Part shown: one piece after another, positions 1-64,000 of the stretch
Position numbering within the stretch: position 1 is the stretch's first letter
Layout: each line of letters begins with the position of its first letter
Source: Candidatus Multivorans sp.
Lineage (GTDB): Bacteria > Acidobacteriota > Thermoanaerobaculia > Multivoradales > Multivoraceae
NCBI GenBank assembly: GCA_965220845.1
Contig: CBDCRA010000005.1
Span: 896,016-960,015, forward strand
Direction of reading: 5' to 3'
Length of the DNA: 64,000 nt
Translations under genes and position numbers: made by a program
Notes under the pieces: generated by a model
Told to the model about the DNA's origin: nothing
The model's input: only the letters and a program-made list of their open reading frames with translations
The model's database searches: none

Positions 1-1281
1 GGTGCGGGTCGACTGCAGGAACTCGGCGACGCCGGTATCGGAGACGAAGGAGAGCCCGCCGGTCAGGCCGGCCAGACTGTTCAGTCCCGTCCGTACGTTC
101 GACAGCTCGACGATCGAGCCGCGGTCCTTGGCGCTCTCGCCGAGTTCGCTGATCGCCGGGTCGATGACCGGCGGCTTGAGCGGGTAGAAGGTGACCCGGT
201 GAGTGTTCGCGAGTGCCGCCAGTTGATCGAAGGCGTCCGCGCAGCTCAGCTCGGCGGCCAATGTCTGGAAGGCGAATGCGCCGCCGTCGTCGACCTGGAC
301 GATGTTCGTGGCCACGCCCATGCGGTCTGCCCGGTCAACGCCGAAGGGCCGGTGATTGCGATCGTTCAGGTCGAGCGAGCCGCGGGCGCTGATCATCTCG
401 TCGCCCTCGATCTGCCGGGAAGCGCCCGCGAGGCGGTCGTACATCGTCTTGGCCGCGCTGTCGAGGGGGTGGCGGGGCAGGCCGTCGCTCACGAACAGGA
501 TTGCCTTGCGGCCGGGAACGAAAGCCAGCGCCTCGACCAGCGAGCGCACCGCGCTGACGGTCAGCAGGGTGTCCTGCCGCAGGGCCTCGCCGAAGCTCCG
601 GAGGTTCGCTTCCACGCTGGCGAGGGAGGCCTCGCCGAGGCGGTAGCGGCTGCCCCTCGCCGCCATCAGGCGCAGCGTCTCCCTCATGGCCAGGGAGACG
701 GAGCGCTGCTGCGAGCGCAGGGTCGTCGTCGGGATGTCCCGTGCGATCGCCGCTTCGATCGTCGCTCGCACCGCCGCGCGGTCGCGGGTCGGCGACAGCA
801 GCGGTTCGAGACGCTCGCCGAACGCGGCGGCCGCCACCCAGGTCGGGTTGGCTGCAATCTCCTCGTCGAGGGCTGCAGCGATCTCGGCCAGGGCCGCGTC
901 GCGGTGCTTCCGCTGCAGGTGGCGCTCGTCGATGAAGAGGAGAATCGTCAGGCGTCCGGTGACGGTGGTGCGGAGGTCTTCTCCCGCGGCCACGCTCAGT
1001 ATCTCGACCGGTTCGTCCTGGACCTTGAGTTCGAAGTCGTCCTTGGTCAGGCCGGTCACCGGTCGGTCGGAGGAGTCGGTGACGACGGCGTCGAGACTGA
1101 TCAGCCGAACGTCTATCGACTCGCGGAGCACGATGTCCTCTCGAATCTGATCCAGCCGCGGCCGACCGTCCTGCGCGTTGGCCCCTGTCGGGCCCGCGAA
1201 GAGGGACGCGGCCGTGAGCGCCATGGCGGCGGTAGCGACCAGCAGCCTTGGCGGCCGGCGGTGGCGTGCGGAACCGGTCAA
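1..1281 (-). CDS. VWA (von Willebrand factor A) domain protein, Acidobacteria-type VWFA family; C-terminus lies beyond the window edge
   Basis: Not in the ORF track because it runs off the left edge. Manual minus-strand translation from TTG 1281 (or ATG 1224) gives an uninterrupted frame: signal-like N-terminus MTGSARHRRPPRLLVATAAMALTAASLFAGP, then DRPVTGLTKDDFELKVQDEPVEI ... KAILFVSDGLP ... typical of the VWFA-related Acidobacterial domain family. The track ORFs 199..1401(+) and 335..1288(-) over this region are low-complexity R/P/G-rich artefacts. Confidence 0.6.
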   Translation of the reverse strand, partial: MTGSARHRRPPRLLVATAAMALTAASLFAGPTGANAQDGRPRLDQIREDIVLRESIDVRLISLDAVVTDSSDRPVTGLTKDDFELKVQDEPVEILSVAAGEDLRTTVTGRLTILLFIDERHLQRKHRDAALAEIAAALDEEIAANPTWVAAAAFGERLEPLLSPTRDRAAVRATIEAAIARDIPTTTLRSQQRSVSLAMRETLRLMAARGSRYRLGEASLASVEANLRSFGEALRQDTLLTVSAVRSLVEALAFVPGRKAILFVSDGLPRHPLDSAAKTMYDRLAGASRQIEGDEMISARGSLDLNDRNHRPFGVDRADRMGVATNIVQVDDGGAFAFQTLAAELSCADAFDQLAALANTHRVTFYPLKPPVIDPAISELGESAKDRGSIVELSNVRTGLNSLAGLTGGLSFVSDTGVAEFLQSTRT

Positions 1282-1400
1282 CGGACACTCATGTTAGCGC
1301 CAGCCGGTTCGAGCCCGAGTCGCGGGGGAACCGGGCGAGCAGGCTGCTATCCTCACCGTTCGCGACCAGAGCAGGCCCTCATCGGAGGAGGCAGATTGTG

Positions 1401-2222
1401 ATGAAGCGGAGTCTCACGGAACGGGCGGTGTTGACGCTGCTTGCGGCGTTGGTGTTCGCGGCGGTGCCCGCGGCGGCGCAGGACAGCGACTACAGGGCGC
1501 CGCGCACCCACGACGACAGGCCGGATCTCAACGGGATCTGGCAGGCGCTGGGCGCGGCCCACTGGGACATCGAACCGCACGCCGCGCGCCACGGCCCGGT
1601 GGTCGAGATGGCCGCCCTGGGCGCGATACCCGGCGGTCTCGGCATCGTCGAAGGGGGCAGGATCCCGTACCTGCCGGAGGCGCTGGAGAAGCGCGATCAG
1701 AACCGCGAGAACTGGCTGGCGCTCGATCCGGCGGTGAAGTGCTACATGCCGGGCATCCCGCGCGCCAACTACATGCCGTTCCCGTTCCAGATCGTCCAGA
1801 CGCCCGATCACGTGCTGATCGCCTACGAGTTCGCCAGCGCCAGCCGCGTGGTCTACATGAACCGGGAGGGCTTCGAGGCTCCGTTCGATACCTGGATGGG
1901 ACACTCGATCGGTCGCTGGGAAGGGGAGACACTGGTGGTCGACGTGACGAGTCAGGTGCCGGACACCTGGCTCGACTCGAGCGGCAACCACCACACGGAC
2001 GCGATCCACGTCGAGGAGCGCTGGACCGCGATGAGCCCGTATCACCTCCAGTACGAGGCGACGATCACCGACGAGAACGTCTACAGCCAGCCCTGGACGA
2101 TCAGCCTGCCGCTCTACCGCAGGGTCGATCCGAACATGCAGTTGCTCGAGTTCAAGTGCGTCGAGTTCGCCGAGGAGCTGATGTACGGCCACCTGCGCAA
2201 GGGCGCCGACTCGGGTCCCTGA
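1401..2222 (+). CDS. secreted hypothetical protein, paralog 1 of a three-member family in this window
   Basis: RBS GGAGG 12 nt upstream of ATG 1401 (GTG 1398 also possible). Sec signal peptide MKRSLTERAVLTLLAALVFAAVPAAAQ. Shares the RPDL.G, V.C/GxxC, LVQT.DH, SIGRWEG(D/E)TLVV.T and C-terminal Cys motifs with the ORFs at 2698..3798 and 35954..37024. Confidence 0.75.
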   Translation: MKRSLTERAVLTLLAALVFAAVPAAAQDSDYRAPRTHDDRPDLNGIWQALGAAHWDIEPHAARHGPVVEMAALGAIPGGLGIVEGGRIPYLPEALEKRDQNRENWLALDPAVKCYMPGIPRANYMPFPFQIVQTPDHVLIAYEFASASRVVYMNREGFEAPFDTWMGHSIGRWEGETLVVDVTSQVPDTWLDSSGNHHTDAIHVEERWTAMSPYHLQYEATITDENVYSQPWTISLPLYRRVDPNMQLLEFKCVEFAEELMYGHLRKGADSGP

Positions 2223-2251
2223 CGGACACCGCCAAGGAGAGGAGAACAGCG

Positions 2252-2677
2252 ATGAAGTTCCAGCGAATCGTCCTATTGGCAGCAGGCCTCGCCCTGGTGC
2301 TCGCCATTCCGCTCGCCGCTCATCACGCCTTTTCGGCCGAGTTCGACGCCGACAGGCCGCTCCAGCTTCGCGGCAAGGTGACGAAGATGGAGTGGATCAA
2401 TCCCCACGCCTGGATTCACCTGGAGGTGATGAACGACGATGGTTCGTCGACCGTCTGGATGGTTGAGGGCGGTACGCCGAACACGCTGGCCCGGCGCGGT
2501 TTCACGAAGAGGTCGCTCCTGCCGGGGACCGAGATCGTGGTCGACGGCTACCAGGCGAAGGACGGCTCGAACAAGGCGAACGGCCGCGATCTGACCTTCC
2601 CGGACGGCCGCAAGCTGTTCATGGGTTCATCCGGCACGGGCGCGCCGCGCGACGGCCGGGATCCGACCGAGCAGTAG
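2252..2677 (+). CDS. small secreted protein with an HH motif directly after the signal peptide (DUF6152-like, tentative)
   Basis: RBS AAGGAGAGGAGA upstream of ATG 2252. Signal peptide MKFQRIVLLAAGLALVLAIPLAA followed immediately by HHAFSAEFD ... WINPHAWIHLEV ... GYQAKDGS. Lies 30 nt downstream of paralog 1, so an operon is likely. Confidence 0.7.
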   Translation: MKFQRIVLLAAGLALVLAIPLAAHHAFSAEFDADRPLQLRGKVTKMEWINPHAWIHLEVMNDDGSSTVWMVEGGTPNTLARRGFTKRSLLPGTEIVVDGYQAKDGSNKANGRDLTFPDGRKLFMGSSGTGAPRDGRDPTEQ

Positions 2678-2697
2678 CGGACGCAGCGGCTCGGGAG

Positions 2698-3798
2698 CTA
2701 CTGGCCGCCGCTGGCCGCGCCGCGCGTCTCGTCCTCGAGCAGTCGCGCGCCCCTGAGGATGTTGCCCATGGCGTAGTTCCCCTCGTGGCAGGCGTACTCG
2801 TAGACCCTGGCCGGCGTGCCGGGCCACAGGTACTCGCCGCTCCAGGGCGCGCTCCACACGGTCGGGTCCTCGACCGTGAACGCGTAGAGCAAGTCGTCCG
2901 CGTTGACCCGTGTGAAGCGCTCGGTCACCTTGAGGTTCCGTGAGGCCAGGAAGAGCGCCGGGCGGTCGATGAAGTTCGTCGTCTCGACCACGAGTGTGTC
3001 GCCCTCCCACCAGCCGATCGAGTCGCCGAGCCAGCGGCGCTCGTCTGCTGGAATGTGCTCGCCGCCGATGCGGACGATGCGTGCGTCGTGCACCATCTCG
3101 ACCAGGATCATCAGGTGGTCCTCGGTCTGCACGAGCCGCTTTGCGTTGTTGTAGAGCACAGGCAGCATCGGCGGTCCGCCGGTGGAGCCGAAGCCGATCA
3201 GGCAACGTTCAGGCACGCCCAGGTTTTCGGGGCCATCGTACGGACCGGGGCCCTCGACCTCGAGCCACCAGGCCGTGCCGTCGTTGCCGCGCCGGCGACC
3301 GCGCCGCTCGGACATTCGCTGCAGCGTCTCGGCGGTCAGTTGCGGCATCCGGCCGTTCGGCGGATCGACGATGATCGAGGTCCGGAACCTGCCGTCGATC
3401 GAAAACACATCGCTGCCGCGATCGGTCCAGAAGTTGTTGTAGCCGCCGACGTTGCCGGCGCCGCTCGTTTCCCGGAACTCGTCACCCAGGCCGATGGGCG
3501 GCGCGCCGCCGGGCGGGGGCGGCTCGTCGATCCGGCGAACGGCGGCCCGGGACGCTACGCGCTGGCGCTCCCGTTCGACGATCTCTTCCGCCTGCTCGCG
3601 CGTCAGGTACAGGTTGTCGCCGAACTCCTGCGGGCGCTGCAGCGGGGTCAGCGTGGAGATGTCGTAGTCACCGGTCAGGTCGGGACGGCCGGAGGCCGTG
3701 CGCGGGATCGCGTCGTCGTCGGCGGCAGGCGCGGCTGGTACCGCGAGGAAGACAATGGCGGCGGCAGCGGCGACACCGACGTCAACTCTGCTCTGCAT
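2698..3798 (-). CDS. secreted hypothetical protein, paralog 2 of the three-member family
   Basis: RBS GAGGAG 7 nt upstream of ATG 3798. Signal peptide MQSRVDVGVAAAAAIVFLAVPAAPAADD. About 50 % identical to the 35954..37024 product (GRPDLTG.YDI.(S/T)LTP, FRTSI..PPNGRMP, NNxK(R/T)LVQT(E/D)D.LMI, GDSIG(W/R)WEGDTLVVETTNF, YEYACHEGNY). Confidence 0.8.
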   Translation of the reverse strand: MQSRVDVGVAAAAAIVFLAVPAAPAADDDAIPRTASGRPDLTGDYDISTLTPLQRPQEFGDNLYLTREQAEEIVERERQRVASRAAVRRIDEPPPPGGAPPIGLGDEFRETSGAGNVGGYNNFWTDRGSDVFSIDGRFRTSIIVDPPNGRMPQLTAETLQRMSERRGRRRGNDGTAWWLEVEGPGPYDGPENLGVPERCLIGFGSTGGPPMLPVLYNNAKRLVQTEDHLMILVEMVHDARIVRIGGEHIPADERRWLGDSIGWWEGDTLVVETTNFIDRPALFLASRNLKVTERFTRVNADDLLYAFTVEDPTVWSAPWSGEYLWPGTPARVYEYACHEGNYAMGNILRGARLLEDETRGAASGGQ

Positions 3799-3986
3799 GG
3801 CGGCTCTCCTCATCGATTGCTGGGAGTGCGACCGTTATACCAGCATGCCGCGGCTGAGGCAGGCGGAGAGAGTTGGCGCCGGGCCTTGTTGGTCGCCATG
3901 CACAGTGGGCACGAAACGCCCCGCCTATTCGCCGAGCGCCGGGAGCGACCCGGCGCCTGGTGTCGACTGTTGTATTCGGCAGGAGA

Positions 3987-4059
3987 CCCGGCTCGCAGGC
4001 CCACGGCGCGACGACAACCAACGGCGAGAAGCTACCGCGCGGTCGATTGTCCGTCAAAC
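3987..4059 (-). repeat. conserved ~75-nt intergenic element, copy 1 (second copy at 8229..8303)
   Basis: Blocks CCGGCTCGCAGGCCCAC ... GACAACCAACGG ... CTA.CGCGC ... GTCCGTCAAAC are shared with 8229..8303 in the same order and spacing. Lies in the gap between the Yip1-like gene stop (4110) and the paralog-2 start (3798). Confidence 0.5.
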
Positions 4060-4109
4060 GACTCGGCCAGGTGGCGGAGTGGGACCGGGCCGGACGCCGA
4101 CCCGTCCGG

Positions 4110-4808
4110 TCAGCGTAGGGACGCCGTCACCACCGCGAAGACCAGGCCCGCCAGACCCATCTCCAGCACCTTCCCTGCCGCCCAGTGGATCGCGGCAATG
4201 GCGAACCCGGCTGGTCGGGACACCCGGAACACCGAGGCGGCGCCCAGGCCGAGCAGGAGCAAGGACCAGACGAAGACGAGGGAGCCGATCAGCAGGTCGA
4301 GAATCGCGCCGGGCGCCATTTCGGCTACCTGCCCGATCACGTCGAGGCCGGAGTCCGGTCTCCTGTCGAGGACGCTCCGCTGCATCTCGACGAGGCCGTC
4401 GACCTGGGTGGTTCTCAGCAGCGAGCGGACGACCAGCCCCACGGCGCCGATGAGTCCTACATGGAGGGCCAGCGACAGGCACTGTTCGAACCGCGCCCGA
4501 CCCTTGAGGGCCGCGGCCAGGAGCCGGAGCACTGCCGCCTCGACCAGGAGCGCGAGCGGGATGGCTGCGATGACGAACGACAGCATCCCATAGGGAATCT
4601 CGAGGGGATCACCGATGCTGTCCATCGCATCGGCCAACAGCGACGTCGTCAACAGTACGGCCAGGACTGTCAGGGAGATGCCCAGAGTCAGGCCGGCAAC
4701 CCACGGGTGGTGCTCGCGGATGACGGCGAAGCTCTTCCGCGGAGCGGTGAAGATCCAGATCAGGGCCTTGAACCAGAGGTGGCGGCTCGCCTCCGGTTCT
4801 TCGCCCAT
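4110..4808 (-). CDS. Yip1-like (Yip1/DUF1282 family) polytopic membrane protein
   Basis: 232-aa ORF with 5-6 predicted TM helices. Hydrophobic profile and motifs resemble the Yip1 domain. Last gene of the putative peptide-export operon. Confidence 0.5.
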   Translation of the reverse strand: MGEEPEASRHLWFKALIWIFTAPRKSFAVIREHHPWVAGLTLGISLTVLAVLLTTSLLADAMDSIGDPLEIPYGMLSFVIAAIPLALLVEAAVLRLLAAALKGRARFEQCLSLALHVGLIGAVGLVVRSLLRTTQVDGLVEMQRSVLDRRPDSGLDVIGQVAEMAPGAILDLLIGSLVFVWSLLLLGLGAASVFRVSRPAGFAIAAIHWAAGKVLEMGLAGLVFAVVTASLR

Positions 4809-4853
4809 GAGGGGACTGTATCGACTCGTGATCGAACCGGAGACTCGGCCCGG

Positions 4854-5633
4854 TCAGCTCGGTGTGAGCCGGGCGAAGAGACCGGCCGCCACGGCGGTGA
4901 AGGCCGTCGTCGCTGCCCAGTAGATGGCGGCCAGCAGCCATGCCTTGCGCTGCGGAACCTCGAACACCGCGGCGGCGCCCAGCGCGAGCAGCGCGAGAAA
5001 CCAGATCGTGAACGGGTTGATGCTCGCGTAGACGGCATTGAGCGTCGCGTTGTCGCCGGCCAGCAGCAGGTCGAGTCCCATCGGCGCCCGGAGGTCCAGT
5101 TGCGATCGGATCGCGTCGGTGCCGCGGAGGTGAACGAGAAGGAAGTTGGCCCAGCTCTGAAGATGAGTGATTACGGCCAGGTGGATCATGAGGGCGAGGG
5201 ACTGGACGAATCGGGGACGTCCCTGGAGGGCGATCGCCAGGAGCCACACGAGGACGGTCTGAATCGCGAGTCCGACGGCCACGGAGAGGGGACCGGTGGC
5301 CATCGCCAGCCAACGCCCTGCCGCGGCTGCCTGTTCGAACTGCGCCATCATGGCGTCGACCTGTTCGGGGCTGCCCGGCATCCGTTCCGTCAGTTGGGCC
5401 CGCATGGCCTGGAGGCCCAGCGGCGCCGAGGCAAACGCCAGGGCGGCGTTCCCGGCCAGGACCAGGAGCAGCGTTGCGAGCCATGGGTTGCGGTTCCGGA
5501 TGATCTCGAAGCTCTGCCGCGGCGACCCGAAGAGCCCGAGCAGCGCCGTGAGCCAGGCGCTCCGGCCCCGCGAGCGTCCGCCTCCGGTCCCGGCGTTGCG
5601 TTCGTGGTTGGTGCTGCCTGGATGCTCGGTCAT
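4854..5633 (-). CDS. Yip1-like polytopic membrane protein (second copy)
   Basis: Start ATG 5633 (MTEHPGS...) with AGGAG 6 nt upstream. The start overlaps the stop of the upstream ABC ATPase gene (ATGA coupling). The long N-terminal extension in the track ORF is R-rich and probably not translated. Confidence 0.55.
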   Translation of the reverse strand: MTEHPGSTNHERNAGTGGGRSRGRSAWLTALLGLFGSPRQSFEIIRNRNPWLATLLLVLAGNAALAFASAPLGLQAMRAQLTERMPGSPEQVDAMMAQFEQAAAAGRWLAMATGPLSVAVGLAIQTVLVWLLAIALQGRPRFVQSLALMIHLAVITHLQSWANFLLVHLRGTDAIRSQLDLRAPMGLDLLLAGDNATLNAVYASINPFTIWFLALLALGAAAVFEVPQRKAWLLAAIYWAATTAFTAVAAGLFARLTPS

Positions 5634-6418
5634 GTCGTGCTCCTGTTGCCGATCCAGGAGAGGCGGGAGAACCTCTCGCGCCTGGAGATGCTGAGAATGA
5701 GGTTCTCGAGCCGCCCGGCGCCGTCTTCCCCTTCGGCGGCGGGCAATTCGCGGAACTCCTCCCGGGAGCACGACAGGAGGACCTTGCCGTCCCTGATGAC
5801 GGCGATGTGGGTCGATACGCGCTCGACGTAGTCGAGCATGTGGGATGTGAGGAAGATGGCTGCTCCCTGCTCGGCCATCTGCTGCAGGATCGACATGACG
5901 GTGCGGGCGCTCAGGGCGTCCATCCCCTCGAACGGCTCGTCGAGGAACAGGATTCGCGGTGCGTGAAGGGTCGCCGCGGCGAGGCGGATCTTCTTCCTCA
6001 TGCCGTGGGAGTAGGTCGTGATCGGCCGCTTGGCGGCGTCCTCGAGGTCGAAGACTGCGAGCGCCTCGTCGGTCCGCTGCCCGGCGTCCTCGCGGCCCAG
6101 GCCGTAGATGCGGGCATACGACAGCAGCAGTTCCTCGCCGGTCAGGCTCTCGAACATCACGCTGTGGTCGGGCACGATGCCGAGTTCCTGCTTGAGCTCG
6201 GTGTCGTCGATGTCCATCGGCTTGCCGAGCAGCCGCACCGTGCCCTTCGTCGGTTGCAAGACTCCGGTCAACATCGACCAGGTCGTCGTCTTGCCGGCCC
6301 CGTTGGGGCCGACGAAACCCAGAATCTGCCCCTCCCGGACGTCCAGATCGACGCCGTCGACGACGACGTTTCCTCCGTACGACCGGGTCAGGTTCTCTGC
6401 CTTGATTGCTTCTTCCAT
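5630..6418 (-). CDS. ABC transporter ATP-binding protein, ABC-2 (DrrA/CcmA-like) type
   Basis: Walker A GPNGAGKTT, signature YSHGMRKKIRLA, Walker B ILFLDEP. RBS AAGGA upstream of ATG 6418 (MEEAIKAENLTRSYGG...). Confidence 0.9.
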   Translation of the reverse strand: MEEAIKAENLTRSYGGNVVVDGVDLDVREGQILGFVGPNGAGKTTTWSMLTGVLQPTKGTVRLLGKPMDIDDTELKQELGIVPDHSVMFESLTGEELLLSYARIYGLGREDAGQRTDEALAVFDLEDAAKRPITTYSHGMRKKIRLAAATLHAPRILFLDEPFEGMDALSARTVMSILQQMAEQGAAIFLTSHMLDYVERVSTHIAVIRDGKVLLSCSREEFRELPAAEGEDGAGRLENLILSISRRERFSRLSWIGNRSTT

Positions 6419-6470
6419 CCGTGAGGTGTTCCTTGTGGTTGTAGGGGCAGAGGGGGTTGTGGGGCAGGGG

Positions 6471-8060
6471 TTAGTGGGAAGGGTCTCCGAGGAGGAGTTC
6501 ATGTGCCCGGGACTCGATCTCGCGTCGCTGCCGGATCGTGGAGGCGTGGCGGGCCAGGACCGTGCCGACGAGAGCGCCGCTTGTGAGAAAGCCGATCAGA
6601 AAGCCGTTCCCGGGTCGTTCCAGGAGCCTCGAGACAACGATCGTCAAGAAGAAGAGCGCCATAGCGGAAAGACCTGCCACGGAACTGGCCGCCAGGTTTT
6701 CCAGTTCAAACTCCGTGGCGCCGGCGGTCTTGCGCTTGGGCCAGTACAACCGGATCAGGCTGAACGCGGCATCTGCGAGCAGCACTGTGGCTGTCACCAG
6801 CACGGCGGCGGTCGCGGCGGGCCGCCACCCCGCCACGCCAAAGATGACGATGCCGCCGCTCGTCCCAAGAGTTGCAACCGGAACGGTCAGGAGGGCCGGC
6901 ACCCTGGTGGGCGTCCGGAAGATCCGGAACGAGCCCAGCGGCAGGGAAAGAGACTCACGCCAGACTTGGCAGCTCGGTGGCGGCTTCTCGGTCAGCACGC
7001 CGTTCACCATCAGGACGGTCAGAAGGGCGGCCGCCATCAGACCGAACAGGAGATCGATGGAGACCCACGTTGCGTAACCGAGGGCCATCGCGTAGGCCCA
7101 ACGAACGCCCTTTGCCCGGAGGCAGCATTCCACCTCGACGAGCGCCAGACAGGTGGCGGGAGACAAGTTGCCGCATCGACGCAGCAGTCCGGCCAGGGGC
7201 GTCACCGGCGAAGCCGTCCGGCGGTCGCCTCCCGGCTGCAACAGATAGCGCCGGAGCAGGAGTCCGTACTCGACGCCGGCGGTCGCCGCCAGAAGAACCA
7301 GCAGGATACCGAGCCGAAGGAGGTTCGGAAGGTGTTGTCCGGGCGAGTCGAGAATGGCCGCGAGAAGACCTGGAGGCGTGTAGCCGAGTGCGACGAGAAT
7401 CTTCGCCTTACGGACCGTGGCTTCAAGCGCCTCGAGGCTGGCCTCGCCGCCCAGGACGTTGATGACGATGCCGGCGGCCTGAATCAATGCTACGACGACG
7501 AGAAACACGCCCAGGACCCCGATCAGGCTCTCGACGAACCGGTCGATGGCCAGCGTGACGATCGCTGCCATCCGCCCGAGCAGTAGCACCGTGACTCCCA
7601 GAGCGCCGCTTATCAACAGGAAGTCGACCGGCCCTTCGGTCCGTGTCGCGAGCAGGAAGAGGGCCGCGGGTCCGAGCACCAGTAGCCAGTAGCCGACCAG
7701 GCTGAAAGCCAGGCGGAGCAGATAGAGATCCCGATAAGCGACGGGGAGCGGCAGGAACGGCTCGAGGTCCAGGAGCCAGTTCATCGGTAAGCGGAGGACC
7801 ACCTGGGCCAGGAGCCACAGCGCGGCGGCGGCGGAGATGCCGAGGTTCAGCAGGTTCCGGCGCAGCGCTTCGTCGTCGATACCGAAGAGCAGGGACAGCA
7901 GTGGCAGGCTCCCGGCAGTCGCCACGGCCAGGTAGAGCAGGGCGAGTCCGATCGCCACGGCCGGTGGCTGATCGGCTCGCCGCAATGCATCCGGAAGCGC
8001 GAGCCGGCCTAGCGTCAGCAGCCGGTCGGCCCGGCTTCCGTGCGCAGTCAACCTGGCCAT
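6471..8060 (-). CDS. large polytopic membrane protein, putative ABC-2-type permease (paralog B)
   Basis: 529 aa with more than 10 predicted TM helices. Shares LRR.LL, LY.LRLA..L.G.WLL.LG.AA, R.VE.LIG, FTP.GLLAA.LD.P and LS.LLRR motifs with the 8298..9956 product. Confidence 0.7.
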   Translation of the reverse strand: MARLTAHGSRADRLLTLGRLALPDALRRADQPPAVAIGLALLYLAVATAGSLPLLSLLFGIDDEALRRNLLNLGISAAAALWLLAQVVLRLPMNWLLDLEPFLPLPVAYRDLYLLRLAFSLVGYWLLVLGPAALFLLATRTEGPVDFLLISGALGVTVLLLGRMAAIVTLAIDRFVESLIGVLGVFLVVVALIQAAGIVINVLGGEASLEALEATVRKAKILVALGYTPPGLLAAILDSPGQHLPNLLRLGILLVLLAATAGVEYGLLLRRYLLQPGGDRRTASPVTPLAGLLRRCGNLSPATCLALVEVECCLRAKGVRWAYAMALGYATWVSIDLLFGLMAAALLTVLMVNGVLTEKPPPSCQVWRESLSLPLGSFRIFRTPTRVPALLTVPVATLGTSGGIVIFGVAGWRPAATAAVLVTATVLLADAAFSLIRLYWPKRKTAGATEFELENLAASSVAGLSAMALFFLTIVVSRLLERPGNGFLIGFLTSGALVGTVLARHASTIRQRREIESRAHELLLGDPSH

Positions 8061-8228
8061 GGAGTCCTTGGGGTCACTGTCCGGCTCTCGCGATGGGGAA
8101 GGCCGACACCAGGACTGGCGGCGGACCGCGCTGGCCGCCTTGCAGAGGAGCGACGAGACCCCCCACCGCTTCGCCTGACGAAGGGAGCGACCCTAGGCCC
8201 AGGGGCACTGGCCAAGCGTGGCAGGGGG

Positions 8229-8303
8229 TCCGGCTCGCAGGCCCACTGCGCCTCTGACAACCAACGGTCGGACGCTAGCGCGCCGGGATGGCGTCCGTCA
8301 AAC
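8229..8303 (-). repeat. conserved ~75-nt intergenic element, copy 2
   Basis: See 3987..4059. Overlaps the stop codon of permease paralog A and sits in the 237-nt gap before permease paralog B. Confidence 0.5.
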
Positions 8304-16389: not shown

Positions 16390-16661
16390 TCCGGTGGGGT
16401 ATCGACCCGTTGAGTCCACTGGCGCCGCCGGCTGGCAGTTCAGTTCCTCCCGGAGGACGGGGCGACGTGGTGGACGTCTCGGGAAGCTGAGGCGCGGCCG
16501 CTTTGAGGCATCTGGTGGCGACAGCCGGGGTGGACGGTCCCTGCCTCGCGGCGCCGTGAAAGCTCCGCGATTGTAGCCCAAAAACAGAGATGAGGCCAGA
16601 TGGCCTGTTACGATCGATCGCTCCGACGAGACACCGCCCTGGATCGAGCGAGGAGTCGACG

Positions 16662-17561
16662 ATGGCGCAGACCGCGACGGCGCAACTCGAAAGGCCGGCA
16701 GCCCGAAGAGAGGCGCGGCCGACACCGGAACGGCAGACCGAGACCCGGCAGCCGTTCGACCTCTCGAACGAGATGGCGGCGACCGTAGAGCAGCTCGGCA
16801 TGGCGGAGAACGTCCACGACATGCAGGAGCAGGGCTACACCATCCTGCGCGAGGTGGCGCCGCTGGAGGTCACGGAGCAGTTGCGGGAAGCCTGCCTGCG
16901 CCTGGCGGAGGAGACGGAAGGGCGGGCGAAGGGCCGTTCCGCCGCGCTTCTGCTCGGTCGCGACCCGATCTTCGAGGATGTCGTCCTCCGGCCGAAGATC
17001 CAGGCCCTCGCCGAGATCATGTGCGGGAAGGGTGCCCTGCTTTCCCAGTTGATCTGCAGCATCCGGCCGCTCGGGGCCGCCAAGCTGCCGTTGCACGCGG
17101 ACCAGAACTGGCTGCCGGCGCCGTTCCCGGTGCACAACCAGCTCCTGACCCTGTGCTGGGCGTGTGACGAGTTCACGGAGGCCGGCGGTTGCACCAAGGT
17201 GATCCCGGGGACTCACCGCCTGCGGCGTCACCCGAACGAGGAGGAAGTCGCCACCGAGCCGGGCGCGATTCCGACGGAATGTCCGGCCGGTTCGGTCGTC
17301 GCGTGGGACGGTTCGGTCTGGCACGGCAACTACCCGCGCGCGATAGCGGGAGAACGGGTCGTGCTGCACATCACGTTCTCCCGGCTGGCTCTGCGCCCGG
17401 TCGAGGACTACGGGCACCTCGACGAGGAGTGGTTGGAGGGCAAGCCCTATCCGCTCAGGGTCATGCTGGGCCGCGAGGATTTCCTGGGCAGCACGACGGT
17501 CGCTCGCGGCCACGCCGACTACACGCACCTGGTACGCACCTTCAACTGGGCGAAGACGTAG
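16662..17561 (+). CDS. phytanoyl-CoA dioxygenase (PhyH) family Fe(II)/2-oxoglutarate-dependent oxygenase
   Basis: RBS GAGGAG 6 nt upstream of ATG 16662. PhyH-like motifs (LHADQ ... WHGNY). Confidence 0.75.
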   Translation: MAQTATAQLERPAARREARPTPERQTETRQPFDLSNEMAATVEQLGMAENVHDMQEQGYTILREVAPLEVTEQLREACLRLAEETEGRAKGRSAALLLGRDPIFEDVVLRPKIQALAEIMCGKGALLSQLICSIRPLGAAKLPLHADQNWLPAPFPVHNQLLTLCWACDEFTEAGGCTKVIPGTHRLRRHPNEEEVATEPGAIPTECPAGSVVAWDGSVWHGNYPRAIAGERVVLHITFSRLALRPVEDYGHLDEEWLEGKPYPLRVMLGREDFLGSTTVARGHADYTHLVRTFNWAKT

Positions 17562-17572
17562 CTCCTGCGCCG

Positions 17573-19828
17573 CTACGGCTGGATCAGGTAGGTGAACTTC
17601 ACCGCGATCTGGCGGTGGGTGCTCTGGCGATAGCGAAGGTCCTCGGCCATCCAGTTCTCGTTGTAGACGACGAACAGGTCGGAGCCCGGTTTGTAGATCC
17701 AGTGCAGGCGGATGTTCGTTCCGAGGTCGCCGGAGTGGTCGTTGTACTGAATGATCGTGTTCAGCCGCAGGTTCGGGGTGAACGTGAAGTTCACGAGCTG
17801 GCTGTAGAGGCCGACGTCGAAGGCGCCCTGGGGCAGCTCGACGTCGTTGTAGACCCAGCGGGTCTCCGTCTGCAGGTTCTTCGAGAGGCGCAGGGTGAAC
17901 GAAACGCGGCCCGAGTTCTGCGTGCCGTTGTAGAAGTCGCCGACGCTGATGCGCCCGCGCAGGCCGAAGAGACGGCTCTGGTTCGTGAACGAGGCGGCTT
18001 CGACGGTGGCGAACTCGTAGCGCCCTGGCGGGATCACGACACCGGGTGACACCTCGAAGGGCTCGACCAGGTTCTCCGTTTCGTGGACGTATCCCATCCG
18101 CCAGCGGTCCTCGGTCGTCATCCGCATGCCGATGGGGGAGATCTCGATCCGCTGGGTTTCCAGCTCGCCGCCGTCGAGCGTCTCGTAGTAGTCGACCAGA
18201 ACCTCGGTGAACCAGGAGCGAACGAACCCGCGTTCGATCCGCGGCAGCCACTGGAACTGCGGGTTCAGGTGACGGACGTTCCGCCGCAGAAGAAAGCCAG
18301 CCTTCGGGTCGTAGTCCTTCTCGATCTCCTGGGCGTCGAGGAAGACGGTGAGGGATCGGCCCTGGTAGTCGAAGTTGAGTCCGTAGGCGGACTCTCCAGC
18401 GTCGGATGATGCGGCGTCGTCGGAACTGGCGGACGGCTCCTCGCTGATGCCGCTGCTGCTCCAGAACCCGCCGAAGATCAGCTTCGACGTCGGCTTGTAG
18501 ACGAAGTCGACCCCGGCGACGCGGTTCGCGAGTTCTCCGTCCGGCGCGGCTTCCGTGAGCATGGCGCCGACGGACGATCGCTCGCCGACGTTCCGCTTCA
18601 GCCGTGCGACGGTGAATGCGTTCGCGGGCAGACCGTTGTCGCCCCGCTCGAGGCCGGCCGTCGCGACGCGGAGCACGCCGATGTCCCAGCCGCCCATTCG
18701 CCCGGTGAGGCGGGCGCCCCAGTCGATCGGCACCTGCCGTCCGGCGTCCAGACCGACGCGCCTCGAGAAGAACGCCTTGAGCACCGGCGGCTCGTAGAAC
18801 CGGCGGTGGGGCGGGCCGAAGTCGAAGATGCCCGCGTTCTCAAGGAAGAAATCGCGCTTCTCCGGAAAGTAGAGCGAGAACCGGGTGAGGTTCGTCTGCA
18901 GTTCGTCGACCTCGACCTCGGCGAAGTCCGTGTTGTAGGTCAGGTCGAGCGCCAGGGAACGGGTCACCCCCCACTTGAGGTCGAGACCGTAGTCGCCGTC
19001 CGTGGCCGGGTCGAGATCGAGGCGGGGATCTTCGCTGACGTCGCCGATCACGTACGGCTTGATCTGAAGCTGTGCCGACTGGCTGAGTCCGGTCAACCCG
19101 GTCAGTTCTCCGGCCATGGACACCCGATGCACGGGCTGGACCTCGGAGCCGACCTGTCCGAGCACGCCGACTTCGCGCGGCAGGCCGGACCAGTGGATCA
19201 TCTCGCGCTTGTGGGCGATGTACCGCTGGACGTTGAACCCCCAGGCGGGAGCGGCCGGATCGAAACGGAGCGTCGAGATCGGGATCGCGATCTCGGCCGT
19301 CCAGCCCTGCGCGGTCTTGCGGGACGCTACGGACCAGATGCCGTCCCACTCCAGGTTCAGGTCGCGCCCTTCGTCGGTGACGAGAGTGTCGGTCCGGGCG
19401 CCGTTCAGGTTCGTCTCGAAGGCGTACGCGTTGCGCCGGTCGTGGAAGGTGTCGAGCAGCAGCATGATCGAATCGTCCTGGTAGATGCGGCTGTCGCGCT
19501 CCATCTCCTTGGCGATGATCGCGTCGGGGTTCGCGTCGAACGCGGTGATCCCGAAGTAGATCGTGCCGTCCGTGAACACGACACGGACCTCCGTCTGCTC
19601 GGTCGCCGGCACGCCGTCGAGCGGCTCGTGCTGCATGAAGTCCGTGCCGACCTCGGATGCCTGCCAGGCGCGGTCGCTGAGGTCGCCGTCGACATTCGGG
19701 CCCTGGTCGACCCGGGTGGCTGCCATCGTCGGGCGCTCGGCGACGGCTTCGGACCGCTCCTGGCTGCCCACGGGGACGCCCGCGAGAAGACCCAGTAGTC
19801 CCACGGTCGCGGGCGCCCTCCGTTTCAC
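17573..19828 (-). CDS. DUF5916 domain protein with N-terminal CBM9-like/DOMON-like domain, secreted
   Basis: Signal peptide, then VDGDLSDRAWQ ... FMQHEPLDG ... VVFTDGTIYFGITAFD, typical of the CBM9-like plus DUF5916 architecture. Confidence 0.7.
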   Translation of the reverse strand: MKRRAPATVGLLGLLAGVPVGSQERSEAVAERPTMAATRVDQGPNVDGDLSDRAWQASEVGTDFMQHEPLDGVPATEQTEVRVVFTDGTIYFGITAFDANPDAIIAKEMERDSRIYQDDSIMLLLDTFHDRRNAYAFETNLNGARTDTLVTDEGRDLNLEWDGIWSVASRKTAQGWTAEIAIPISTLRFDPAAPAWGFNVQRYIAHKREMIHWSGLPREVGVLGQVGSEVQPVHRVSMAGELTGLTGLSQSAQLQIKPYVIGDVSEDPRLDLDPATDGDYGLDLKWGVTRSLALDLTYNTDFAEVEVDELQTNLTRFSLYFPEKRDFFLENAGIFDFGPPHRRFYEPPVLKAFFSRRVGLDAGRQVPIDWGARLTGRMGGWDIGVLRVATAGLERGDNGLPANAFTVARLKRNVGERSSVGAMLTEAAPDGELANRVAGVDFVYKPTSKLIFGGFWSSSGISEEPSASSDDAASSDAGESAYGLNFDYQGRSLTVFLDAQEIEKDYDPKAGFLLRRNVRHLNPQFQWLPRIERGFVRSWFTEVLVDYYETLDGGELETQRIEISPIGMRMTTEDRWRMGYVHETENLVEPFEVSPGVVIPPGRYEFATVEAASFTNQSRLFGLRGRISVGDFYNGTQNSGRVSFTLRLSKNLQTETRWVYNDVELPQGAFDVGLYSQLVNFTFTPNLRLNTIIQYNDHSGDLGTNIRLHWIYKPGSDLFVVYNENWMAEDLRYRQSTHRQIAVKFTYLIQP

Positions 19829-19893
19829 GGGGCGGAGGCTAGCAGCAGCGTTCTTCGGACGACCCGTCTCGCGCTGCGGTAACGTGCGCGGCC

Positions 19894-21198
19894 ATGCCCG
19901 ACGAACCTCGCCCCGACCTGCTGCAGTTGGCCGAGCGGGCTTGGCGCGGAGAACTGGATCTCCGGTTCGAGCACCACCCGGTCCACCGCTACTACCCGGG
20001 CTCGTGCCGCATCGCCGACGACCTGCTCGCTTTCAAGGGCATCGCCGGCTTCTATGTCGTCGACACGGGAGACGGCCTGGTGATGCTGGACGCCGGCCAT
20101 CTGCTCGACGTGAAGCGCTGTTTCGAGGGTGTGCGTCGCGTTTGGCCCGAAACTCCGGTCGTCGCCGCGATCTACTCGCACCACCACGTGGATCACGTGT
20201 TCTCGGTGACCGCATTCGACACCGAGGCGGAGGAGCGGGGCTGGCCGCGGCCGACGGTCTATGCCCACGAACGGGTGCCGGCTCACTTCGACCGCTACCG
20301 GGCGACCCTGGGCTGGAACACGGCGATCAACCGCCGCCAGTTCGCGATCGACGCGCCGCACTACCGCTGGCCCGACAGTTACCGGTATCCGGATGTCCTC
20401 TACCGGCGGAGCATGACCTTCCGGCGCGGCGAGCTCACCTTCGAACTCACCCACGGCCGGGGCGAGACGGACGACATCACCTGGACCTGGATACCCGAGC
20501 GTCGCATCCTGCATACGGGCGACCTGTTCATCTGGGCGGTGCCGAACGCCGGCAACCCGCAGAAGGTCCAGCGATACGTCGGCGACTGGGCCGACAGCCT
20601 GGAGCGGATGGCGCCGCTTGGCGCCGAGATCCTCCTCCCGGGGCACGGCTTGCCGATCCTGGGCGCCGGCCGGGTGCGGCGCGCTCTGGACGGCACGGCG
20701 CGCTACATGCGGTCGATCGAAGAGCAGAGCGTCGCGGCGATGAACCGGGGCCTGAGCCTGGACCAGGTGGTCGAGGCGGTGACGCCTCCGGCCGACCTCG
20801 CGGACGAGCCCTATCTGCAGCCGGTGTACGACGATCCGAGCTTCCTCGTGCGGATGGTCTGGCGGCGATACGGCGGCTGGTGGGACGGCGAGTTCGACAA
20901 CATCGTGCCGGCCACGAAGAGGGAGCAGGCCGAAGCCTGGGTCGAACTTGCCGGCGGCGTGGAGCAGGTGATCGAGGCGGCGCGGGCCGAGTCCGCCGCC
21001 GGCCGCCACGCGGTGGCGTGCCACTTGATCGAGGCTGCCCGGCACGCGGCGCCGGGCAGCGCGGAGGTTCACCAGGCGCGCGCCTCGGTCTATCGCGCGA
21101 ATGCCGAGGCGCAGCCTTCGTCGATGGCGCGGAACATCCTGAACCACGCGGCGCTGGCCAGCGACCAGGGCCGGCGGGATCTCGCCTCGGATGAGTGA
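19894..21198 (+). CDS. MBL-fold alkyl/aryl-sulfatase-like hydrolase (SdsA1-like MBL + dimerisation domains, no SCP2 tail)
   Basis: HxHxDH motif (YSHHHVDHVF). Alkyl-sulfatase dimerisation-like segment (YLQPVYDDPSFLVRMVWRRYGGWWDG). Confidence 0.75.
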   Translation: MPDEPRPDLLQLAERAWRGELDLRFEHHPVHRYYPGSCRIADDLLAFKGIAGFYVVDTGDGLVMLDAGHLLDVKRCFEGVRRVWPETPVVAAIYSHHHVDHVFSVTAFDTEAEERGWPRPTVYAHERVPAHFDRYRATLGWNTAINRRQFAIDAPHYRWPDSYRYPDVLYRRSMTFRRGELTFELTHGRGETDDITWTWIPERRILHTGDLFIWAVPNAGNPQKVQRYVGDWADSLERMAPLGAEILLPGHGLPILGAGRVRRALDGTARYMRSIEEQSVAAMNRGLSLDQVVEAVTPPADLADEPYLQPVYDDPSFLVRMVWRRYGGWWDGEFDNIVPATKREQAEAWVELAGGVEQVIEAARAESAAGRHAVACHLIEAARHAAPGSAEVHQARASVYRANAEAQPSSMARNILNHAALASDQGRRDLASDE

Positions 21199-21733
21199 CG
21201 CCGCCTCCACCGGCGCGCAGACCGATGGGGTGGTGAACGCGAACCGCGGCCTCGCCGGCGGCGCCGTGGCGACGGCCGGCGCCTTGTGGGCGGTGGGCGG
21301 GATCGTCGGCCTGCTGGTGTGGGCGGTCTACCGGCTCGCCAGGATCTCGATCGCGGCCTTCGACCATCCGTTCGCCTGGTATCACTGGGCTTCGCTGCTC
21401 GCGATCATTCCCTTCATGGCCTGGTCCGAGGGATTCCGCGGCTTCCAGTTGCGGTTCTCGCCGCGGGTGGCCGAGCGGGCGATGACGGTGCGCAACCAGC
21501 CGACGCTTCGGCGGGTCGTGCTCGCGCCGCTGTTCGCGGCTGGTTACTTCGAAGGCACGCGGAGGGAAAGGCTTGGCGTCTGGCTCGGTACCGCCGGCAT
21601 CCTGGTGCTGATCGTGATCGTCCACCGGCTGGATCAGCCGTGGCGGGGCATCCTCGACGCCGGCGTCGTCGTGGGCCTGTCCTGGGGGACGATTGCGACG
21701 CTGGCGCTCAGCGTGCGCGCCTGGCGCAGTTGA
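21191..21733 (+). CDS. integral membrane protein of unknown function
   Basis: 180 aa with 4-5 TM helices. Start overlaps the stop of the upstream sulfatase-like gene by 8 nt. Confidence 0.5.
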   Translation: MSDAASTGAQTDGVVNANRGLAGGAVATAGALWAVGGIVGLLVWAVYRLARISIAAFDHPFAWYHWASLLAIIPFMAWSEGFRGFQLRFSPRVAERAMTVRNQPTLRRVVLAPLFAAGYFEGTRRERLGVWLGTAGILVLIVIVHRLDQPWRGILDAGVVVGLSWGTIATLALSVRAWRS

Positions 21734-21844
21734 ACTGGCCGCTTGCTGGGTGCGCGGGTCTTCTGACCCGCTGCCGCCGCAGGCGGCCAGAGAAACGGGC
21801 CGGCCGTCAGGCCGGCTCCGCTTGGGCGGCCAGTTCAACTGCGC
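21724..21844. terminator. bidirectional terminator: 121-nt element bounded by a perfect 19-bp inverted repeat between convergent genes
   Basis: GCGCAGTTGAACTGGCCGC (21724-21742) pairs with GCGGCCAGTTCAACTGCGC (21826-21844). Inner hairpin GCCGGCC-GTCA-GGCCGGC. The left arm overlaps the stop of the + gene and the right arm ends 6 nt before the stop of the - gene. Confidence 0.6.
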
Positions 21845-21850
21845 TAGCAG

Positions 21851-24064
21851 CTAGGGCTCGATCGTCTTCAGGATGAAGCGGGCCATCGTCTCGCGCAAGT
21901 GGAGCGAGAGGTCCGGGTCCGAGATGCCGTGGCGTGACTTCGGGTAGAGCATCATCTCGAAGGGCTTGCCGGCCTTCTGGAGCTTCCAGGCCAGCTGCAG
22001 GGTGTTCTGCATGTGGACGTTGTCGTCCATCGTGCCGTGGATGATCAGCAGGTCGCCGTGGAGGTCCCCGGCGGACTCGAGCACGGAGGTCCGCTCGTAG
22101 CCGTCCGGGTTGTCGTCCGGAGTCGACATGTAGCGCTCGGTGTAGATCGAGTCGTAGGCGCGCCAGTCGACGACGCTGCCGCCGGCGATACCGGCGCGGA
22201 AACGGTCGGAACGGGTGAGCGCGAAGAGCGTCATGTAGCCGCCGAAGCTCCAGCCGTCGAGGCCGATCCGCTCCTTGTCGACCCACGGCTTCGCGCCGAG
22301 CCAGTCGACGGCTTCGACCAGATCGATGAGCTCCTGCTCGCCGAAATTCCGGTACACCGGCCAGGTCGACTCGACGCCCTTGCCCGAGGCGATCCGGTTG
22401 TCGACGACGAGAACGACGATTCCCTGCTGCGCCAGGTACTGGAACCACATGCCGCGGGACCCCTGCCAGCCGTCGCGGACCTGCTGGGCGTGGGGCCCGC
22501 CGTAGACGTGAACCCAGGCCGGGTAGACCCGGTCGGGATCGAAGCCGTGCGGCCGGATCAGCATTGCCGCCAGGTCGACGCCGTCGCTGGTCTCGATGGT
22601 CAGGAGCTCCGGTTTCGAGATGTCGAAGCGCTCCATGTCGGGTACGTCGCCGCCGCCGAGGTCGCGGACAGTCTCGCCCCCGGCGCTTCGCAGCGTCATC
22701 GTCGTCGGTGTGTGAAGGTCGTTCGACGTGGCGACCCAGTGGCTGACGGGGCCCTCGTCCGGGAAGTTGCCACGGTGACTGCCGGTCGCCTGGGTGAGCA
22801 GGGCTGGGCTCGCTCCCTCGAGCGCCACGCGCAGCACGTCGGCGCCGAGCGCTGAACGGTACGTTCCCGAGACGTAGGCTGCGCCCGCGTCCTCGTCGAC
22901 CGCAAGCAGGGAGCGGACTTCCCAGCGGCCGTCGGTGAGCGGCCGGACCAGCTTGCCCTCCTGGTCGTAGCGGTACAGATGCTGGAACCCGGTCCGTTCG
23001 CTGAACCAAAGGAAACCGCCCTCCTTCAGGAAGTGGGGCGGGCCGAGCACGTTGACCCAGGCGTGGGACTCCTCGCGCAGCACGCGCTCCGATTCGCCGG
23101 TGTCGGGGTCGGCGCGATGCAGGTCGAGGAAGGTCTGCCGGCGATCCTGGACCTGGTACCAGACGTCGCCGTCAGGGGAAAAGGCGACGTTCACGATCAG
23201 GATCTCCGAGTGTCCGTACAGGCCCGGATCGATCCACGTGATGCCCCCGCCGCTGGCCTTCGCGACTCCCAGCCGGACGCGCGGGTTCGGGTCTCCGGCC
23301 TTGGGGTAAGGGTAGACCTCGAGCGGCGGCCGGAAGGGGACGTGATCGACGACGGTGAATCGGGGCACGTCGCGCTCGTCGCTCTGCAGGAACGCGATGC
23401 CGCGGCTGTCCGGACTCCACCAATGGGCCTGGTAGTTGCCGCGGCCGTAGATCTCCTCCTGGTAGACCCAGTCGAGCTTGCCGTTGAGCGTGTTCTCGCC
23501 GCCGCCCGTGGTCAGGCGAAGCTCGTTGCCTCCCAGGTCCACGACGTACAGGTCCGCGTCGCGGACGAAGGCGACACGGCGGCCGTCCGGCGAAAAGCGG
23601 GCGAGTTCCTCGGTCTCCGGACCCCGGGTGAGCCGGGTGAGCGTCTCGTCGTCGAAACTCCAGACGGACAGGTCCGAGGCGAGGTCGAGCAACAGGCGGT
23701 CCGCGGCCGGCGACAGCCGAAGAGCCCCGGGCCGCGCCCGTGACGCCGCGTCCTCAGCGCTCAGGTCCAGTTGCTCCCGGAGCGCGGTTGCCAGGGGCCC
23801 CGGGTCGTAGAACGGGCGGCTATCGCCCGACGCCGCGTCCACGGCCGTCCAGGACCAGCCATCCTCGCCGTCCTTCCCCGAGAGGTACTCCTCGCCGCCG
23901 GGCAGCCATCGGAGCCGCGGCAGCTCGGGCGAGAAGTCGAGCGCCTCCGGCCCGTAGATGTGATGGATCTCCAGGGGCTCCTTCTGCGCGGCTGCAGGGT
24001 GGAGGGCGAGAAGGACGAGGAGAACGAACGTGCCTGGGGCCCGACGGCGGAAGATGTTGAGCAT
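21851..24064 (-). CDS. S9 family peptidase, dipeptidyl-peptidase IV-like (DPP-IV N-terminal propeller + prolyl oligopeptidase catalytic domain)
   Basis: Signal peptide. Catalytic GWSFGG. Characteristic S9B C-terminal domain (HGTMDDNVHMQN). Confidence 0.85.
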   Translation of the reverse strand: MLNIFRRRAPGTFVLLVLLALHPAAAQKEPLEIHHIYGPEALDFSPELPRLRWLPGGEEYLSGKDGEDGWSWTAVDAASGDSRPFYDPGPLATALREQLDLSAEDAASRARPGALRLSPAADRLLLDLASDLSVWSFDDETLTRLTRGPETEELARFSPDGRRVAFVRDADLYVVDLGGNELRLTTGGGENTLNGKLDWVYQEEIYGRGNYQAHWWSPDSRGIAFLQSDERDVPRFTVVDHVPFRPPLEVYPYPKAGDPNPRVRLGVAKASGGGITWIDPGLYGHSEILIVNVAFSPDGDVWYQVQDRRQTFLDLHRADPDTGESERVLREESHAWVNVLGPPHFLKEGGFLWFSERTGFQHLYRYDQEGKLVRPLTDGRWEVRSLLAVDEDAGAAYVSGTYRSALGADVLRVALEGASPALLTQATGSHRGNFPDEGPVSHWVATSNDLHTPTTMTLRSAGGETVRDLGGGDVPDMERFDISKPELLTIETSDGVDLAAMLIRPHGFDPDRVYPAWVHVYGGPHAQQVRDGWQGSRGMWFQYLAQQGIVVLVVDNRIASGKGVESTWPVYRNFGEQELIDLVEAVDWLGAKPWVDKERIGLDGWSFGGYMTLFALTRSDRFRAGIAGGSVVDWRAYDSIYTERYMSTPDDNPDGYERTSVLESAGDLHGDLLIIHGTMDDNVHMQNTLQLAWKLQKAGKPFEMMLYPKSRHGISDPDLSLHLRETMARFILKTIEP

Positions 24065-24133
24065 CCCCGAACAGTAACGGAGCCGGTCCTCGGGATCCGA
24101 GGCATGACGGTTCTCCCGGTGGCGGTTCCGCCT

Positions 24134-24967
24134 TTAGAACTCGAACTCCAGCAGCACGTCCACGCTCTGGCCTTCCGCCGTGACGGTGAACCGGTTCATG
24201 CCGTGCCGGAAGTGCTCGGCCAGTTCCTGGAAGTCGACCTCGCCCATCCCGTCGACGAGGTGGATCTCGATCCATCGAATCGTCTGGCCGTTGACGGCGG
24301 TGACGTGGGCCTCGGCGGTCTCGGCTTCCAGTCCGTAGAACTGGAGAGGCAGAGTAGCGAGGCGGACCTCGGGGTCGATGCTGTCGTACGGGATGCTCAC
24401 TTCGAATCCCGGGATGTCGGCGCGCAGAACCGGGAGATCCCGCGCTGCCACGACGTCCACTTCGGCTGGAGCCGCGGTCTGGGCGTCGAAGATGACGCCG
24501 CGGCTCAGGTGCGCCTGCTTGCCCTTGATCAGGATGAAGGGCCAGGCGATGACCTTGGCCAGGACCGCGGCGGTCACGAAGCGGCCCCTGCCGGAGCGAT
24601 CGTAGCCGCCGGCGAGGCGGATCGACGTGTCGTCCACCGCGGCGACGGTGTTCGCGTCGACCTCGAGTCGGCCCCGGATGCCGGCGATCTTGGCCCGCCG
24701 CGCCTTGCTGACTTCGGACCAGACCACGGTACCCGCTTCGATGACGACGCGGCCGTCGATCACGACATCCTCGGCGACCTTGGCGCGGACGCGGTCTCCC
24801 AGCCGGACGAAGTTGCTTGATTTCTTCTTCGTCGAGAGGCTCTCGTCGAGGACGCAGTAGACGGTCGTGCCTGCCGGGATTCGGACCGTTTCGGCCATGG
24901 CGAGAGCCGGCAGGGTGAAGAACAACAGGGCAACGACGGCGGCTCGGAAGATGGTGGCGTGACGCAT
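24134..24967 (-). CDS. secreted hypothetical protein
   Basis: Start ATG 24967 (MRHATIFRAAVVALLFFTLPALAMA) with GGAGGT upstream. No recognisable domain. Confidence 0.5.
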   Translation of the reverse strand: MRHATIFRAAVVALLFFTLPALAMAETVRIPAGTTVYCVLDESLSTKKKSSNFVRLGDRVRAKVAEDVVIDGRVVIEAGTVVWSEVSKARRAKIAGIRGRLEVDANTVAAVDDTSIRLAGGYDRSGRGRFVTAAVLAKVIAWPFILIKGKQAHLSRGVIFDAQTAAPAEVDVVAARDLPVLRADIPGFEVSIPYDSIDPEVRLATLPLQFYGLEAETAEAHVTAVNGQTIRWIEIHLVDGMGEVDFQELAEHFRHGMNRFTVTAEGQSVDVLLEFEF

Positions 24968-25145
24968 GGGAGATGACCTCCGGGGTTGTCGATTACGTAC
25001 TAGCAGTACGGCGGACGGCTGTGACCGGTTTCGTGTGCCAGTTTCGTGCCAGCCGCCCGCCCGGTGACGCGCACGGACTGGTTCACGAGCGGCGTCAACT
25101 CGCGCCACCCGCGTCGTGGGCGGGTGATACGGTCAGCCGTTCCCA

Positions 25146-26717
25146 ATGAGTTTGATCGTCTGGTCCTGGCTGTTCCTGGCCGTCTACATGGGCGGCATGC
25201 TGGCCTTCGGGCTGATCGGGCGGAACCGGGTTCATGGCGCCGACGACTTCGCGACGGCGCGGGCGGCCTATGGCCCTTTCTTCCTCGCCCTCGCATTCGC
25301 CGCAACGACCGCGAGCGGGGCGACGTTCCTGGGGTTCCCGGGGCTCGCCTACGAGCACGGGACCGCGGCGCTGCTGTCGGCGGTTCTCTACCCGGCCGGC
25401 GTGTACCTTGGCGTGCTGATCTGCATGCGGCTGGTGGCGAACGTGGGCGACCGGTTCGGCTCGCGCTCGATCCCGGAGTTCCTGGGGGACCGGTACCAGT
25501 CGGACGGCATTCGCGTGATCGTCACCGTGGCGTCCCTGCTCCTGTTCTTCTACCTGGCCGGCCAACTCCTGTCGGGCCTGGTCATGTTCGAGACGATGCT
25601 CGGGCTTTCGCCGGCCTGGGCGCTCGGGATCACGGCCGTCGTGCTGATGGTCTACGTGTCGCTGGGCGGCGCCCACGCGGACATCCTCACCGACGGCGTC
25701 CAGGGCTTCCTGATGCTGCTGATCGGCGTGCTGGTCGTCCTCCTGTTCCTCTTCGGCGCCGGCCTGGACGGCGGCTTCGGCACGGTCATCTCGAACATTC
25801 GCGGACAGGACCCGAACCAGGTCGGCTGGATCAACCGCTCGACGCCGCTCTACCACTCCTGGTGGTCGCAGCTGGCGGTGCTGTTAGCCCACATTCCGCT
25901 CGGACTGCTGCCGCACATCGGCAACAAGATCTGGGCGCTCAAGACCGGCAAGTCCCGTTTCACCTTCCTGCGTTTCGCTTCCGTCTTCGGCGTCACCCTG
26001 GGCATGCTGGGCCTCGGCGGCGCGCTGGCCCGGGCGGTGCTCGGCGGCCGCCTGTACGAAGAGGGATCGACGCCGAACGAGGCGCTGCCGGCACTGTTCA
26101 TCGAGCTTTTCCCGGCCTGGCTGGCCGCGCTGATCGGCGTCGGCATCCTGTCGGCGGTCATGTCGACGGCGGATGGACTCGTCGTGTCGTCGTCCCAGAT
26201 CGTGGCGAACGATCTCTACCGGCGGACGATCGCGCCGCGCTTCCACTCGCACCTGAGCGAGGAGCGGCTCGACCGGCGGGTGCTGGTCATCAGCCGCTGG
26301 GCGACGGTGGGCGTCATGGTCGTCTGCGTGACGATGGCCTGGATGCTGATGGACATGAACATAGCCATCCTGGTCTGGACCGGGAACGGCGGCATGATGG
26401 CGGCCTTCGCGGGTCCGCTGGTGCTCGGCGCGCTGTGGAGCGGCGTGACGCGCACCGGCGCCTACACGGGGTTGATCGTGGGCTTGAGTTCGTTCCTGAT
26501 CCTGCACACCGGCGTCATCGATCCGGCCTGGTTCGAGGGCAGCTTCCTGCACCCGGTGTTCTCGTGGCTGCACGGTGAAGCGCCGAACCCGACCTCCTGC
26601 GCGGCGCTGGCCGGACTGTTCGCGATGGCTTGCACGGCGGCGGTGTCGCTGGCGACGAAGCCGCTGCCCGAGGCCCACGTCGGGTCGCTGTTCCGGCGCG
26701 TGCCGGCGACGGACTGA
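25146..26717 (+). CDS. sodium:solute symporter family (SSS) transporter
   Basis: 13-14 TM helices. Typical SSF N-terminal region (GRNRVHGADDFATARAAYGPFFLALAFAATTASGATFLG). Confidence 0.85.
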   Translation: MSLIVWSWLFLAVYMGGMLAFGLIGRNRVHGADDFATARAAYGPFFLALAFAATTASGATFLGFPGLAYEHGTAALLSAVLYPAGVYLGVLICMRLVANVGDRFGSRSIPEFLGDRYQSDGIRVIVTVASLLLFFYLAGQLLSGLVMFETMLGLSPAWALGITAVVLMVYVSLGGAHADILTDGVQGFLMLLIGVLVVLLFLFGAGLDGGFGTVISNIRGQDPNQVGWINRSTPLYHSWWSQLAVLLAHIPLGLLPHIGNKIWALKTGKSRFTFLRFASVFGVTLGMLGLGGALARAVLGGRLYEEGSTPNEALPALFIELFPAWLAALIGVGILSAVMSTADGLVVSSSQIVANDLYRRTIAPRFHSHLSEERLDRRVLVISRWATVGVMVVCVTMAWMLMDMNIAILVWTGNGGMMAAFAGPLVLGALWSGVTRTGAYTGLIVGLSSFLILHTGVIDPAWFEGSFLHPVFSWLHGEAPNPTSCAALAGLFAMACTAAVSLATKPLPEAHVGSLFRRVPATD

Positions 26718-26749
26718 GTCCGCGTAGTATCCGCCGCCGGAGGAACGCC

Positions 26750-27340
26750 ATGCCAAGGATCGACGAAGAAGCGATGGACGTTCTGTTCCGGGACGCCCGC
26801 AGCCAGAACCGGTGGTTGCCGCGGGACGTGCCGCGGGAAACCCTGCGGGAACTCCACGACCTGATGAAGTGGGGACCGACGAGCGCGAACTGCTGGCCGC
26901 AAAGGGTCGTCTTCACCGTGAGTGATGAAGCGAAGGAGAGGCTGGCTTCGATCGCCATGCCGGGCAACCAGGACAAGATCCGGCAGGCGCCGGCGACCGC
27001 GATCCTGGGCTACGACCTGGCGTTCTTCGAGAAGATGGACGTGCTCTTCGCCCACAACCCGGGCATGGCCGAGATGTTCCGCAACGACGCCGAACTCTCC
27101 GAGGTGACGGCGTTTCGCAATGCCACCCTGCAGGGGGCCTACTTCATGCTGGCCGCGCGCTCGCTCGGCCTCGACTGCGGTCCGATGTCGGGGTTCGACA
27201 ACGCGAAGTGCGACGAGCTGTTCTTCCCCGGCACGACGGTGCGCTCGAACTTCCTCTGCTCGATCGGCTATGGCGATCCCGAAGGCCTGTTCGGGCGCCT
27301 GCCGCGGCCGGAGTTCGAAGAAGTCTGCCGCGTCGAGTAA
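26750..27340 (+). CDS. nitroreductase-fold protein, RutE/YdjA-like (malonic semialdehyde reductase-like)
   Basis: GGAGG 7 nt upstream of ATG 26750. 196 aa with RutE-like motifs (RWLPRDVP ... TSANCWPQRVVF). Confidence 0.7.
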   Translation: MPRIDEEAMDVLFRDARSQNRWLPRDVPRETLRELHDLMKWGPTSANCWPQRVVFTVSDEAKERLASIAMPGNQDKIRQAPATAILGYDLAFFEKMDVLFAHNPGMAEMFRNDAELSEVTAFRNATLQGAYFMLAARSLGLDCGPMSGFDNAKCDELFFPGTTVRSNFLCSIGYGDPEGLFGRLPRPEFEEVCRVE

Positions 27341-27343
27341 CGC

Positions 27344-28786
27344 TCAGCGGCGCCAGAACGCGGGCAGGAGGATCGCCGCGACGGCAACGATCTCGAGCCG
27401 GCCCAGCCACATCAGGAAGATCAGCAGCAGCTTCTCCCAGCCGGCGAAGAAGGCGTAGTTGAGCGACGGGCCGGCCGCCCCCATCGCCGGGCCGACGTTC
27501 GACAGGCAGGCCAGCGAAGACGACAGCGAGGTCACCATGTCGTTGCCCGCGAGGGCGAGGATGGCGGCGACTCCCAGCCACAGGAAGGCGAAGAGCGTCA
27601 TGAAACCGCCGAGGCTGCGCGCCACCTGGTCGCTGATCGTCCTCTTGCCGATCCAGAGCGCCAGGACCCGGCGCGGGTTGAACATGAGATGGACCTCGCG
27701 CAGCGCCATCTTGAGGGTCATGACGAGCCGGCCGACCTTGACGCCTCCCGCGGTCGAGCCGGCGCAGCCGCCGACGAACATGGCGAGGAGCAGCAGGGTG
27801 CGCGACGTGTCGCTCCACGAGTCGTAGTCCCTGGTCGTGTAGCCGGTCGTCGTCATCAGGGACACGGAGTTGAACGCGGCCTCCCGGAGGGCCTCCAGCA
27901 GCGGCAGATCCGTGCTGCGCCAGCGGTCCAGCGTGACCAGGCCCACCAGCACGGCCGCGATCGAGACGTAGGCGCGAAACTCGACGTCCTTGTAGAGTTG
28001 ACTGGGCCGCGACCGGACCGCGAAGATCAGGGAGAAGTTGATGCCCGCGATCAGCATGAAGACGATGATCGTCCACTCGATGAAGGCGGAGTCGAAGGCG
28101 GCAACGCTCGCGTTGTAGGGGGCGAAGCCGCCGATCGATACGGTCGTGAAGGCGTAGCAGAACGCTTCGTACTGGGTGGCGCCGCCGGCTAGCAGGAACA
28201 GGATGAGGACGATGGTCAGGCCGACGTAGATGCGCCACAGCACGGTCGCCGTCTTCTGTACCTGGGGCTGGAACATGTCCTGGGTGGGCCCCGGCACTTC
28301 CAGGCGGTAGAGCAGGCGGGCGCCCGGGCCCAGGCTGGGGAACAGGGCGACGAACAGGAGCAGGATTCCCATGCCGCCCAGCCACTGGGTGAGGCCGCGC
28401 CAGAGCAGGATGCTGGGGCTCAGCAGTTCGATGTCGGTCAGAATCGAAGCGCCCGTCGTCGTAAACCCGGAGGCGGACTCGAACAGGGCGGAGGCCGGGT
28501 CCGCGATCTCGCCGCTCAGCAGGTAGGGAAGAGCGCCGAAGAACGAGGCAAGGATGTAGGCGCCGACCACCACCAGGGTCGCTTCGCGCCGGTAGATCTT
28601 CTCGTGCGGCTTGCCCCACGAGTGAGCGACCGCGCCGGCCAGGGCGCAGGCGATCAACGAACCACCCAGGGCTACCGCGGGTCGTTCCTCGCCGTGCCAG
28701 ATGGCGAAGAAGAAGGGGATCAACTGCGCGCCGGCCAGCAGCAGGAGGAGCCGCCCGACGAGTCCGGAAACGGCGCGCAGGTTCAT
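27344..28786 (-). CDS. trkH: TrkH/KtrB family potassium uptake protein
   Basis: 480 aa polytopic protein. Repeated selectivity-filter-like segments (SGFTTTGASI, TVSIGGFAP, LMTTTGYTT, GSTAGGVKV). Confidence 0.85.
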   Translation of the reverse strand: MNLRAVSGLVGRLLLLLAGAQLIPFFFAIWHGEERPAVALGGSLIACALAGAVAHSWGKPHEKIYRREATLVVVGAYILASFFGALPYLLSGEIADPASALFESASGFTTTGASILTDIELLSPSILLWRGLTQWLGGMGILLLFVALFPSLGPGARLLYRLEVPGPTQDMFQPQVQKTATVLWRIYVGLTIVLILFLLAGGATQYEAFCYAFTTVSIGGFAPYNASVAAFDSAFIEWTIIVFMLIAGINFSLIFAVRSRPSQLYKDVEFRAYVSIAAVLVGLVTLDRWRSTDLPLLEALREAAFNSVSLMTTTGYTTRDYDSWSDTSRTLLLLAMFVGGCAGSTAGGVKVGRLVMTLKMALREVHLMFNPRRVLALWIGKRTISDQVARSLGGFMTLFAFLWLGVAAILALAGNDMVTSLSSSLACLSNVGPAMGAAGPSLNYAFFAGWEKLLLIFLMWLGRLEIVAVAAILLPAFWRR

Positions 28787-28813
28787 CCGGTGCGTGTGCG
28801 GCTGCTGGCGGCC

Positions 28814-30841
28814 TTAGGGCGCCGCGGCTGAAGCCGCTGCTTCGGGTAGCGCCAGGGCCAGCAGCTCGTTCTCGAAGCCTGTGCCGCTGAGCGCCATCAC
28901 GATGTACTGGCGTCCTTCGTGGAGGTAGGTCATCGGCGCTCCGCTGACGCCGGCCGGCAGTTCGGTCTCCCAGACGACATCGCCGGTCGCCTTGTCGAAG
29001 GCCCTGAACTTGCGGCTGCCCGCGCCCTCGGGCTGGACGACCATGACATCCGAGCCGTCTGCCAGGAACACCAGGGTCTTCGTGACCAGGGCGGAGACAC
29101 GACCCTGCTGGCCGAGCGGCGGCAGGTCCAGGTGGGCGAGCGCGGGGTGGTCCCGAGGGCCGTCGCCGTTCGGGACCATCCAGAGGTGCTCCCCCGTGTC
29201 GAGGTCGATCGCGGTCAGCCGGCCGTAGGGCGGTTTCGTGATCGGCAGGCCGTTCGGCAGGGTCGCCCATTCGTAACCGTCCGCCTCGCTCAGATCGACC
29301 CGGTAGCGCAGGTTGGAGCGCGCGGGGTCTGGCGGCTGGCGCAGGCCCAGGATCGCCGGCACGGTGACCGACGGCAGATAGAGCACGTTCGTCTCCGGGT
29401 CGAGCGCGGCGCCGTTCCAGTTCGTACCGCCGACCGCCCCGGGAACCTGGATCGTCGGTTTCGTGTCCGGGCCCTCGACCAGTGTCGGCGGTTGGAAGAT
29501 CGGGCCGATCCGGTACTGCGAAACGTACTCGAGCGCCATCGCCCGCAGTTCCGGCGTGAAGTCGATCAGGTCGTCGATGGCCAACCCCTGTAGGTCGTAG
29601 GGCAACGGCCAGGTCGGATGCGGCTGGGTCGGCCAGGCCTGCTCGCCGGGAACCTCCGACGTGGGCACCGGCAGTTCGACGATCGGCCAGACCGGCTCGC
29701 CGGTTTCCCGGTCGAATACGTAGAGGAACGCCTGCTTCGAGGGCTGCGCCAGCGCCTTGATCGGTCTGCCGTCGACGACGATGTCCGCGAGTACGGGCGG
29801 GGCGGGGAAGTCGTAGTCCCAGAGACCGTGGTGCACCGCCTGGAAGTGCCAGCGCCGCTCGCCGGTTTCCGCGTCGAGAGCGAGGATCGACTCGGCGAAC
29901 AGGCCCTTCCCTGGGCGGTGGCCGCCGTACCAGTCGTTGCTCGGCGTGCTGGTTGCCGCGTAGGCCATGCCCAGCTCCTGGTCGCAACTGATCCAGGTCC
30001 AGACGTTGGCGGCGCCGGCCTCGGCCGCTTCGGGGCTGTCCCAGGTGTCGAATCCGAACTCGCCCGGCTCGGGGATGATGTTGAATCGCCAGCGCAGGGC
30101 TCCGGAGCGCGAGTCGTAGCCGCGGATCATCCCCGGCGGGTTCTTCCGCCGCGACCAGGCGTCGGACGTCGATTCACCGACGACGATCACGTCGCCGCAG
30201 ACGACGGGCGCCGAGGTCCAGAAGTACTGGCGGCGCGTCACGCCGCTCCCGACCTCGAGCATGTCGGCGCGCCCGCCGTCTCCGAAGTCAGGGTCGAGGG
30301 CGCCGGTGTCCGCATCGAGAGCGGTCAGCCGGCCGTTGCCGGTGAAGAAGAGCCGGCGCCTGTCTCCGTCGTTCCAGGTCACGCCGCCGCGGACGGAGCC
30401 GCGGCCCATGTTCCGCGGCTGTTCGTCCTGGAACGGATCGTAGGTCCAGAGGATCTCGCCGCTGGCGGGGTCGAGGGCGGCCGCGGCCAGGCCGGTCGCG
30501 ACCAGCACCCGTCCGTCGCGCATCATCGGCGTGTTCTGGAACACGAAGGGCGGAATGACGCCCTCGTGGCGGGCGGCGATCCCGTAGTCGATCGACTTCC
30601 AGCGCCAGGCGACCTCGAGCTGATGCACGTTCGTCCGGTCGATCTGGTCGAGAGGCGAGTACTTGCTGCTGTGGCTGTCAGCGGCGTAGTTGTGCCACTC
30701 GCCGGCGGGCTGCGTTTCGGCGTCGCTGGCCGAGGCCGGTCTCAGGTCAGCGGCTGCCTGGGCGTGGGCCGCGGCCGCGGCTGCGGCCGCGCTCAGGGCA
30801 ACGGCGGCGAGGCGCCGTCGGATCTCGGGGCGCGGGATCAT
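28814..30841 (-). CDS. PQQ-dependent dehydrogenase (quinoprotein, 8-bladed propeller), secreted
   Basis: Signal peptide. Repeated PQQ/W-motif repeats A.D..TGE..W (ALDPASGEILWTY, ALDAETGERRWHF, AIDLDTGEHLWMV, AFDKATGDVVWET). Confidence 0.8.
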   Translation of the reverse strand: MIPRPEIRRRLAAVALSAAAAAAAAHAQAAADLRPASASDAETQPAGEWHNYAADSHSSKYSPLDQIDRTNVHQLEVAWRWKSIDYGIAARHEGVIPPFVFQNTPMMRDGRVLVATGLAAAALDPASGEILWTYDPFQDEQPRNMGRGSVRGGVTWNDGDRRRLFFTGNGRLTALDADTGALDPDFGDGGRADMLEVGSGVTRRQYFWTSAPVVCGDVIVVGESTSDAWSRRKNPPGMIRGYDSRSGALRWRFNIIPEPGEFGFDTWDSPEAAEAGAANVWTWISCDQELGMAYAATSTPSNDWYGGHRPGKGLFAESILALDAETGERRWHFQAVHHGLWDYDFPAPPVLADIVVDGRPIKALAQPSKQAFLYVFDRETGEPVWPIVELPVPTSEVPGEQAWPTQPHPTWPLPYDLQGLAIDDLIDFTPELRAMALEYVSQYRIGPIFQPPTLVEGPDTKPTIQVPGAVGGTNWNGAALDPETNVLYLPSVTVPAILGLRQPPDPARSNLRYRVDLSEADGYEWATLPNGLPITKPPYGRLTAIDLDTGEHLWMVPNGDGPRDHPALAHLDLPPLGQQGRVSALVTKTLVFLADGSDVMVVQPEGAGSRKFRAFDKATGDVVWETELPAGVSGAPMTYLHEGRQYIVMALSGTGFENELLALALPEAAASAAAP

Positions 30842-30844
30842 TCG

Positions 30845-32011
30845 CTAGAGATCGCCGTCCGGTGGCGCTGCGTTGTCGTCCTCCTTCGCGTCCCCAGCCT
30901 CGGCGGCTGGATCCCCGCCTTCCCGGTTTCCCAGCGTCTTGACGAACTCCTGGAGTTCTTCCTCCGTCCTTGGCAGTCCCTTGGCGGACGAACCGAGCGC
31001 CCGGCTGAGCGACTCCTGCCAGGTCAGGCGTTCGCCGGGCGTGCCGTCGGGATTCGGCTTCGGATCGAGCCACTCGAGCGAGTACAGGAAGCCGTCCATG
31101 CGGGAGACCGTGTCCTCGTACCACTTGTTCTTCTCCTCGCCCTCGCCCCGGCCGAAGTTGAAGAAGCCGTGGCCCTGGTCGTGGTAGCTGACGAAGTCGC
31201 ATCGGTTCTTGTGGTCGCGCAGGCCGCGGCAGAACCGGTCCGCCGTGCTGTGGGGCACCGTCTCGTCTGCCTGGCCGTGGAAGAGGATGGTGGGCGGCAG
31301 GTCCGCCCGCAGGTGGTGGAAGGGGGACATCGACTCCGGCGGCGCCCCGAAGCGCTCTTCGAGCGCCGCGAAACGCTCACGCTCCTCCTCCGTCGGCATC
31401 GGGTCGCCATCGACGGGAGCGAGAACGGTCGCCGGGTTGAACAGGACCAGCGCGTTAGGCACGGAGCTCACGCCGTCGGGATCGGGATCGTGGCCCGGCA
31501 GCGTCGCGGTGGCGGCCGCCAGGTGACCCCCGGCCGAGCCCCCGCCGGCGGCGATGCGGTCCGGATCGACGCCGAGACGATCAGCGTTCACGCGCAGCCA
31601 GCGGACGGCGCTCTTCGCGTCCTCCACGCACTCGTGCGCCGTCACGCCGTGCCGCCTCGCGACCCGGTAGTCGGCGACGGCAGCGACCATGCCGCGCTCG
31701 GCGAGATAGCGGCAGTGCGGCAGGAACTGCTGCGGGGAACCCGCTCTCCAGCCGCCGCCGAAGAAGAAGACGATCGCGGGCCGCTGGTCGCCGGCGGAAT
31801 GTCCCTCGGGATTGCAGAGGTACATCCTGAGTTCGACGTCGCCTGCCGTGCGGTAGACCTCGGAGGTCGTGCCCTCCATCTCCGGCGGGTAGGGGCGTTG
31901 TGCCGTGACGGAGTCGGCGCCCAGGCCGAGGAGGATGGTGGCGGCCAGCACGGGCGCGAAGCCGGGCAGGCGGCGGTCGGGTCGGATGTTGGTCGAACGG
32001 GTCATCGGCAC
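30845..32011 (-). CDS. alpha/beta-hydrolase fold esterase/lipase (HGGG-type)
   Basis: Oxyanion motif FFFGGGW, nucleophile elbow GGSAGG, catalytic His region HGQADETVP. Signal peptide. Confidence 0.8.
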   Translation of the reverse strand: MPMTRSTNIRPDRRLPGFAPVLAATILLGLGADSVTAQRPYPPEMEGTTSEVYRTAGDVELRMYLCNPEGHSAGDQRPAIVFFFGGGWRAGSPQQFLPHCRYLAERGMVAAVADYRVARRHGVTAHECVEDAKSAVRWLRVNADRLGVDPDRIAAGGGSAGGHLAAATATLPGHDPDPDGVSSVPNALVLFNPATVLAPVDGDPMPTEEERERFAALEERFGAPPESMSPFHHLRADLPPTILFHGQADETVPHSTADRFCRGLRDHKNRCDFVSYHDQGHGFFNFGRGEGEEKNKWYEDTVSRMDGFLYSLEWLDPKPNPDGTPGERLTWQESLSRALGSSAKGLPRTEEELQEFVKTLGNREGGDPAAEAGDAKEDDNAAPPDGDL

Positions 32012-32040
32012 CTCTCGGGAGCGGAACTCTTCGCGAGAGT

Positions 32041-33426
32041 CTACCGGCCCGTCTCGAAGACGGCGTCAACGGCGTCCTCACTGCCGGGGCTCTCGTCCGT
32101 GCCGCCGCGGATCCACGTCAGGCGGTACACGTCGAGCGGCTGCAGCTCGGTCTCCAGGACGCGCCGGATCACCATTGAAGAGCCTGGACGGGCGTCGAAA
32201 TCTCCGCGCTCGAGGAAGGCGAAGACGCGCTCGCGGTCCTTGCAGGCGTCGTCCTGCTCGTCGCAGCCGAAGTCGTTACCGTCCGTGTCGAGCAGGAAGA
32301 GGAGCGGGTCGGGCGACACGAACCTGCCCTCCAGGCTGCGGAACGCTCGCCAGAGATCGAGGGAGGGAATCGTCCAGCCGTCTCCGGCTTCCGCGAATCC
32401 GACCGCCTCGGTGACCTGACCGTCCGGCACCGCGGTGATGACGGCCGGGAACGGATCGAAGACCCGGCGCGAGAGCTCCTGCAGGGTGAAGGCGTCGTCA
32501 TCCGGAACCTCGAAGATCTCCAGCAGCGGTTCACCGGCTTCGGCGATCCGTTCGATCAGCTCGAGTTCGAGGTCGCGGAGGACAGGCTGGTCCTCCGGCC
32601 GCTCGGGCGGCGCCGGCGGAGCCGTGTTCGGCGCGAGCTCCCGCGGCGACGCGACGAGCGTCGATTCGGGCAGTTCCTCGCCCCGGCCGGCCGCGAACAG
32701 GGCGCGCAGGCATTCGAAGCGGCGGCCCGGGTTCTCGTCCATGTAGCGCCACAACGCCGCAACGCGCCGGTGGTAGCGGGCGGCATCGACGGCGAAACCG
32801 CGCAGACCGCGTTCGACGGTGTCGGCTTCGCCGGCCGTGGCCTGCGTTCCCCCGTCGAAGACGAGCTCCAGGGACACGGTCCGGGGCGGCGGCCGCTGCT
32901 GGTCGGGCTCCGGCCTCTCGTTGTCCCAGACGGCCAGGGACGGACGGATTGGCGTGTTAGCGAAGAACTCCTGGAGCTCGGCATCCGGGTTCCCGACGAG
33001 CGCCCAGCGGCGGTAGCTGGTCAGCTCCCTGCCGGCCCGCTCCCACTCGGCGCCGTCGGCGAGCGGCTCGTACAGGCGGTCGAACCGCAGGTGCCAGACG
33101 TCGTAGCCGTTCATCAACGCCTCGGCCCGGTCGTTCAGCCGACGTTCGATCAGTGCGTGCCCCTCGGGGACCGCGTGGCGTTGGATCGAGACCTTGGCCT
33201 CCAGCCTCACATAGCCGTTGGTGTCGGGGGGCGGGTCACTCTCGTCCTCGGCCGCTTGCGTGTTCTCCGCCGACGGCGGGTAGAACTCGAGGTGCAGGGT
33301 CTCGGCCACCGGGTCGTCGGTGCAGCCGGCGAGGGCGGTGGCGAGCGCCGCGACGGCTACTCCGGGAAGAGCGCGACGGATGAGGGCTCCGGGCGGGAGG
33401 AACGGACGATTGCGGCTGGCGAGCAT
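32041..33426 (-). CDS. hypothetical lipoprotein
   Basis: Lipobox ...ALATALAGC. Acidic, no recognisable domain. Confidence 0.5.
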   Translation of the reverse strand: MLASRNRPFLPPGALIRRALPGVAVAALATALAGCTDDPVAETLHLEFYPPSAENTQAAEDESDPPPDTNGYVRLEAKVSIQRHAVPEGHALIERRLNDRAEALMNGYDVWHLRFDRLYEPLADGAEWERAGRELTSYRRWALVGNPDAELQEFFANTPIRPSLAVWDNERPEPDQQRPPPRTVSLELVFDGGTQATAGEADTVERGLRGFAVDAARYHRRVAALWRYMDENPGRRFECLRALFAAGRGEELPESTLVASPRELAPNTAPPAPPERPEDQPVLRDLELELIERIAEAGEPLLEIFEVPDDDAFTLQELSRRVFDPFPAVITAVPDGQVTEAVGFAEAGDGWTIPSLDLWRAFRSLEGRFVSPDPLLFLLDTDGNDFGCDEQDDACKDRERVFAFLERGDFDARPGSSMVIRRVLETELQPLDVYRLTWIRGGTDESPGSEDAVDAVFETGR

Positions 33427-33492
33427 GGCCGGGTGACCTAGTTTGCAACACGCGTAGGATCGACCGTCTTCCCGCGGACTCGTGTCGACCCG

Positions 33493-34992
33493 ATGAACCT
33501 CTTCGCCCTGCTGTACGAGCGCTTCGAGGCGGCCCTCGATCGTCCCGGCCTGGTGCCGGCCGGCGCCGCCACGGGCGGGAACGGGCCGGCGTGGACGTAT
33601 CGCGATCTCGACGACGCTTCGGCCCGATTCTCGGCGGCGCTGCGCCGGCGCGGCGTTGAGCCCGGGGACCGGGTACTGGTCCAGGTTCCGAAGTCGGTCG
33701 AGGCGGTGGCGTTGTACTTGGGGGTTCTACGCTGCGGCGCGGTGTACGTGCCGTTGAATGCGGCGTACACCGAAAGGGAGGTCGCCTTCTTCGTCGACGA
33801 CGCGTCGCCGCGGGTCGTCGTGCGCGGTGCGCTTGGTGTCGGCGAGCCGGGTGCCGAAGAAGGACCGCGCTCCGTCGGCATCGACGTGCTGTGGGAGGAG
33901 GCGCGGTCCGTCGATCCCGACCCGGCGGTCGAACCCCGCCGCGGCGACGACCTGGCCGCCATCTGCTACACGTCGGGCACCACGGGGCGCTCCAAGGGCG
34001 CGATGATCACCCACGGCAATCTGACCTCGAACGCCCTCGCCCTGCACGAGATCTGGGGCTTCGAGCCCGGGGACGTGCTGCTCCACGCGTTGCCGATCTT
34101 CCACGTCCACGGGCTGTTCGTGGCGCTGCACACCGCGTTTCTGAACGCCTCGCGGGTGATCTTCCTGCCGCGGTTCGATGCCGCGGAAGTGCGCCGCTTG
34201 CTGCCCGAGGCGACGGTGCTGATGGGCGTGCCCACGTTCTATTCTCGACTGCTCGCCGAGCCTGGTTTCGGGAGCGCGGACTGCGGGAGCATCCGGCTGT
34301 TCGTCTCCGGCTCGGCGCCTCTGACGGAAGCCGTCTTCGGCGACTTCGAGGCTCGCACCGGTCACCGGATCCTGGAACGCTACGGCATGACGGAGGCGGG
34401 GATGATCACGTCGAATCCGCTGCTCGGGGAGCGTGTGGCCGGCACGGTCGGTTTCCCGCTGCCCGATGTCGAAGTGCGGGCCGTGGGCGAGGACGGCACC
34501 GAGCTGCCGGCGGGTGAAGTGGGCACCCTGGAGATCCGCGGCCCGAACCTGTTCCCGGGTTACTGGGGCCTGCCGGAGAAGACGGCCGAGGAGATGCGCG
34601 GCGACGGCTTCTTCGTCACCGGCGACCTCGCGAGGCTCGACGGCGAGGGCCGGGTCACCCTGGTCGGTCGCGGCAAGGACCTGGTCATCGCGGGCGGCTT
34701 CAACGTGTACCCCAAGGAGGTCGAGGATCGGCTCGATGAAGTAGCGGGAGTAGCGGAATCGGCGGTGATCGGCGCGCCGCACACCGACCTGGGCGAGGGC
34801 GTGGTCGCCGTGCTGGTCGCCGAGGACTCGCCGGTGGAAGACGATACGCTCCGCGCCGCACTCGATGCGGGGCTGGCGCGCTACAAACACCCCCGCCGGT
34901 TCTACTGGGTCGACGAACTGCCGCGCAACGCGATGGGGAAGGTACAGAAGAACGTGCTGAGGGACCGGTACCGCGACGCATATTGCGGATGA
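33493..34992 (+). CDS. matB: malonyl-CoA synthetase (MatB-like AMP-dependent synthetase/ligase)
   Basis: Near-colinear similarity to rhizobial MatB: WTYRDLDDASARFSAAL, ICYTSGTTGRSKGAMITHGNLTSNALAL, LPIFHVHGLFVA, RLFVSGSAPL, RYGMTE, GDLARLDGEGRVTLVGRGKDLVIAGGFNVYPKEVE, LPRNAMGKVQKNVLR. Confidence 0.85.
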   Translation: MNLFALLYERFEAALDRPGLVPAGAATGGNGPAWTYRDLDDASARFSAALRRRGVEPGDRVLVQVPKSVEAVALYLGVLRCGAVYVPLNAAYTEREVAFFVDDASPRVVVRGALGVGEPGAEEGPRSVGIDVLWEEARSVDPDPAVEPRRGDDLAAICYTSGTTGRSKGAMITHGNLTSNALALHEIWGFEPGDVLLHALPIFHVHGLFVALHTAFLNASRVIFLPRFDAAEVRRLLPEATVLMGVPTFYSRLLAEPGFGSADCGSIRLFVSGSAPLTEAVFGDFEARTGHRILERYGMTEAGMITSNPLLGERVAGTVGFPLPDVEVRAVGEDGTELPAGEVGTLEIRGPNLFPGYWGLPEKTAEEMRGDGFFVTGDLARLDGEGRVTLVGRGKDLVIAGGFNVYPKEVEDRLDEVAGVAESAVIGAPHTDLGEGVVAVLVAEDSPVEDDTLRAALDAGLARYKHPRRFYWVDELPRNAMGKVQKNVLRDRYRDAYCG

Positions 34993-35022
34993 GGGCTCAA
35001 GACGGATGAAGGAGAAGGCTCA

Positions 35023-35880
35023 ATGACGCAGACAGAGAAGAAGCTCGACGGCAAGGTCGTCCTGGTCACCGGAGCGAGCCGCGGTATCGGCAAGGCGATC
35101 GCCGAGCTGTTCGCCGAGCACGGCGCTCGGGTTGCCTGCACGGCACGCACCCTGTCCGAGGGCGGCCACTACCTGGGCGGGTCGCTGGAGGAGACGATCG
35201 AGGAGATCCGGGCGGCCGGCGGCGACGCCACCGCGTTCGCCTGCGACGTCTCCGAGTACCCCAACTGCGAGCGGTTGGTGACCGAGGTGCGCGACGCACT
35301 GGGGCCGGTCGAGGTGCTGATCAACAACGCCGCCCTGACCTACTTCATCCCGGTCGTCGATTTCCCGATCAACAAGTGGCACCGCTCGACCGCGGTCAAC
35401 TTCCACGCGCCGTTCTACCTCTCGAAGCTCGTGCTGCCCGAGATGATCGAGCGGGGTGCCGGCAGCATCGTCAACGTCTCCTCGGGCGCGGCGATCGGCC
35501 CAGGACGCGGTCCCTACAAGGGCCCGCAGTTCGCGGGCGGCTCGCTCTACGGCGCCGAGAAGGCGGCGCTCGAGCGCTTCACCCAGGGCCTGGCCTCCGA
35601 GGTCTACGAGCACGGCGTCTCGGTGACCTGCTACAGCCCGTCCCAGATCGTCCCCACGCCGGGCGTCGTCCACCACCGGCTGATGGAGGGCCGCGACCCG
35701 AACGAGGCGGAAACCGTCGAGATCATGGCCCAGGCGGCCCTGCTGCTCGCCACCGAGCCGCTCGACCGGGTCACCGGTCGGGTGACTTACAGCCAGGCGA
35801 TCCTGGAGGAGTTCGGCTGGATCGAGAAGGGACGCGGACTCGGCACGGAGCGCCAGGGCTCCGGCTACAGCATGATCTAG
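35023..35880 (+). CDS. SDR family short-chain dehydrogenase/reductase
   Basis: TGASRGIG cofactor motif, NNAA, catalytic Y..K (YGAEK). 31 nt downstream of matB. Confidence 0.85.
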   Translation: MTQTEKKLDGKVVLVTGASRGIGKAIAELFAEHGARVACTARTLSEGGHYLGGSLEETIEEIRAAGGDATAFACDVSEYPNCERLVTEVRDALGPVEVLINNAALTYFIPVVDFPINKWHRSTAVNFHAPFYLSKLVLPEMIERGAGSIVNVSSGAAIGPGRGPYKGPQFAGGSLYGAEKAALERFTQGLASEVYEHGVSVTCYSPSQIVPTPGVVHHRLMEGRDPNEAETVEIMAQAALLLATEPLDRVTGRVTYSQAILEEFGWIEKGRGLGTERQGSGYSMI

Positions 35881-35953
35881 ACCACTGCGTGCGCCGGCGT
35901 CCCCGCCGGCACCAGCGCGATGCCGCGAAGCGGCGAGCCCGAGCCTTCTCCGC

Positions 35954-37024
35954 CTACTCGCCGCCCTTCACGGGCTTGCCGGCCGCGATCCACTCCTTCT
36001 CGAGCTGGCGCGCTCCCCTGAGCTGGCCCAGCATCGAGTAGTTGCCCTCGTGGCAGGCGTACTCGTAGTTGTACTGGTCGGTCCTTGGCCACGGCATCTC
36101 GCCGCCGTAGGCCGCGGTGTACTCCTCGTCCTCGACCTCGAACTGGTAGAGCAGCGACTTGCCGTCGATCGGGCTGAAGCGCTCGGTCACCTTCATCGCG
36201 CCGCGCGGCACGCCGGCCGACTCTCGACCGTGCAGCATCTGGGGCGCCGCCTCGCGACGGAAGTTCGTCGTCTCGACGACCAGGGTGTCGCCTTCCCAGC
36301 GGCCGATCGAGTCGCCGGAGTAGGACTGGTACGGCGCCGGCGAATGCTCCGCGTCGATCCGCACGACCCGCGTCCAGTGCATCCACTCGATGTGGATCAT
36401 CAGGTAGTCGTCCGTCTGCACCAGGGTCTTCAGGTTGTTGTAGGAGATCGTACGGATCGGGATCGAAGCGCCGGGCTGGTAGATGCAGCGCACGCCGAGG
36501 ACCATCGTCTCCGGGCTGTCGAAGGGGGTGTCGCCCGACTCCAGCCACCAGGCCGTGCCGTCGTCGTTCATCCAGATGAACCTGGGCAGGGCGCCACGGT
36601 GCTTCTGGGCTTCCTCCTTCATCGCCGGCATCCGGCCGTTCGGCGGAGTCGTCAGGATCGACGTCCGGTACTTGCCGTCGATCTTGAACATCGTGTGACC
36701 GGGATCGAACCAGGCGTAGTTGTAACTCTGCCGGTCGATGAACGCACCTTTCTCCGGCGGCGGCCGATCCGGGCTGCTGGCCGCGTCGCCGTCCAGGACG
36801 CGCTGGCGCTGGTTGGCTTCGACCTCGGCCGCCTCCTCCGGGCTGAGGACGAGTTCCTCGCCGCGCTCTGGCCGGCGCTCGAAGGGCGTCAGCGAGCGGA
36901 TGTCGTAGCGGCCGGTGAAGTCGGGCTTGCCGCCCGGGGTCCGCGGGATGTCGTCGGCGGCCGCGAGGGCGGTGCCGGTGCCCGACACGAGCAGCAGAGA
37001 AAGCAGCGCGAGGGTCTTCCGCAT
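35954..37024 (-). CDS. secreted hypothetical protein, paralog 3 of the three-member family
   Basis: RBS AAGGAG 8 nt upstream of ATG 37024. Signal MRKTLALLSLLLVSGTGTALAAADD. See 2698..3798. Confidence 0.8.
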   Translation of the reverse strand: MRKTLALLSLLLVSGTGTALAAADDIPRTPGGKPDFTGRYDIRSLTPFERRPERGEELVLSPEEAAEVEANQRQRVLDGDAASSPDRPPPEKGAFIDRQSYNYAWFDPGHTMFKIDGKYRTSILTTPPNGRMPAMKEEAQKHRGALPRFIWMNDDGTAWWLESGDTPFDSPETMVLGVRCIYQPGASIPIRTISYNNLKTLVQTDDYLMIHIEWMHWTRVVRIDAEHSPAPYQSYSGDSIGRWEGDTLVVETTNFRREAAPQMLHGRESAGVPRGAMKVTERFSPIDGKSLLYQFEVEDEEYTAAYGGEMPWPRTDQYNYEYACHEGNYSMLGQLRGARQLEKEWIAAGKPVKGGE

Positions 37025-37080
37025 CTCGAATCTCCTTGTTCCAAGGGTTCTCCAGAGCCTAACGCCTCGGCTCTCCGCTG

Positions 37081-37105
37081 GGTGCGCCGGCCTTCTGGCC
37101 GGCAT
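37081..37105 (+). repeat. REP-like palindromic element GGTGCGCCGGCCTTCTGGCCGGCAT (copy A)
   Basis: Perfect hairpin GCCGGCC-TTCT-GGCCGGC preceded by GGTGC. Between the DUF3604 stop (37132) and the paralog-3 start (37024). Identical core at 54066..54088 and inverted at 55521..55545. Confidence 0.6.
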
Positions 37106-37131
37106 GCCGCCGCAGGCGGCCTCTGGTGGCC

Positions 37132-39747
37132 CTAGCCTGAGTTCCCTCCCACCCAGAACGGACTCGACCACGCCATGCTGCCGTCGATCTGGCGGACGCG
37201 GAGGTAGTAGTAGTCGCCGGGCCGGACTTCGCCCTGGTCGGTGAAGCTGAACTCCTGGTCGAGGGCCCGACCCTCGGTCACGATCTGAGCCGAGAGCGCG
37301 TCCGTGTGCTCCAGCACCTGGTACTCGCGGCGCTCAACCTGGCCTTTCAGGTCGCCGAGGCGGAACCGCTCGGTGTTCGCCGGCAGTTCCTGGGGAATGC
37401 GAACGTAGCCGCCCGAGCCGCGCGACTCGGTCGTCGTCTCCATGTCGACGGTGATGACCGTGTCGGCGCTTGCGCCGCGCAACTCGAGAACGAGTGACTT
37501 CGGACGCCCACGGGTCGGGAAGTCGAAGTCGATCCGGTTCCGGTCTTCCGCGTTGCGGGCGGTTCGCCAGGTCGCGGGCTGCGTGAACCAGGGATCGTCG
37601 TGGTCGACCAGTTCGGCTCCGGCGACGTGGATCGCTCCTCTCCACGGTCGGCCGCCGCGTGGAGGCGTGCGCTCGCCGTGGATCTCGGTCGACGACTCGA
37701 AGGTGATCTGCACCCGCGCTTCCCCGGACAGAGCGCTCTCCAGGTATCTCCGGGTGTAGACGATCGCACCGTTCTTGATCACGTCGATGGCGTCGATCGG
37801 GGCCGTGCCGCTGACCCGGCAGTCGATCCGGCGCACGGCGGCCCCTTCCTGGCGGGTGCCCATGCGGGCGCCGTTGAGCGTCGCTTCGAGGAGGATCCGC
37901 TCGCCGGTGGTCGCATAGGCGGCCCGTTCGCGGAGCGCGTTGAAGATGGCATCGGCGTTGTTCTCCGCCGCGTAGACGGCGGCCAGACCGCCCAGTTGCC
38001 GGTTGCCGGCCCCGGAGTACCCGGGATGGCCGTTGTGGTTGTCGGAGGCGCCGATGAATCCGACCTCGAAGCCGTTCTGCAGGTACTTGTTGCCGAACCA
38101 GTCGAAGGTGCCGTGGCCGGACTGGATCTCGACCAGCCGCCCCAGGTCCGGATCGCTGTTCGTCCAGTCGGCGGGCTGGTGGGCGTGGGGGATGACCAGC
38201 ACGTCGTCGTTGCTGTTCCGGTCGCGCAGCCCCGCGTACAGCTCGTCGAGCAGGGGCGCCTCCTGGTTCGGAACCCGGCTGCGGCCGGGCGTGTCGCGGA
38301 AGAACACGTTGTGGTGCCCGCCGAGCGGCGACCGCGACGTCCACTCGAAGCCGAGGATCGTCGTGAATTCGCCTTCGATGCGGTACTCCTCGACCAGCTC
38401 CTGCAGCTTCCGCCACTCACTGTCGTCCATCCAGATGTCGTGCTCGGAGAGGCTCAGGAAGTCGAGCCGGGCCACTTCGCGGCCGAACCGGTAGTAGCCG
38501 TCCGGCGAGCCCTGGCCTTCGGCGAAGGCGGTGTGGCCGTGGGTCTCGCCCCAGTAGACGCGGTGAGCGGAGTCCTCCTCGACGCGGACGGGATTGCTCG
38601 TCGCCCGGATCGATCCGTCCTCGTTCCGGACGGAGAAGCGGTAGACGCCGGGTGCGGCCAGGCTCACGTCCTCGAGCAGCGAGATGGCGGGACTGCCGGC
38701 TTCGATCGTGCGGAACGGCTCGCCGTCCAGCAGCACCTCGAGCGCGGGCGTGACGCCGGACGACAGGTTCTTCAGCCGGTCCTCGGCGCGAACGGCCAGC
38801 GTAAAGGGCTCGCCCGGCGCAACGATCGACGGGGCGACGGCGTTGACGTAGCGGACCTCGTCGCGGCCCAGCACCTCGAAGGAAGGCCAGGCCGGTCGCA
38901 GCAGGTCGCCCGTGCCTTCGATGTCGGCGTAAAGGTGCAGGATCACCTGGTCGTTGGAGGTTTCCTGCAGCGTGAATCCGGGTCCGCCCCCTGAGGTGTC
39001 GCCGTAGGTGATGGTGATCGTGTCGCCTTCATCGAGCGACGCACCGCTCAGACGGAACTGCAGCACGGCGCGAGGGACGCCGGCGCGCGCCTGGCCGCCG
39101 CGGTTGCCGAAGTGCATCCCCCGCCAGTCTCCCCATGGTTCGCTGGCGGTCAGCGTCGCGTCCGGATTCGACGTCTCGACCGAGACGTAGTTCCGGCCCG
39201 CCGGGTCCTCGGCCTGAACGCCGGTCCGCCGCGCTCCGCGCACCAGGATGCCGCCGCCCTCCGCCATGCCGAGCGTGCCCACGGTGTAGGTCAACCGGAC
39301 CGTCACCTGGTCGCCGGCGCGGAAGGGACCGGGCGGGTCGAGCGTCAGCGTGCCGACCGCCTCCGGGTGTTCGTCCTTGATCTGGAACTCCCGGGTGTAG
39401 AGGCGGATGAATTCCGAGACTCTCGGCACCGGAATCGTCGCTCCCCCTCCGAGCCCCCGGAGTGAACGGTTCGCGTTCGCGAGAAGCTGCGGGAAGACGT
39501 CGGGGATCGGCCCGCCGGTGAGGGAGTAGGCGTTCGACCACTGCCACAGCGTGTCGAGCCGATCGCTCAGGACGGCGATGTCTTCGGTGGTCTCAGGCGC
39601 CTCCAGCTTCAGCGCCTCGACGCGTTGGCGCAGGTCGGGAGAGAGGTAGTCGCCCGAGTCGCCGCCGGTGCAGCCTTGAGTGATGAGTGCCAGGACGAGC
39701 GGACACAGGATCACCAGGAGGTTTGCAGAGCGGCGTCGTTTCGACAT
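37132..39747 (-). CDS. DUF3604 domain protein (PHP-like metal-dependent phosphoesterase fold), lipoprotein
   Basis: Start ATG 39747 (MSKRRRSANLLVILCPLVLALITQGC). DUF3604 signature region (WGETHGHTAFAEGQGSPDGYYRFGREVARLDFLSLSEHD ... VIPHAHQ). Confidence 0.7.
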   Translation of the reverse strand: MSKRRRSANLLVILCPLVLALITQGCTGGDSGDYLSPDLRQRVEALKLEAPETTEDIAVLSDRLDTLWQWSNAYSLTGGPIPDVFPQLLANANRSLRGLGGGATIPVPRVSEFIRLYTREFQIKDEHPEAVGTLTLDPPGPFRAGDQVTVRLTYTVGTLGMAEGGGILVRGARRTGVQAEDPAGRNYVSVETSNPDATLTASEPWGDWRGMHFGNRGGQARAGVPRAVLQFRLSGASLDEGDTITITYGDTSGGGPGFTLQETSNDQVILHLYADIEGTGDLLRPAWPSFEVLGRDEVRYVNAVAPSIVAPGEPFTLAVRAEDRLKNLSSGVTPALEVLLDGEPFRTIEAGSPAISLLEDVSLAAPGVYRFSVRNEDGSIRATSNPVRVEEDSAHRVYWGETHGHTAFAEGQGSPDGYYRFGREVARLDFLSLSEHDIWMDDSEWRKLQELVEEYRIEGEFTTILGFEWTSRSPLGGHHNVFFRDTPGRSRVPNQEAPLLDELYAGLRDRNSNDDVLVIPHAHQPADWTNSDPDLGRLVEIQSGHGTFDWFGNKYLQNGFEVGFIGASDNHNGHPGYSGAGNRQLGGLAAVYAAENNADAIFNALRERAAYATTGERILLEATLNGARMGTRQEGAAVRRIDCRVSGTAPIDAIDVIKNGAIVYTRRYLESALSGEARVQITFESSTEIHGERTPPRGGRPWRGAIHVAGAELVDHDDPWFTQPATWRTARNAEDRNRIDFDFPTRGRPKSLVLELRGASADTVITVDMETTTESRGSGGYVRIPQELPANTERFRLGDLKGQVERREYQVLEHTDALSAQIVTEGRALDQEFSFTDQGEVRPGDYYYLRVRQIDGSMAWSSPFWVGGNSG

Positions 39748-39799
39748 GTTGCCCAGTACGATAGCGGGCTGACCTACTTGGGAGATCGGGATTCTGAGA

Positions 39800-40966
39800 A
39801 TGGACCGGCGAAGACTGCTCGTGGACGGGCTGGCTCTGGCAGCCGGCCTGGGTCTGAGTCCCCTGAGGCTCGTTTCCCAGGAAGCCTCCTCGACGCGAGC
39901 CACCACTCAACTCGAACCGGAAGGCTTCTTCACCCTCGGGCAACGTCAGGGCCACTGGTGGTTCGTGGACCCGGCGGGCAAGCCGTTCTTCTCGATCGGC
40001 CTGAACCACTTCGACCCGGCGAGCCTCCGCTACCCGGAGAACATCGACATCTGGCGTGAGAAGTACGGAGGCAGCACGATCCGATGGATCAGGGAGTCGG
40101 TCGCTCCCAACCTCAAGGCTTGGGGTTTCAACACCGTCGGTTGGGTTCAGGAGGTGTCCGTGCGGGAGTGGCGGCACTCGCGTTCGTTCACCGTCGACGA
40201 GTACCGGGCGCTGGAGATGCCCTACTGCCATCTACTTCCCTTCATGGAATCCCACCAGTGGGAGAAGCACACGGTTCACTACGACTTCCGTAGCGCCGAC
40301 TGGCAGGAATGGTGCGACTACTTGGCCAGGTCGCATTGTGCGGAACTGGCGGATGACCCGAACCTGATCGGCTACTTCTACAGCGATTGCCCTACCTGGA
40401 TTCATGAGAGGCCGCTGAACGAGTGGCGGGGCCCGATCTTCGACCCGGAGCGACTCGAGTCGGAGGCCGGCCGCAGGGAACTGACCGAGTTGGCCTACCA
40501 TTACTACAAGACGACGCACGATGCGATCAGGCGGTACGACAGGCACCACCTGATCCTCGGCGACCGCTACGAGGCGAACGCACCCATCGCGCTACAGGTC
40601 ATCCAGGCCGCGTCGCTGTTCGTCGACGTACTGTCATTCCAGGACTTCCGTGATCCGGTCAAGCACCTCGACGAATGGCACAGGAAGACGGGAAAGCCGG
40701 TCCTGCTGGCCGATGCGGCCAGGATCAGGTGGCAGACGGCTCCGGGGGAGTTCACTCCGAACGATGGGGCGTGGTACGCGGAAACGCTGGCGGAACTGTT
40801 CGAGAATCCGGGATGTGTGGGCTTCCATCTCTGCGGGGCCTACCAGCGGAACAAGGCGCGCCGCTACGGGCTGCTCGATGAGATGGAGAATCCCGACACT
40901 GAGCAGGTGGAGATGATGACGGTCGCCAACCGGAGAATTGACCGGTTAATGGCCGAGCGCTTCTGA
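39800..40966 (+). CDS. Tat-signal secreted protein, putative glycoside-hydrolase-like TIM-barrel protein
   Basis: Twin-arginine signal MDRRRLLVDGLALAAGLGLSPL. Aromatic and acidic residue-rich (W/Y/E) sequence. Family not confidently identified. Confidence 0.5.
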   Translation: MDRRRLLVDGLALAAGLGLSPLRLVSQEASSTRATTQLEPEGFFTLGQRQGHWWFVDPAGKPFFSIGLNHFDPASLRYPENIDIWREKYGGSTIRWIRESVAPNLKAWGFNTVGWVQEVSVREWRHSRSFTVDEYRALEMPYCHLLPFMESHQWEKHTVHYDFRSADWQEWCDYLARSHCAELADDPNLIGYFYSDCPTWIHERPLNEWRGPIFDPERLESEAGRRELTELAYHYYKTTHDAIRRYDRHHLILGDRYEANAPIALQVIQAASLFVDVLSFQDFRDPVKHLDEWHRKTGKPVLLADAARIRWQTAPGEFTPNDGAWYAETLAELFENPGCVGFHLCGAYQRNKARRYGLLDEMENPDTEQVEMMTVANRRIDRLMAERF

Positions 40967-42190
40967 GCCCTGGTCGGCCGGCTCGTCGCCGTCGCCACGG
41001 GTCATCGTGTCGACCGTGGTCGCGGCGCACATGTGGGCAATGACATTGGCCGCCGAGCGGAAGACGTCGGGCACGCGGTCGATCCCCAGCAGGATGCCGA
41101 GTCCCGCCAGGGGTACGCCCACGACGTCAAGCGCCGGCGCCAGCGACACGATGCTGGCGCTTGGCACCGGAGCGACCGTCATCGCGGCGAGGAAGATCGC
41201 CAGCACCGCCGCGGCGATCAGCCCCGCGTCGAGCGGCACGCCGTAGATCTTCGCCAGGAAGACGAGCGACGCGCTCTGGAACAGCGCGCTGCCGGGGCGG
41301 TTGATCGAGGCCGCCAGCGGCAGGATTAGCGTGTACTTGCGCTCGGACAGGCCGAGCTTCTTCGCCTCCTGCAGCATCATGGGCAGCGTTCCCACGGACG
41401 TCGTCGTGGTGAAGCCCACGGTGTAGGTGCCCACGGTCGCCCGGATGAAGCGTCCGGGCGGTACGCCGCCCAGGAACCAGACCGCGGGCAGGAGAACGAG
41501 GCCCTTCAGGATGAAGAGGCCCGCCACCACGGCGACGATGAAGACGGCGAGGTTCTGCAGCATCGCCGCCCCCGTCTTCGCGATGACCGGCGCCGCGAGA
41601 CCGAAGACGCCCACCGGCGCCGTCCACAGGATCCAGCTCATCAGCTTCGTCAGAGCGTCGCCCAGGGCCTCCGCGAAGGCCGTGAGCGTCCGTTGCTTCT
41701 CGCTCGGCAGGGTGGTCGTCGCCGCGGCCAGGAGGACGACGAAGATGAGGAGGGAGAGCAGCGCCCCGTCGGCGGCGACCTGAACCGGATTCCGCGGCAC
41801 GAGGTTGACCAGAAAGTCCACGATGCCCACACCGGCGGTGTCCAGGTTCTCTACGGGCGTGGGTGGCGCCACCGGCGCCGCGAACGTCAGGGCGAAGCCC
41901 ATGACCCCCATGCCGATCAGGATCGCCGGCAGCGTCGTCGCCCAGAAGAAGCCCACGGCGAGTCCCCCCAGCTGTCCGAGCTTCCGCAGGTCGCCGATCC
42001 GCCCCACGCCGACGAAGACGACCGCCGCCACCAGCGGAATGACGACCATCTGGATCGCCCGCAGGAAGATCTGCCCGAGCGGCTCGACCCCCTCGGCGGC
42101 CCGCAGCAGCGCCGGCGAACCCGTCGCGGAGGCGGCGATGCCGAGCCCCAGGCCGAGCGCCAGGCCGATGAGAATGGCGCGTGTGTTCAC
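40946..42190 (-). CDS. dicarboxylate/amino acid:cation symporter (DAACS, GltP/DctA-like)
   Basis: Typical DAACS topology and motifs. Start placed at GTG 42190 (MNTRAILIGLALGLGLG, canonical N-terminus). The track start at 42286 would overlap vapC by 38 nt. Confidence 0.8.
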   Translation of the reverse strand: MNTRAILIGLALGLGLGIAASATGSPALLRAAEGVEPLGQIFLRAIQMVVIPLVAAVVFVGVGRIGDLRKLGQLGGLAVGFFWATTLPAILIGMGVMGFALTFAAPVAPPTPVENLDTAGVGIVDFLVNLVPRNPVQVAADGALLSLLIFVVLLAAATTTLPSEKQRTLTAFAEALGDALTKLMSWILWTAPVGVFGLAAPVIAKTGAAMLQNLAVFIVAVVAGLFILKGLVLLPAVWFLGGVPPGRFIRATVGTYTVGFTTTTSVGTLPMMLQEAKKLGLSERKYTLILPLAASINRPGSALFQSASLVFLAKIYGVPLDAGLIAAAVLAIFLAAMTVAPVPSASIVSLAPALDVVGVPLAGLGILLGIDRVPDVFRSAANVIAHMCAATTVDTMTRGDGDEPADQGSEALGH

Positions 42191-42248
42191 AGGGGAGATG
42201 GGCCGTTCTTCCCAGTCCGCGTTTGCGAACGGCAGGGCATGTCCGTCG

Positions 42249-42671
42249 TCACGATGCGGGCGGTTCGGCGAACGGATTGACCACACGCACGCCGTCGTAG
42301 TTCTGGCCGTGGTTCAGATCTTCGGAGTAAACCGCGTCGCAGCCCAATGCGCGAGCCGCAGCGAGGATCGCTCCGTCCCAGTAGGCGATCCGGTAGCGCC
42401 GGCTGAGCCTCACCGCCTCCTGGAAGATGTCGACCGTCATCGGTTGGATGCGAAACGACAGCATCGGTTGCAAGAAGACCAAGGCGTCAGCGTGAGACAG
42501 ATGGGCCGGGCGGGTGGGCCGCGTGACCTGGTGGTAGAACTCCTGGAGAACCTGGACCGACAGGGCCAGATCGCCTGCGTCAAGCAGGCTCTGCGCCGCC
42601 CGCTGCTTGGCGACCTCTCCCGGGGCCGGGCTTGCGGCGTAGATCAGGACGTTCGTGTCGACGAATCGCAC
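42249..42671 (-). CDS. vapC: type II toxin VapC (PIN-domain ribonuclease)
   Basis: MRFVDTNVLIYA... PIN acidic residues present. Confidence 0.85.
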   Translation of the reverse strand: MRFVDTNVLIYAASPAPGEVAKQRAAQSLLDAGDLALSVQVLQEFYHQVTRPTRPAHLSHADALVFLQPMLSFRIQPMTVDIFQEAVRLSRRYRIAYWDGAILAAARALGCDAVYSEDLNHGQNYDGVRVVNPFAEPPAS

Positions 42672-42683
42672 CAGATCCCAGGG

Positions 42684-43010
42684 TCACCGCGAGTCACGGG
42701 GACCGGCGGCGATCTGAGCCTCCGCTCTCGCCCTGTCGCGGTCGTAGAGTTCTTCTCGGGACAGGTTGTCCGCAGCGGAGAAACCGGGCGAGTTGATGCG
42801 GATCCTCTCGATTGCGTCGTTCAGCATCCGACGGCGCTGCTCTACGTCGCTGGGACTCGGCGTGCTGGCCGTCAAGCGTCTGGCACCTTCGGGCGTCAGG
42901 CCCTGCAGGTACTCCCTAACCAGTGCGGAAACGGAGGTGTCGAGTTCCGCTGCACGGATGCGGGAGTTCCGGTAGGTCTCGTCGTCGACGGATACGGTGA
43001 TGTTCCTCAT
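42684..43010 (-). CDS. vapB: type II antitoxin, ribbon-helix-helix (VapB/CopG-like)
   Basis: Start ATG 43010 (MRNITVSVDDETYRNSRIRAAELDTSVSALVREYLQ). 12 nt upstream of vapC. Confidence 0.75.
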   Translation of the reverse strand: MRNITVSVDDETYRNSRIRAAELDTSVSALVREYLQGLTPEGARRLTASTPSPSDVEQRRRMLNDAIERIRINSPGFSAADNLSREELYDRDRARAEAQIAAGPRDSR

Positions 43011-43095
43011 GGCCACAGCCTCACGGTTCCTGTGCTGCACAGCATACCAGCGGCTTCGGACATCGGGAAGCCGCGTCGGTCGGTCCGCGCCGATG

Positions 43096-43281
43096 CTACG
43101 ACGCCTTCCCCTGCTGGGGTCGCGCTGCCAGACGGCGCAGGAGCGGGTCCGAGAATTCTCGAGTGTTCAGCCAATCAACCCGCTCTTCGGGCGACATCCG
43201 AGCCATCTTGGCGCTGAGGCGATCCCGGATCTCTCGTACGGACGCCACGCAGTCGTAGTCCTTCTCGGCCTTGGTCGTCAT
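43096..43281 (-). CDS. small hypothetical protein (61 aa)
   Basis: GAGGAG 7 nt upstream of ATG 43281. Composition is non-low-complexity (MTTKAEKDYDCVASVREIRDRLSAKMARMSPEERVDWLNTREF...). Confidence 0.5.
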   Translation of the reverse strand: MTTKAEKDYDCVASVREIRDRLSAKMARMSPEERVDWLNTREFSDPLLRRLAARPQQGKAS

Positions 43282-44295
43282 CTTCCAGCTCCTCGGGGCT
43301 CAGCATGTCTGAGCATGGTACAGCCCATCTCGCGGTCTGACGTCATTGAACGCGTGCTTCGACGTGTTGTAGAACTCTTGCCGGGCCGCCCGTCGGTGGC
43401 CTTGGTCTTGTTGCAGCAACGGCCTTCATCGCTGCGTGCTGTTTCGGGTGCGGGGGTGCTGCGACCGAGACGACTTGGCCACCCACAACACTCTCAACGA
43501 CCGCGCGCGGCCGCCGGGCACATGGCCAGCGGCGGGTCATGCTCGAGGAGGAACTGAACAATGCGTTGGACTCCCATGGAACCAGACATCGGCGAGGAGG
43601 ATGGCTTCACGGACGAGACCGATATCTTCGGGTACAAGCAGTTCGGCTTGGGACTCGCCAAGATCTTGGCGGTTTCGGTAGACGATCCGGTCCTACTGGT
43701 GGACGGTGATTGGGGGACCGGGAAGACGATCTTCGCGCGTCAATGGGCCGGTCTCCTTCGGCAGCAGGGAAACGCTGTTCTCTACTTCGACGCCTTCGCA
43801 TCGGACTACCAGGACGACGCCTTTCTCGCACTGGTGGATGCGGTCTACGACTTTGCGGAGACCGAGAATCTCGCCAAGGAGGACCGCCGAGCCTTCAGCT
43901 CCAGGGCGGCAAAGGCCGGGGCCTTGGGGCTGGCAAAGAGCCTAGGCCGGCATGTCGTTCCTGGTGTGGACCTAACCGCTGTGGCCGAAGAAGTGGTGCG
44001 AGCCACGAAGTTTGAGACTTCTCAGCTCACGGCATGGATCGAGGATTCTCGAGCTAGGCGAGACGCGATCAGCAAGTTCCGCGACTCCCTTGAGAAGCTT
44101 GCGAAGGCAGCCGTCCGAATGGGCGCGGAGGAGGCCGCGGATGCGTCTCCCGAGGGTGACGCTCTGGACGAGGAACGTAACGAGCGTCGCTTGGTCGTCA
44201 TCGTAGACGAGTTGGATCGGTGCAAGCCCGACTTCGCTCTTAGTGTCCTCGAGCGGATCAAGCACGTCTTCGGTGTTCCTGGCCTGCGCTTTGTA

Positions 44296-46050
44296 CTAGC
44301 CCGCATATCTCACGGGGTGATTTGAGATCGGGCCTCTTCCCGCGGATAATCCAAGTGTTGTCAAGCATTTGGACAGTCCACAGGAGCGAGACCCGTGAAG
44401 ACAGAGTGTACTCCGTCGCAGCTTGAGTTCGGTTTCCACGGTCGCCGCCGTGTGACGGCCTGTTTCGACGGTGGCCGTTTGACGACGGAGGGCGGCGGGC
44501 TGCTGCTTCGGGAGACGGATACGCGAATCGGTCTGCTGGATCGCATGGCGTCGTGTTTTCGGGATCACCGGGATCCGTCGGCGGTGGAGCACACGGTGCG
44601 GGACCTGGTCTCTCAGCGGGTCTACGGTCTGGCTCTGGGCTACGAGGACCTGAATGACCACAATCAGCTTCGCCTCGACGCGTTCATGGCGCTGCTGGTG
44701 GGCAAGTCGGACATCACGGGCGCCGATCGTCGGCGGTCGCGGGACAAGGGTCGTCCCCTGGCGAGCGCATCGGGGTTGAATCGTCTGGAGTTGTCGCGGC
44801 CGGAGGAGGCACAAGGTAGCCGCTACAAGCGGACTCCGGCGGACGGCGCGGCCCTGGACGGCCTGCTGGTGGACCTGTTCCTGGAGGCTTTCGAGGAGGC
44901 GCCGGAGGAGATCGTGCTGGATCTGGACGCGACCGACGATCCGCTGCACGGGGAGCAGGAGGGTCGGTTCTTCCACGGCTACTACCGGTGCTACTGCTAC
45001 ATGCCGCTGTACGCGTTCTGCGGCGAGCACCTGCTGCTGGCGCGTCTGCGGCGGTCGGACCAGGACGCCAGCGCCGGGACGGTCCGCGAGTTAGCGCCGA
45101 TCGTCGCCCGGATCCGGGAGGCGTGGCCGGACACCCGGATCGTCCTGCGCGGCGACTCGGGCTTCTGCCGGGAGCGGATCATGGCCTGGTGCGAGAGGGA
45201 AGGGCTCTTCTACGTGTTCGGCGTGGCAAGGAATCCGCGCCTTGCGAGGCGGCTCGCCAAAGCGCTTGCGAAGTCGCGGCGGCGATTTCATGCGACCGAA
45301 AAGCCCTCGCGGCGGTTCCGGGAGTTCCGCTACAGGACCCGCTCCTCCTGGTCCCGCAAGAGGCGGGTGGTGGGCAAGGCGGAGTGGCTCCAAAAGGGCG
45401 GCAATCCCCGCTTCATCGTCTCCAATCTGCCCAAGAGCCGCGCCGGCAAGCAGGCGCTCTACGAGCTGCTCTACTGCGCCCGTGGCGACATGGAAAACCG
45501 GATCAAGGAGCAGCAGCTCGATCTCTTCGCCGACCGCACCTCCACCGCCACCATGGCCGCCAATCAACTCCGCCTCTACTTCTCCTCCTTCGCCTACGTC
45601 TTGCTCGCCGCCGTGCGACGCCTCGCTCTGGCCGACACCGACAAGGCCCACCTCCAGTGCGGCACCATCCGCCTGCGCTTCTTCAAGATCGCCGCACGAC
45701 TGCGCATCACCCATCGCCGCATCTGGGTCCACCTGGCCAACGTCTTCCCCTGGCAAAACGACTTCGCACAGGCCCTGGCAAACCTCCAGAGAAAACCCCT
45801 CTACCACCCGCCGGCCTGAGACCGGACGAAAACCGACACCACAACGCGGCGCCTTGCATCGACTCCACGCCCAGAGTGCGCCCGAAAACCGCACCGAACC
45901 GCTGCGGACAAGCCACTCCGACGCCGAAATGAACCGACTCCGACTCCGCAGGACACCTGACCAGCCACCGACAGACCAGGACGGCATTCAAGGGGACTGC
46001 CCACCCCGAACTCAGCCCTCACGCCCGAGCCGGTGAAACATGCGGGCTAG
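44296..46050 (+). mobile_element. IS1380-family insertion sequence (~1.75 kb)
   Basis: Imperfect ~20-bp terminal inverted repeats: CTAGCCCGCATATCTCACGG at 44296 versus the reverse complement of CGGTGAAACATGCGGGCTAG ending at 46050. Contains a single transposase ORF. Target-site duplication not clearly resolved. Confidence 0.75.
44395..45819 (+). CDS. IS1380-family DDE transposase
   Basis: GTG start with AGGAG upstream. 474 aa. Family-typical N-terminus (FDGGRLTTEGGGLLLRE) and GYEDLNDHNQLRLD... motifs. Confidence 0.85.
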   Translation: MKTECTPSQLEFGFHGRRRVTACFDGGRLTTEGGGLLLRETDTRIGLLDRMASCFRDHRDPSAVEHTVRDLVSQRVYGLALGYEDLNDHNQLRLDAFMALLVGKSDITGADRRRSRDKGRPLASASGLNRLELSRPEEAQGSRYKRTPADGAALDGLLVDLFLEAFEEAPEEIVLDLDATDDPLHGEQEGRFFHGYYRCYCYMPLYAFCGEHLLLARLRRSDQDASAGTVRELAPIVARIREAWPDTRIVLRGDSGFCRERIMAWCEREGLFYVFGVARNPRLARRLAKALAKSRRRFHATEKPSRRFREFRYRTRSSWSRKRRVVGKAEWLQKGGNPRFIVSNLPKSRAGKQALYELLYCARGDMENRIKEQQLDLFADRTSTATMAANQLRLYFSSFAYVLLAAVRRLALADTDKAHLQCGTIRLRFFKIAARLRITHRRIWVHLANVFPWQNDFAQALANLQRKPLYHPPA

Positions 46051-46826
46051 TCACAAACTTCGCCGAGCTTGAGCAGTCGGTAAGGCGAGCCTACGGAGAT
46101 GTAGGAGCGAGGAAGTACCTGGAGAAGTTCTACGATCTTCGAGTGCGACTTCCTGAAAGCCGGGGACCGAGAGGATTCTCCACGAAGACCGCCGTGTACG
46201 CCCGGCGCCTGCGCGAGACACTCTCTGAAGCGGGCCTTGGCGTATCAGTTGAGATCGAGAACCCGCTTCGATCTCTGGCCGACTCAGAGCAGATGAGTCT
46301 TCGGACCATGGAGCACGTAGCCCGTAACATCCTCGTGTTGGCGGCAAACCGCCGTACTTACTATGGCCGTGACGAAGTGGCAGTCGCCCTGATCAGCGCT
46401 ATCCGAGTCGTCAAGCCCGAGCTCTTCAGGCGGATCGAGCGGGGCGAGGCTCAGGAGACAGATGAGGAGGTCCTGAAGATGAAAGTTCGTTGCCCTAAAG
46501 CCGCAGGGACGCCGCTTGCCCCCGGACTCTGAAGAGTACGAAAGGCGGCTGCGTGAGCAGCAGGCGGAAGTGCTGAGGGCCGACTGGGGACTAAGGGACG
46601 CTGCCAGAGTACTTAAGGCATTTGACATCTGATCCCTGTGGCGTTTGAGTACGGGGACGAGGATGCCCTTGCAGGGGACTTAGAACTACTCCCCCACCCT
46701 GGAGCCGCGTGTCCGGCGCGAATAGTCCGACTGACCGGGGCAAGCCCCGGCCGAACGAAGTCGTGGCAACCCGGTTGCTGAGTTGCGTTAGATTTGGAGA
46801 ACCCGTGCTTGGCTCGGAGGCAGTAA

Positions 46827-47501
46827 CTAGGGAGGAGAGAGGAAGACGTTTCTGGCGACTTTCCCGATCGCGTACGTTGTAGAGGCGTCAAACCCTCCGC
46901 CGACGATGCCGCCGGCCACGGGAATGAACTTGTGAATGTTCACGATACCCTTTTCTCCGAACTTGGTAAGAAGACGGAAACCTACCGCCTTGTTTATTCC
47001 AATGAGCGTGTCGCCGGGTATTGCCTTGATTGCAGTGGCCGCCAGTTTCTTGCCGATCTCAATGCCGGTCGACTTGAGGATGTCTGTCGCTGCCTTGCCG
47101 CAGAGGCATGCGTAGCAGAGAGTTCTGACATCATCACGTCCGGTGTCGTGTCCTCCGAGATGAGCGATCGCTGCGATCATTCGTACCTGCAAGAAGAGAA
47201 CGCCCACGAGGTTCGCCGGAACTCCTATAGGCATGGTGATGAGACCGCCGAGGCCCGTCACGAATCCGGTAGTGCCGGCCTTCAGTACCTGCCAACGCAC
47301 CAGTCGGCGCGCTGCTTCATCGGTTGAGAGCGGCTCTTGGCGGGGCGGTTTCCTGTAGTCATCCGCGAGCTTGTAGGCATCAGCCATCTCTGTGGCTGAC
47401 TTCTGGCCTAGCCGCGGTATCCCCTCGACTGCGTAGTCGTAGAGCGAGTCGAGTAGTTTGAGGAGCCGGTCGCGTTCGGCGGGATTCTCTTCACTGGGCA
47501 T
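46827..47501 (-). CDS. EcsC family protein
   Basis: 224 aa. EcsC-like sequence. Region noticeably lower in GC than the flanks. Confidence 0.55.
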   Translation of the reverse strand: MPSEENPAERDRLLKLLDSLYDYAVEGIPRLGQKSATEMADAYKLADDYRKPPRQEPLSTDEAARRLVRWQVLKAGTTGFVTGLGGLITMPIGVPANLVGVLFLQVRMIAAIAHLGGHDTGRDDVRTLCYACLCGKAATDILKSTGIEIGKKLAATAIKAIPGDTLIGINKAVGFRLLTKFGEKGIVNIHKFIPVAGGIVGGGFDASTTYAIGKVARNVFLSPP

Positions 47502-47547
47502 CGGTGATTCGTGCTGGTTCAGACCAATGCGCTGTTGCGGCGTAACC

Positions 47548-49002
47548 CTACGCCCACAAACCCCGGATCAGCTCGCCCTTGACCAGCTCCCGCGGCTGGT
47601 CGAGGTGATTCAGGATCTCCATCGCCGGATCGATCCCCAGGGTGTAGTAGACCGTGGCCAGCAGGTCGTTCGGGTGGACCGGCTTCTCGCGGGGGGCGGA
47701 GCCGGTCTCGTCGGACTCGCCGTAGAGCTGGCCGCGGGAGACGCCGGCGCCGGCGACCAGGGCGGTGTAGCAGTAGGGCCAGTGGTCGCGGCCGTCCGGG
47801 GAGTTGCTGTTGCCGGAGGTGCTGACGCCCAGCCTGGGTGAACGGCCGAACTCGCCGACGGCGACGACGAGGGTCTCGTCGAGCAGGCCCCTATCGTCCA
47901 TGTCGGAGAGCAGCGCCGAGAGCGCGCGGTCGAGGACGGGGCAGTGCAGGTTCTTGAGCGGGGCGAAGTTCGCGGCGTGGGTGTCCCAGGAGTCGACTTC
48001 GGGGTTGCCGTTGGCGACCGCGGGCCAGTTGAGCTGGACGAAGCGCGTGCCGGCTTCGATCAGCCGCCGCGCCATTAGGGCGCCCTGGCCGAAGGTGTTC
48101 TTGCCGTAGCGCTCGCGCATCTCGTCGCTCTCGTTGGCCAGATCGAAGGCCTGGCGGGCCTTGCCGGAGAGGACGAGGTCGTAGGCCTTCTCGTAGTACT
48201 CGTCGAGGGCGGAGTCGGCGACCGCCTTCTCGAGTTCGGGCAGGGAGGCGTTCAGGCCCTTGCGGAGCTCGAAGCGGCCGGCGAGGCGCTCGGGCGAGGT
48301 CTCCTCGCGGAGTTCCAGGTCGCTGAGTTCGATCGGCTGGTTCGGGTCCTGGTAGAGGCGGTAGGGGTCGTAAGCCTTGCCGAGGAAGCCGGCGGCGCCG
48401 CCCTTGCCGATCACGTTCGACTCCTGGAGCGGCCGCGGCATCTCGACGAAGGGGAGCATCGCGTCGTCGAGAGGCCTGAGCCTGGAGATGTGGGAGCCGG
48501 CGGTCGGAAAGTCGGCCGGCGTGGGCGGCTCGAGCTGGCCGGAGGGCGAGACGCGGTCCGGCGGGTAGCCGGTCAGCATCTGGTAGATCGCCGCGGTGTG
48601 GTTGAAGAGCCCCTTGGGGGTGTAGCTCATCGAGCGGATCAGGGTGCACTTGTCGACCTGATCGGCCAGCAGCGGCATCGTCTCGGAGAGCCGGATGCCG
48701 TCGACCTTCGTGTCGATGGCGCCGAACTCGCCGCGAATGTTCGAGGGCGCGTCGGGCTTCGGATCCCAGATGTCGATGTGACTGGGGCCGCCCTGCAGGA
48801 AGAGCAGGATGACGGACTTCGCGCTGCCGAAGCCCTTGCCGCCGGCGAAGGCGTCAGCAGCGACGGTCGCGGCGTGCGCGTCACGGAGCGCGAGCGTCTG
48901 GCTGAGGGAGATGCCGAAGATGCCGAGCGAGCCGACGCGGAGGAACTCCCGCCGGGTCGGGCCGTCGCAGGTATGGCCGGACTGTCCTGGAATGACGAGC
49001 AT
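47548..49002 (-). CDS. DUF1501 domain protein (sulfatase-like, Tat-secreted; PSD pair partner)
   Basis: AGGAG 6 nt upstream of ATG 49002. Tat motif TRREFLRVGSLGIFG. 8 nt downstream of the DUF1549/1553 gene. Confidence 0.85.
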   Translation of the reverse strand: MLVIPGQSGHTCDGPTRREFLRVGSLGIFGISLSQTLALRDAHAATVAADAFAGGKGFGSAKSVILLFLQGGPSHIDIWDPKPDAPSNIRGEFGAIDTKVDGIRLSETMPLLADQVDKCTLIRSMSYTPKGLFNHTAAIYQMLTGYPPDRVSPSGQLEPPTPADFPTAGSHISRLRPLDDAMLPFVEMPRPLQESNVIGKGGAAGFLGKAYDPYRLYQDPNQPIELSDLELREETSPERLAGRFELRKGLNASLPELEKAVADSALDEYYEKAYDLVLSGKARQAFDLANESDEMRERYGKNTFGQGALMARRLIEAGTRFVQLNWPAVANGNPEVDSWDTHAANFAPLKNLHCPVLDRALSALLSDMDDRGLLDETLVVAVGEFGRSPRLGVSTSGNSNSPDGRDHWPYCYTALVAGAGVSRGQLYGESDETGSAPREKPVHPNDLLATVYYTLGIDPAMEILNHLDQPRELVKGELIRGLWA

Positions 49003-49010
49003 GGAGTCTC

Positions 49011-51572
49011 CTACGAGTTGAAGAGGAAGGCGTTCGAGTTGAGAAGCGCCCACATCAGGTCCTGGGCGGCGGCGGTGCGGCTGCGTGCGGCCTCGAAGTG
49101 ACCCTCGGCGAGCGCGGATTCATCGTCCGTGGGGTAACGGCCGAGGGTGGCGAGATAGAGCTCGGCGATCAGTTCCTCGTTGTCCCTGCCGGAGAGCACC
49201 AGGTTCGCCACCCGGCCTTCCGGGTCGGCGATCGCGTCGGCGATGACGGAGCCGTTCAGCAGGCTCAGCGCCTGCGGCAGGCTCATCTCCGTCTTCCGCT
49301 CGCACTCGCAGGCGGTTTCGCGGTCCGGCTTGCCGAACAGGTCGAGGAAGCCCTCGATCCCCATGCTCGCCGTCATCACGTGCGGGTCGGGCAGGGCCGT
49401 CGCGTCGAAGTCCTCGGGCAGGGTGTCGATCTCGAAGCGGGAGCCGGTGGCGCGGGCGACGGCGTCGGCCAGCTGCTCGGCGCTGAGCCGTCGCGGTTCG
49501 TGATGGGAGAAGTTGATCCGGTCGTCCTCGTTCCATTCGTTCGTGCGGAACGATGCCTGGTAGGCGCGCGACGTGGCGATCGTCCGCATCAGGTGGCGGA
49601 GGTCGAAGTCGTTCTCGATCAGGTCCGCGGTCAGTGCGTTGAGCAGGTCCGCGTTGACCGGCTGGTTCGAGGCCCGGATGTCGTCGACCGGGTCGATGAT
49701 CCCCCGGCCCATGAAGTAGCTCCACACGCGGTTCGCGATGGCCGGGGCGAAATACGGGTTCTCCGGCGAGGTCAGCCACTCCGCGAGTGCGGCGCGGCGT
49801 CCGAGGCCCTCGCCGAGGTCCGGCGCGCCCTCGACCGGCACCAGGTACTTCGGCGGCACGACGGCGTTCGTCTTGGGGTGCAACTGCTCGTTGTCCCTGC
49901 GCTTGTCGAACACGATTTCCTCGCCGGTGCGGAAGCCCGGGCGGACGCCGAGGCCGGCGAAGAAGGCGGTCATCTCGTAGTACTGGTTCTGGGTCCAGCG
50001 CTCGAACGGGTGGTCGTGGCACTGGGCGCAGACCATCCGTACACCCATGAAGAGCTGGGTCGTGGTCTCCATCGCCTCCTTCGGGTCGCGGGCGGCGCGG
50101 TAGTAGCTGGCGGCCGGCTGGTCGAGGGTGCTGCCGGAGGCAGTGACCAGTTCGCCCACGAGCCGGTCGTAGGGCCGGTTCTCCTCGATCGCCTCCCTCA
50201 GCCAGCCGCGGAAGGTGAGCATGCCCTTGTAGCTCATGAACTTCCGGTTGCTGCGCAGGAGATCGCCCCACTTGAGCGTCCAGTGGTCGACGTAGGCGTC
50301 GCTCGCGATCAGCTCGTCGACCAGGCGGTTCCGCTTCTCCTGGGTCGCCGCGTCGTCTTCGAGGAACGCGCGCACCGCCTGCGGGCTCGGGATCCGGCCG
50401 GTGAGGTCGAGCGAGGCGCGGCGCAGGAACGCCGCGTCGTCGACCGCGGCCGAGGGCAGGACCTCGATCCGCTGGAGCTTCGTGTCGATCAGCTCGTCGA
50501 TGTAGTTGGCCTGGGGCAGGGCGGTCCATTCGAAGCCCTCGCGGCCGCTGAGGACGGTGACCGGGGCGGTCGTGAACTGTCCCTCGTAGCGCACGAGCAG
50601 CGTGCTCTCCCCGCGGCGCAGACCCGTGGCGACGGGGCCGGAGGGCGTTTCCTCGATCGCCATCGTCTCCGTGTTGCTGCTCGTGATGTGGGCCTCGCGG
50701 GTCACGTCGCGGCTGCTGCCGTCGCCGTAATGGGCCATGACGATCGTCTGCTGGCTCATCCCGGGCCGGTGCATGAAGACCTCGCCGGGATGGATCGTCA
50801 GGCGCTCGACCCGGTCGGTCGCCGGGTCGCCGTAGGGAACGCCGCCGGAGATCCAGTCGAGGATCTGATTGTAGTAACGAGATCCGTGGTCGAGCCGCAG
50901 GCCGCCCTCGTGCGCGACCTGCATCGTCGGCTTGGCGAGCATCAGCGAGCGCGCGGGCTCGGCGCGGTTGAAGCGCCGGCCGGACATGTCGTACAGCAGC
51001 GACTGGTAGTCGAACTCCGGGTCGTAGCCGCGAAGCGACAGCTTGAAGCCGTTCTTGCCCTTGGCCGCGCCGTGGCAGGTGCCCGTGGAGCAGCCGATCT
51101 TGTTCATCGCGGGCAGGACGTCGCGGACGAAGGTGACGGGGGGTGCGGCGTTGGCGGTCGCGGCGGCGTGGACCGTGACCGGTACGGTGGCGGCGAGGCC
51201 GCCGGCGTGGATGGCGAGGGAGCCTTTGCCGGAAGTGGTCGGTGTGAAGTAGCCGTCGTCGCCGCGCTCGACGGGGGCGCTGGTCGTGTCGACTTCGGCT
51301 TCGCCGGTGAGGTCGATGCGTTCGCCGCTTTCGAGGATGCCCGTGACGAGGAGCTTGCGGGAGTCGCGGGGGTTGTCGAAGGTGAGTTCGGCGGGGTGGA
51401 TGAGGAGGTCGACGGGGGTTGTGGCGGCGCCGGCGGGCAGGGCCATCGCGGCTAGGGCGATGAGCAGGAAGGCGGTACGGGCTCGCCGCTGCGCGGCATC
51501 GCGCCTGATGCGGGTCAGAAGACCCGCGCACCCAGTGGTTCGGGTGGCGGTGCACCCAGCGAGACGTTTCAT
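49011..51572 (-). CDS. DUF1549/DUF1553 domain protein with Ig-like and PSCyt (CxxCH) modules
   Basis: Signal peptide. CSTGTCHG heme-binding-like motif. DUF1549 and DUF1553 regions (MVCAQCHDHPFERW..., FFAGLG...). Confidence 0.85.
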   Translation of the reverse strand: MKRLAGCTATRTTGCAGLLTRIRRDAAQRRARTAFLLIALAAMALPAGAATTPVDLLIHPAELTFDNPRDSRKLLVTGILESGERIDLTGEAEVDTTSAPVERGDDGYFTPTTSGKGSLAIHAGGLAATVPVTVHAAATANAAPPVTFVRDVLPAMNKIGCSTGTCHGAAKGKNGFKLSLRGYDPEFDYQSLLYDMSGRRFNRAEPARSLMLAKPTMQVAHEGGLRLDHGSRYYNQILDWISGGVPYGDPATDRVERLTIHPGEVFMHRPGMSQQTIVMAHYGDGSSRDVTREAHITSSNTETMAIEETPSGPVATGLRRGESTLLVRYEGQFTTAPVTVLSGREGFEWTALPQANYIDELIDTKLQRIEVLPSAAVDDAAFLRRASLDLTGRIPSPQAVRAFLEDDAATQEKRNRLVDELIASDAYVDHWTLKWGDLLRSNRKFMSYKGMLTFRGWLREAIEENRPYDRLVGELVTASGSTLDQPAASYYRAARDPKEAMETTTQLFMGVRMVCAQCHDHPFERWTQNQYYEMTAFFAGLGVRPGFRTGEEIVFDKRRDNEQLHPKTNAVVPPKYLVPVEGAPDLGEGLGRRAALAEWLTSPENPYFAPAIANRVWSYFMGRGIIDPVDDIRASNQPVNADLLNALTADLIENDFDLRHLMRTIATSRAYQASFRTNEWNEDDRINFSHHEPRRLSAEQLADAVARATGSRFEIDTLPEDFDATALPDPHVMTASMGIEGFLDLFGKPDRETACECERKTEMSLPQALSLLNGSVIADAIADPEGRVANLVLSGRDNEELIAELYLATLGRYPTDDESALAEGHFEAARSRTAAAQDLMWALLNSNAFLFNS

Positions 51573-54040
51573 CTGCCCTTCACCTCCATTCGCGCGCTCA
51601 CCGGCACCGTAGTGTAGGCGGAGCGGACTTCTCGTTCGCCGGCCAGCCAGGACGACGACGTGATCAGGAAGTCGTAGTCCCCTGCTTCGACCGCATCCGA
51701 CGCCTCGCAGGCGAGCCGGAACTTGCCGTCGTCCTCGACCTTGACTTCGGTGCCCTCGCAGACGACGCCGGTGGGCAACGCGTCTGCGCGCAGTTCAACC
51801 GGCTGCTGGAAGCTCTCTTCGCGATGGAGGACGCCTTCCACCGTGCCCTTTCGGCCGGACTTGACGGTCGCTCCGGTGACCTCGATCCGGTAGCCGGGGA
51901 CTATCTCGAGGGTGACGCCGGGCGTGTAGAGCCGCTCGGGGCGGCCGCCCGCCGTGACTTCGCCGGTGAGGGTCACGGTGTAGCGGTCGAGCTGGGTGCC
52001 GTCGCTGCTTCGGATCAGTTTGCTGCCTTCGGGCTTGTTGTAGTCGGTCTTCTCGGTCGTCTCGACCCGGAACTCGCCCACGCCCACGCCGATCAGGGCA
52101 CTGACGACCATGGGCGGTCTGGTCGCGGTTTCTTCGCCCGGCGGGGCCTCGTACTTCCACTCGAAGTCGAACGGCATGCCCTTCACCAGCCTCACCGTCG
52201 CCGGCTCCAGAGTGGTCAGCCGGGGCCCGGGCTTGCCGGTGAGCAGCACGGGCAGCCGGCTCTCCAGCCACGGAGCGCTGAACGACCGCTCGGCCTCCGT
52301 CGTGTAGCTGCGGCCGTCGCCGGCGCGCACGCTGGTCACGCTTCCCGGCAAGGTCGCCCGCCGGCGGATCACGGTGCCGTCCTCGAGCACGCCTTCGCCC
52401 CAGATCTCGAGGTCGAAGCGGCGGCGCGGAGCGTCGAGGTCGGCGGTGACCAGGATCCGGCCGGAGCGCGCCAGCGTGCGGGTGTCTAGGTCGCGCACTT
52501 CCCGGGTGATCCATCCGTCCCGGGCCTCGATTCCGGCGGGCGGTTCCTTGACATGGAGGCGGATGGGGCCGAGATAGCCGCGGCGCACGGCGCCGACGTC
52601 GATCGGCTTCGAAGCGCCGCTGTTGAGCGTCAACTGGGCCGTGCTCAGGCGCAGCTCGAAGTCGGGGCCGTTCGCGGTCGCCGTCAACCGGTAGCCGAAA
52701 CGCGGACCGCCGCGCCCCACCAGGTCCTCGACCGTAACGTGCAGCTCGTCCACCCCTTCCGGCGTCTCGACCAGAACCCAGGGGTCGAAGGAGGTGGCGG
52801 TCGGAGACAGCAGCCGGAAGGTGTCGGGGTCCGGGATGTCGTCGCCGGAGGACGCCAGGAACTCGCCGTCCGGCGTCGTGACGGTCAGCACGCCGAACAG
52901 GTCGGAGGAGCCGAGCGTGGCGCCCTCGACTTCGATCAGGAGCTTCCGGCCCGGCTCGGCGGCGATCCGGTAGCGGTCCACCTCGCCGGCGTCGTCGATC
53001 CGGCCGTTGAGGACCACGGGGGTGTCGAGTGCCTCGTCGCCGGCCGTGTCACCCTCCAGCACCTCGGGATGGCTGCCGACGACCACCCGGAACGGCAGGG
53101 CCGAGCTGGTCTTTGAGGCCACGGGCGGGCCGACGACGTCGAAGGCGTTCTCCGTCTCGACGGCGCGGGCGATCTCCCTGGCGGCGGCCGCGCTGCCGCC
53201 GCTGAGCTCGAATCGCGTCTCCTCTCCGCGGCGCGCCCCCAGCGGGAAGACCGCGTCGGCGTACTCGTAGTCCGTGGCGGCGATCAGCTTGAGGCGGTAG
53301 AAGTTCCTCCTCTGGTTGCTGAATCGGGCGTCGTGGACTTCGACGACGTACTCCCCGGCCTCCGGCGGCCGCCAGTCGAGGCGGGCGTCGACGTCGATGC
53401 CGGGTCCCTCCTGGTTGAAGGCGATCTCGCTGCCTTCGCCGTCGAGCAGGCGGAGCACAGGGTCGATTGCCGAGCCGACGCGCCGCGCCTCGACCTCCAG
53501 GACGATCCGCTCGCCGGCTTCCGCGCGGAAGCGGTAGCGGTCCCGTTCCGCTCCGTCCAGCGTGCCGTTGACCACGACCGGCAGTGCATCGATGCGTGGC
53601 GGCTCGCTGGCGGCGCTGCCGTCGCGGAGACTCCGCTCGGAGACTTCGGACACGGTGTCCACCCGGAACAGCAGGGCGTTCGACAGGCCGTCGTCGCTGA
53701 CGGCGCGCAGTGGGTAGAGCCCGGGCGCGGCATCGGCGTCGATCTCCACGAGAAAGACGGCGGCCTGGAGGTTGCGGTCGTTCGGCCGCCGACGTTTCTG
53801 GAACCGGTCCTCGTCGGCGGCCTCGCCGAGACGGGCGAACGAACCGGGCAGGGTGCTCTCGATCTCCATTTCGCCCGCGACGCCGTAGCCCTCGATGACC
53901 AGCCGCAGGGCCCGCCCCTGCTGGCCGCCGTGGGGATGCATGTCGACGAGATTCGGCGGCGGCCCCGCGGCGCCGGCGACCGTCGCGATGGCGATGGCGG
54001 CGAGCGCCAGGCAGGCACTCCGAAGCAGCGAGCGACTCAT
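51569..54040 (-). CDS. large secreted protein with repeated PPC (pre-peptidase C-terminal)-like domains
   Basis: Start ATG 54040 (MSRSLLRSACLALAAIAIATVAGAAG). Repeated DRYRFRAEAGERIVLEVEA / DRYRIAAEPGRKLLIEVEG modules. Stop overlaps the start of the DUF1549/1553 gene (ATGA). Confidence 0.6.
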   Translation of the reverse strand: MSRSLLRSACLALAAIAIATVAGAAGPPPNLVDMHPHGGQQGRALRLVIEGYGVAGEMEIESTLPGSFARLGEAADEDRFQKRRRPNDRNLQAAVFLVEIDADAAPGLYPLRAVSDDGLSNALLFRVDTVSEVSERSLRDGSAASEPPRIDALPVVVNGTLDGAERDRYRFRAEAGERIVLEVEARRVGSAIDPVLRLLDGEGSEIAFNQEGPGIDVDARLDWRPPEAGEYVVEVHDARFSNQRRNFYRLKLIAATDYEYADAVFPLGARRGEETRFELSGGSAAAAREIARAVETENAFDVVGPPVASKTSSALPFRVVVGSHPEVLEGDTAGDEALDTPVVLNGRIDDAGEVDRYRIAAEPGRKLLIEVEGATLGSSDLFGVLTVTTPDGEFLASSGDDIPDPDTFRLLSPTATSFDPWVLVETPEGVDELHVTVEDLVGRGGPRFGYRLTATANGPDFELRLSTAQLTLNSGASKPIDVGAVRRGYLGPIRLHVKEPPAGIEARDGWITREVRDLDTRTLARSGRILVTADLDAPRRRFDLEIWGEGVLEDGTVIRRRATLPGSVTSVRAGDGRSYTTEAERSFSAPWLESRLPVLLTGKPGPRLTTLEPATVRLVKGMPFDFEWKYEAPPGEETATRPPMVVSALIGVGVGEFRVETTEKTDYNKPEGSKLIRSSDGTQLDRYTVTLTGEVTAGGRPERLYTPGVTLEIVPGYRIEVTGATVKSGRKGTVEGVLHREESFQQPVELRADALPTGVVCEGTEVKVEDDGKFRLACEASDAVEAGDYDFLITSSSWLAGEREVRSAYTTVPVSARMEVKGR

Positions 54041-54065
54041 GGCGCGCGTCGATTCGTCGCATGTC

Positions 54066-54088
54066 GGTGCGCCGGCCTTCTGGCCGGC
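54066..54088 (+). repeat. REP-like palindromic element (copy B)
   Basis: GGTGCGCCGGCCTTCTGGCCGGC. Lies 39 nt downstream of the cyt c-WD40 stop (54127) and 26 nt upstream of the PPC-protein start (54040). Confidence 0.6.
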
Positions 54089-54126
54089 TCTGGACGCGGT
54101 TCTGATCCGAGACTGCAGTGGAGTGC

Positions 54127-55603
54127 TCACGGCGCTCCTCCGGCTGTCGTCTCACGGTGACCGCCGCCCTCGAGCGGCACCGGCACGAACTCGTGCAGCA
54201 GTTCGCCGTCGGCCGCGCCGTACAGCCTCAAGCGACCGTCGAAGCCGGCGGTGGCCAGTTCGTCGCCGGCCGGGTCGAACGCCAGCGTGTAGATGCCGGC
54301 GCGGTGTCCCGCGGCGGTGGCGGTCCGTTCGCCCGTCTCCAGGTCGTAGATCGGCACCGACGGTGCGGCGCCTCCCACCGCGAGACGTGTGCCCCGCGGG
54401 TCCACCGCGAGCGCGAAGATCTCCCCGTCCTGGCGTTCGAACTCCCGGACCAGCGTCGAGTCGTCGGCGATCAGCATCTTCCGGGCGCGGTCCATGCGGT
54501 AGTAGTAGGGCACGCGGTCCTCGCCGCCGATCACGACCGCCTCGATTCGCGGGTTCCGGACGACGGCCGACAGCTCGCCGCGCAGCAGGTTGATGTTCTC
54601 GACGAAGGCGCCGCTCGAGGCGTCGATCAGCTTCGCGGCCCGGTCCCGGCCGACGGAGACGATGCGGCGGCCGTCGCCGCCGAAGACGACCCCGAGCACC
54701 CAGTTCTCGTGGTGGTTCATTCGCAGCAGCTCACGGCCGCTGGTCGCCTGGTGGATACGGACCGTGTGATCGGCGCAGCCGATCGCGAGCCGGCGTTCGT
54801 CGGGCGACACGGCGAGGCCGAACAGCGTGTCGTGACAGAGCATGTTTGAGACCCGGAGCTCCCGGTCCTCGACGTCCCAGATCTGGATCTCGCCGAACCG
54901 CGCCGGCGTCCCGCCGGTGGCGATCAGCCGACCGTTGCGCAAGAAGGCGAGCCCCTGGATGCGCTCCGAGACGCTGCTGAAGCGGGCCTCCAGACTGTCG
55001 CCGCTGCCGATCTTCGAGCGACGGTGGAGCAGGACCTCCCGGTTGCCCGACACGGCCAGCCACTCCCCGTCGGCGGAGTAGGCCACCGCCGTGATGACAG
55101 GCGGCTGGTCGTAGACGATCGGCCCGGTCACCGCGCCGAGCCGCATCTCGTCCGGCGTGTCGTCGTGCGCGCCGGCCGCGATCCAGTCACTGATGGCAGC
55201 GATCTCCGCCTCCGCCAGCGGCTCCGCCCGCATCGGCATCGCCGGCTCGATCTCCCCCCGGAGCATCTTGAGCATCCGGCTCTCATCCGGCTTGCCGGCG
55301 ACGTAGGCCGAACCACTCATCCCGCCCGCGGCGAGCCCGTCGAAGCTGGTCAGGTTCAGCTCACCACCCAACTGCGCTGGCTGATGGCATCCCTGGCAGC
55401 GTTTCTGGATGACGGGCCAGACGTCACGGTAGTAGCTGGGGTCATCCTGGGCGATTGCGGTCGTCGCGCAGAGCACGCTCGCGACTGCAGCGGCGAGAAT
55501 CCGGATTCCGCCTCCGGCGGATGCCGGCCAGAAGGCCGGCGCACCGACGTCCGATGGAGGCCGCCCCCTGCGGTCCCGGCTCAGGCGGGTCAGCACCACC
55601 GCC

Positions 55604-55629
<26 letters not shown>
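54127..55629 (-). CDS. cytochrome c (CxxCH)-WD40 repeat protein
   Basis: CQGCHQ heme motif followed by WD40/beta-propeller repeats. The start is uncertain: ATG 55629 overlaps the upstream DUF1501 stop by 26 nt, and a GTG at about 55598 is the alternative. The N-terminal coding region contains REP copy C. Confidence 0.65.
55521..55545 (-). repeat. REP-like palindromic element (copy C, inverted orientation)
   Basis: The plus strand reads ATGCCGGCCAGAAGGCCGGCGCACC, the reverse complement of copies A and B. Lies 60-85 nt downstream of the DUF1501 stop (55604), inside the annotated N-terminus of the cyt c-WD40 ORF where it encodes ...GAPAFWPA... Confidence 0.6.
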
Positions 55630-57018
<1,389 letters not shown>

Positions 57019-57022
<4 letters not shown>

Positions 57023-60000
57023 CGGAGGTACATGAACTCCTTCAGGTTGAACATGGCGTGCGCCAGTTGGCGCCAGGCGTTGCCGCCGCCGGCGCTCTGC
57101 TCGAGCTGGTCGGCTTCCGCCTCGAGGCGCGCGATGCGGGACCAACTGCTGCGGTAGATGCGCGCCTGCTCCGCTTCCGACGGCGCTTCGATGTTGCCGA
57201 GCGCCGAGGCCGCGACATCGGCGGGGGCCAGGACGCGGTCGTAGAGGCGAGCCTGAAGCACGCCCAGCGGCGCGTCTCCGGCGCCCGCGAGCCGGATGCG
57301 ACCCTCGTCCAGGCTCATCGGAAGCTCCTGGCGGACCCTCTCCGGGTCGGCCTCGGCACTGTTCCGGTACGCGGTCCAGGCGCCCTTGCGGTCCCGTGCC
57401 AGGACCAGGTGGACCGGCGCGTCGCCGGCGCCCGCGTCGCCCGGGAGGCCGGTTACCCAGGCCTCGAGCGTGTACTCGTCCAGTGTCCGTCGGAGCGGCT
57501 TCGACGTCACGACATCCGACGTCCCCAGCCACAGTGCGCCGTCGTGCAAGCGGACGTGGCGGCCCGGCTTGAGCGGCAGATTGCCGGAGGCGTCGTAGGC
57601 GCGGCCGGTTTTGGGCGGGTCGTCGAACTCCCACGCGGCGGCCGCCCTGGGCGCCGACGCCCGGTGGTAGAAGCGCAGCACGCCGCGCGTCTTGTCCGCG
57701 GTGAAGTCGCGGATTCCGGCGCTCTCCTCGCGGCGTTCCATCGCCGCCGCGCTCCACGTTTCCACGTCTTCCCGCGCGGGCTTCCGGTCAACGGCCTGCG
57801 CCAGGAACTGCTTGGCCGCGCCGAGTTCCGGTTCGGTCGGGGGCCGGCCGAGGGCGAGCCGGAACATCGCGGCGATGCGTTCCCGGTCGTTGTGCAAATC
57901 GGGGTCCCGGGCGATCCGCTCGGCGAAGCGAGTGGCCAGATGCATGACCTGGGTGTTGTTCATCATCAGCAGCGACTGCGCGGGCACGTTCGTCTGGTCG
58001 CGCTGGCCCTTGGTTGTCACCGGGGTCGGCAGGTCGAGGGTGTGAAGCAGGGGATCCGGCTGATTCCGGATGACCTGGACGTAGACGCTGCGCCGGTTGG
58101 ACCAGCCGGTTTCCGGGAGGATCCCGCTGGCTGTCACCGGTTCGAGTTCACCGGCGGCGATCAGCATCGAGTCGCGCACCGCTTCGGCCTCCAGGCGGCG
58201 CAGATGGGCGTGGGAGAGGAGGTCGTTCCGCGGGTCCCGTTCACGGGCGGCTTCCGACGGCGTCGACTCGAGCTGGAAGGCCCGGGTCGAGGCGAGCCGC
58301 CGCACGAACTTCTTCAGGGACCAGCCGTCCTCCCGCAGCGCCGTCGCCAGGTGATCGAGGAGGGCGGCGTTCGACGGCAGCTCGCCCATCTGCCCGAAGT
58401 TGTCCGGCGTGGCGACGATGCCGCGGCCGAAGGTATGGGTCCAGAGGCGGTTCGCCATGACGCGGGCCGTGAGCGGGTTGCCGGGGTCGAGGACGCTGTC
58501 GGCCAGGGCAAGCCGCGGGTGGACCGACCCGGCGTAGGGCTCGGGGTCGATCGCTTCGAGGAAGCGCTGGGGCACCGGCTCGCCAAGCCGCCGGTGGTTG
58601 CCGCGCTCCATCAGCGGCTGATCGAAGCGCGGGCCAGCGAGCACCGCGGGGGAGCGGGTCGGCACGGGGATTGCCTCCTCGAGCTGCCTGATCCTGTCGA
58701 CGATCGGACGCGCTTCCGGGACATCGCCGAGGTCGTTCGGCAGCAGGCCGCGGCGCACGAAGCTCGCCAGGAAACGGGCCTGGGCGTCGGTCATCGAACC
58801 GTCGCGCCAGGCCTCGGCGGCGCCGCGGACCGCTTCGCCGTAGCGGGCCGCCAGCTCGCCGCGGTCGCCCGGCGCTCCCTCGATCTCGAACAGCGGCGCC
58901 GTGAACTCGGCTGGCTGGTCGCGGGGTAGCTCGCCGTCTTCGTCGAGCACGACCGCTTCGGTGATCCCGAACCACGAGCGGTCCGAGCGCCCGCCGGAAC
59001 TCTCACCGGTCATCGGGTGATCGGCGGCCGTCACCAGCTCGATGTAGGCGTGGTCGTCGTCCCAGTAATCGAGATCCCAGTGCTGCCAGCGCCATTCGCC
59101 GTCCGAGAGGGTCTCGATCGGATGGACCTCCCCGCGCTGGGGGTAGTTCTGGACCGCGTAGCGCGCGACGGCGCCGCCGCGGCCGGCGATCCGCACCGCC
59201 AGTTTCTGCCTGGTCCCGATGAGAAACCGCGGCGACGAGAAGGTCCCGTTGTGGCGATTCGTGAGCGAGTGCGTGTAAACGCCGCCCGGCAGGATGTCGG
59301 CGACGATCGTCCCGCCGCCCTGAGTGACTTCGTAGCTACCGGCTTCCTGCGGCTTCGCTTCGGGAAGGCCGTTGCCGTGCCGGTACCACTGCTCGACGTC
59401 CTCGGTTCGGCTCAGGTCCCAACGCTGGACGGCGGGCGCCTGTCGCCTTGTCTCGAGTTGCTGCCTGCTCCGTTCGTGGGCGGCGGCCAGCTCCTGCCAC
59501 TGCTTCGCGAAGGCCCCGCGGCCACGGATCCGGCCTGCCCGGACCCAGGCGTAGAGCGGGTCGTAGGGCGACTGGCCGCCCGTGAGTGCGGCGGCCCACG
59601 GGCCGTCCGGCTGCTGCAGCCGGGCCGGCACCTCGGCGGCGGCTTCGAGCCATGCCTCGGCCAGCACCTGCCTCAACTCGCCCTTGAGCCGGATCAGGTC
59701 GGCCCGGTGGGCGTTTCGGCGCGCTTCGTCGTCGATCGTCTGAACCCCCGGACGGCCGTTCACCATCGTGCCGTACAGGGCGTAGAAGTCGGTCTGGCTG
59801 ATCGCGTCGAACTTGTGGTCGTGGCAGCGGGCGCAGGCGACCGTCATCCCCAGGAACGCCTTGGAGACGACGTCGATCTGGTTCTCGGTGAAGCGAACCT
59901 GTTCGTCGAGGGCGTCGGTAGGGCCGAAGCCGTGCAGCACGAAGCGGTACTGGGCGATGCCAATGGCCGACTCGTTGATCCCGAGTTCGGGGTTCATCCG

Positions 60001-64000: not shown

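What the first reader, a model, noticed from the sequence alone, without database searches (positions are those of the whole stretch)
1401..37024. Three-member paralogous family of secreted proteins of unknown function with conserved Cys motifs; one copy in an operon with an HH-motif small protein
Paralog 1 (1401-2222), paralog 2 (2698-3798) and paralog 3 (35954-37024) share motifs (RPDLxG, LVQT(E/D)D, SIG(R/W)WEG(D/E)TLVV(E/D)(T/V)T, YEYACHEGNY / LEFKCVEF). All have Sec signals and good ribosome-binding sites. I cannot assign them to a characterised family. Paralog 1 is followed 30 nt later by a 141-aa secreted protein whose mature N-terminus begins HHAFSAEFD (candidate metal-binding His-brace-like start, DUF6152-like). 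Triplication of an uncharacterised secreted family within 36 kb is notable.
Basis: partly seen in the sequence, partly recalled or inferred. Interest (0 to 1): 0.6.

Follow-up and report, generated by a model that had tools for sequence, protein, structure and literature searches.

The report
Unnamed exported barrel-protein family with DUF6152 partner
The three genes are real exported paralogues of a very large, still unnamed and unstudied bacterial protein family, and two of them form a conserved three-gene unit with a small protein whose processed end is an invariant His-His, which hints at copper or redox chemistry outside the cell membrane.

Summary
par1 (1401-2222 +), par2 (2698-3798 -) and par3 (35954-37024 -) are homologous: par2/par3 are 47% identical (E=1e-88) and par1/par3 33% over the C-terminal core (E=6e-14). 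All three have signal peptides and ribosome-binding sites. The gene 29 nt after par1 is a DUF6152 member (Pfam E=1.8e-33).

The paralogues match no Pfam, NCBIfam or PDB sequence. The family is nevertheless huge, with 19,759 clusters at 50% identity. AlphaFold (pLDDT 86) gives an N-terminal region, an 8-strand barrel weakly like fatty-acid-binding proteins, and a C-terminal helix. Two cysteines are invariant.

DUF6152 models as an OB-fold. His-His is invariant at the predicted signal-peptide cleavage site, even in copies only about 30% identical.

Across 160 related loci, short form + DUF6152 (often with a par2-like long form) is a conserved module. In relatives it sits beside two CopD-like DUF6644 membrane proteins and c-type cytochromes. 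In Gammaproteobacteria CopC is in the neighbourhood and DUF6152 is almost always absent.

My best reading is a periplasmic metal (probably copper) or redox module, at about 40% confidence. Carrier and enzyme readings remain open. The DUF1329 idea is refuted, and triplication is normal for this family. The window is from Candidatus Multivorans sp. (Acidobacteriota).

The parts
1401..2222 (+). par1: short-form member (273 aa) of the unnamed exported barrel family ('FAM'), first gene of the module
   Evidence: ORF and ribosome-binding site GGAGGAGG at 1384-1391. It is 61-100% identical to orthologues in at least 80 species genomes of Acidobacteriota and Gammaproteobacteria. His60, His168, His198, His264, Met116 and Met166 are invariant or nearly so in both phyla. 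No Pfam or NCBIfam hit.
2252..2677 (+). DUF6152 protein (141 aa): predicted OB-fold, with predicted mature N-terminus His24-His25
   Evidence: Pfam PF19649 E=1.8e-33, 115 bits against a cut-off of 27. Ribosome-binding site at 2234-2244, 29 nt after par1. H24, H25, H52 and H56 are invariant, as is the C-terminal tail GSSGTGAP.DG.D. AlphaFold pLDDT 78.6; the best PDB matches are OB-fold domains. It lies directly downstream of a FAM gene in 16/17 Thermoanaerobaculia-like and 21/22 Vicinamibacteria loci.
2698..3798 (-). par2: long-form FAM member (366 aa from ATG 3798; alternative start 3813), convergent on the DUF6152 gene with a 20-nt gap
   Evidence: ORF and ribosome-binding site. AlphaFold model pLDDT 86.4, pTM 0.84. 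The same convergent layout occurs in the Multivorans-clade loci L007-L018 (L028 differs). Par2-like long forms sit between the short form and DUF6152 in Bryobacterales operons.
35954..37024 (-). par3: second long-form FAM paralogue (356 aa), in a separate context
   Evidence: 47% identical to par2; ribosome-binding site AAGGAGA. It lies 105 nt downstream of the DUF3604 gene on the same strand and is convergent with an SDR gene at 35023-35880.
37132..39906 (-). DUF3604-domain protein (924 aa) immediately upstream of par3; context only, possibly co-transcribed
   Evidence: Pfam PF12228 E=1.8e-19. This adjacency was seen in only 1 of about 160 related loci, so it is not a conserved link.

Best explanation
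par1, par2 and par3 are exported (periplasmic) members of one very large, unnamed protein family. I call it FAM here.

Shown by computation:
- The conserved core is an N-terminal 'PRT..G.PDL.G.W' segment, an 8-strand antiparallel barrel weakly resembling fatty-acid-binding proteins, and a C-terminal helix.
- Two cysteines are invariant. I infer that they form a disulfide.
- Q, E, R, E-R, Y and D residues in the barrel region are also invariant.
- par1 (short form), the DUF6152 gene and par2 (long form) form a conserved three-gene module.

Inferred:
- DUF6152 is an OB-fold protein that, after signal-peptide cleavage, begins with an invariant His-His. It carries a third conserved His in an (N/D)PH turn. 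This is the sequence signature of an N-terminal-histidine metal site, most likely copper.
- In relatives the module sits next to two CopD-like DUF6644 membrane proteins and cytochrome c'-like proteins. In Gammaproteobacteria the neighbourhood instead holds CopC and a cytochrome-c-fused protein that resembles a copper monooxygenase.
- So the module most likely binds or relays a redox-active metal (copper), or passes electrons, between the inner membrane and a periplasmic target. The short form has conserved His/Met residues and may be the metal-accepting or catalytic partner.

par3 is a diverged stand-alone long form with no conserved partner.
For: - Family reality and size.
- Fold: AlphaFold pLDDT 86.4. 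Foldseek against the PDB gives only FABP/CRABP hits over about 115 columns.
- Invariant residues shared by short and long forms.
- DUF6152 identity and invariant H24, H25, H52, H56. The A|HH junction and the (N/D)PH motif are kept in copies about 30% identical. OB-type model.
- Gene linkage. DUF6152 lies directly downstream of a FAM gene in 16/17 Thermoanaerobaculia-like, 21/22 Vicinamibacteria and 11/21 Bryobacterales loci. DUF6644/CopD-like genes occur in 18/22 Vicinamibacteria, 11/21 Bryobacterales and 13/20 gammaproteobacterial loci. Cytochrome c'-like genes occur in 19/22 Vicinamibacteria loci.
- In Gammaproteobacteria, DUF6152 is in 2/20 loci, CopC (PF04234, E=1.5e-9) in 10/20, and the cytochrome-c-fused protein with a sub-threshold Cu2_monoox_C hit in 9/20.
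- About 18 of 80 long-form metagenome loci also have DUF6152 next door.
- Short-form His60/168/198/264 and Met116/166 are conserved across both phyla.
- N-terminal histidine as a copper ligand in CopC, YcnI, LPMO and PmoF: PMC8424229.
Against: - No metal binding, complex formation or phenotype has been shown. Everything functional rests on sequence motifs and gene neighbourhood.
- DUF6152 does not have the sandwich fold of known histidine-brace proteins.
- The conserved histidines of short and long forms are at different positions, so there is no family-wide His metal site.
- The window itself has no DUF6644, cytochrome c' or CopC gene.
- The CopD and Cu2_monoox_C matches are below Pfam thresholds.
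- The gammaproteobacterial synteny may partly reflect shared ancestry.
- Long forms occur in many unrelated, often lipid-catabolic, contexts and are fused to a hydrolase as well as to redox enzymes. That fits a ligand-binding or enzyme role at least as well.
Confidence: 0.4

Rival explanations
1. FAM proteins are periplasmic carriers of hydrophobic or carboxylate ligands (fatty acids, isoprenoids, quinones). They would work like fatty-acid-binding proteins or the YceI/BcnA lipocalins, shuttling substrates between the outer membrane and catabolic or redox enzymes. DUF6152 and the cytochromes would then act on the bound ligand, for example to detoxify lipid radicals as in the BcnA-LcoA system.
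For: - The only structural matches are FABP/CRABP barrels.
- Conserved Arg245, Arg299 and Tyr310 in the barrel recall the Arg/Arg/Tyr carboxylate clamp of FABPs (the comparison is from my own knowledge).
- The FAM domain is fused directly to the C-terminus of a PQQ dehydrogenase, a DUF3089 alpha/beta-hydrolase and a terpene-cyclase-like protein.
- Long forms neighbour SDR, acyl-CoA ligase, acyl-CoA dehydrogenase, CoA-transferase and TonB-dependent receptor genes.
- A lipocalin paired with a membrane cytochrome b561 is a known redox system (PMC9113575).
Against: - Foldseek E-values are only about 5e-3 and TM-scores about 0.45.
- No lipocalin, FABP or YceI profile hit appears for any of 113 members.
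- The many invariant charged residues and 60-75% identity of the short form across phyla are unusual for a generic lipid carrier.
- This reading does not explain the invariant His-His of the partner.
Confidence: 0.25
2. FAM proteins are enzymes of a new class (hydrolase, lyase, isomerase or oxygenase) that use the invariant Glu/Arg/Tyr/Asp network, and the C-H-E motif in long forms, as an active site. The many paralogues would reflect substrate diversification. DUF6152 would be an accessory subunit of one subfamily.
For: - Polar residues are strictly invariant across both subfamilies.
- Paralogue expansion is very large.
- Genomic contexts are diverse and often catabolic, and some members are fused to other periplasmic enzymes.
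Against: - There is no detectable similarity to any enzyme family or structure.
- The His of the CHE motif is absent from the short form.
- The two cysteines are more simply explained as a disulfide in an exported protein.
Confidence: 0.2
3. The proteins belong to DUF1329 or a similar outer-membrane lipoprotein-carrier family.
For: None was found here beyond their being exported. Some homologues have a lipobox (for example P0043 'LLAAGC').
Against: No Pfam hit to DUF1329 or any other family at E<=1 for the three paralogues or for any of 113 relatives.
Confidence: 0.02

Closest known systems
CopC/CopD and YcnI/YcnJ copper-acquisition pairs (PMC8424229, PMC12362106)
   Same: - A small exported protein whose first mature residue is a conserved His, as in DUF6152.
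- That protein is genetically linked, in relatives, to small polytopic CopD-like membrane proteins (DUF6644; weak hits to DUF2214 and CopD).
- CopC is in the neighbourhood where DUF6152 is absent, in gammaproteobacterial loci.
   Different: - DUF6152 models as an OB-type barrel, not a cupredoxin/Ig-like sandwich.
- It is always accompanied by one or two FAM barrel proteins, which have no counterpart in Cop or Ycn systems.
- The window has no CopD-like gene at all.
- Copper binding is untested.
BcnA (YceI-family lipocalin) with LcoA (cytochrome b561) envelope peroxidation-defence system (PMC9113575)
   Same: An exported calycin-type barrel protein genetically coupled to a small membrane protein with a conserved transmembrane His, and to redox partners.
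   Different: - No sequence relationship: no YceI or lipocalin profile hit.
- FAM has a long extra N-terminal region and an invariant Cys pair.
- The membrane partner is DUF6644, not cytochrome b561, and it is missing from this window.
Fatty-acid-binding proteins / calycin superfamily
   Same: Antiparallel beta-barrel of similar size. These are the only PDB fold matches.
   Different: TM-score only about 0.45 and 10-18% identity. The G-x-W-like motif 'SIG(R/W)WEG' lies in strand 4-5, not strand 1. FAM is exported, about 270-370 aa, and has a C-terminal helix and a cysteine pair.
CusF, the periplasmic Cu(I)/Ag(I) chaperone (comparison from my own knowledge)
   Same: A small periplasmic five-strand OB-like barrel that binds a metal with His, Met and Trp residues.
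   Different: CusF uses an internal His/Met/Met/Trp site, not the N-terminus. No sequence similarity was detected, and CusF did not appear among the top Foldseek hits.
Pfam DUF6152 (PF19649)
   Same: The 141-aa protein is a clear member.
   Different: The family has no described function, structure or literature: no paper in the searchable library mentions it.

Membership tests
Pfam DUF6152 (PF19649), for ORF 2252-2677 | Score above the curated gathering threshold of the family HMM | tested here: met
   115 bits against a cut-off of 27, E=1.8e-33, covering profile positions 4-95 of 98.
Pfam DUF1329, for the three paralogues | Match to the family HMM | tested here: not met
   No hit at E<=1 for par1-3 or for any of 113 aligned relatives.
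Any curated Pfam-A or NCBIfam family, for the three paralogues | Match to any family HMM above threshold | tested here: not met
   The only hit is par3 to Cu-oxidase_3 at E=0.038, 14.5 bits against a cut-off of 21. NCBIfam gives none. The precomputed Pfam column is empty for all 240 listed homologues.
Histidine-brace copper proteins (CopC, YcnI, LPMO, PmoF-PCuAC), for DUF6152 | Conserved His as the first residue after signal-peptide cleavage | tested here: met
   Ala23|His24-His25 is invariant in 47 homologues and kept in copies about 30% identical. The cleavage site is predicted from the sequence, not measured.
Histidine-brace copper proteins, for DUF6152 | A second His positioned to complete the brace | tested here: inconclusive
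   His25 and the His of the (N/D)PH turn (His52) are conserved.
Histidine-brace copper proteins, for DUF6152 | Ig-like or cupredoxin-like beta-sandwich fold | tested here: not met
   The best PDB matches are OB-fold domains (SSB, PriB, LysRS anticodon-binding domain), E about 2e-3. No sandwich protein appears among the top hits.
Histidine-brace copper proteins, for DUF6152 | Binds Cu(II) with nanomolar or tighter affinity | not testable with these tools
   Needs purified protein with a native N-terminus.
Calycin superfamily (FABP, lipocalin, YceI), for the paralogues | 8-10-strand antiparallel barrel superposable on known calycins | tested here: inconclusive
Calycin superfamily, for the paralogues | Sequence-profile membership (Lipocalin, FABP or YceI HMMs) | tested here: not met
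   No such hit at E<=1 in 113 members.
CopCD-like uptake system, for the module as present in this window | A CopD-like membrane partner encoded nearby | tested here: not met
   tblastn with DUF6644/CopD-like and cytochrome c'-like queries finds nothing in the 64 kb. These genes are present in 42 of the 63 related Vicinamibacteria, Bryobacterales and Gammaproteobacteria loci.

The most novel reading that the evidence does not exclude
DUF6152 is a new kind of histidine-brace (N-terminal His) copper protein built on an OB-fold. Together with its calycin-like FAM partners, and in most lineages CopD-like DUF6644 membrane proteins and c-type cytochromes, it would form a previously unrecognised periplasmic copper-dependent redox or copper-delivery system. 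That system would be widespread in Acidobacteriota and in marine Gammaproteobacteria of the order Pseudomonadales.
Probability: 0.25. Interest if true: 0.8.

Novelty: new variant of a known kind. Interest (0 to 1): 0.55.

Why it matters
FAM is one of the larger protein families still absent from Pfam, NCBIfam and the PDB. It has at least 19,759 clusters at 50% identity, was found in several hundred places in a one-genome-per-species collection, and is common in soil and marine Acidobacteriota and in sponge symbionts.

Its short form is 60-75% identical across two phyla, which points to a constrained and probably important function.

If the DUF6152 partner is an N-terminal-histidine copper protein on an OB-fold, that would add a new scaffold to the small set of histidine-brace proteins (LPMO, pMMO, CopC, YcnI). 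It would also define a new periplasmic metal or redox module. If instead the barrels carry lipids, they would bear on how hydrophobic substrates cross the periplasm.

Either way, the conserved three-gene module gives a concrete, testable entry point. The three copies in this window are themselves ordinary members of the family.

Tried and rejected
- DUF1329 and every other Pfam or NCBIfam family: no hits.
- PDB by sequence, with a single protein and with a 113-sequence profile: nothing meaningful.
- Exact-sequence look-up of the window's par2 and par3: not on record. The 95%-identical P0002 was used instead.
It was redone with the narrower alignments A3 and A5.
- First neighbour clustering: it collapsed into one giant cluster of spurious high-GC ORFs. 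It was redone with stricter coverage and E-value limits.
- A conserved DUF3604-par3 or SDR-par3 link: rejected. DUF3604 appears in 1 and SDR homologues in 5 of about 160 loci, at no fixed position.
- The weak Cu-oxidase_3 hit of par3: rejected as sub-threshold and seen in only 2 of 113 members.
- Literature searches for DUF6152, DUF6644, 'Candidatus Multivorans', the CHEGNY motif, and histidine brace + OB-fold: no papers.
- Promoter and terminator scan of 1100-4200: nothing above shuffled expectation.
Full report
**1. Observation**

- par1 is 1401-2222 on the + strand (273 aa). Its ATG follows GGAGGAGG at 1384-1391.
- The small gene is 2252-2677 on the + strand (141 aa). It starts 29 nt after par1 and follows AAGGAGAGGAG.
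- par2 lies on the minus strand at 2698-3798. The mechanical ORF runs to 3813, but the ATG at 3798 has an AGGAGA box 6 nt upstream and the 95%-identical homologue P0002 starts there.
- par3 lies on the minus strand at 35954-37024, after AAGGAGA.

par2 and par3 are 47% identical over 346 residues (E=1e-88). par1 matches par3 at 33% over the C-terminal 141 residues (E=6e-14). tblastn finds no further copy in the 64 kb. The quoted motifs are present with minor deviations. All four proteins start with a basic, then hydrophobic, then Ala-rich segment typical of Sec signal peptides (read from the sequence).

**2. What the paralogues are**

None of the three hits any Pfam-A or NCBIfam model. The only listing is a sub-threshold Cu-oxidase_3 match for par3. 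Scanning 113 relatives one by one found no recurrent family. Neither par2 alone nor a 113-sequence profile finds a PDB sequence.

The family, called FAM here, is nevertheless very large.

- A three-sequence profile finds 19,759 representatives of 50%-identity clusters at E<=1e-3, and 8,915 at E<=1e-10.
- The indexed searches for par2 and par1 both saturate at 8,000 hits. Where a source names them, the name is 'hypothetical protein'.
- A scan of one genome per species found at least 597 matching stretches for the short form alone.

That scan also identifies the window. Locus L007 is 100% identical and comes from Candidatus Multivorans sp., chromosome OZ242040.1 (Thermoanaerobaculia-related Acidobacteriota). 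Several of its closest relatives come from bins whose names (RHO, COS, SB) look to me like sponge-metagenome bins; this is my own reading of the names.

There are two forms:

- A short form of about 270-300 aa (par1), which is 61-75% identical between Acidobacteriota and Gammaproteobacteria.
- A long form of about 350-370 aa (par2, par3), which has insertions in the N-terminal half.

**3. Fold**

AlphaFold2 on par2, with a 113-sequence alignment, gives pLDDT 86.4 and pTM 0.84. After the signal peptide the model has:

- a short strand in the conserved PDL.G.Y segment;
- a helix at 72-91;
- a disordered loop at 100-120;
- eight strands between 224 and 332;
- a long C-terminal helix at 344-369.

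Residues conserved in both forms (par2 numbering) are P44, D45, G48, G154, P157, K/R203, C204, Q229, E239, R245, W261, G263, G267, W269, L274, V275, E298, R299, Y310, D316, W324, E339, C342 and E344. I infer that the two invariant cysteines form a disulfide in an exported protein. The conserved polar residues in the barrel region suggest a specific binding or catalytic site.

The conserved histidines differ between the forms:

- Short form: H60, H168, H198, H264, plus M116 and M166, conserved in both phyla.
- Long form: H242, H253, H343, plus M240.

**4. The small partner**

ORF 2252-2677 is a clear DUF6152 member (E=1.8e-33). Its close relatives are 71-99% identical. Invariant positions are A23 (nearly so), H24, H25, F27, E30, F31, D32, N50-P51-H52, W54, H56 and the whole C-terminal tail GSSGTGAP.DG.D.

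Divergent copies found in related loci, about 30% identical, still keep Ala|His-His at the end of the signal peptide and an (N/D)PH turn. So the mature protein almost certainly starts with His-His. The features that define such sites are taken from PMC8424229.

The AlphaFold model (pLDDT 78.6) is an OB-type barrel. The best PDB matches are SSB, PriB and the LysRS anticodon-binding domain at E about 2e-3. This is not the sandwich fold of CopC, YcnI or LPMOs. The invariant tail is predicted to be disordered. I read that as a possible partner-binding segment (inference).

No paper in the searchable library mentions DUF6152 or DUF6644.

**5. Gene neighbourhood**

I analysed 80 short-form loci from species genomes and 80 long-form loci from metagenomes. 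ORFs were clustered and cluster representatives annotated.

| Lineage | Loci | DUF6152 directly downstream of a FAM gene | DUF6644 / CopD-like | Cytochrome c'-like | CopC | Cyt-c-fused Cu2_monoox_C-like |
|---|---|---|---|---|---|---|
| Thermoanaerobaculia-like (incl. Multivorans clade) | 17 | 16 | 0 | 1 | 0 | 0 |
| Vicinamibacteria | 22 | 21 | 18 | 19 | 0 | 1 |
| Bryobacterales | 21 | 11 (16 within 8 kb) | 11 | 9 | 0 | 0 |
| Gammaproteobacteria (Pseudohongiella, OM182, other Pseudomonadales) | 20 | 2 | 13 | 0 | 10 | 9 |

Typical layouts:

- **Multivorans clade:** short form, then DUF6152, with a par2-like long form convergent on it. This is the window's layout.
- **Vicinamibacteria:** cytochrome c'-like (C-terminal CxxCH; sub-threshold PF01322), two DUF6644 membrane proteins, short form, DUF6152.
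- **Bryobacterales:** the operon is short form, par2-like long form, DUF6152, usually followed by two DUF6644 genes and the cytochrome.
- **Gammaproteobacteria:** the short form is transcribed divergently from a run of genes encoding a CopD-like/DUF6644 pair, SURF1, a cytochrome-c-fused protein and a 315-aa unknown. A CopC-domain protein (PF04234, E=1.5e-9) lies a few kb away. The fused cytochrome has a sub-threshold Cu2_monoox_C match (E=0.005) and HH.../H.H motifs.

About 18 of the 80 long-form loci also carry DUF6152 next door.

DUF6644 proteins have a nearly invariant His in the first transmembrane segment. They give weak hits to DUF2214 and CopD.

The window itself has no DUF6644, cytochrome c' or CopC gene.

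**6. Other clues**

Three representatives carry the mature FAM domain fused, with no internal signal peptide, to the C-terminus of another protein:

- a PQQ-dependent dehydrogenase;
- a DUF3089 alpha/beta-hydrolase;
- a terpene-cyclase-like protein that contains a CxxCH motif.

Long forms also sit beside an SDR and a TonB-dependent receptor, and near acyl-CoA dehydrogenase and CoA-transferase genes. par3 follows a DUF3604 gene and faces an SDR and an acyl-CoA ligase. These adjacencies are not conserved.

**7. Interpretation**

Firm:
- The family is real, exported and uncatalogued.
- par1, DUF6152 and par2 are a conserved functional unit.
- par3 is a separate long-form paralogue.

Most likely function (about 0.4): a periplasmic module centred on a redox-active metal, probably copper. 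The reasons are:
- the invariant N-terminal His-His of DUF6152;
- the His/Met-rich conserved positions of the short form;
- the recurrent CopD-like and cytochrome neighbours;
- the complementary distribution of CopC and DUF6152.

Rivals:
- A carrier of hydrophobic ligands, like FABP or the YceI/BcnA lipocalins (about 0.25). BcnA-LcoA is a precedent for a lipocalin coupled to a membrane cytochrome (PMC9113575).
- A new enzyme class (about 0.2).
- DUF1329 is refuted.

None of these readings has been tested experimentally.

**8. Novelty and score**

The three copies in the window are ordinary members of a widespread family, and having several copies is the norm. The family and its module are unstudied and lie far from characterised systems at the sequence and fold level.

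I file it as a new variant of a known kind: an exported N-terminal-His metal protein with membrane and periplasmic partners. I give a 0.25 chance that it is a distinct new system. Interest is 0.55.

Noticed in passing
window 8298-12475 (- strand), with 4110-8192: Bacteriocin-like export cluster.
- A C39-peptidase-like ORF at 11236-12024; its L001 homologue hits PF03412.
- Several small Gly-rich or hydrophobic ORFs. One, 10806-11201, ends in a double-glycine-leader-like '...LPEADLAAVTGG|NAWMV...' peptide.
- A 552-aa polytopic membrane protein (8298-9956) and a 573-aa unknown (6471-8192).
- An ABC ATPase (5630-6502) and two Yip1-domain membrane proteins (4110-4808 and 4854-5771).
Seen: Followed up: no
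window 54127-55935 (-): A 602-aa protein combining a planctomycete-type cytochrome c domain (PSCyt1, E=1.8e-9) with a WD40 beta-propeller.
   Followed up: no
loci L051, L053, L061, L064, L066, L068, L070, L072, L080 (Gammaproteobacteria): A conserved run of genes encoding a CopD-like/DUF6644 pair, SURF1, a roughly 480-aa cytochrome-c-fused protein and a 315-aa unknown, with a CopC gene at the end. The fused protein has HH.../H.H motifs and a sub-threshold Cu2_monoox_C hit. It looks like an uncharacterised copper/haem system in its own right.
   Followed up: partly
window 1-1293 (-), and 17573-20032 (-): The gene divergent from par1 (431 aa visible here, about 630 aa in relatives) has no Pfam hit and is conserved only in the Multivorans clade, where a DUF5916 gene lies just beyond it, outside this window. 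A separate DUF5916/CBM9 gene lies in the window at 17573-20032.
   Followed up: no
window 37024-37132 (- strand intergenic): A GC-rich inverted repeat (GCCGGCC-AGAA-GGCCGGC) without a T-run lies between the DUF3604 stop and the par3 start. It could be a processing or attenuation element, or chance.
   Followed up: no
window 12775-16869 (-), 21851-24133 (-): A large SNF2-family helicase (1364 aa open frame) and a DPP-IV/S9 peptidase. Both are ordinary annotations.
   Followed up: no

What the first reader, a model, noticed from the sequence alone, without database searches (positions are those of the whole stretch)
3987..8303. Conserved ~75-nt non-coding element present twice, each 170-260 nt upstream of a minus-strand gene start
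3987-4059 and 8229-8303 share four ordered sequence blocks (CCGGCTCGCAGGCCCAC / GACAACCAACGG / CTA.CGCGC / GTCCGTCAAAC) separated by equal-length variable spacers. This pattern looks like a structured RNA or protein-binding site, not coding sequence (substitutions are not 3-periodic). Copy 1 lies between the Yip1-like gene and paralog 2; copy 2 lies between the two permease genes and overlaps the stop of the first. It could be a small RNA, a 3'-UTR or attenuator element, or a shared cis-regulatory site linking the peptide-export operon with the paralog family.
Basis: seen in the sequence. Interest (0 to 1): 0.6.

Follow-up and report, generated by a model that had tools for sequence, protein, structure and literature searches.

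The report
Paired promoter-plus-leader RNA, new motif
The two similar stretches are real: each looks like a promoter followed by a roughly 150-base folded RNA leader in front of a gene on the minus strand, a motif absent from Rfam that is conserved as a pair inside a bacteriocin-like gene cluster of one group of uncultured Acidobacteriota.

Summary
Copy A spans window 3874-4057 and copy B spans 8116-8301, both read on the minus strand.

The same two paralogous types occur in 32 species-level Acidobacteriota genomes (Thermoanaerobaculia / Ca. Multivorans) and in 6 more contigs. Wherever both lie on one stretch, B is 3.5-5.3 kb upstream of A on the same strand.

B lies 49-58 nt before a permease gene of an ABC export/immunity operon. 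A lies before a secreted 366-aa protein.

Substitutions keep a bulged-rod RNA fold: 94-99% of cells are paired, against 34-57% in slid controls. Read on the opposite strand, only 75% pair. True double compensatory changes are few.

There is no Rfam 15 match, no coding signal and no sign of a mobile element.

Best reading: a new cis-regulatory 5' leader RNA with its own promoter, either riboswitch-like or factor-binding. It would put two adjacent transcription units under one signal. The signal and the switching mechanism are unknown.

The find is moderately interesting and confined to a narrow clade.

The parts
3874..4057 (-). Type A unit, whole: promoter-like hexamers plus a ~150-nt leader RNA upstream of the secreted 366-aa protein gene.
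   Evidence: Alignment with copy B. CM R1 hit at 3874-4030, 163.5 bits. Orthologous copies in 32 genomes.
4052..4057 (-). Type A -35-like hexamer TTGACG.
   Evidence: Invariant in all 59 aligned copies. Lies 17-18 nt from the TAnnnT hexamer while the spacer sequence varies.
4029..4034 (-). Type A -10-like hexamer TAGCTT (TAACTT in other lineages).
   Evidence: T1, A2 and T6 are conserved. It ends 6-7 nt before helix P1. The generic consensus scan did not flag it.
4013..4022 (-). Type A helix P1, 5' strand GUUGGUUGUC, the presumed 5' end of the transcript.
   Evidence: Pairs with 3888-3897.
3988..4004 (-). Invariant block GUGGGCCUGCGAGCCGG. It holds the P3 5' strand, the P4 5' strand GCGA and the 4-nt bulge GCCG.
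   Evidence: Identical in 72 of the 74 CM-detected copies. The two exceptions are L031 B and L204 A.
3941..3951 (-). Distal hairpin GGG-UCGCU-CCC.
   Evidence: Invariant in A and B copies, with two variants: L198 B has loop UAGCU and L204 B has CCU.
3888..3897 (-). Type A helix P1, 3' strand GGCGACCAAC.
3874..3885 (-). Conserved tail GGCCCGGCGCCA after P1.
   Evidence: Conserved in A and B as GGYCCGSCRCCA. Its role is unexplained.
3834..3842 (-). TGGTATAAC, an extended -10-like motif between the type A RNA and the gene. Present only in 'long' type A leaders.
   Evidence: Conserved GCTGGTATAAC lies 35-45 nt before the ATG in many lineages. It is absent from compact leaders.
2698..3798 (-). Gene downstream of type A: a secreted 366-aa protein of unknown function. 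The likely true start is the second ATG at 3796-3798, with SD GAGGAGAG at 3803-3810.
   Evidence: ORF. Ortholog starts and SD. Family of at least 8000 'hypothetical' proteins. The model has a weakly calycin-like beta-barrel.
8116..8301 (-). Type B unit, whole: promoter-like hexamers plus a ~150-nt leader RNA upstream of the 529-aa permease gene.
   Evidence: CM R1 hit at 8116-8273, 140.6 bits. Alignment.
8296..8301 (-). Type B -35-like hexamer TTGACG. It overlaps the stop codon (8298-8300) of the upstream 552-aa permease ORF.
8272..8277 (-). Type B -10-like hexamer TAGCGT, with an 18-nt spacer.
8256..8265 (-). Type B helix P1, 5' strand GUUGGUUGUC.
   Evidence: Pairs with 8130-8139, including G-U pairs.
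8230..8246 (-). Invariant block GUGGGCCUGCGAGCCGG, type B.
8183..8193 (-). Distal hairpin GGG-UCGCU-CCC, type B.
8130..8139 (-). Type B helix P1, 3' strand GGCGGCCAGC.
8103..8127 (-). Type B tail GGUCCGCCGCCA and the downstream hairpin (CCG-CCRCC...GGUG-YCGG), which lies between the rod and the ribosome-binding site.
   Evidence: Helix 10: 7 pairs, 99.5% of cells paired, with A-U/G-U variation. The loop sequence varies between lineages.
6471..8060 (-). Gene downstream of type B: a 529-aa permease from a clade-restricted family. It is followed by the ABC ATPase (5630-6502) and two Yip1/YknW-like genes (4854-5771, 4110-4808).

Best explanation
Each copy is a transcription start region followed directly by a structured 5' leader RNA on the minus strand.

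Anatomy. A sigma-70-like promoter (TTGACG, 17-18 nt, TAnnnT) would start the transcript at or within a few nucleotides of GUUGG. The first ~150 nt fold into one long bulged hairpin. It has helices P1 to P5, an invariant asymmetric internal-loop/bulge region GGGCCUGCGAGCCGG, and a distal junction carrying the invariant hairpin GGG-UCGCU-CCC.

Proposed action. The leader acts in cis on the mRNA it heads. Type B would control the permease / ABC-ATPase / YknW-like export or immunity genes. Type A would control the adjacent secreted 366-aa protein. Because the two leaders share the same core, one signal would control both units. The signal could be a small ligand, as in a riboswitch, or a protein. 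Binding at the invariant core is inferred to change the short hairpins between the rod and the ribosome-binding site, and so change translation initiation or transcript elongation.

Shown: the conservation, the paired arrangement, the strand, the fold-preserving substitution pattern, and the fixed position relative to the downstream start codon.

Inferred: that the hexamers are a promoter, that the RNA is regulatory, what binds it, and how the output is switched.
For: 1. Distribution. There are 63 exact-pattern copies in 32 species-representative genomes. A further 11 came from contigs fetched by protein or from the CM search.
2. Two types and their order. Types A and B are distinct. Wherever both lie on one stretch, B is 3.5-5.3 kb upstream of A on the same strand.
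3. Clean separation from background. The CM search gives 70 hits of at least 127 bits, and the next best scores 16.8 bits.
4. Promoter pattern. The hexamers are invariant, the spacing is fixed at 17-18 nt, the spacer sequence varies, and the -10 ends 6-7 nt before P1.
5. Fold conservation. On the joint alignment, 94.3% of 1853 cells over 33 pairs are paired, against 43-57% when partners are slid. Type-specific structures reach 99.3% and 99.5%, with 21 and 16 additional pair types.
6. Strand. 20.5% of cells are G-U, and only 74.9% pair when the opposite strand is read. The consensus fold is -46.3 kcal/mol on the minus strand and -30.8 on the plus strand.
7. Compensatory series. One P1 pair (A8 columns 19 and 144) shows C-G, U-G and U-A in different lineages, including L031 B. 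A P7 pair is A-U in B and C-G in A.
8. Indels fall in loops. Examples are the 13-nt insert in L202 and the 2-nt indels in type A.
9. Leader position. Type B ends 49-58 nt before the permease ATG in five lineages although the upstream gene differs. Compact type A leaders place the SD 12-15 nt after the RNA tail.
10. Not coding.
Against: 1. Transcription, the start site and any regulatory effect are untested.
2. The generic promoter scan found no site here, because the -10-like hexamer is a poor consensus match.
3. Covariation is mostly one-sided (wobble). Only 1-3 pairs per alignment change on both sides. The type-specific structures were derived from the same sequences on which they were counted.
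4. The sequences come from one narrow clade, so shared ancestry inflates the agreement.
5. Single-sequence folding energy is not unusual for type B (z = -0.37 and -0.27). It is only mildly so for type A (z = -1.08 and -2.32).
6. No clear terminator or anti-terminator, or SD/anti-SD switch, could be shown. An alternative hairpin between the P1 3' strand and the tail is not kept in variants L046, L068 and L031 B.
7. A type A RNA persists in L031 and L035 without the downstream gene.
8. 'Long' type A leaders carry a second promoter-like motif between the RNA and the gene.
Confidence: 0.55

Rival explanations
1. The element works only at the DNA level. It would be a duplicated promoter plus an extended operator or initially-transcribed region bound by a transcription factor or nucleoid protein, and the apparent RNA fold would be a by-product.
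For: The hexamers and the 5' half of the unit are more conserved than the 3' half. Type B has an inverted repeat GGACGC-N15/16-GCGTCC spanning the -35 and -10. Double compensatory changes are few.
Against: Conservation runs from about +1 to +150, which is long for an operator. Substitutions are strand-asymmetric, with 94.3% of cells paired on the sense strand against 74.9% on the antisense strand and 20.5% G-U cells. DNA recognition would not produce that pattern. Helix P1 joins sequences 115-125 nt apart and is kept through C-G/U-G/U-A changes. Indels fall in predicted loops.
Confidence: 0.13
2. The two units are independent small-RNA genes, trans-acting or otherwise autonomous, and merely sit in front of the genes.
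For: Each has its own promoter-like element and the transcript would begin exactly at the structure. Type A is retained intact in L031 and L035, where the downstream gene is missing. Long type A leaders have a separate TGGTATAAC promoter-like motif for the gene.
Against: No intrinsic terminator-like site was found at the 3' end of either RNA in the window, and I saw no hairpin with a U-tract after the other copies. Type B keeps a fixed 49-58 nt distance to the permease ATG. In compact type A leaders the SD follows 12-15 nt after the tail, leaving no room for a separate promoter.
Confidence: 0.15
3. The RNA is a cis-acting, polymerase-modifying (processive antitermination) element. It would be analogous to phage HK022 putL/putR or the Bacillus EAR element and would keep RNA polymerase elongating through the operon.
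For: There are two paralogous copies, each placed immediately after a promoter. One of them (B) is inside an operon between transporter genes. The resemblance to put and EAR comes from my own knowledge of those systems.
Against: There is no match to any Rfam family, at gathering score or at E <= 10. Type A precedes a single gene, where processive antitermination has little to act on. No internal terminators were identified downstream of B.
Confidence: 0.1
4. It is a repeated or mobile element (REP, MITE or integron attC-like) or a remnant of a duplicated coding region.
For: The ends are complementary (GTTGG...CCAAC) and the unit can form a long hairpin.
Against: The exact-pattern scan finds only two copies per genome in 13 complete chromosomes, and one plus a CM-detected variant in a 14th. 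They are always at the same syntenic positions. There are no matches in plasmids or viral contigs. The GTT/AAC ends are in the reverse order to attC and no integrase is present. There is no codon periodicity, the indels are not multiples of three, and no frame is open in all copies. The flanking coding sequences are unrelated.
Confidence: 0.02

Closest known systems
Orphan riboswitch candidates and other cis-regulatory 5' leader RNA motifs found by comparative genomics (the kind curated in Rfam as 'Cis-reg; leader/riboswitch')
   Same: It is a conserved structured RNA placed directly after a promoter-like element and before a start codon. It lies upstream of transporter/exporter genes. More than one copy per genome heads functionally linked units. 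The most conserved nucleotides sit in internal loops and a hairpin loop.
   Different: It matches none of the 4227 Rfam 15 families. No ligand is known and no demonstrable expression platform was found. The shape is a long bulged rod rather than a compact multi-helix junction. The helices are conserved in sequence, probably because the clade is narrow (one order of Thermoanaerobaculia).
Phage HK022 putL/putR and the Bacillus EAR processive-antitermination RNAs (compared from my own knowledge)
   Same: They are paralogous cis-acting RNAs placed just downstream of promoters or between genes of an operon, and they act on the polymerase that makes them.
   Different: The put elements are two short stem-loops of ~70 nt. 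No sequence or structure similarity was detected. There is no evidence for terminators that would need to be overridden. Function is untested.
Bacillus YknWXYZ-type peptide-toxin efflux/immunity systems (PMC4887032), as the kind of genes under type B control
   Same: The operon after type B encodes an ABC ATPase and Yip1/YknW-family membrane proteins. It sits next to a C39 peptidase and peptide genes with double-glycine leaders.
   Different: The matches to the YknW model are below its curated cut-off (36.7 and 68.6 bits against 110). The permeases belong to an unannotated family of only 60 database clusters. No RNA leader is known to me for yknWXYZ.

Membership tests
Any Rfam 15 RNA family | Covariance-model score at or above the family's gathering threshold | tested here: not met
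   There were no matches in the whole window at gathering score. With E <= 10 on 3700-8500, no hit overlaps either copy.
Riboswitch | Conserved, structured aptamer-like domain in the 5' untranslated region of the regulated mRNA | tested here: met
   The fold is conserved and lies 12-130 nt (A) or 49-58 nt (B) before the start codons. Transcription itself was not tested.
Riboswitch | Direct, specific binding of a small-molecule or ion ligand | not testable with these tools
   This needs in-line probing, ITC or similar experiments with candidate ligands.
Riboswitch | Expression platform with mutually exclusive structures (terminator/antiterminator or SD sequestration) | tested here: inconclusive
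   Conserved hairpins lie between the rod and the SD in type B (helix 10). The candidate alternative pairing of the P1 3' strand with the tail is not kept in L046, L068 or L031 B. No terminator-like site was found at the 3' end of either RNA.
Sigma-70-type promoter | Two hexamers resembling TTGACA and TATAAT, 16-18 nt apart | tested here: inconclusive
   TTGACG (5 of 6) is invariant, and the second hexamer TAGCTT / TAACTT / TAGCGT keeps the T1, A2 and T6 positions in nearly all copies (L024 reads TCGCTT). Spacing is 17-18 nt with a variable spacer in all 59 aligned copies. The -10 matches only 3 of 6, so the consensus scan reports no site. The start site was not mapped.
Structured RNA supported by covariation | Statistically supported compensatory base-pair changes | tested here: inconclusive
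   Substitutions preserve pairing and are strand-specific. However, only 1-3 pairs per alignment change on both sides, and the sequences are closely related. R-scape was not available.
Integron attC / REP / MITE repeats | Many dispersed copies, or cassette-associated copies with an integrase; R'' (RYYYAAC) first and R' (GTTRRRY) last | tested here: not met
   There are two syntenic copies per genome. The order of the GTT and AAC ends is reversed. There are no plasmid or viral matches.
Protein-coding sequence / leader peptide | A conserved open frame with codon-periodic substitution | tested here: not met
   Mismatches fall 19/20/23 by phase, lengths are 151-159 nt, and no frame is open in all 60 distinct copies.

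The most novel reading that the evidence does not exclude
The rod-shaped leader is a new riboswitch class, or a new kind of cis-acting RNA sensor. It would detect a signal tied to production of, or exposure to, the cluster's own double-glycine peptides, for example a membrane-active or hydrophobic compound. It would switch on, in parallel, an ABC/YknW-type export or immunity pump and a secreted calycin-like binding protein. That would be RNA-based control of bacteriocin self-protection in an uncultured acidobacterial lineage.
Probability: 0.2. Interest if true: 0.7.

Novelty: new member of a known kind. Interest (0 to 1): 0.5.

Why it matters
This would add an undescribed structured RNA motif in Thermoanaerobaculia / Ca. 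Multivorans. I found no paper that mentions both riboswitches and this class.

Two diverged copies of one leader head two adjacent units. That gives a natural internal control for working out what the RNA senses.

The regulated genes are an unannotated permease family, YknW-like proteins, and a member of a very large and highly conserved family of 'hypothetical' secreted proteins. All are of unknown function, so a shared regulator is a handle on their biology.

The limits are real. The clade is narrow, there is no cultured host, and there is no ligand or mechanism yet.

Tried and rejected
1. Metagenome DNA-pattern scan. The pattern GTTGGTYGYCN{118,145}GGNCCCGSCRCC returned 120 loci.

2. Kissing-loop or pseudoknot between GCGA (in CUGCGAG) and the UCGC hairpin loop. 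Of the three natural variants, two break it (L198 B UAGCU; L031 B GCUA). It is not supported. Helix P4 (GCGA/UCGU) fits better.

3. Alternative hairpin between the P1 3' strand and the tail GGCCCGSCRCCA, as an anti-P1 switch. It is weakened without compensation in L046, L198 A, L068 and L031 B, so I rejected it as stated.

4. Pairing of the type B junction GAGUC with GACUC next to the SD. It is lost in the window lineage, L037 and L070, and is probably chance.

5. A 5' extension of P1 ('P0') using bases between the -10 and P1. These bases would not be in the transcript if the promoter call is right.

6. Association with the 366-aa protein family in general. Homologues at 65-70% identity in other Thermoanaerobaculia sit in unrelated contexts with no copy.

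7. Third copies in the cluster or in the window. None scores above 17 bits.

8. Function of the 366-aa protein. There is no Pfam, NCBIfam or PDB sequence match. The AF2 model (pLDDT 74) gives only weak FABP/calycin-like barrel matches, E ~0.01.

9. Literature. I found no paper on Thermoanaerobaculia riboswitches or on Ca. Multivorans.


Full report
**Observation**

The blocks CCGGCTCGCAGGCCCAC, GACAACCAACGG, CTA.CGCGC and GTCCGTCAAAC lie in the same order at 3987-4059 and 8229-8303. The 17-mer occurs exactly twice in 64 kb.

An alignment of the flanks shows that the similarity continues about 110 nt further toward the minus-strand genes. It contains more identical blocks: GGGTCGCTCCC, GGCGAA and a GGYCCGSCGCCA tail. 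blastn of copy 1 against the window aligns 198 nt to copy 2 with E = 2.9e-16, and the next hit has E = 0.003.

The units are therefore about 185 nt. Copy A spans 3874-4057 and copy B spans 8116-8301.

**Not coding, not a repeat family**

- Mismatches between the copies fall evenly over the three codon phases (19/20/23).
- Copy lengths in different genomes range from 151 to 159 nt.
- No frame is open in all copies.
- No further copy exists in the window.
- Nothing similar is found in plasmid records or viral contigs.

**Other genomes**

I scanned one genome per species (GTDB) for two internal blocks. The scan gave 75 stretches, of which 63 matches are true copies from 32 Acidobacteriota genomes. 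Their labels are Thermoanaerobaculia, Candidatus Multivorans, 'Holophagales', 'Acidobacteria' and one 'Vicinamibacteraceae'. Ca. Multivorans belongs to the class Thermoanaerobaculia.

The copies fall into two types that match the two window copies. Type A precedes the secreted-protein gene and type B precedes a permease gene. Whenever both lie on one fetched stretch, B is upstream and A lies 3.5-5.3 kb downstream on the same strand. The window spacing is 4242 nt.

In 13 complete chromosomes the pattern finds exactly two places, and in a 14th it finds one. Divergent extra copies elsewhere in those genomes cannot be excluded by an exact-pattern scan.

A covariance model built from 60 copies (R1) separates cleanly. 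It gives 70 hits of 127-171 bits, and the next best scores 16.8 bits. It also found a type B copy in L031 that the pattern had missed. Contigs fetched through permease homologues added 10 more copies.

**Reading the unit**

On the minus strand each unit begins with GTTTGACGG. After 17-18 nt comes TAGCTT, TAACTT or TAGCGT. After another 6-7 nt comes GUUGGUYGUC.

Across all aligned copies TTGACG is invariant, and the T, A and final T of the second hexamer are kept in nearly all. The spacing is held while the spacer sequence differs freely between lineages. That is the signature of a sigma-70-type promoter, with the transcript starting at or just before GUUGG.

The call rests on this conservation pattern. 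The generic consensus scan does not report a site, because the -10 matches only 3 of 6.

The other two are the first 45 nt of the RNA.

**RNA fold**

Consensus folding of the two window copies, and of each type separately, gives the same architecture. It is a long bulged hairpin with these parts:

- P1: GUUGGUYGUC pairs with GRCGRCCRAY 115-125 nt downstream.
- P2: GCG(C) pairs with (G)YGC.
- P3: GGGC pairs with GCCC. Its register differs by 2 nt between A and B.
- P4: GCGA pairs with UCGU.
- Bulge: an invariant 4-nt GCCG.
- P5: up to 11 bp, GACCCCCUGCC with GGCGGGGGGUC.
- Distal junction: its only invariant part is the hairpin GGG-UCGCU-CCC.

On a joint A+B alignment, 33 common pairs are formed in 94.3% of 1853 cells. 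Sliding the partners by 1-3 columns gives 43-57%. The type-specific structures are formed in 99.3% and 99.5% of cells, with 21 and 16 extra pair types.

Almost all variation is wobble-mediated: U-A/U-G, C-G/U-G and G-C/G-U. G-U pairs make up 20.5% of cells. Reading the other strand drops pairing to 74.9%. The consensus energy is -46.3 kcal/mol on the minus strand and -30.8 on the plus strand. The constraint is therefore on an RNA of minus-strand sense.

Full compensatory changes are few.

- One P1 pair passes through C-G, U-G and U-A in different lineages. L031 B has GGUUGC/GCAACC where other type B copies have GGUCGU/GCGGCC.
- A P7 pair is A-U in type B and C-G in type A.
- A P6 pair in type B is C-G in 22 of the 26 distinct sequences and U-A in 4.

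Length changes fall in loops. Examples are a 13-nt insertion in L202 at the P3 region and 2-nt indels in type A.

Caveats apply. The structures were derived from these same sequences, the clade is narrow, and single-sequence energies are unremarkable (z = -0.3 to -2.3).

**Leader or not**

For type B the upstream neighbour differs between genomes. It is a permease in the window and L198, and the last small-peptide gene in L196, L197 and L204. The end of the RNA nevertheless always lies 49-58 nt before a permease start codon. That fits a 5' leader, not a 3' element.

Type A always follows a Yip1-like gene, at 27-490 nt. It precedes the secreted-protein gene in two layouts.

- Compact layout: the ribosome-binding site GAGGAGAG follows 12-15 nt after the tail.
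- Long layout (the window has this one): 75-130 nt intervene and contain a conserved GCTGGTATAAC that looks like an extended -10.

In two genomes, L031 and L035, the downstream gene is gone but the type A RNA is intact. This keeps an autonomous small-RNA role open for type A.

**Context**

The cluster is conserved. In order it contains:

- a redoxin-like gene;
- a stand-alone C39 peptidase;
- two to four ~100-aa proteins, three in the window, with double-glycine-type leaders such as ...LAAVTGG|NAW and ...EMAVLGGG|APDW;
- one to three ~530-550-aa permeases from a family of only 60 database clusters;
- a DrrA-like ABC ATPase;
- one to three Yip1/YknW-like membrane proteins;
- the type A RNA;
- a secreted 366-aa protein.

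YknWXYZ is the Bacillus efflux pump for the SDP peptide toxin (PMC4887032). The cluster therefore looks like a class-II-bacteriocin-type production/export/immunity locus. That reading is an inference from domain content, and the YknW matches are below the curated cut-off.

The 366-aa protein belongs to a very large and highly conserved family in which every member listed by the search that carries a name is called 'hypothetical' (at least 8000 hits, 60-70% identity across phyla). Its model has a C-terminal beta-barrel with weak FABP/calycin-like matches. Homologues outside this clade have no RNA copy.

**What it most likely is**

It is a promoter plus a cis-acting structured leader, duplicated long ago. 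Two neighbouring units would therefore answer to one signal: the export/immunity pump and the secreted protein.

The likely recognition surface is the invariant, partly unpaired core: GGGCCUGCGAGCCGG with its GCCG bulge, plus the UCGCU loop. Either a small ligand or a protein could be recognised there.

I could not define an expression platform. Type B has conserved hairpins between the rod and the SD (helix 10), but the alternative pairings I proposed failed against natural variants.

Rival readings are a DNA-only operator, autonomous small RNAs, and a put/EAR-like antitermination element. They are weighed in the rival explanations given with this report.

**Comparison with known families**

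No Rfam 15 family matches at gathering score, or at E <= 10. I found no paper pairing Thermoanaerobaculia with riboswitches and none mentioning Ca. Multivorans. In kind it belongs with orphan riboswitch or leader motifs. In placement it recalls the paired put RNAs of phage HK022; that comparison is from my own knowledge and not from a test.

**Verdict**

The feature is real and functional. It is a new member of a known kind, a cis-regulatory leader RNA motif, and it is restricted to one acidobacterial lineage. Interest is moderate (0.5). It would be higher if a ligand or a new control logic for bacteriocin self-protection were shown.

Noticed in passing
window 10039-12475 (minus strand): A bacteriocin-like module. 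It holds a redoxin-like gene (11828-12475), a stand-alone C39 peptidase (11236-12024) and three small ORFs with double-glycine-type leader cleavage motifs. These are 10806-11201 (...LAAVTGG|NAWMVSV), 10414-10893 (...EMAVLGGG|APDW) and 10039-10335 (...AIQGA|LAWKW). Other genomes carry two to four such genes in tandem.
   Followed up: partly
window 3796-3813 (minus strand): The mechanical ORF 2698-3813 starts at an upstream in-frame ATG that lies inside the ribosome-binding site. Orthologs and the SD GAGGAGAG (3803-3810) indicate that the true start is the ATG at 3796-3798, giving a 366-aa product.
   Followed up: yes
window 3834-3842 (minus strand); also L001, L003, L010, L018, L196-L198: A conserved GCTGGTATAAC, like an extended -10 (TGnTATAAC), lies 35-45 nt before the start codon in 'long' type A leaders. 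It is missing in compact ones. It may be a second promoter that bypasses the leader.
   Followed up: partly
window 8272-8301 (minus strand): Type B copies carry an inverted repeat spanning the -35- and -10-like hexamers, directly after the stop codon of the upstream permease. Its core is GGACGC-N15/16-GCGTCC, extending to 9 bp (GACGGRCGC / GCGUCCGUC) in many genomes. It could be an operator or the terminator hairpin of the upstream gene. Type A has no equivalent.
   Followed up: no
L031 6077-6234 and 1-1620 (OY762911.1): In this genome the type B copy has four substitutions in the otherwise invariant block (GGGCCTGCGAGCCGG becomes GGGCCCGCTACTCGG). P1 is kept there by compensatory change. The 366-aa gene after type A is missing, so the intact type A RNA faces the 3' end of a convergent DUF6152 gene.
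   Followed up: partly
L035 1-1184 (OZ242353.1): The type A RNA is intact, but the region downstream is replaced by unrelated sequence. That sequence includes an ORF on the opposite strand that I read, by eye only, as resembling a Vsr very-short-patch repair endonuclease. It may be a local insertion or replacement.
   Followed up: no
window 2698-3798; paralogues at 1248-2222 (+) and about 36.2-37.3 kb: The secreted 366-aa protein belongs to a huge, highly conserved, unannotated family. There are at least 8000 hits at 60-70% identity in Acidobacteriota and Gammaproteobacteria, with no Pfam or NCBIfam model. Invariant motifs include YNNxK, HDAR and EYACHEGNY. One paralogue sits next to a DUF6152 gene whose product has HHAFSAEFD right after its predicted signal peptide.
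   Followed up: partly
L202 355-400: A type B copy from a Logan assembly has a 13-nt insertion forming a small extra hairpin (CCCUG-UUC-AGGG) on the 3' side of the rod, between P4 and P2. That region therefore tolerates length change.
   Followed up: no
window 6471-8060 and 8298-9956: The two ~530-550-aa permeases are paralogues (about 42-45% identity classes). Their family has only 60 clusters among 5.8 billion proteins and no domain annotation. The number of permease genes per cluster varies from one to three between genomes.
   Followed up: partly

What the first reader, a model, noticed from the sequence alone, without database searches (positions are those of the whole stretch)
42249..47540. 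Low-GC accessory islet: VapBC, orphan small gene, KAP NTPase disrupted by IS1380, EcsC
Between the DAACS transporter and the first DUF1501 gene, the GC content visibly drops (especially 46050-47500). The segment carries mobile or defence-associated genes: a vapBC toxin-antitoxin pair, a KAP-family P-loop NTPase (often defence-island associated) split by a complete IS1380-family element with ~20-bp imperfect inverted repeats, and an EcsC-family protein. Likely a horizontally acquired defence or addiction islet now decaying.
Basis: partly seen in the sequence, partly recalled or inferred. Interest (0 to 1): 0.55.

Follow-up and report, generated by a model that had tools for sequence, protein, structure and literature searches.

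The report
Decaying defence islet at a hotspot
This is an ordinary, partly broken cluster of toxin-antitoxin and candidate anti-phage genes sitting at a spot in a sponge-associated acidobacterial genome where related strains carry different defence genes, most often restriction-modification systems.

Summary
Window 42191-47547 is a 5.36-kb insert (3.6 kb without the IS) between the stop of a DUF1501 gene and the start of a DAACS/SDF transporter. Several relatives (Acidobacteriota, Thermoanaerobaculia, 'Ca. Multivorans'-like MAGs, not Planctomycetes) have only a 30-bp spacer there. Others carry 1 to more than 10 kb of different cargo, mostly type I R-M systems and PIN toxin-antitoxin pairs. The islet is the lowest-GC stretch of the window (61.7% against 68.8% for core genes).

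It holds:
- an intact vapBC-like pair;
- a 61-aa gene that is not an orphan, because its family sits directly after hsdM in type I R-M operons;
- a newly recognised hsdM remnant with a ~2.1-kb internal deletion;
- a KAP NTPase (PADLOC candidate PDC-S20) broken by a 1747-bp IS1380 element with a CTAG target duplication, and also by a 1-bp frameshift;
- an intact stand-alone EcsC-like gene (PADLOC candidate PDC-S29).

A 99.4%-identical metagenome scaffold has the empty site and an intact 439-aa KAP gene, so the IS insertion is recent. KAP and EcsC are not an obligate pair. Nothing here is categorically new. The small hsdM-trailing protein family is the only uncharacterised item.

The parts
42191..47547 (.). 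Whole variable islet between the DAACS/SDF start codon (GTG, 42188-42190, minus strand) and the DUF1501 stop codon (47548-47550, minus strand)
   Evidence: Homology to empty-site relatives L009, L013 and L023 breaks at 47547 and at 42190 (42215 in L003). In the empty sites only a 30-bp spacer separates the two genes.
42249..42671 (-). vapC-like PIN-domain toxin gene, 140 aa, apparently intact
   Evidence: Pfam PIN 3.3e-14. Acidic residues D5, E44, D99 and E117/D118 are present. Homologues of 62-68% identity lie next to DAACS in L006, L007, L016, L018 and L020.
42684..43010 (-). vapB-like antitoxin gene, 108 aa (start MRNITV; an upstream GTG at 43040 is possible)
   Evidence: It lies 12 nt upstream of vapC. 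It has a weak DUF6364 hit (E = 0.005). Paralogous island ORFs hit DUF6364 at 5e-8, and a DUF6364-PIN pair is called in L092. The same 108-aa gene is called in L001.
43096..43281 (-). 'small61': 61-aa basic protein (pI 9.5) of an unannotated family that normally follows hsdM
   Evidence: There are 7 synonymous and 2 conservative differences to the L001 allele. The family has 281 cluster representatives, with no Pfam, PDB or Foldseek match. It sits directly after hsdM in L084, L082/83 and L090-L093.
43282..43419 (-). hsdM pseudogene remnant: the last ~70 nt of hsdM fused at about 43351/43352 to a piece of codons ~66-97 (about 2.1 kb deleted internally)
   Evidence: blastn gives 80% identity to L084 3417-3486, contiguous with small61, and 79% identity to L004 928-980. 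tblastn with three HsdM queries gives 47% identity over 30-32 aa, E = 6e-5 to 1.5e-4.
43561..44299 (+). KAP-family P-loop NTPase, 5' part (codons 1-246), with Walker A GDWGTGKT at residue 49 and Walker B VVIVDELD at residue 212
   Evidence: Pfam KAP_NTPase 4.5e-23. The restored protein hits PADLOC PDC-S20 at 4.8e-59, PifA at 1.4e-16 and QatA at 1.9e-15.
44296..44299 (.). Left copy of the 4-bp target-site duplication CTAG
   Evidence: There is a single CTAG at this point in the empty-site scaffold L001.
44300..46046 (+). IS1380-family insertion sequence, 1747 bp. IRL is 44300-44316 and IRR is 46030-46046 (14 of 17 positions match). A promoter-like site lies at 44322-44350.
   Evidence: The element is absent from L001.
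44395..45819 (+). IS1380 DDE transposase gene, 474 aa, intact
   Evidence: NF033539 at 2.1e-116, 389 bits against a cutoff of 180. Pfam DDE_Tnp_1_4 at 2.3e-149.
46047..46050 (.). Right copy of the target-site duplication CTAG
46051..46632 (+). KAP NTPase 3' part. An extra A at 46482 (GAAAG against GAAG) shifts the frame at codon 390 and gives a premature stop at 46530-46532. The original stop is at 46630-46632.
   Evidence: The intact 439-aa allele is in L001 and P0288. The C-terminal motif W.L..AAR.L..FD is conserved in homologues down to 41% identity and is lost in the window version.
46827..47501 (-). Stand-alone EcsC-like gene, 224 aa, intact, with the lowest GC of the islet
   Evidence: Pfam EcsC at 44.2 bits against a cutoff of 30.4. 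PADLOC PDC-S29 at 7.3e-78, covering positions 12-214 of 220. There are 1133 homologues across phyla. A hydrophobic hairpin lies at about residues 76-116. The AF2 model is all-alpha with pLDDT 67.

Best explanation
The segment is the local version of a variable-cargo defence/addiction hotspot. The hotspot lies between two conserved core genes, DUF1501 and a DAACS/SDF transporter, in a lineage of Thermoanaerobaculia ('Ca. Multivorans'-like). Record titles of related loci suggest a sponge association.

In this lineage the slot can be empty, can hold only a vapBC pair, or can hold up to more than 10 kb built around a type I restriction-modification operon. Optional add-ons are a KAP NTPase or an EcsC-like gene next to DUF1501, and a PIN toxin-antitoxin pair next to the transporter.

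The window carries a run-down version of this island:
- The type I R-M operon has been deleted down to a 140-nt hsdM stub plus the small gene that normally trails hsdM.
- The KAP NTPase is a single-gene abortive-infection-type candidate related to PifA and QatA. It was recently knocked out by an IS1380 element that duplicated a CTAG target, and it also carries a frameshift.
- What remains apparently functional is the VapC RNase held in check by VapB, the EcsC-like membrane-associated protein, the small basic protein and the transposase.

Shown here: the anatomy, the boundaries, the compositional deviation, the empty site, the lesions and the variability of the slot.

Inferred: cargo is exchanged by homologous recombination through the conserved flanks, because no integrase or att repeats are present. 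It is also inferred that KAP and EcsC act in phage defence, and that vapBC acts as a stabilising or addiction module.
For: Synteny. DUF1501 and DAACS are separated by 30 bp in L009, L013 and L023. They are separated by vapBC only in L007, and by 2-7 kb or more than 10 kb of other genes in L006, L010, L018, L004, L005, L016-L021 and L024.

Census of 109 ORFs from 21 such islands. It found 11 HsdR, 10 HsdS, at least 7 HsdM, 10 PIN and 4 Phd/YefM, plus other methylases, ApeA, Ymh and Macro domains. The full sister island L093 reads DUF1501-KAP-hsdM-small61 x2-...-hsdS-hsdR-DAACS. L084 reads DUF1501-EcsC-hsdM-small61 x2-Ymh-hsdS-hsdR.

Composition. The islet is 61.7% GC against 68.8% for core genes, and KAP and EcsC have GC z-scores of -5.5 and -6.7 (GC3 z -4.0 and -4.6).

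PADLOC. The hits are PDC-S20 at 4.8e-59 and PDC-S29 at 7.3e-78.

Empty site. L001 is collinear at 99.4% identity with a single CTAG and an intact 439-aa KAP.

Lesions. The frameshift removes a conserved C-terminus, and the hsdM remnant is documented.

Other negatives. There is no tRNA, no Rfam hit, no second IS copy, and no flanking direct repeats at the islet edges.
Against: No component has been tested for anti-phage activity. PDC-S20 and PDC-S29 are candidate models, and I found no paper reporting a test of either. The only paper in the held library that names one of them lists PDC-S29 in a table of PADLOC hits, which I did not read beyond the matched passages.

The 1-bp insertion lies in a short A run and could be a sequencing error in the window's assembly.

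Three island ORFs in relatives are PQQ dehydrogenases, so the slot is not exclusively defensive.

The 5' piece of the hsdM remnant rests on short matches (53 nt, 30-32 aa).

Most relatives' loci come from one bacterial family, so they are not independent samples.
Confidence: 0.8

Rival explanations
1. KAP NTPase and the EcsC-like protein form one two-gene defence system (sensor NTPase plus membrane effector), so the IS hit disables the whole system.
For: The two genes are adjacent in the window and in L001. Both hit PADLOC candidate models, and both have the lowest GC of the islet.
Against: The genes are convergent, with about 195 nt between their stops. The closest EcsC-like homologues (80% and 68% identity) sit next to hsdM with no KAP. 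The Achromobacter homologue has no KAP neighbour. KAP homologues sit next to DUF1501 and hsdM without EcsC. PADLOC names both models PDC-S; I recall, but did not check here, that the S stands for single-gene candidates.
Confidence: 0.06
2. The islet is a discrete mobile element (integrative island or IS-bounded composite transposon) that moved in as a unit.
For: The islet has low GC, and an active-looking IS1380 with an intact transposase and a promoter-like site lies inside it.
Against: There is only one IS copy in the 64 kb, and it is absent from the otherwise identical islet in L001. There is no integrase or recombinase, no tRNA, and no direct repeats at the edges. Modules are shuffled independently among relatives.
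Confidence: 0.05
3. The region is a generic accessory or 'junk' slot whose genes have nothing to do with phage defence. On this view vapBC is selfish, KAP and EcsC have housekeeping-type or unknown roles, and the low GC only reflects foreign origin.
For: None of the genes has been tested experimentally. PQQ dehydrogenases also occur in the slot in three relatives. EcsC was named after a B. subtilis ABC-transporter operon (established knowledge), not after a defence function.
Against: The slot is dominated by bona fide type I R-M systems in relatives. EcsC-like homologues elsewhere lie beside WYL, UvrD and PDDEXK genes or R-M genes. DarT/Macro is embedded in L092. KAP is related to PifA and QatA.
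Confidence: 0.09

Closest known systems
Defence islands and core-gene-flanked defence hotspots (as described for E. coli, Pseudomonas aeruginosa and Serratia; for example PMC10250203, whose abstract was seen)
   Same: It is a variable segment between two conserved core genes. It has empty, short and long occupancy states in relatives. The cargo is dominated by R-M systems, TA modules and candidate defence genes. The base composition is deviant, and IS elements and pseudogenes are present.
   Different: The host is an uncultured Thermoanaerobaculia lineage, and the flanks are a DUF1501 gene and a DAACS transporter. The version in the window has lost its R-M core. I did not compare it directly with the published hotspots.
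IS1380 family insertion sequences
   Same: It has a single DDE transposase ORF that matches NF033539 above the cutoff. It is 1.75 kb long, its terminal IRs begin with CC, and it makes a 4-bp target duplication.
   Different: No identical transposase is on record. The nearest copy held is 87% identical and partial (L074). It was not compared with ISfinder, so no IS name can be assigned.
PifA (F plasmid) and QatA, which are KAP-type P-loop NTPases of abortive-infection or defence systems, and the PADLOC candidate PDC-S20
   Same: It has the KAP_NTPase domain with Walker A and B motifs. It matches the PDC-S20 model almost end to end, and it lies next to R-M genes in relatives.
   Different: It is much shorter than PifA (720-position model) and QatA (about 630). 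It scores far below the QatA equivalog cutoff (62.7 against 600 bits), and there are no qatBCD genes. No transmembrane insert is detected. In the window it is a pseudogene.
EcsC (Pfam PF12787) and the PADLOC candidate PDC-S29
   Same: It scores above the Pfam gathering threshold and gives a near full-length match to PDC-S29. It is about 210-225 aa long, like more than 1000 homologues.
   Different: It is not next to ecsA/ecsB-type ABC transporter genes in any context examined. It occurs as a solitary gene in variable regions.
RptR, the small repressor of type I R-M defence islands (PMC12255303, PDB 9R2Z)
   Same: The small61 family is likewise a small helical basic protein tightly associated with type I R-M operons, in islands that can embed DarTG.
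   Different: There is no sequence or fold similarity. RptR is the first gene of its island and has four helices in 79 aa. small61 follows hsdM, often in tandem arrays of 1-5 copies, and has three predicted helices.

Membership tests
IS1380 family IS | DDE transposase matching the family model above its curated cutoff | tested here: met
   NF033539 at 389 bits against a cutoff of 180. PF13701 at 2.3e-149.
IS1380 family IS | Terminal inverted repeats and a short (4-5 bp) target-site duplication (from my knowledge of the ISfinder family description) | tested here: met
   The IRs are 17 bp with 14 of 17 positions matching. CTAG is duplicated, and a single CTAG is present in the empty site L001.
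VapBC type II toxin-antitoxin | PIN-domain toxin with the conserved acidic residues | tested here: met
   Pfam PIN at 3.3e-14. Residues D5, E44, D99 and E117/D118 are present.
VapBC type II toxin-antitoxin | Small antitoxin gene immediately upstream with a DNA-binding fold | tested here: inconclusive
   A 108-aa gene lies 12 nt upstream. It has only a weak DUF6364 hit (E = 0.005, below the gathering score). Related pairs in relatives hit DUF6364 or RHH models.
VapBC type II toxin-antitoxin | Toxicity of VapC that is neutralised by VapB | not testable with these tools
   This needs expression assays.
KAP-family P-loop NTPase / PADLOC PDC-S20 | KAP_NTPase domain with Walker A and B motifs, and a match to the PDC-S20 profile | tested here: met
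   Pfam at 82 bits against a cutoff of 20. PDC-S20 at 4.8e-59 over profile positions 7-363 of 464. Walker A is at residue 49 and Walker B at residue 212.
KAP-family P-loop NTPase / PADLOC PDC-S20 | Intact open reading frame | tested here: not met
   The gene is split by the IS after codon 246 and frameshifted at codon 390. The intact 439-aa allele exists in L001 and P0288.
QatABCD system | QatA equivalog score, and the presence of qatB, qatC and qatD | tested here: not met
   NF041923 scores 62.7 bits against a cutoff of 600. No QueC-like or TatD-like genes lie in the islet.
EcsC family / PADLOC PDC-S29 | Match to PF12787 above the gathering score, and a match to the PDC-S29 profile | tested here: met
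   PF12787 at 44.2 bits against a cutoff of 30.4. PDC-S29 at 7.3e-78, covering positions 12-214 of 220.
Ecs ABC-transporter operon (ecsABC) | EcsC encoded with the EcsA ATPase and the EcsB permease | tested here: not met
   There are no ABC transporter genes beside it in the window, L001, L082-L084 or L086-L089.
Type I restriction-modification system | hsdM, hsdS and hsdR all present | tested here: not met
   Only a ~140-nt hsdM remnant is left in the window. Full sets are present in sister islands.
Defence island / hotspot | Variable gene content between conserved flanking core genes, enriched in defence genes | tested here: met
Defence system (functional) | Protection against phage infection | not testable with these tools
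   I found no experimental report for PDC-S20 or PDC-S29 in the held library. The one paper found lists PDC-S29 in a table of PADLOC hits, and I did not read whether it was assayed.
RptR-type R-M island repressor | Sequence or fold similarity to RptR (PDB 9R2Z), and position as the first gene of the island | tested here: not met
   The profile search against PDB sequences gave only a chance hit (E = 0.58). Foldseek against PDB gave nothing below E = 9. small61 lies after hsdM.

The most novel reading that the evidence does not exclude
The 61-aa 'orphan' belongs to an undescribed family of small basic helical proteins. It has about 281 cluster representatives and no Pfam, PDB or fold match.

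Members are translationally coupled to the 3' end of a long (~815 aa) HsdM subtype and are often amplified into tandem arrays of 2-5 paralogues. The family could be a new regulatory or accessory component of type I R-M systems, for example a controller of hsdS/hsdR expression or an HsdM partner.

Its survival under purifying selection in the window, after the R-M genes were deleted, would then point to a function that is useful on its own.
Probability: 0.3. Interest if true: 0.5.

Novelty: new member of a known kind. Interest (0 to 1): 0.3.

Why it matters
The main value is as a clean, well-bounded example. An uncultured acidobacterial lineage (its relatives' MAG names suggest sponge symbionts) has a core-gene-flanked defence hotspot with empty, short and long states, and the window captures an island in the process of being dismantled.

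The population-level empty site provides an intact allele of a PDC-S20 KAP NTPase, and there is an intact PDC-S29 EcsC-like gene. Both could be cloned to test two so far unvalidated PADLOC candidates.

The hsdM-trailing small protein family is a modest new lead for people who study type I R-M regulation.

Tried and rejected
These attempts led nowhere or were rejected:

1. Planctomycete origin was suggested by the DUF1501 and PSCyt genes. It is rejected because all close loci are Acidobacteriota/Thermoanaerobaculia MAGs.
2. I looked up the source contig by exact protein. The transposase and P0001 are not on record.
3. small61 was searched against Pfam at E <= 1, against PDB by profile and against PDB by Foldseek. 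Nothing credible came back.
4. small61 relatives were sought in IMG/VR, as a test of a phage anti-restriction origin. None were found.
5. The EcsC-like AF2 model has only pLDDT 67, and Foldseek against PDB gave no hit below E = 0.3. The alpha-toxin-like top hits are not significant and were not used.
6. An exact search for the IS left end in JGI metagenome contigs gave 0 hits, so copy number in the population is unknown.
7. The Rfam scan of the islet gave no ncRNA. The terminator scan was no better than shuffles.
8. The apparent 40-bp indel in vapC between the window and L001 is an N-gap in the scaffold, not biology.
9. The apparent overlap of vapC with the transporter start comes from an over-long ORF call. 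The true start is the GTG ending at 42190.
10. A recombination patch from an L084-type allele was tested as the explanation for the SNP cluster in small61. The result is mixed, with derived states on both lineages, so this stays unresolved.

Full report
**1. What is there**

On the minus strand there are four genes:
- an SDF/DAACS transporter;
- a PIN-domain gene at 42249-42671 (Pfam PIN 3.3e-14);
- a 108-aa gene 12 nt upstream of it, at 42684-43010;
- a 61-aa ORF at 43096-43281.

On the plus strand there are three pieces:
- the first 246 codons of a KAP-family P-loop NTPase (43561-44299);
- an IS1380-family transposase (44395-45819; NF033539 at 389 bits against a cutoff of 180);
- the rest of the KAP gene, from 46051.

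An EcsC-like gene follows on the minus strand (46827-47501; PF12787 at 44.2 bits against 30.4), and then DUF1501 (47548-49053).

The IS is 1747 bp (44300-46046). Its ends, CCCGCATATCTCACGGG and CCCGCATGTTTCACCGG, match at 14 of 17 positions, and it is flanked by a duplicated CTAG. The IR core occurs nowhere else in the 64 kb. Removing the IS plus one CTAG restores the KAP reading frame.

**2. Composition**

Twenty-five core genes of the window average 68.8 +/- 1.6% GC, with GC3 of 0.886. Values for the islet genes are below.

| Feature | GC | z (GC) | GC3 |
|---|---|---|---|
| Restored KAP gene | 60.2% | -5.5 | 0.70 |
| EcsC-like gene | 58.2% | -6.7 | 0.67 |
| vapC, vapB, small gene | 64-65% | -2.3 to -3.1 | not listed |
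| IS (transposase) | close to host values | -1.4 | 0.85 |

Without the IS the islet is 61.7% GC. The lowest-GC 3.6-kb stretch of the whole window falls inside it.

**3. Empty site and second lesion**

The exact EcsC-like protein is also encoded on a 3.8-kb metagenome scaffold (L001; ENA ERZ23495034). L001 is collinear with window 42139-44299 plus 46047-47701 at about 99.4% identity. It has one CTAG where the window has CTAG-IS-CTAG. This proves a genuine and recent IS1380 transposition that is polymorphic in the population.

L001 encodes an intact 439-aa KAP protein. Relative to it, the window has an extra A at 46482 (GAAAG against GAAG). This shifts the frame at codon 390 and ends the ORF 100 nt early. 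The lost C-terminus carries a motif, W.L..AAR.L..FD, that is conserved in homologues down to 41% identity. The window copy is therefore doubly inactivated, unless the single-base difference is a homopolymer sequencing error.

**4. Host and boundaries**

A scan of species-representative genomes with the transporter returned 80 loci. All close ones are Acidobacteriota, either Thermoanaerobaculia or 'Ca. Multivorans' MAGs (taxonomy). Some of the related loci carry sponge-derived species names, for example Ca. Palauibacter rhopaloidicola and irciniicola. The DUF1501 and PSCyt genes had suggested Planctomycetes, and that is wrong.

The slot between DUF1501 and DAACS takes several states:
- In L009, L013 and L023 the DUF1501 stop and the transporter start are separated by a 30-bp GC-rich spacer.
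- In L007 only a vapBC pair intervenes.
- In L003, L006, L010, L011, L012, L018 and L022 there are 0.8-7 kb of other genes.
- In L004, L005, L016, L017, L019-L021, L024 and L051 there are more than 10 kb.

Homology with the window breaks exactly at 47547 and at 42190-42215. The islet is therefore 42191-47547, and the transporter starts at the GTG ending at 42190, not at the upstream GTG that overlaps vapC.

There is no integrase, no tRNA, no flanking direct repeat and no second IS. I therefore infer that cargo is exchanged by homologous recombination through the conserved flanks.

**5. What the slot carries elsewhere**

I called ORFs in the slot of 21 relatives with a codon-usage model and scanned 109 of them. 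The counts were:
- 11 HsdR;
- 10 HsdS;
- at least 7 HsdM;
- 10 PIN;
- 4 Phd/YefM;
- further DNA methylases;
- ApeA, Hypoth_Ymh, Macro and HATPase_c_3 domains;
- 3 PQQ dehydrogenases.

Complete sister islands were read through gene calls:
- L093 is DUF1501 - KAP (55% identical, same strand) - hsdM - small61 - small61b - two genes - hsdS - hsdR - DAACS.
- L084 is DUF1501 - EcsC-like (68%) - hsdM - small61 - small61b - Ymh - hsdS - hsdR.
- L082/83 are DUF1501 - EcsC-like (80%) - an 83-aa gene - Phd/PIN - hsdM - small61 - ... - hsdS.
- L092 has DarT and Macro between hsdS and hsdR.

This is a defence hotspot built around a type I R-M operon.

**6. The hidden hsdM remnant**

The 279-nt 'intergenic' region between the small gene and KAP is not neutral spacer. 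The 70 nt upstream of small61 are 80% identical to the last 70 nt of hsdM in L084 and are contiguous with small61. At about 43351/2 they are joined to 53 nt that match hsdM codons ~71-88 (79% to L004). Three HsdM proteins align to 43325-43419 at 47% identity over 30-32 aa, with E = 6e-5 to 1.5e-4.

The window lineage, and L001 with it, therefore descends from an R-M-bearing island. It lost about 2.1 kb from inside hsdM, and it also lost hsdS and hsdR.

**7. The small gene**

It is a real gene. Its 9 differences from the L001 allele are 7 synonymous plus D36E and P55S. The family has no Pfam, PDB or Foldseek match. The predicted structure is three helices at pLDDT 72, and the pI is 9.5. The family has 281 cluster representatives among 1.84 billion proteins and no relative in IMG/VR.

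In every held locus where upstream DNA is visible, the first copy begins -7 to +28 nt from the stop of a long (~815 aa) HsdM, and 1-5 tandem paralogues follow. Of 41 hits, 29 lie within 1.5 kb downstream of hsdM, and the rest are at locus edges or further along the same array. Three of the four more distant JGI loci show the same arrangement.

It is not RptR, the published small repressor of type I R-M islands (PMC12255303). It lacks similarity to RptR and occupies a different position in the operon. Its function is unknown. A regulatory or HsdM-associated role is the best guess.

**8. KAP and EcsC-like**

The restored KAP protein matches PADLOC PDC-S20 (4.8e-59), and more weakly PifA and QatA. 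It scores far below the QatA equivalog cutoff and there are no qatBCD genes. No transmembrane insert was detected.

The EcsC-like protein matches PDC-S29 nearly end to end (7.3e-78). It has more than 1000 homologues at about 50-55% identity in Vibrio, Achromobacter, Serratia, Salisaeta and Polyangiaceae. It contains one hydrophobic hairpin. Its model has only moderate confidence and no significant structural neighbour.

In Achromobacter the gene sits between glmS and a block of WYL, UvrD and PDDEXK genes. The two genes are convergent and do not travel together in relatives, so they are independent units. I found no report testing either candidate. In the held library PDC-S29 appears once, in a table of PADLOC hits that I read only at the matched passages, and PDC-S20 does not appear at all.

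**9. Mechanism**

Most likely (0.8) this is a decaying defence/addiction islet.
- VapC (with D5, E44, D99 and E117/D118) is an RNase toxin neutralised by the upstream antitoxin, and it would stabilise the region.
- The KAP NTPase would have acted as a single-gene abortive-infection-type NTPase and is now dead.
- The EcsC-like protein is a membrane-associated candidate effector of unknown action.
- The IS1380 element has an intact transposase and a promoter-like TTGAGA-17-GATAAT site at 44322-44350, so it may still be active.

The anatomy, the history and the variability are shown here. The defence function and the mode of cargo exchange are inferred.

**10. Verdict**

The finding is correct and now well explained, but it is ordinary: known kinds of elements in a known kind of arrangement, in a new host lineage. 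The hsdM-trailing small protein family is the only uncharacterised item.

Noticed in passing
window 40946-42190 (-), and loci L025-L081: The DAACS/SDF transporter is 77-86% identical at the protein level in MAGs labelled Gemmatimonadota/Longimicrobiales ('Ca. Palauibacter'), Gammaproteobacteria and Bryobacterales. A few Gemmatimonadota loci are only 60-63% identical. Identity this high across phyla suggests horizontal transfer, perhaps among sponge symbionts to judge from the MAG names.
   Followed up: no
window 39800-40966 (+): A 388-aa gene with no Pfam hit and lowered GC (62.6%, z = -3.9) lies on the other side of the transporter. It is found only in L002 and L009 among relatives. The distance between DAACS and the next conserved gene (924 aa, 37132-39906) varies from about 80 nt to 1.7 kb among relatives, so this looks like a second small variable slot.
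   Followed up: partly
window 43119-43216 (inside the 61-aa gene) and 47571-47692 (3' end of DUF1501): Differences between the window and the 99.4%-identical scaffold L001 are clustered. Nine fall within 98 nt of the small gene, and five fall within the last ~125 nt of DUF1501 at the islet edge. The rest of the 3.7 kb is about 0.2% divergent. The cause could be gene-conversion or recombination patches, or noise at the contig end. An outgroup comparison was not decisive.
   Followed up: partly
L092 9823-11548: A DarT/Macro (DarTG-like) pair is embedded between hsdS and hsdR of a type I R-M operon. This is the same arrangement as the EPEC RRDM island described in PMC12255303, but in an acidobacterial contig.
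   Followed up: no
L084 1052-3496, L090 4563-7004, L093 11471-13918: The HsdM proteins of these islands are unusually long (813-825 aa). Beyond the N6_Mtase domain they have a C-terminal extension of roughly 300 aa, on my recollection that typical HsdM proteins are about 500-550 aa. The extension gives a weak PIN hit in L090 and L093. The small61 genes always follow this long form.
   Followed up: no
window 6471-9956 (-): Two adjacent long ORFs (529 and 552 aa) have lower GC3 (0.80 and 0.76) and lower GC (66.5% and 63.2%) than the core genes. This may be another acquired segment.
   Followed up: no
L086-L089 (Achromobacter) 3648-6624: The EcsC-like homologue in Achromobacter lies between glmS and a block of WYL, UvrD-like and PDDEXK genes. 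From memory, the region downstream of glmS is the classical Tn7 attachment region.
   Followed up: no
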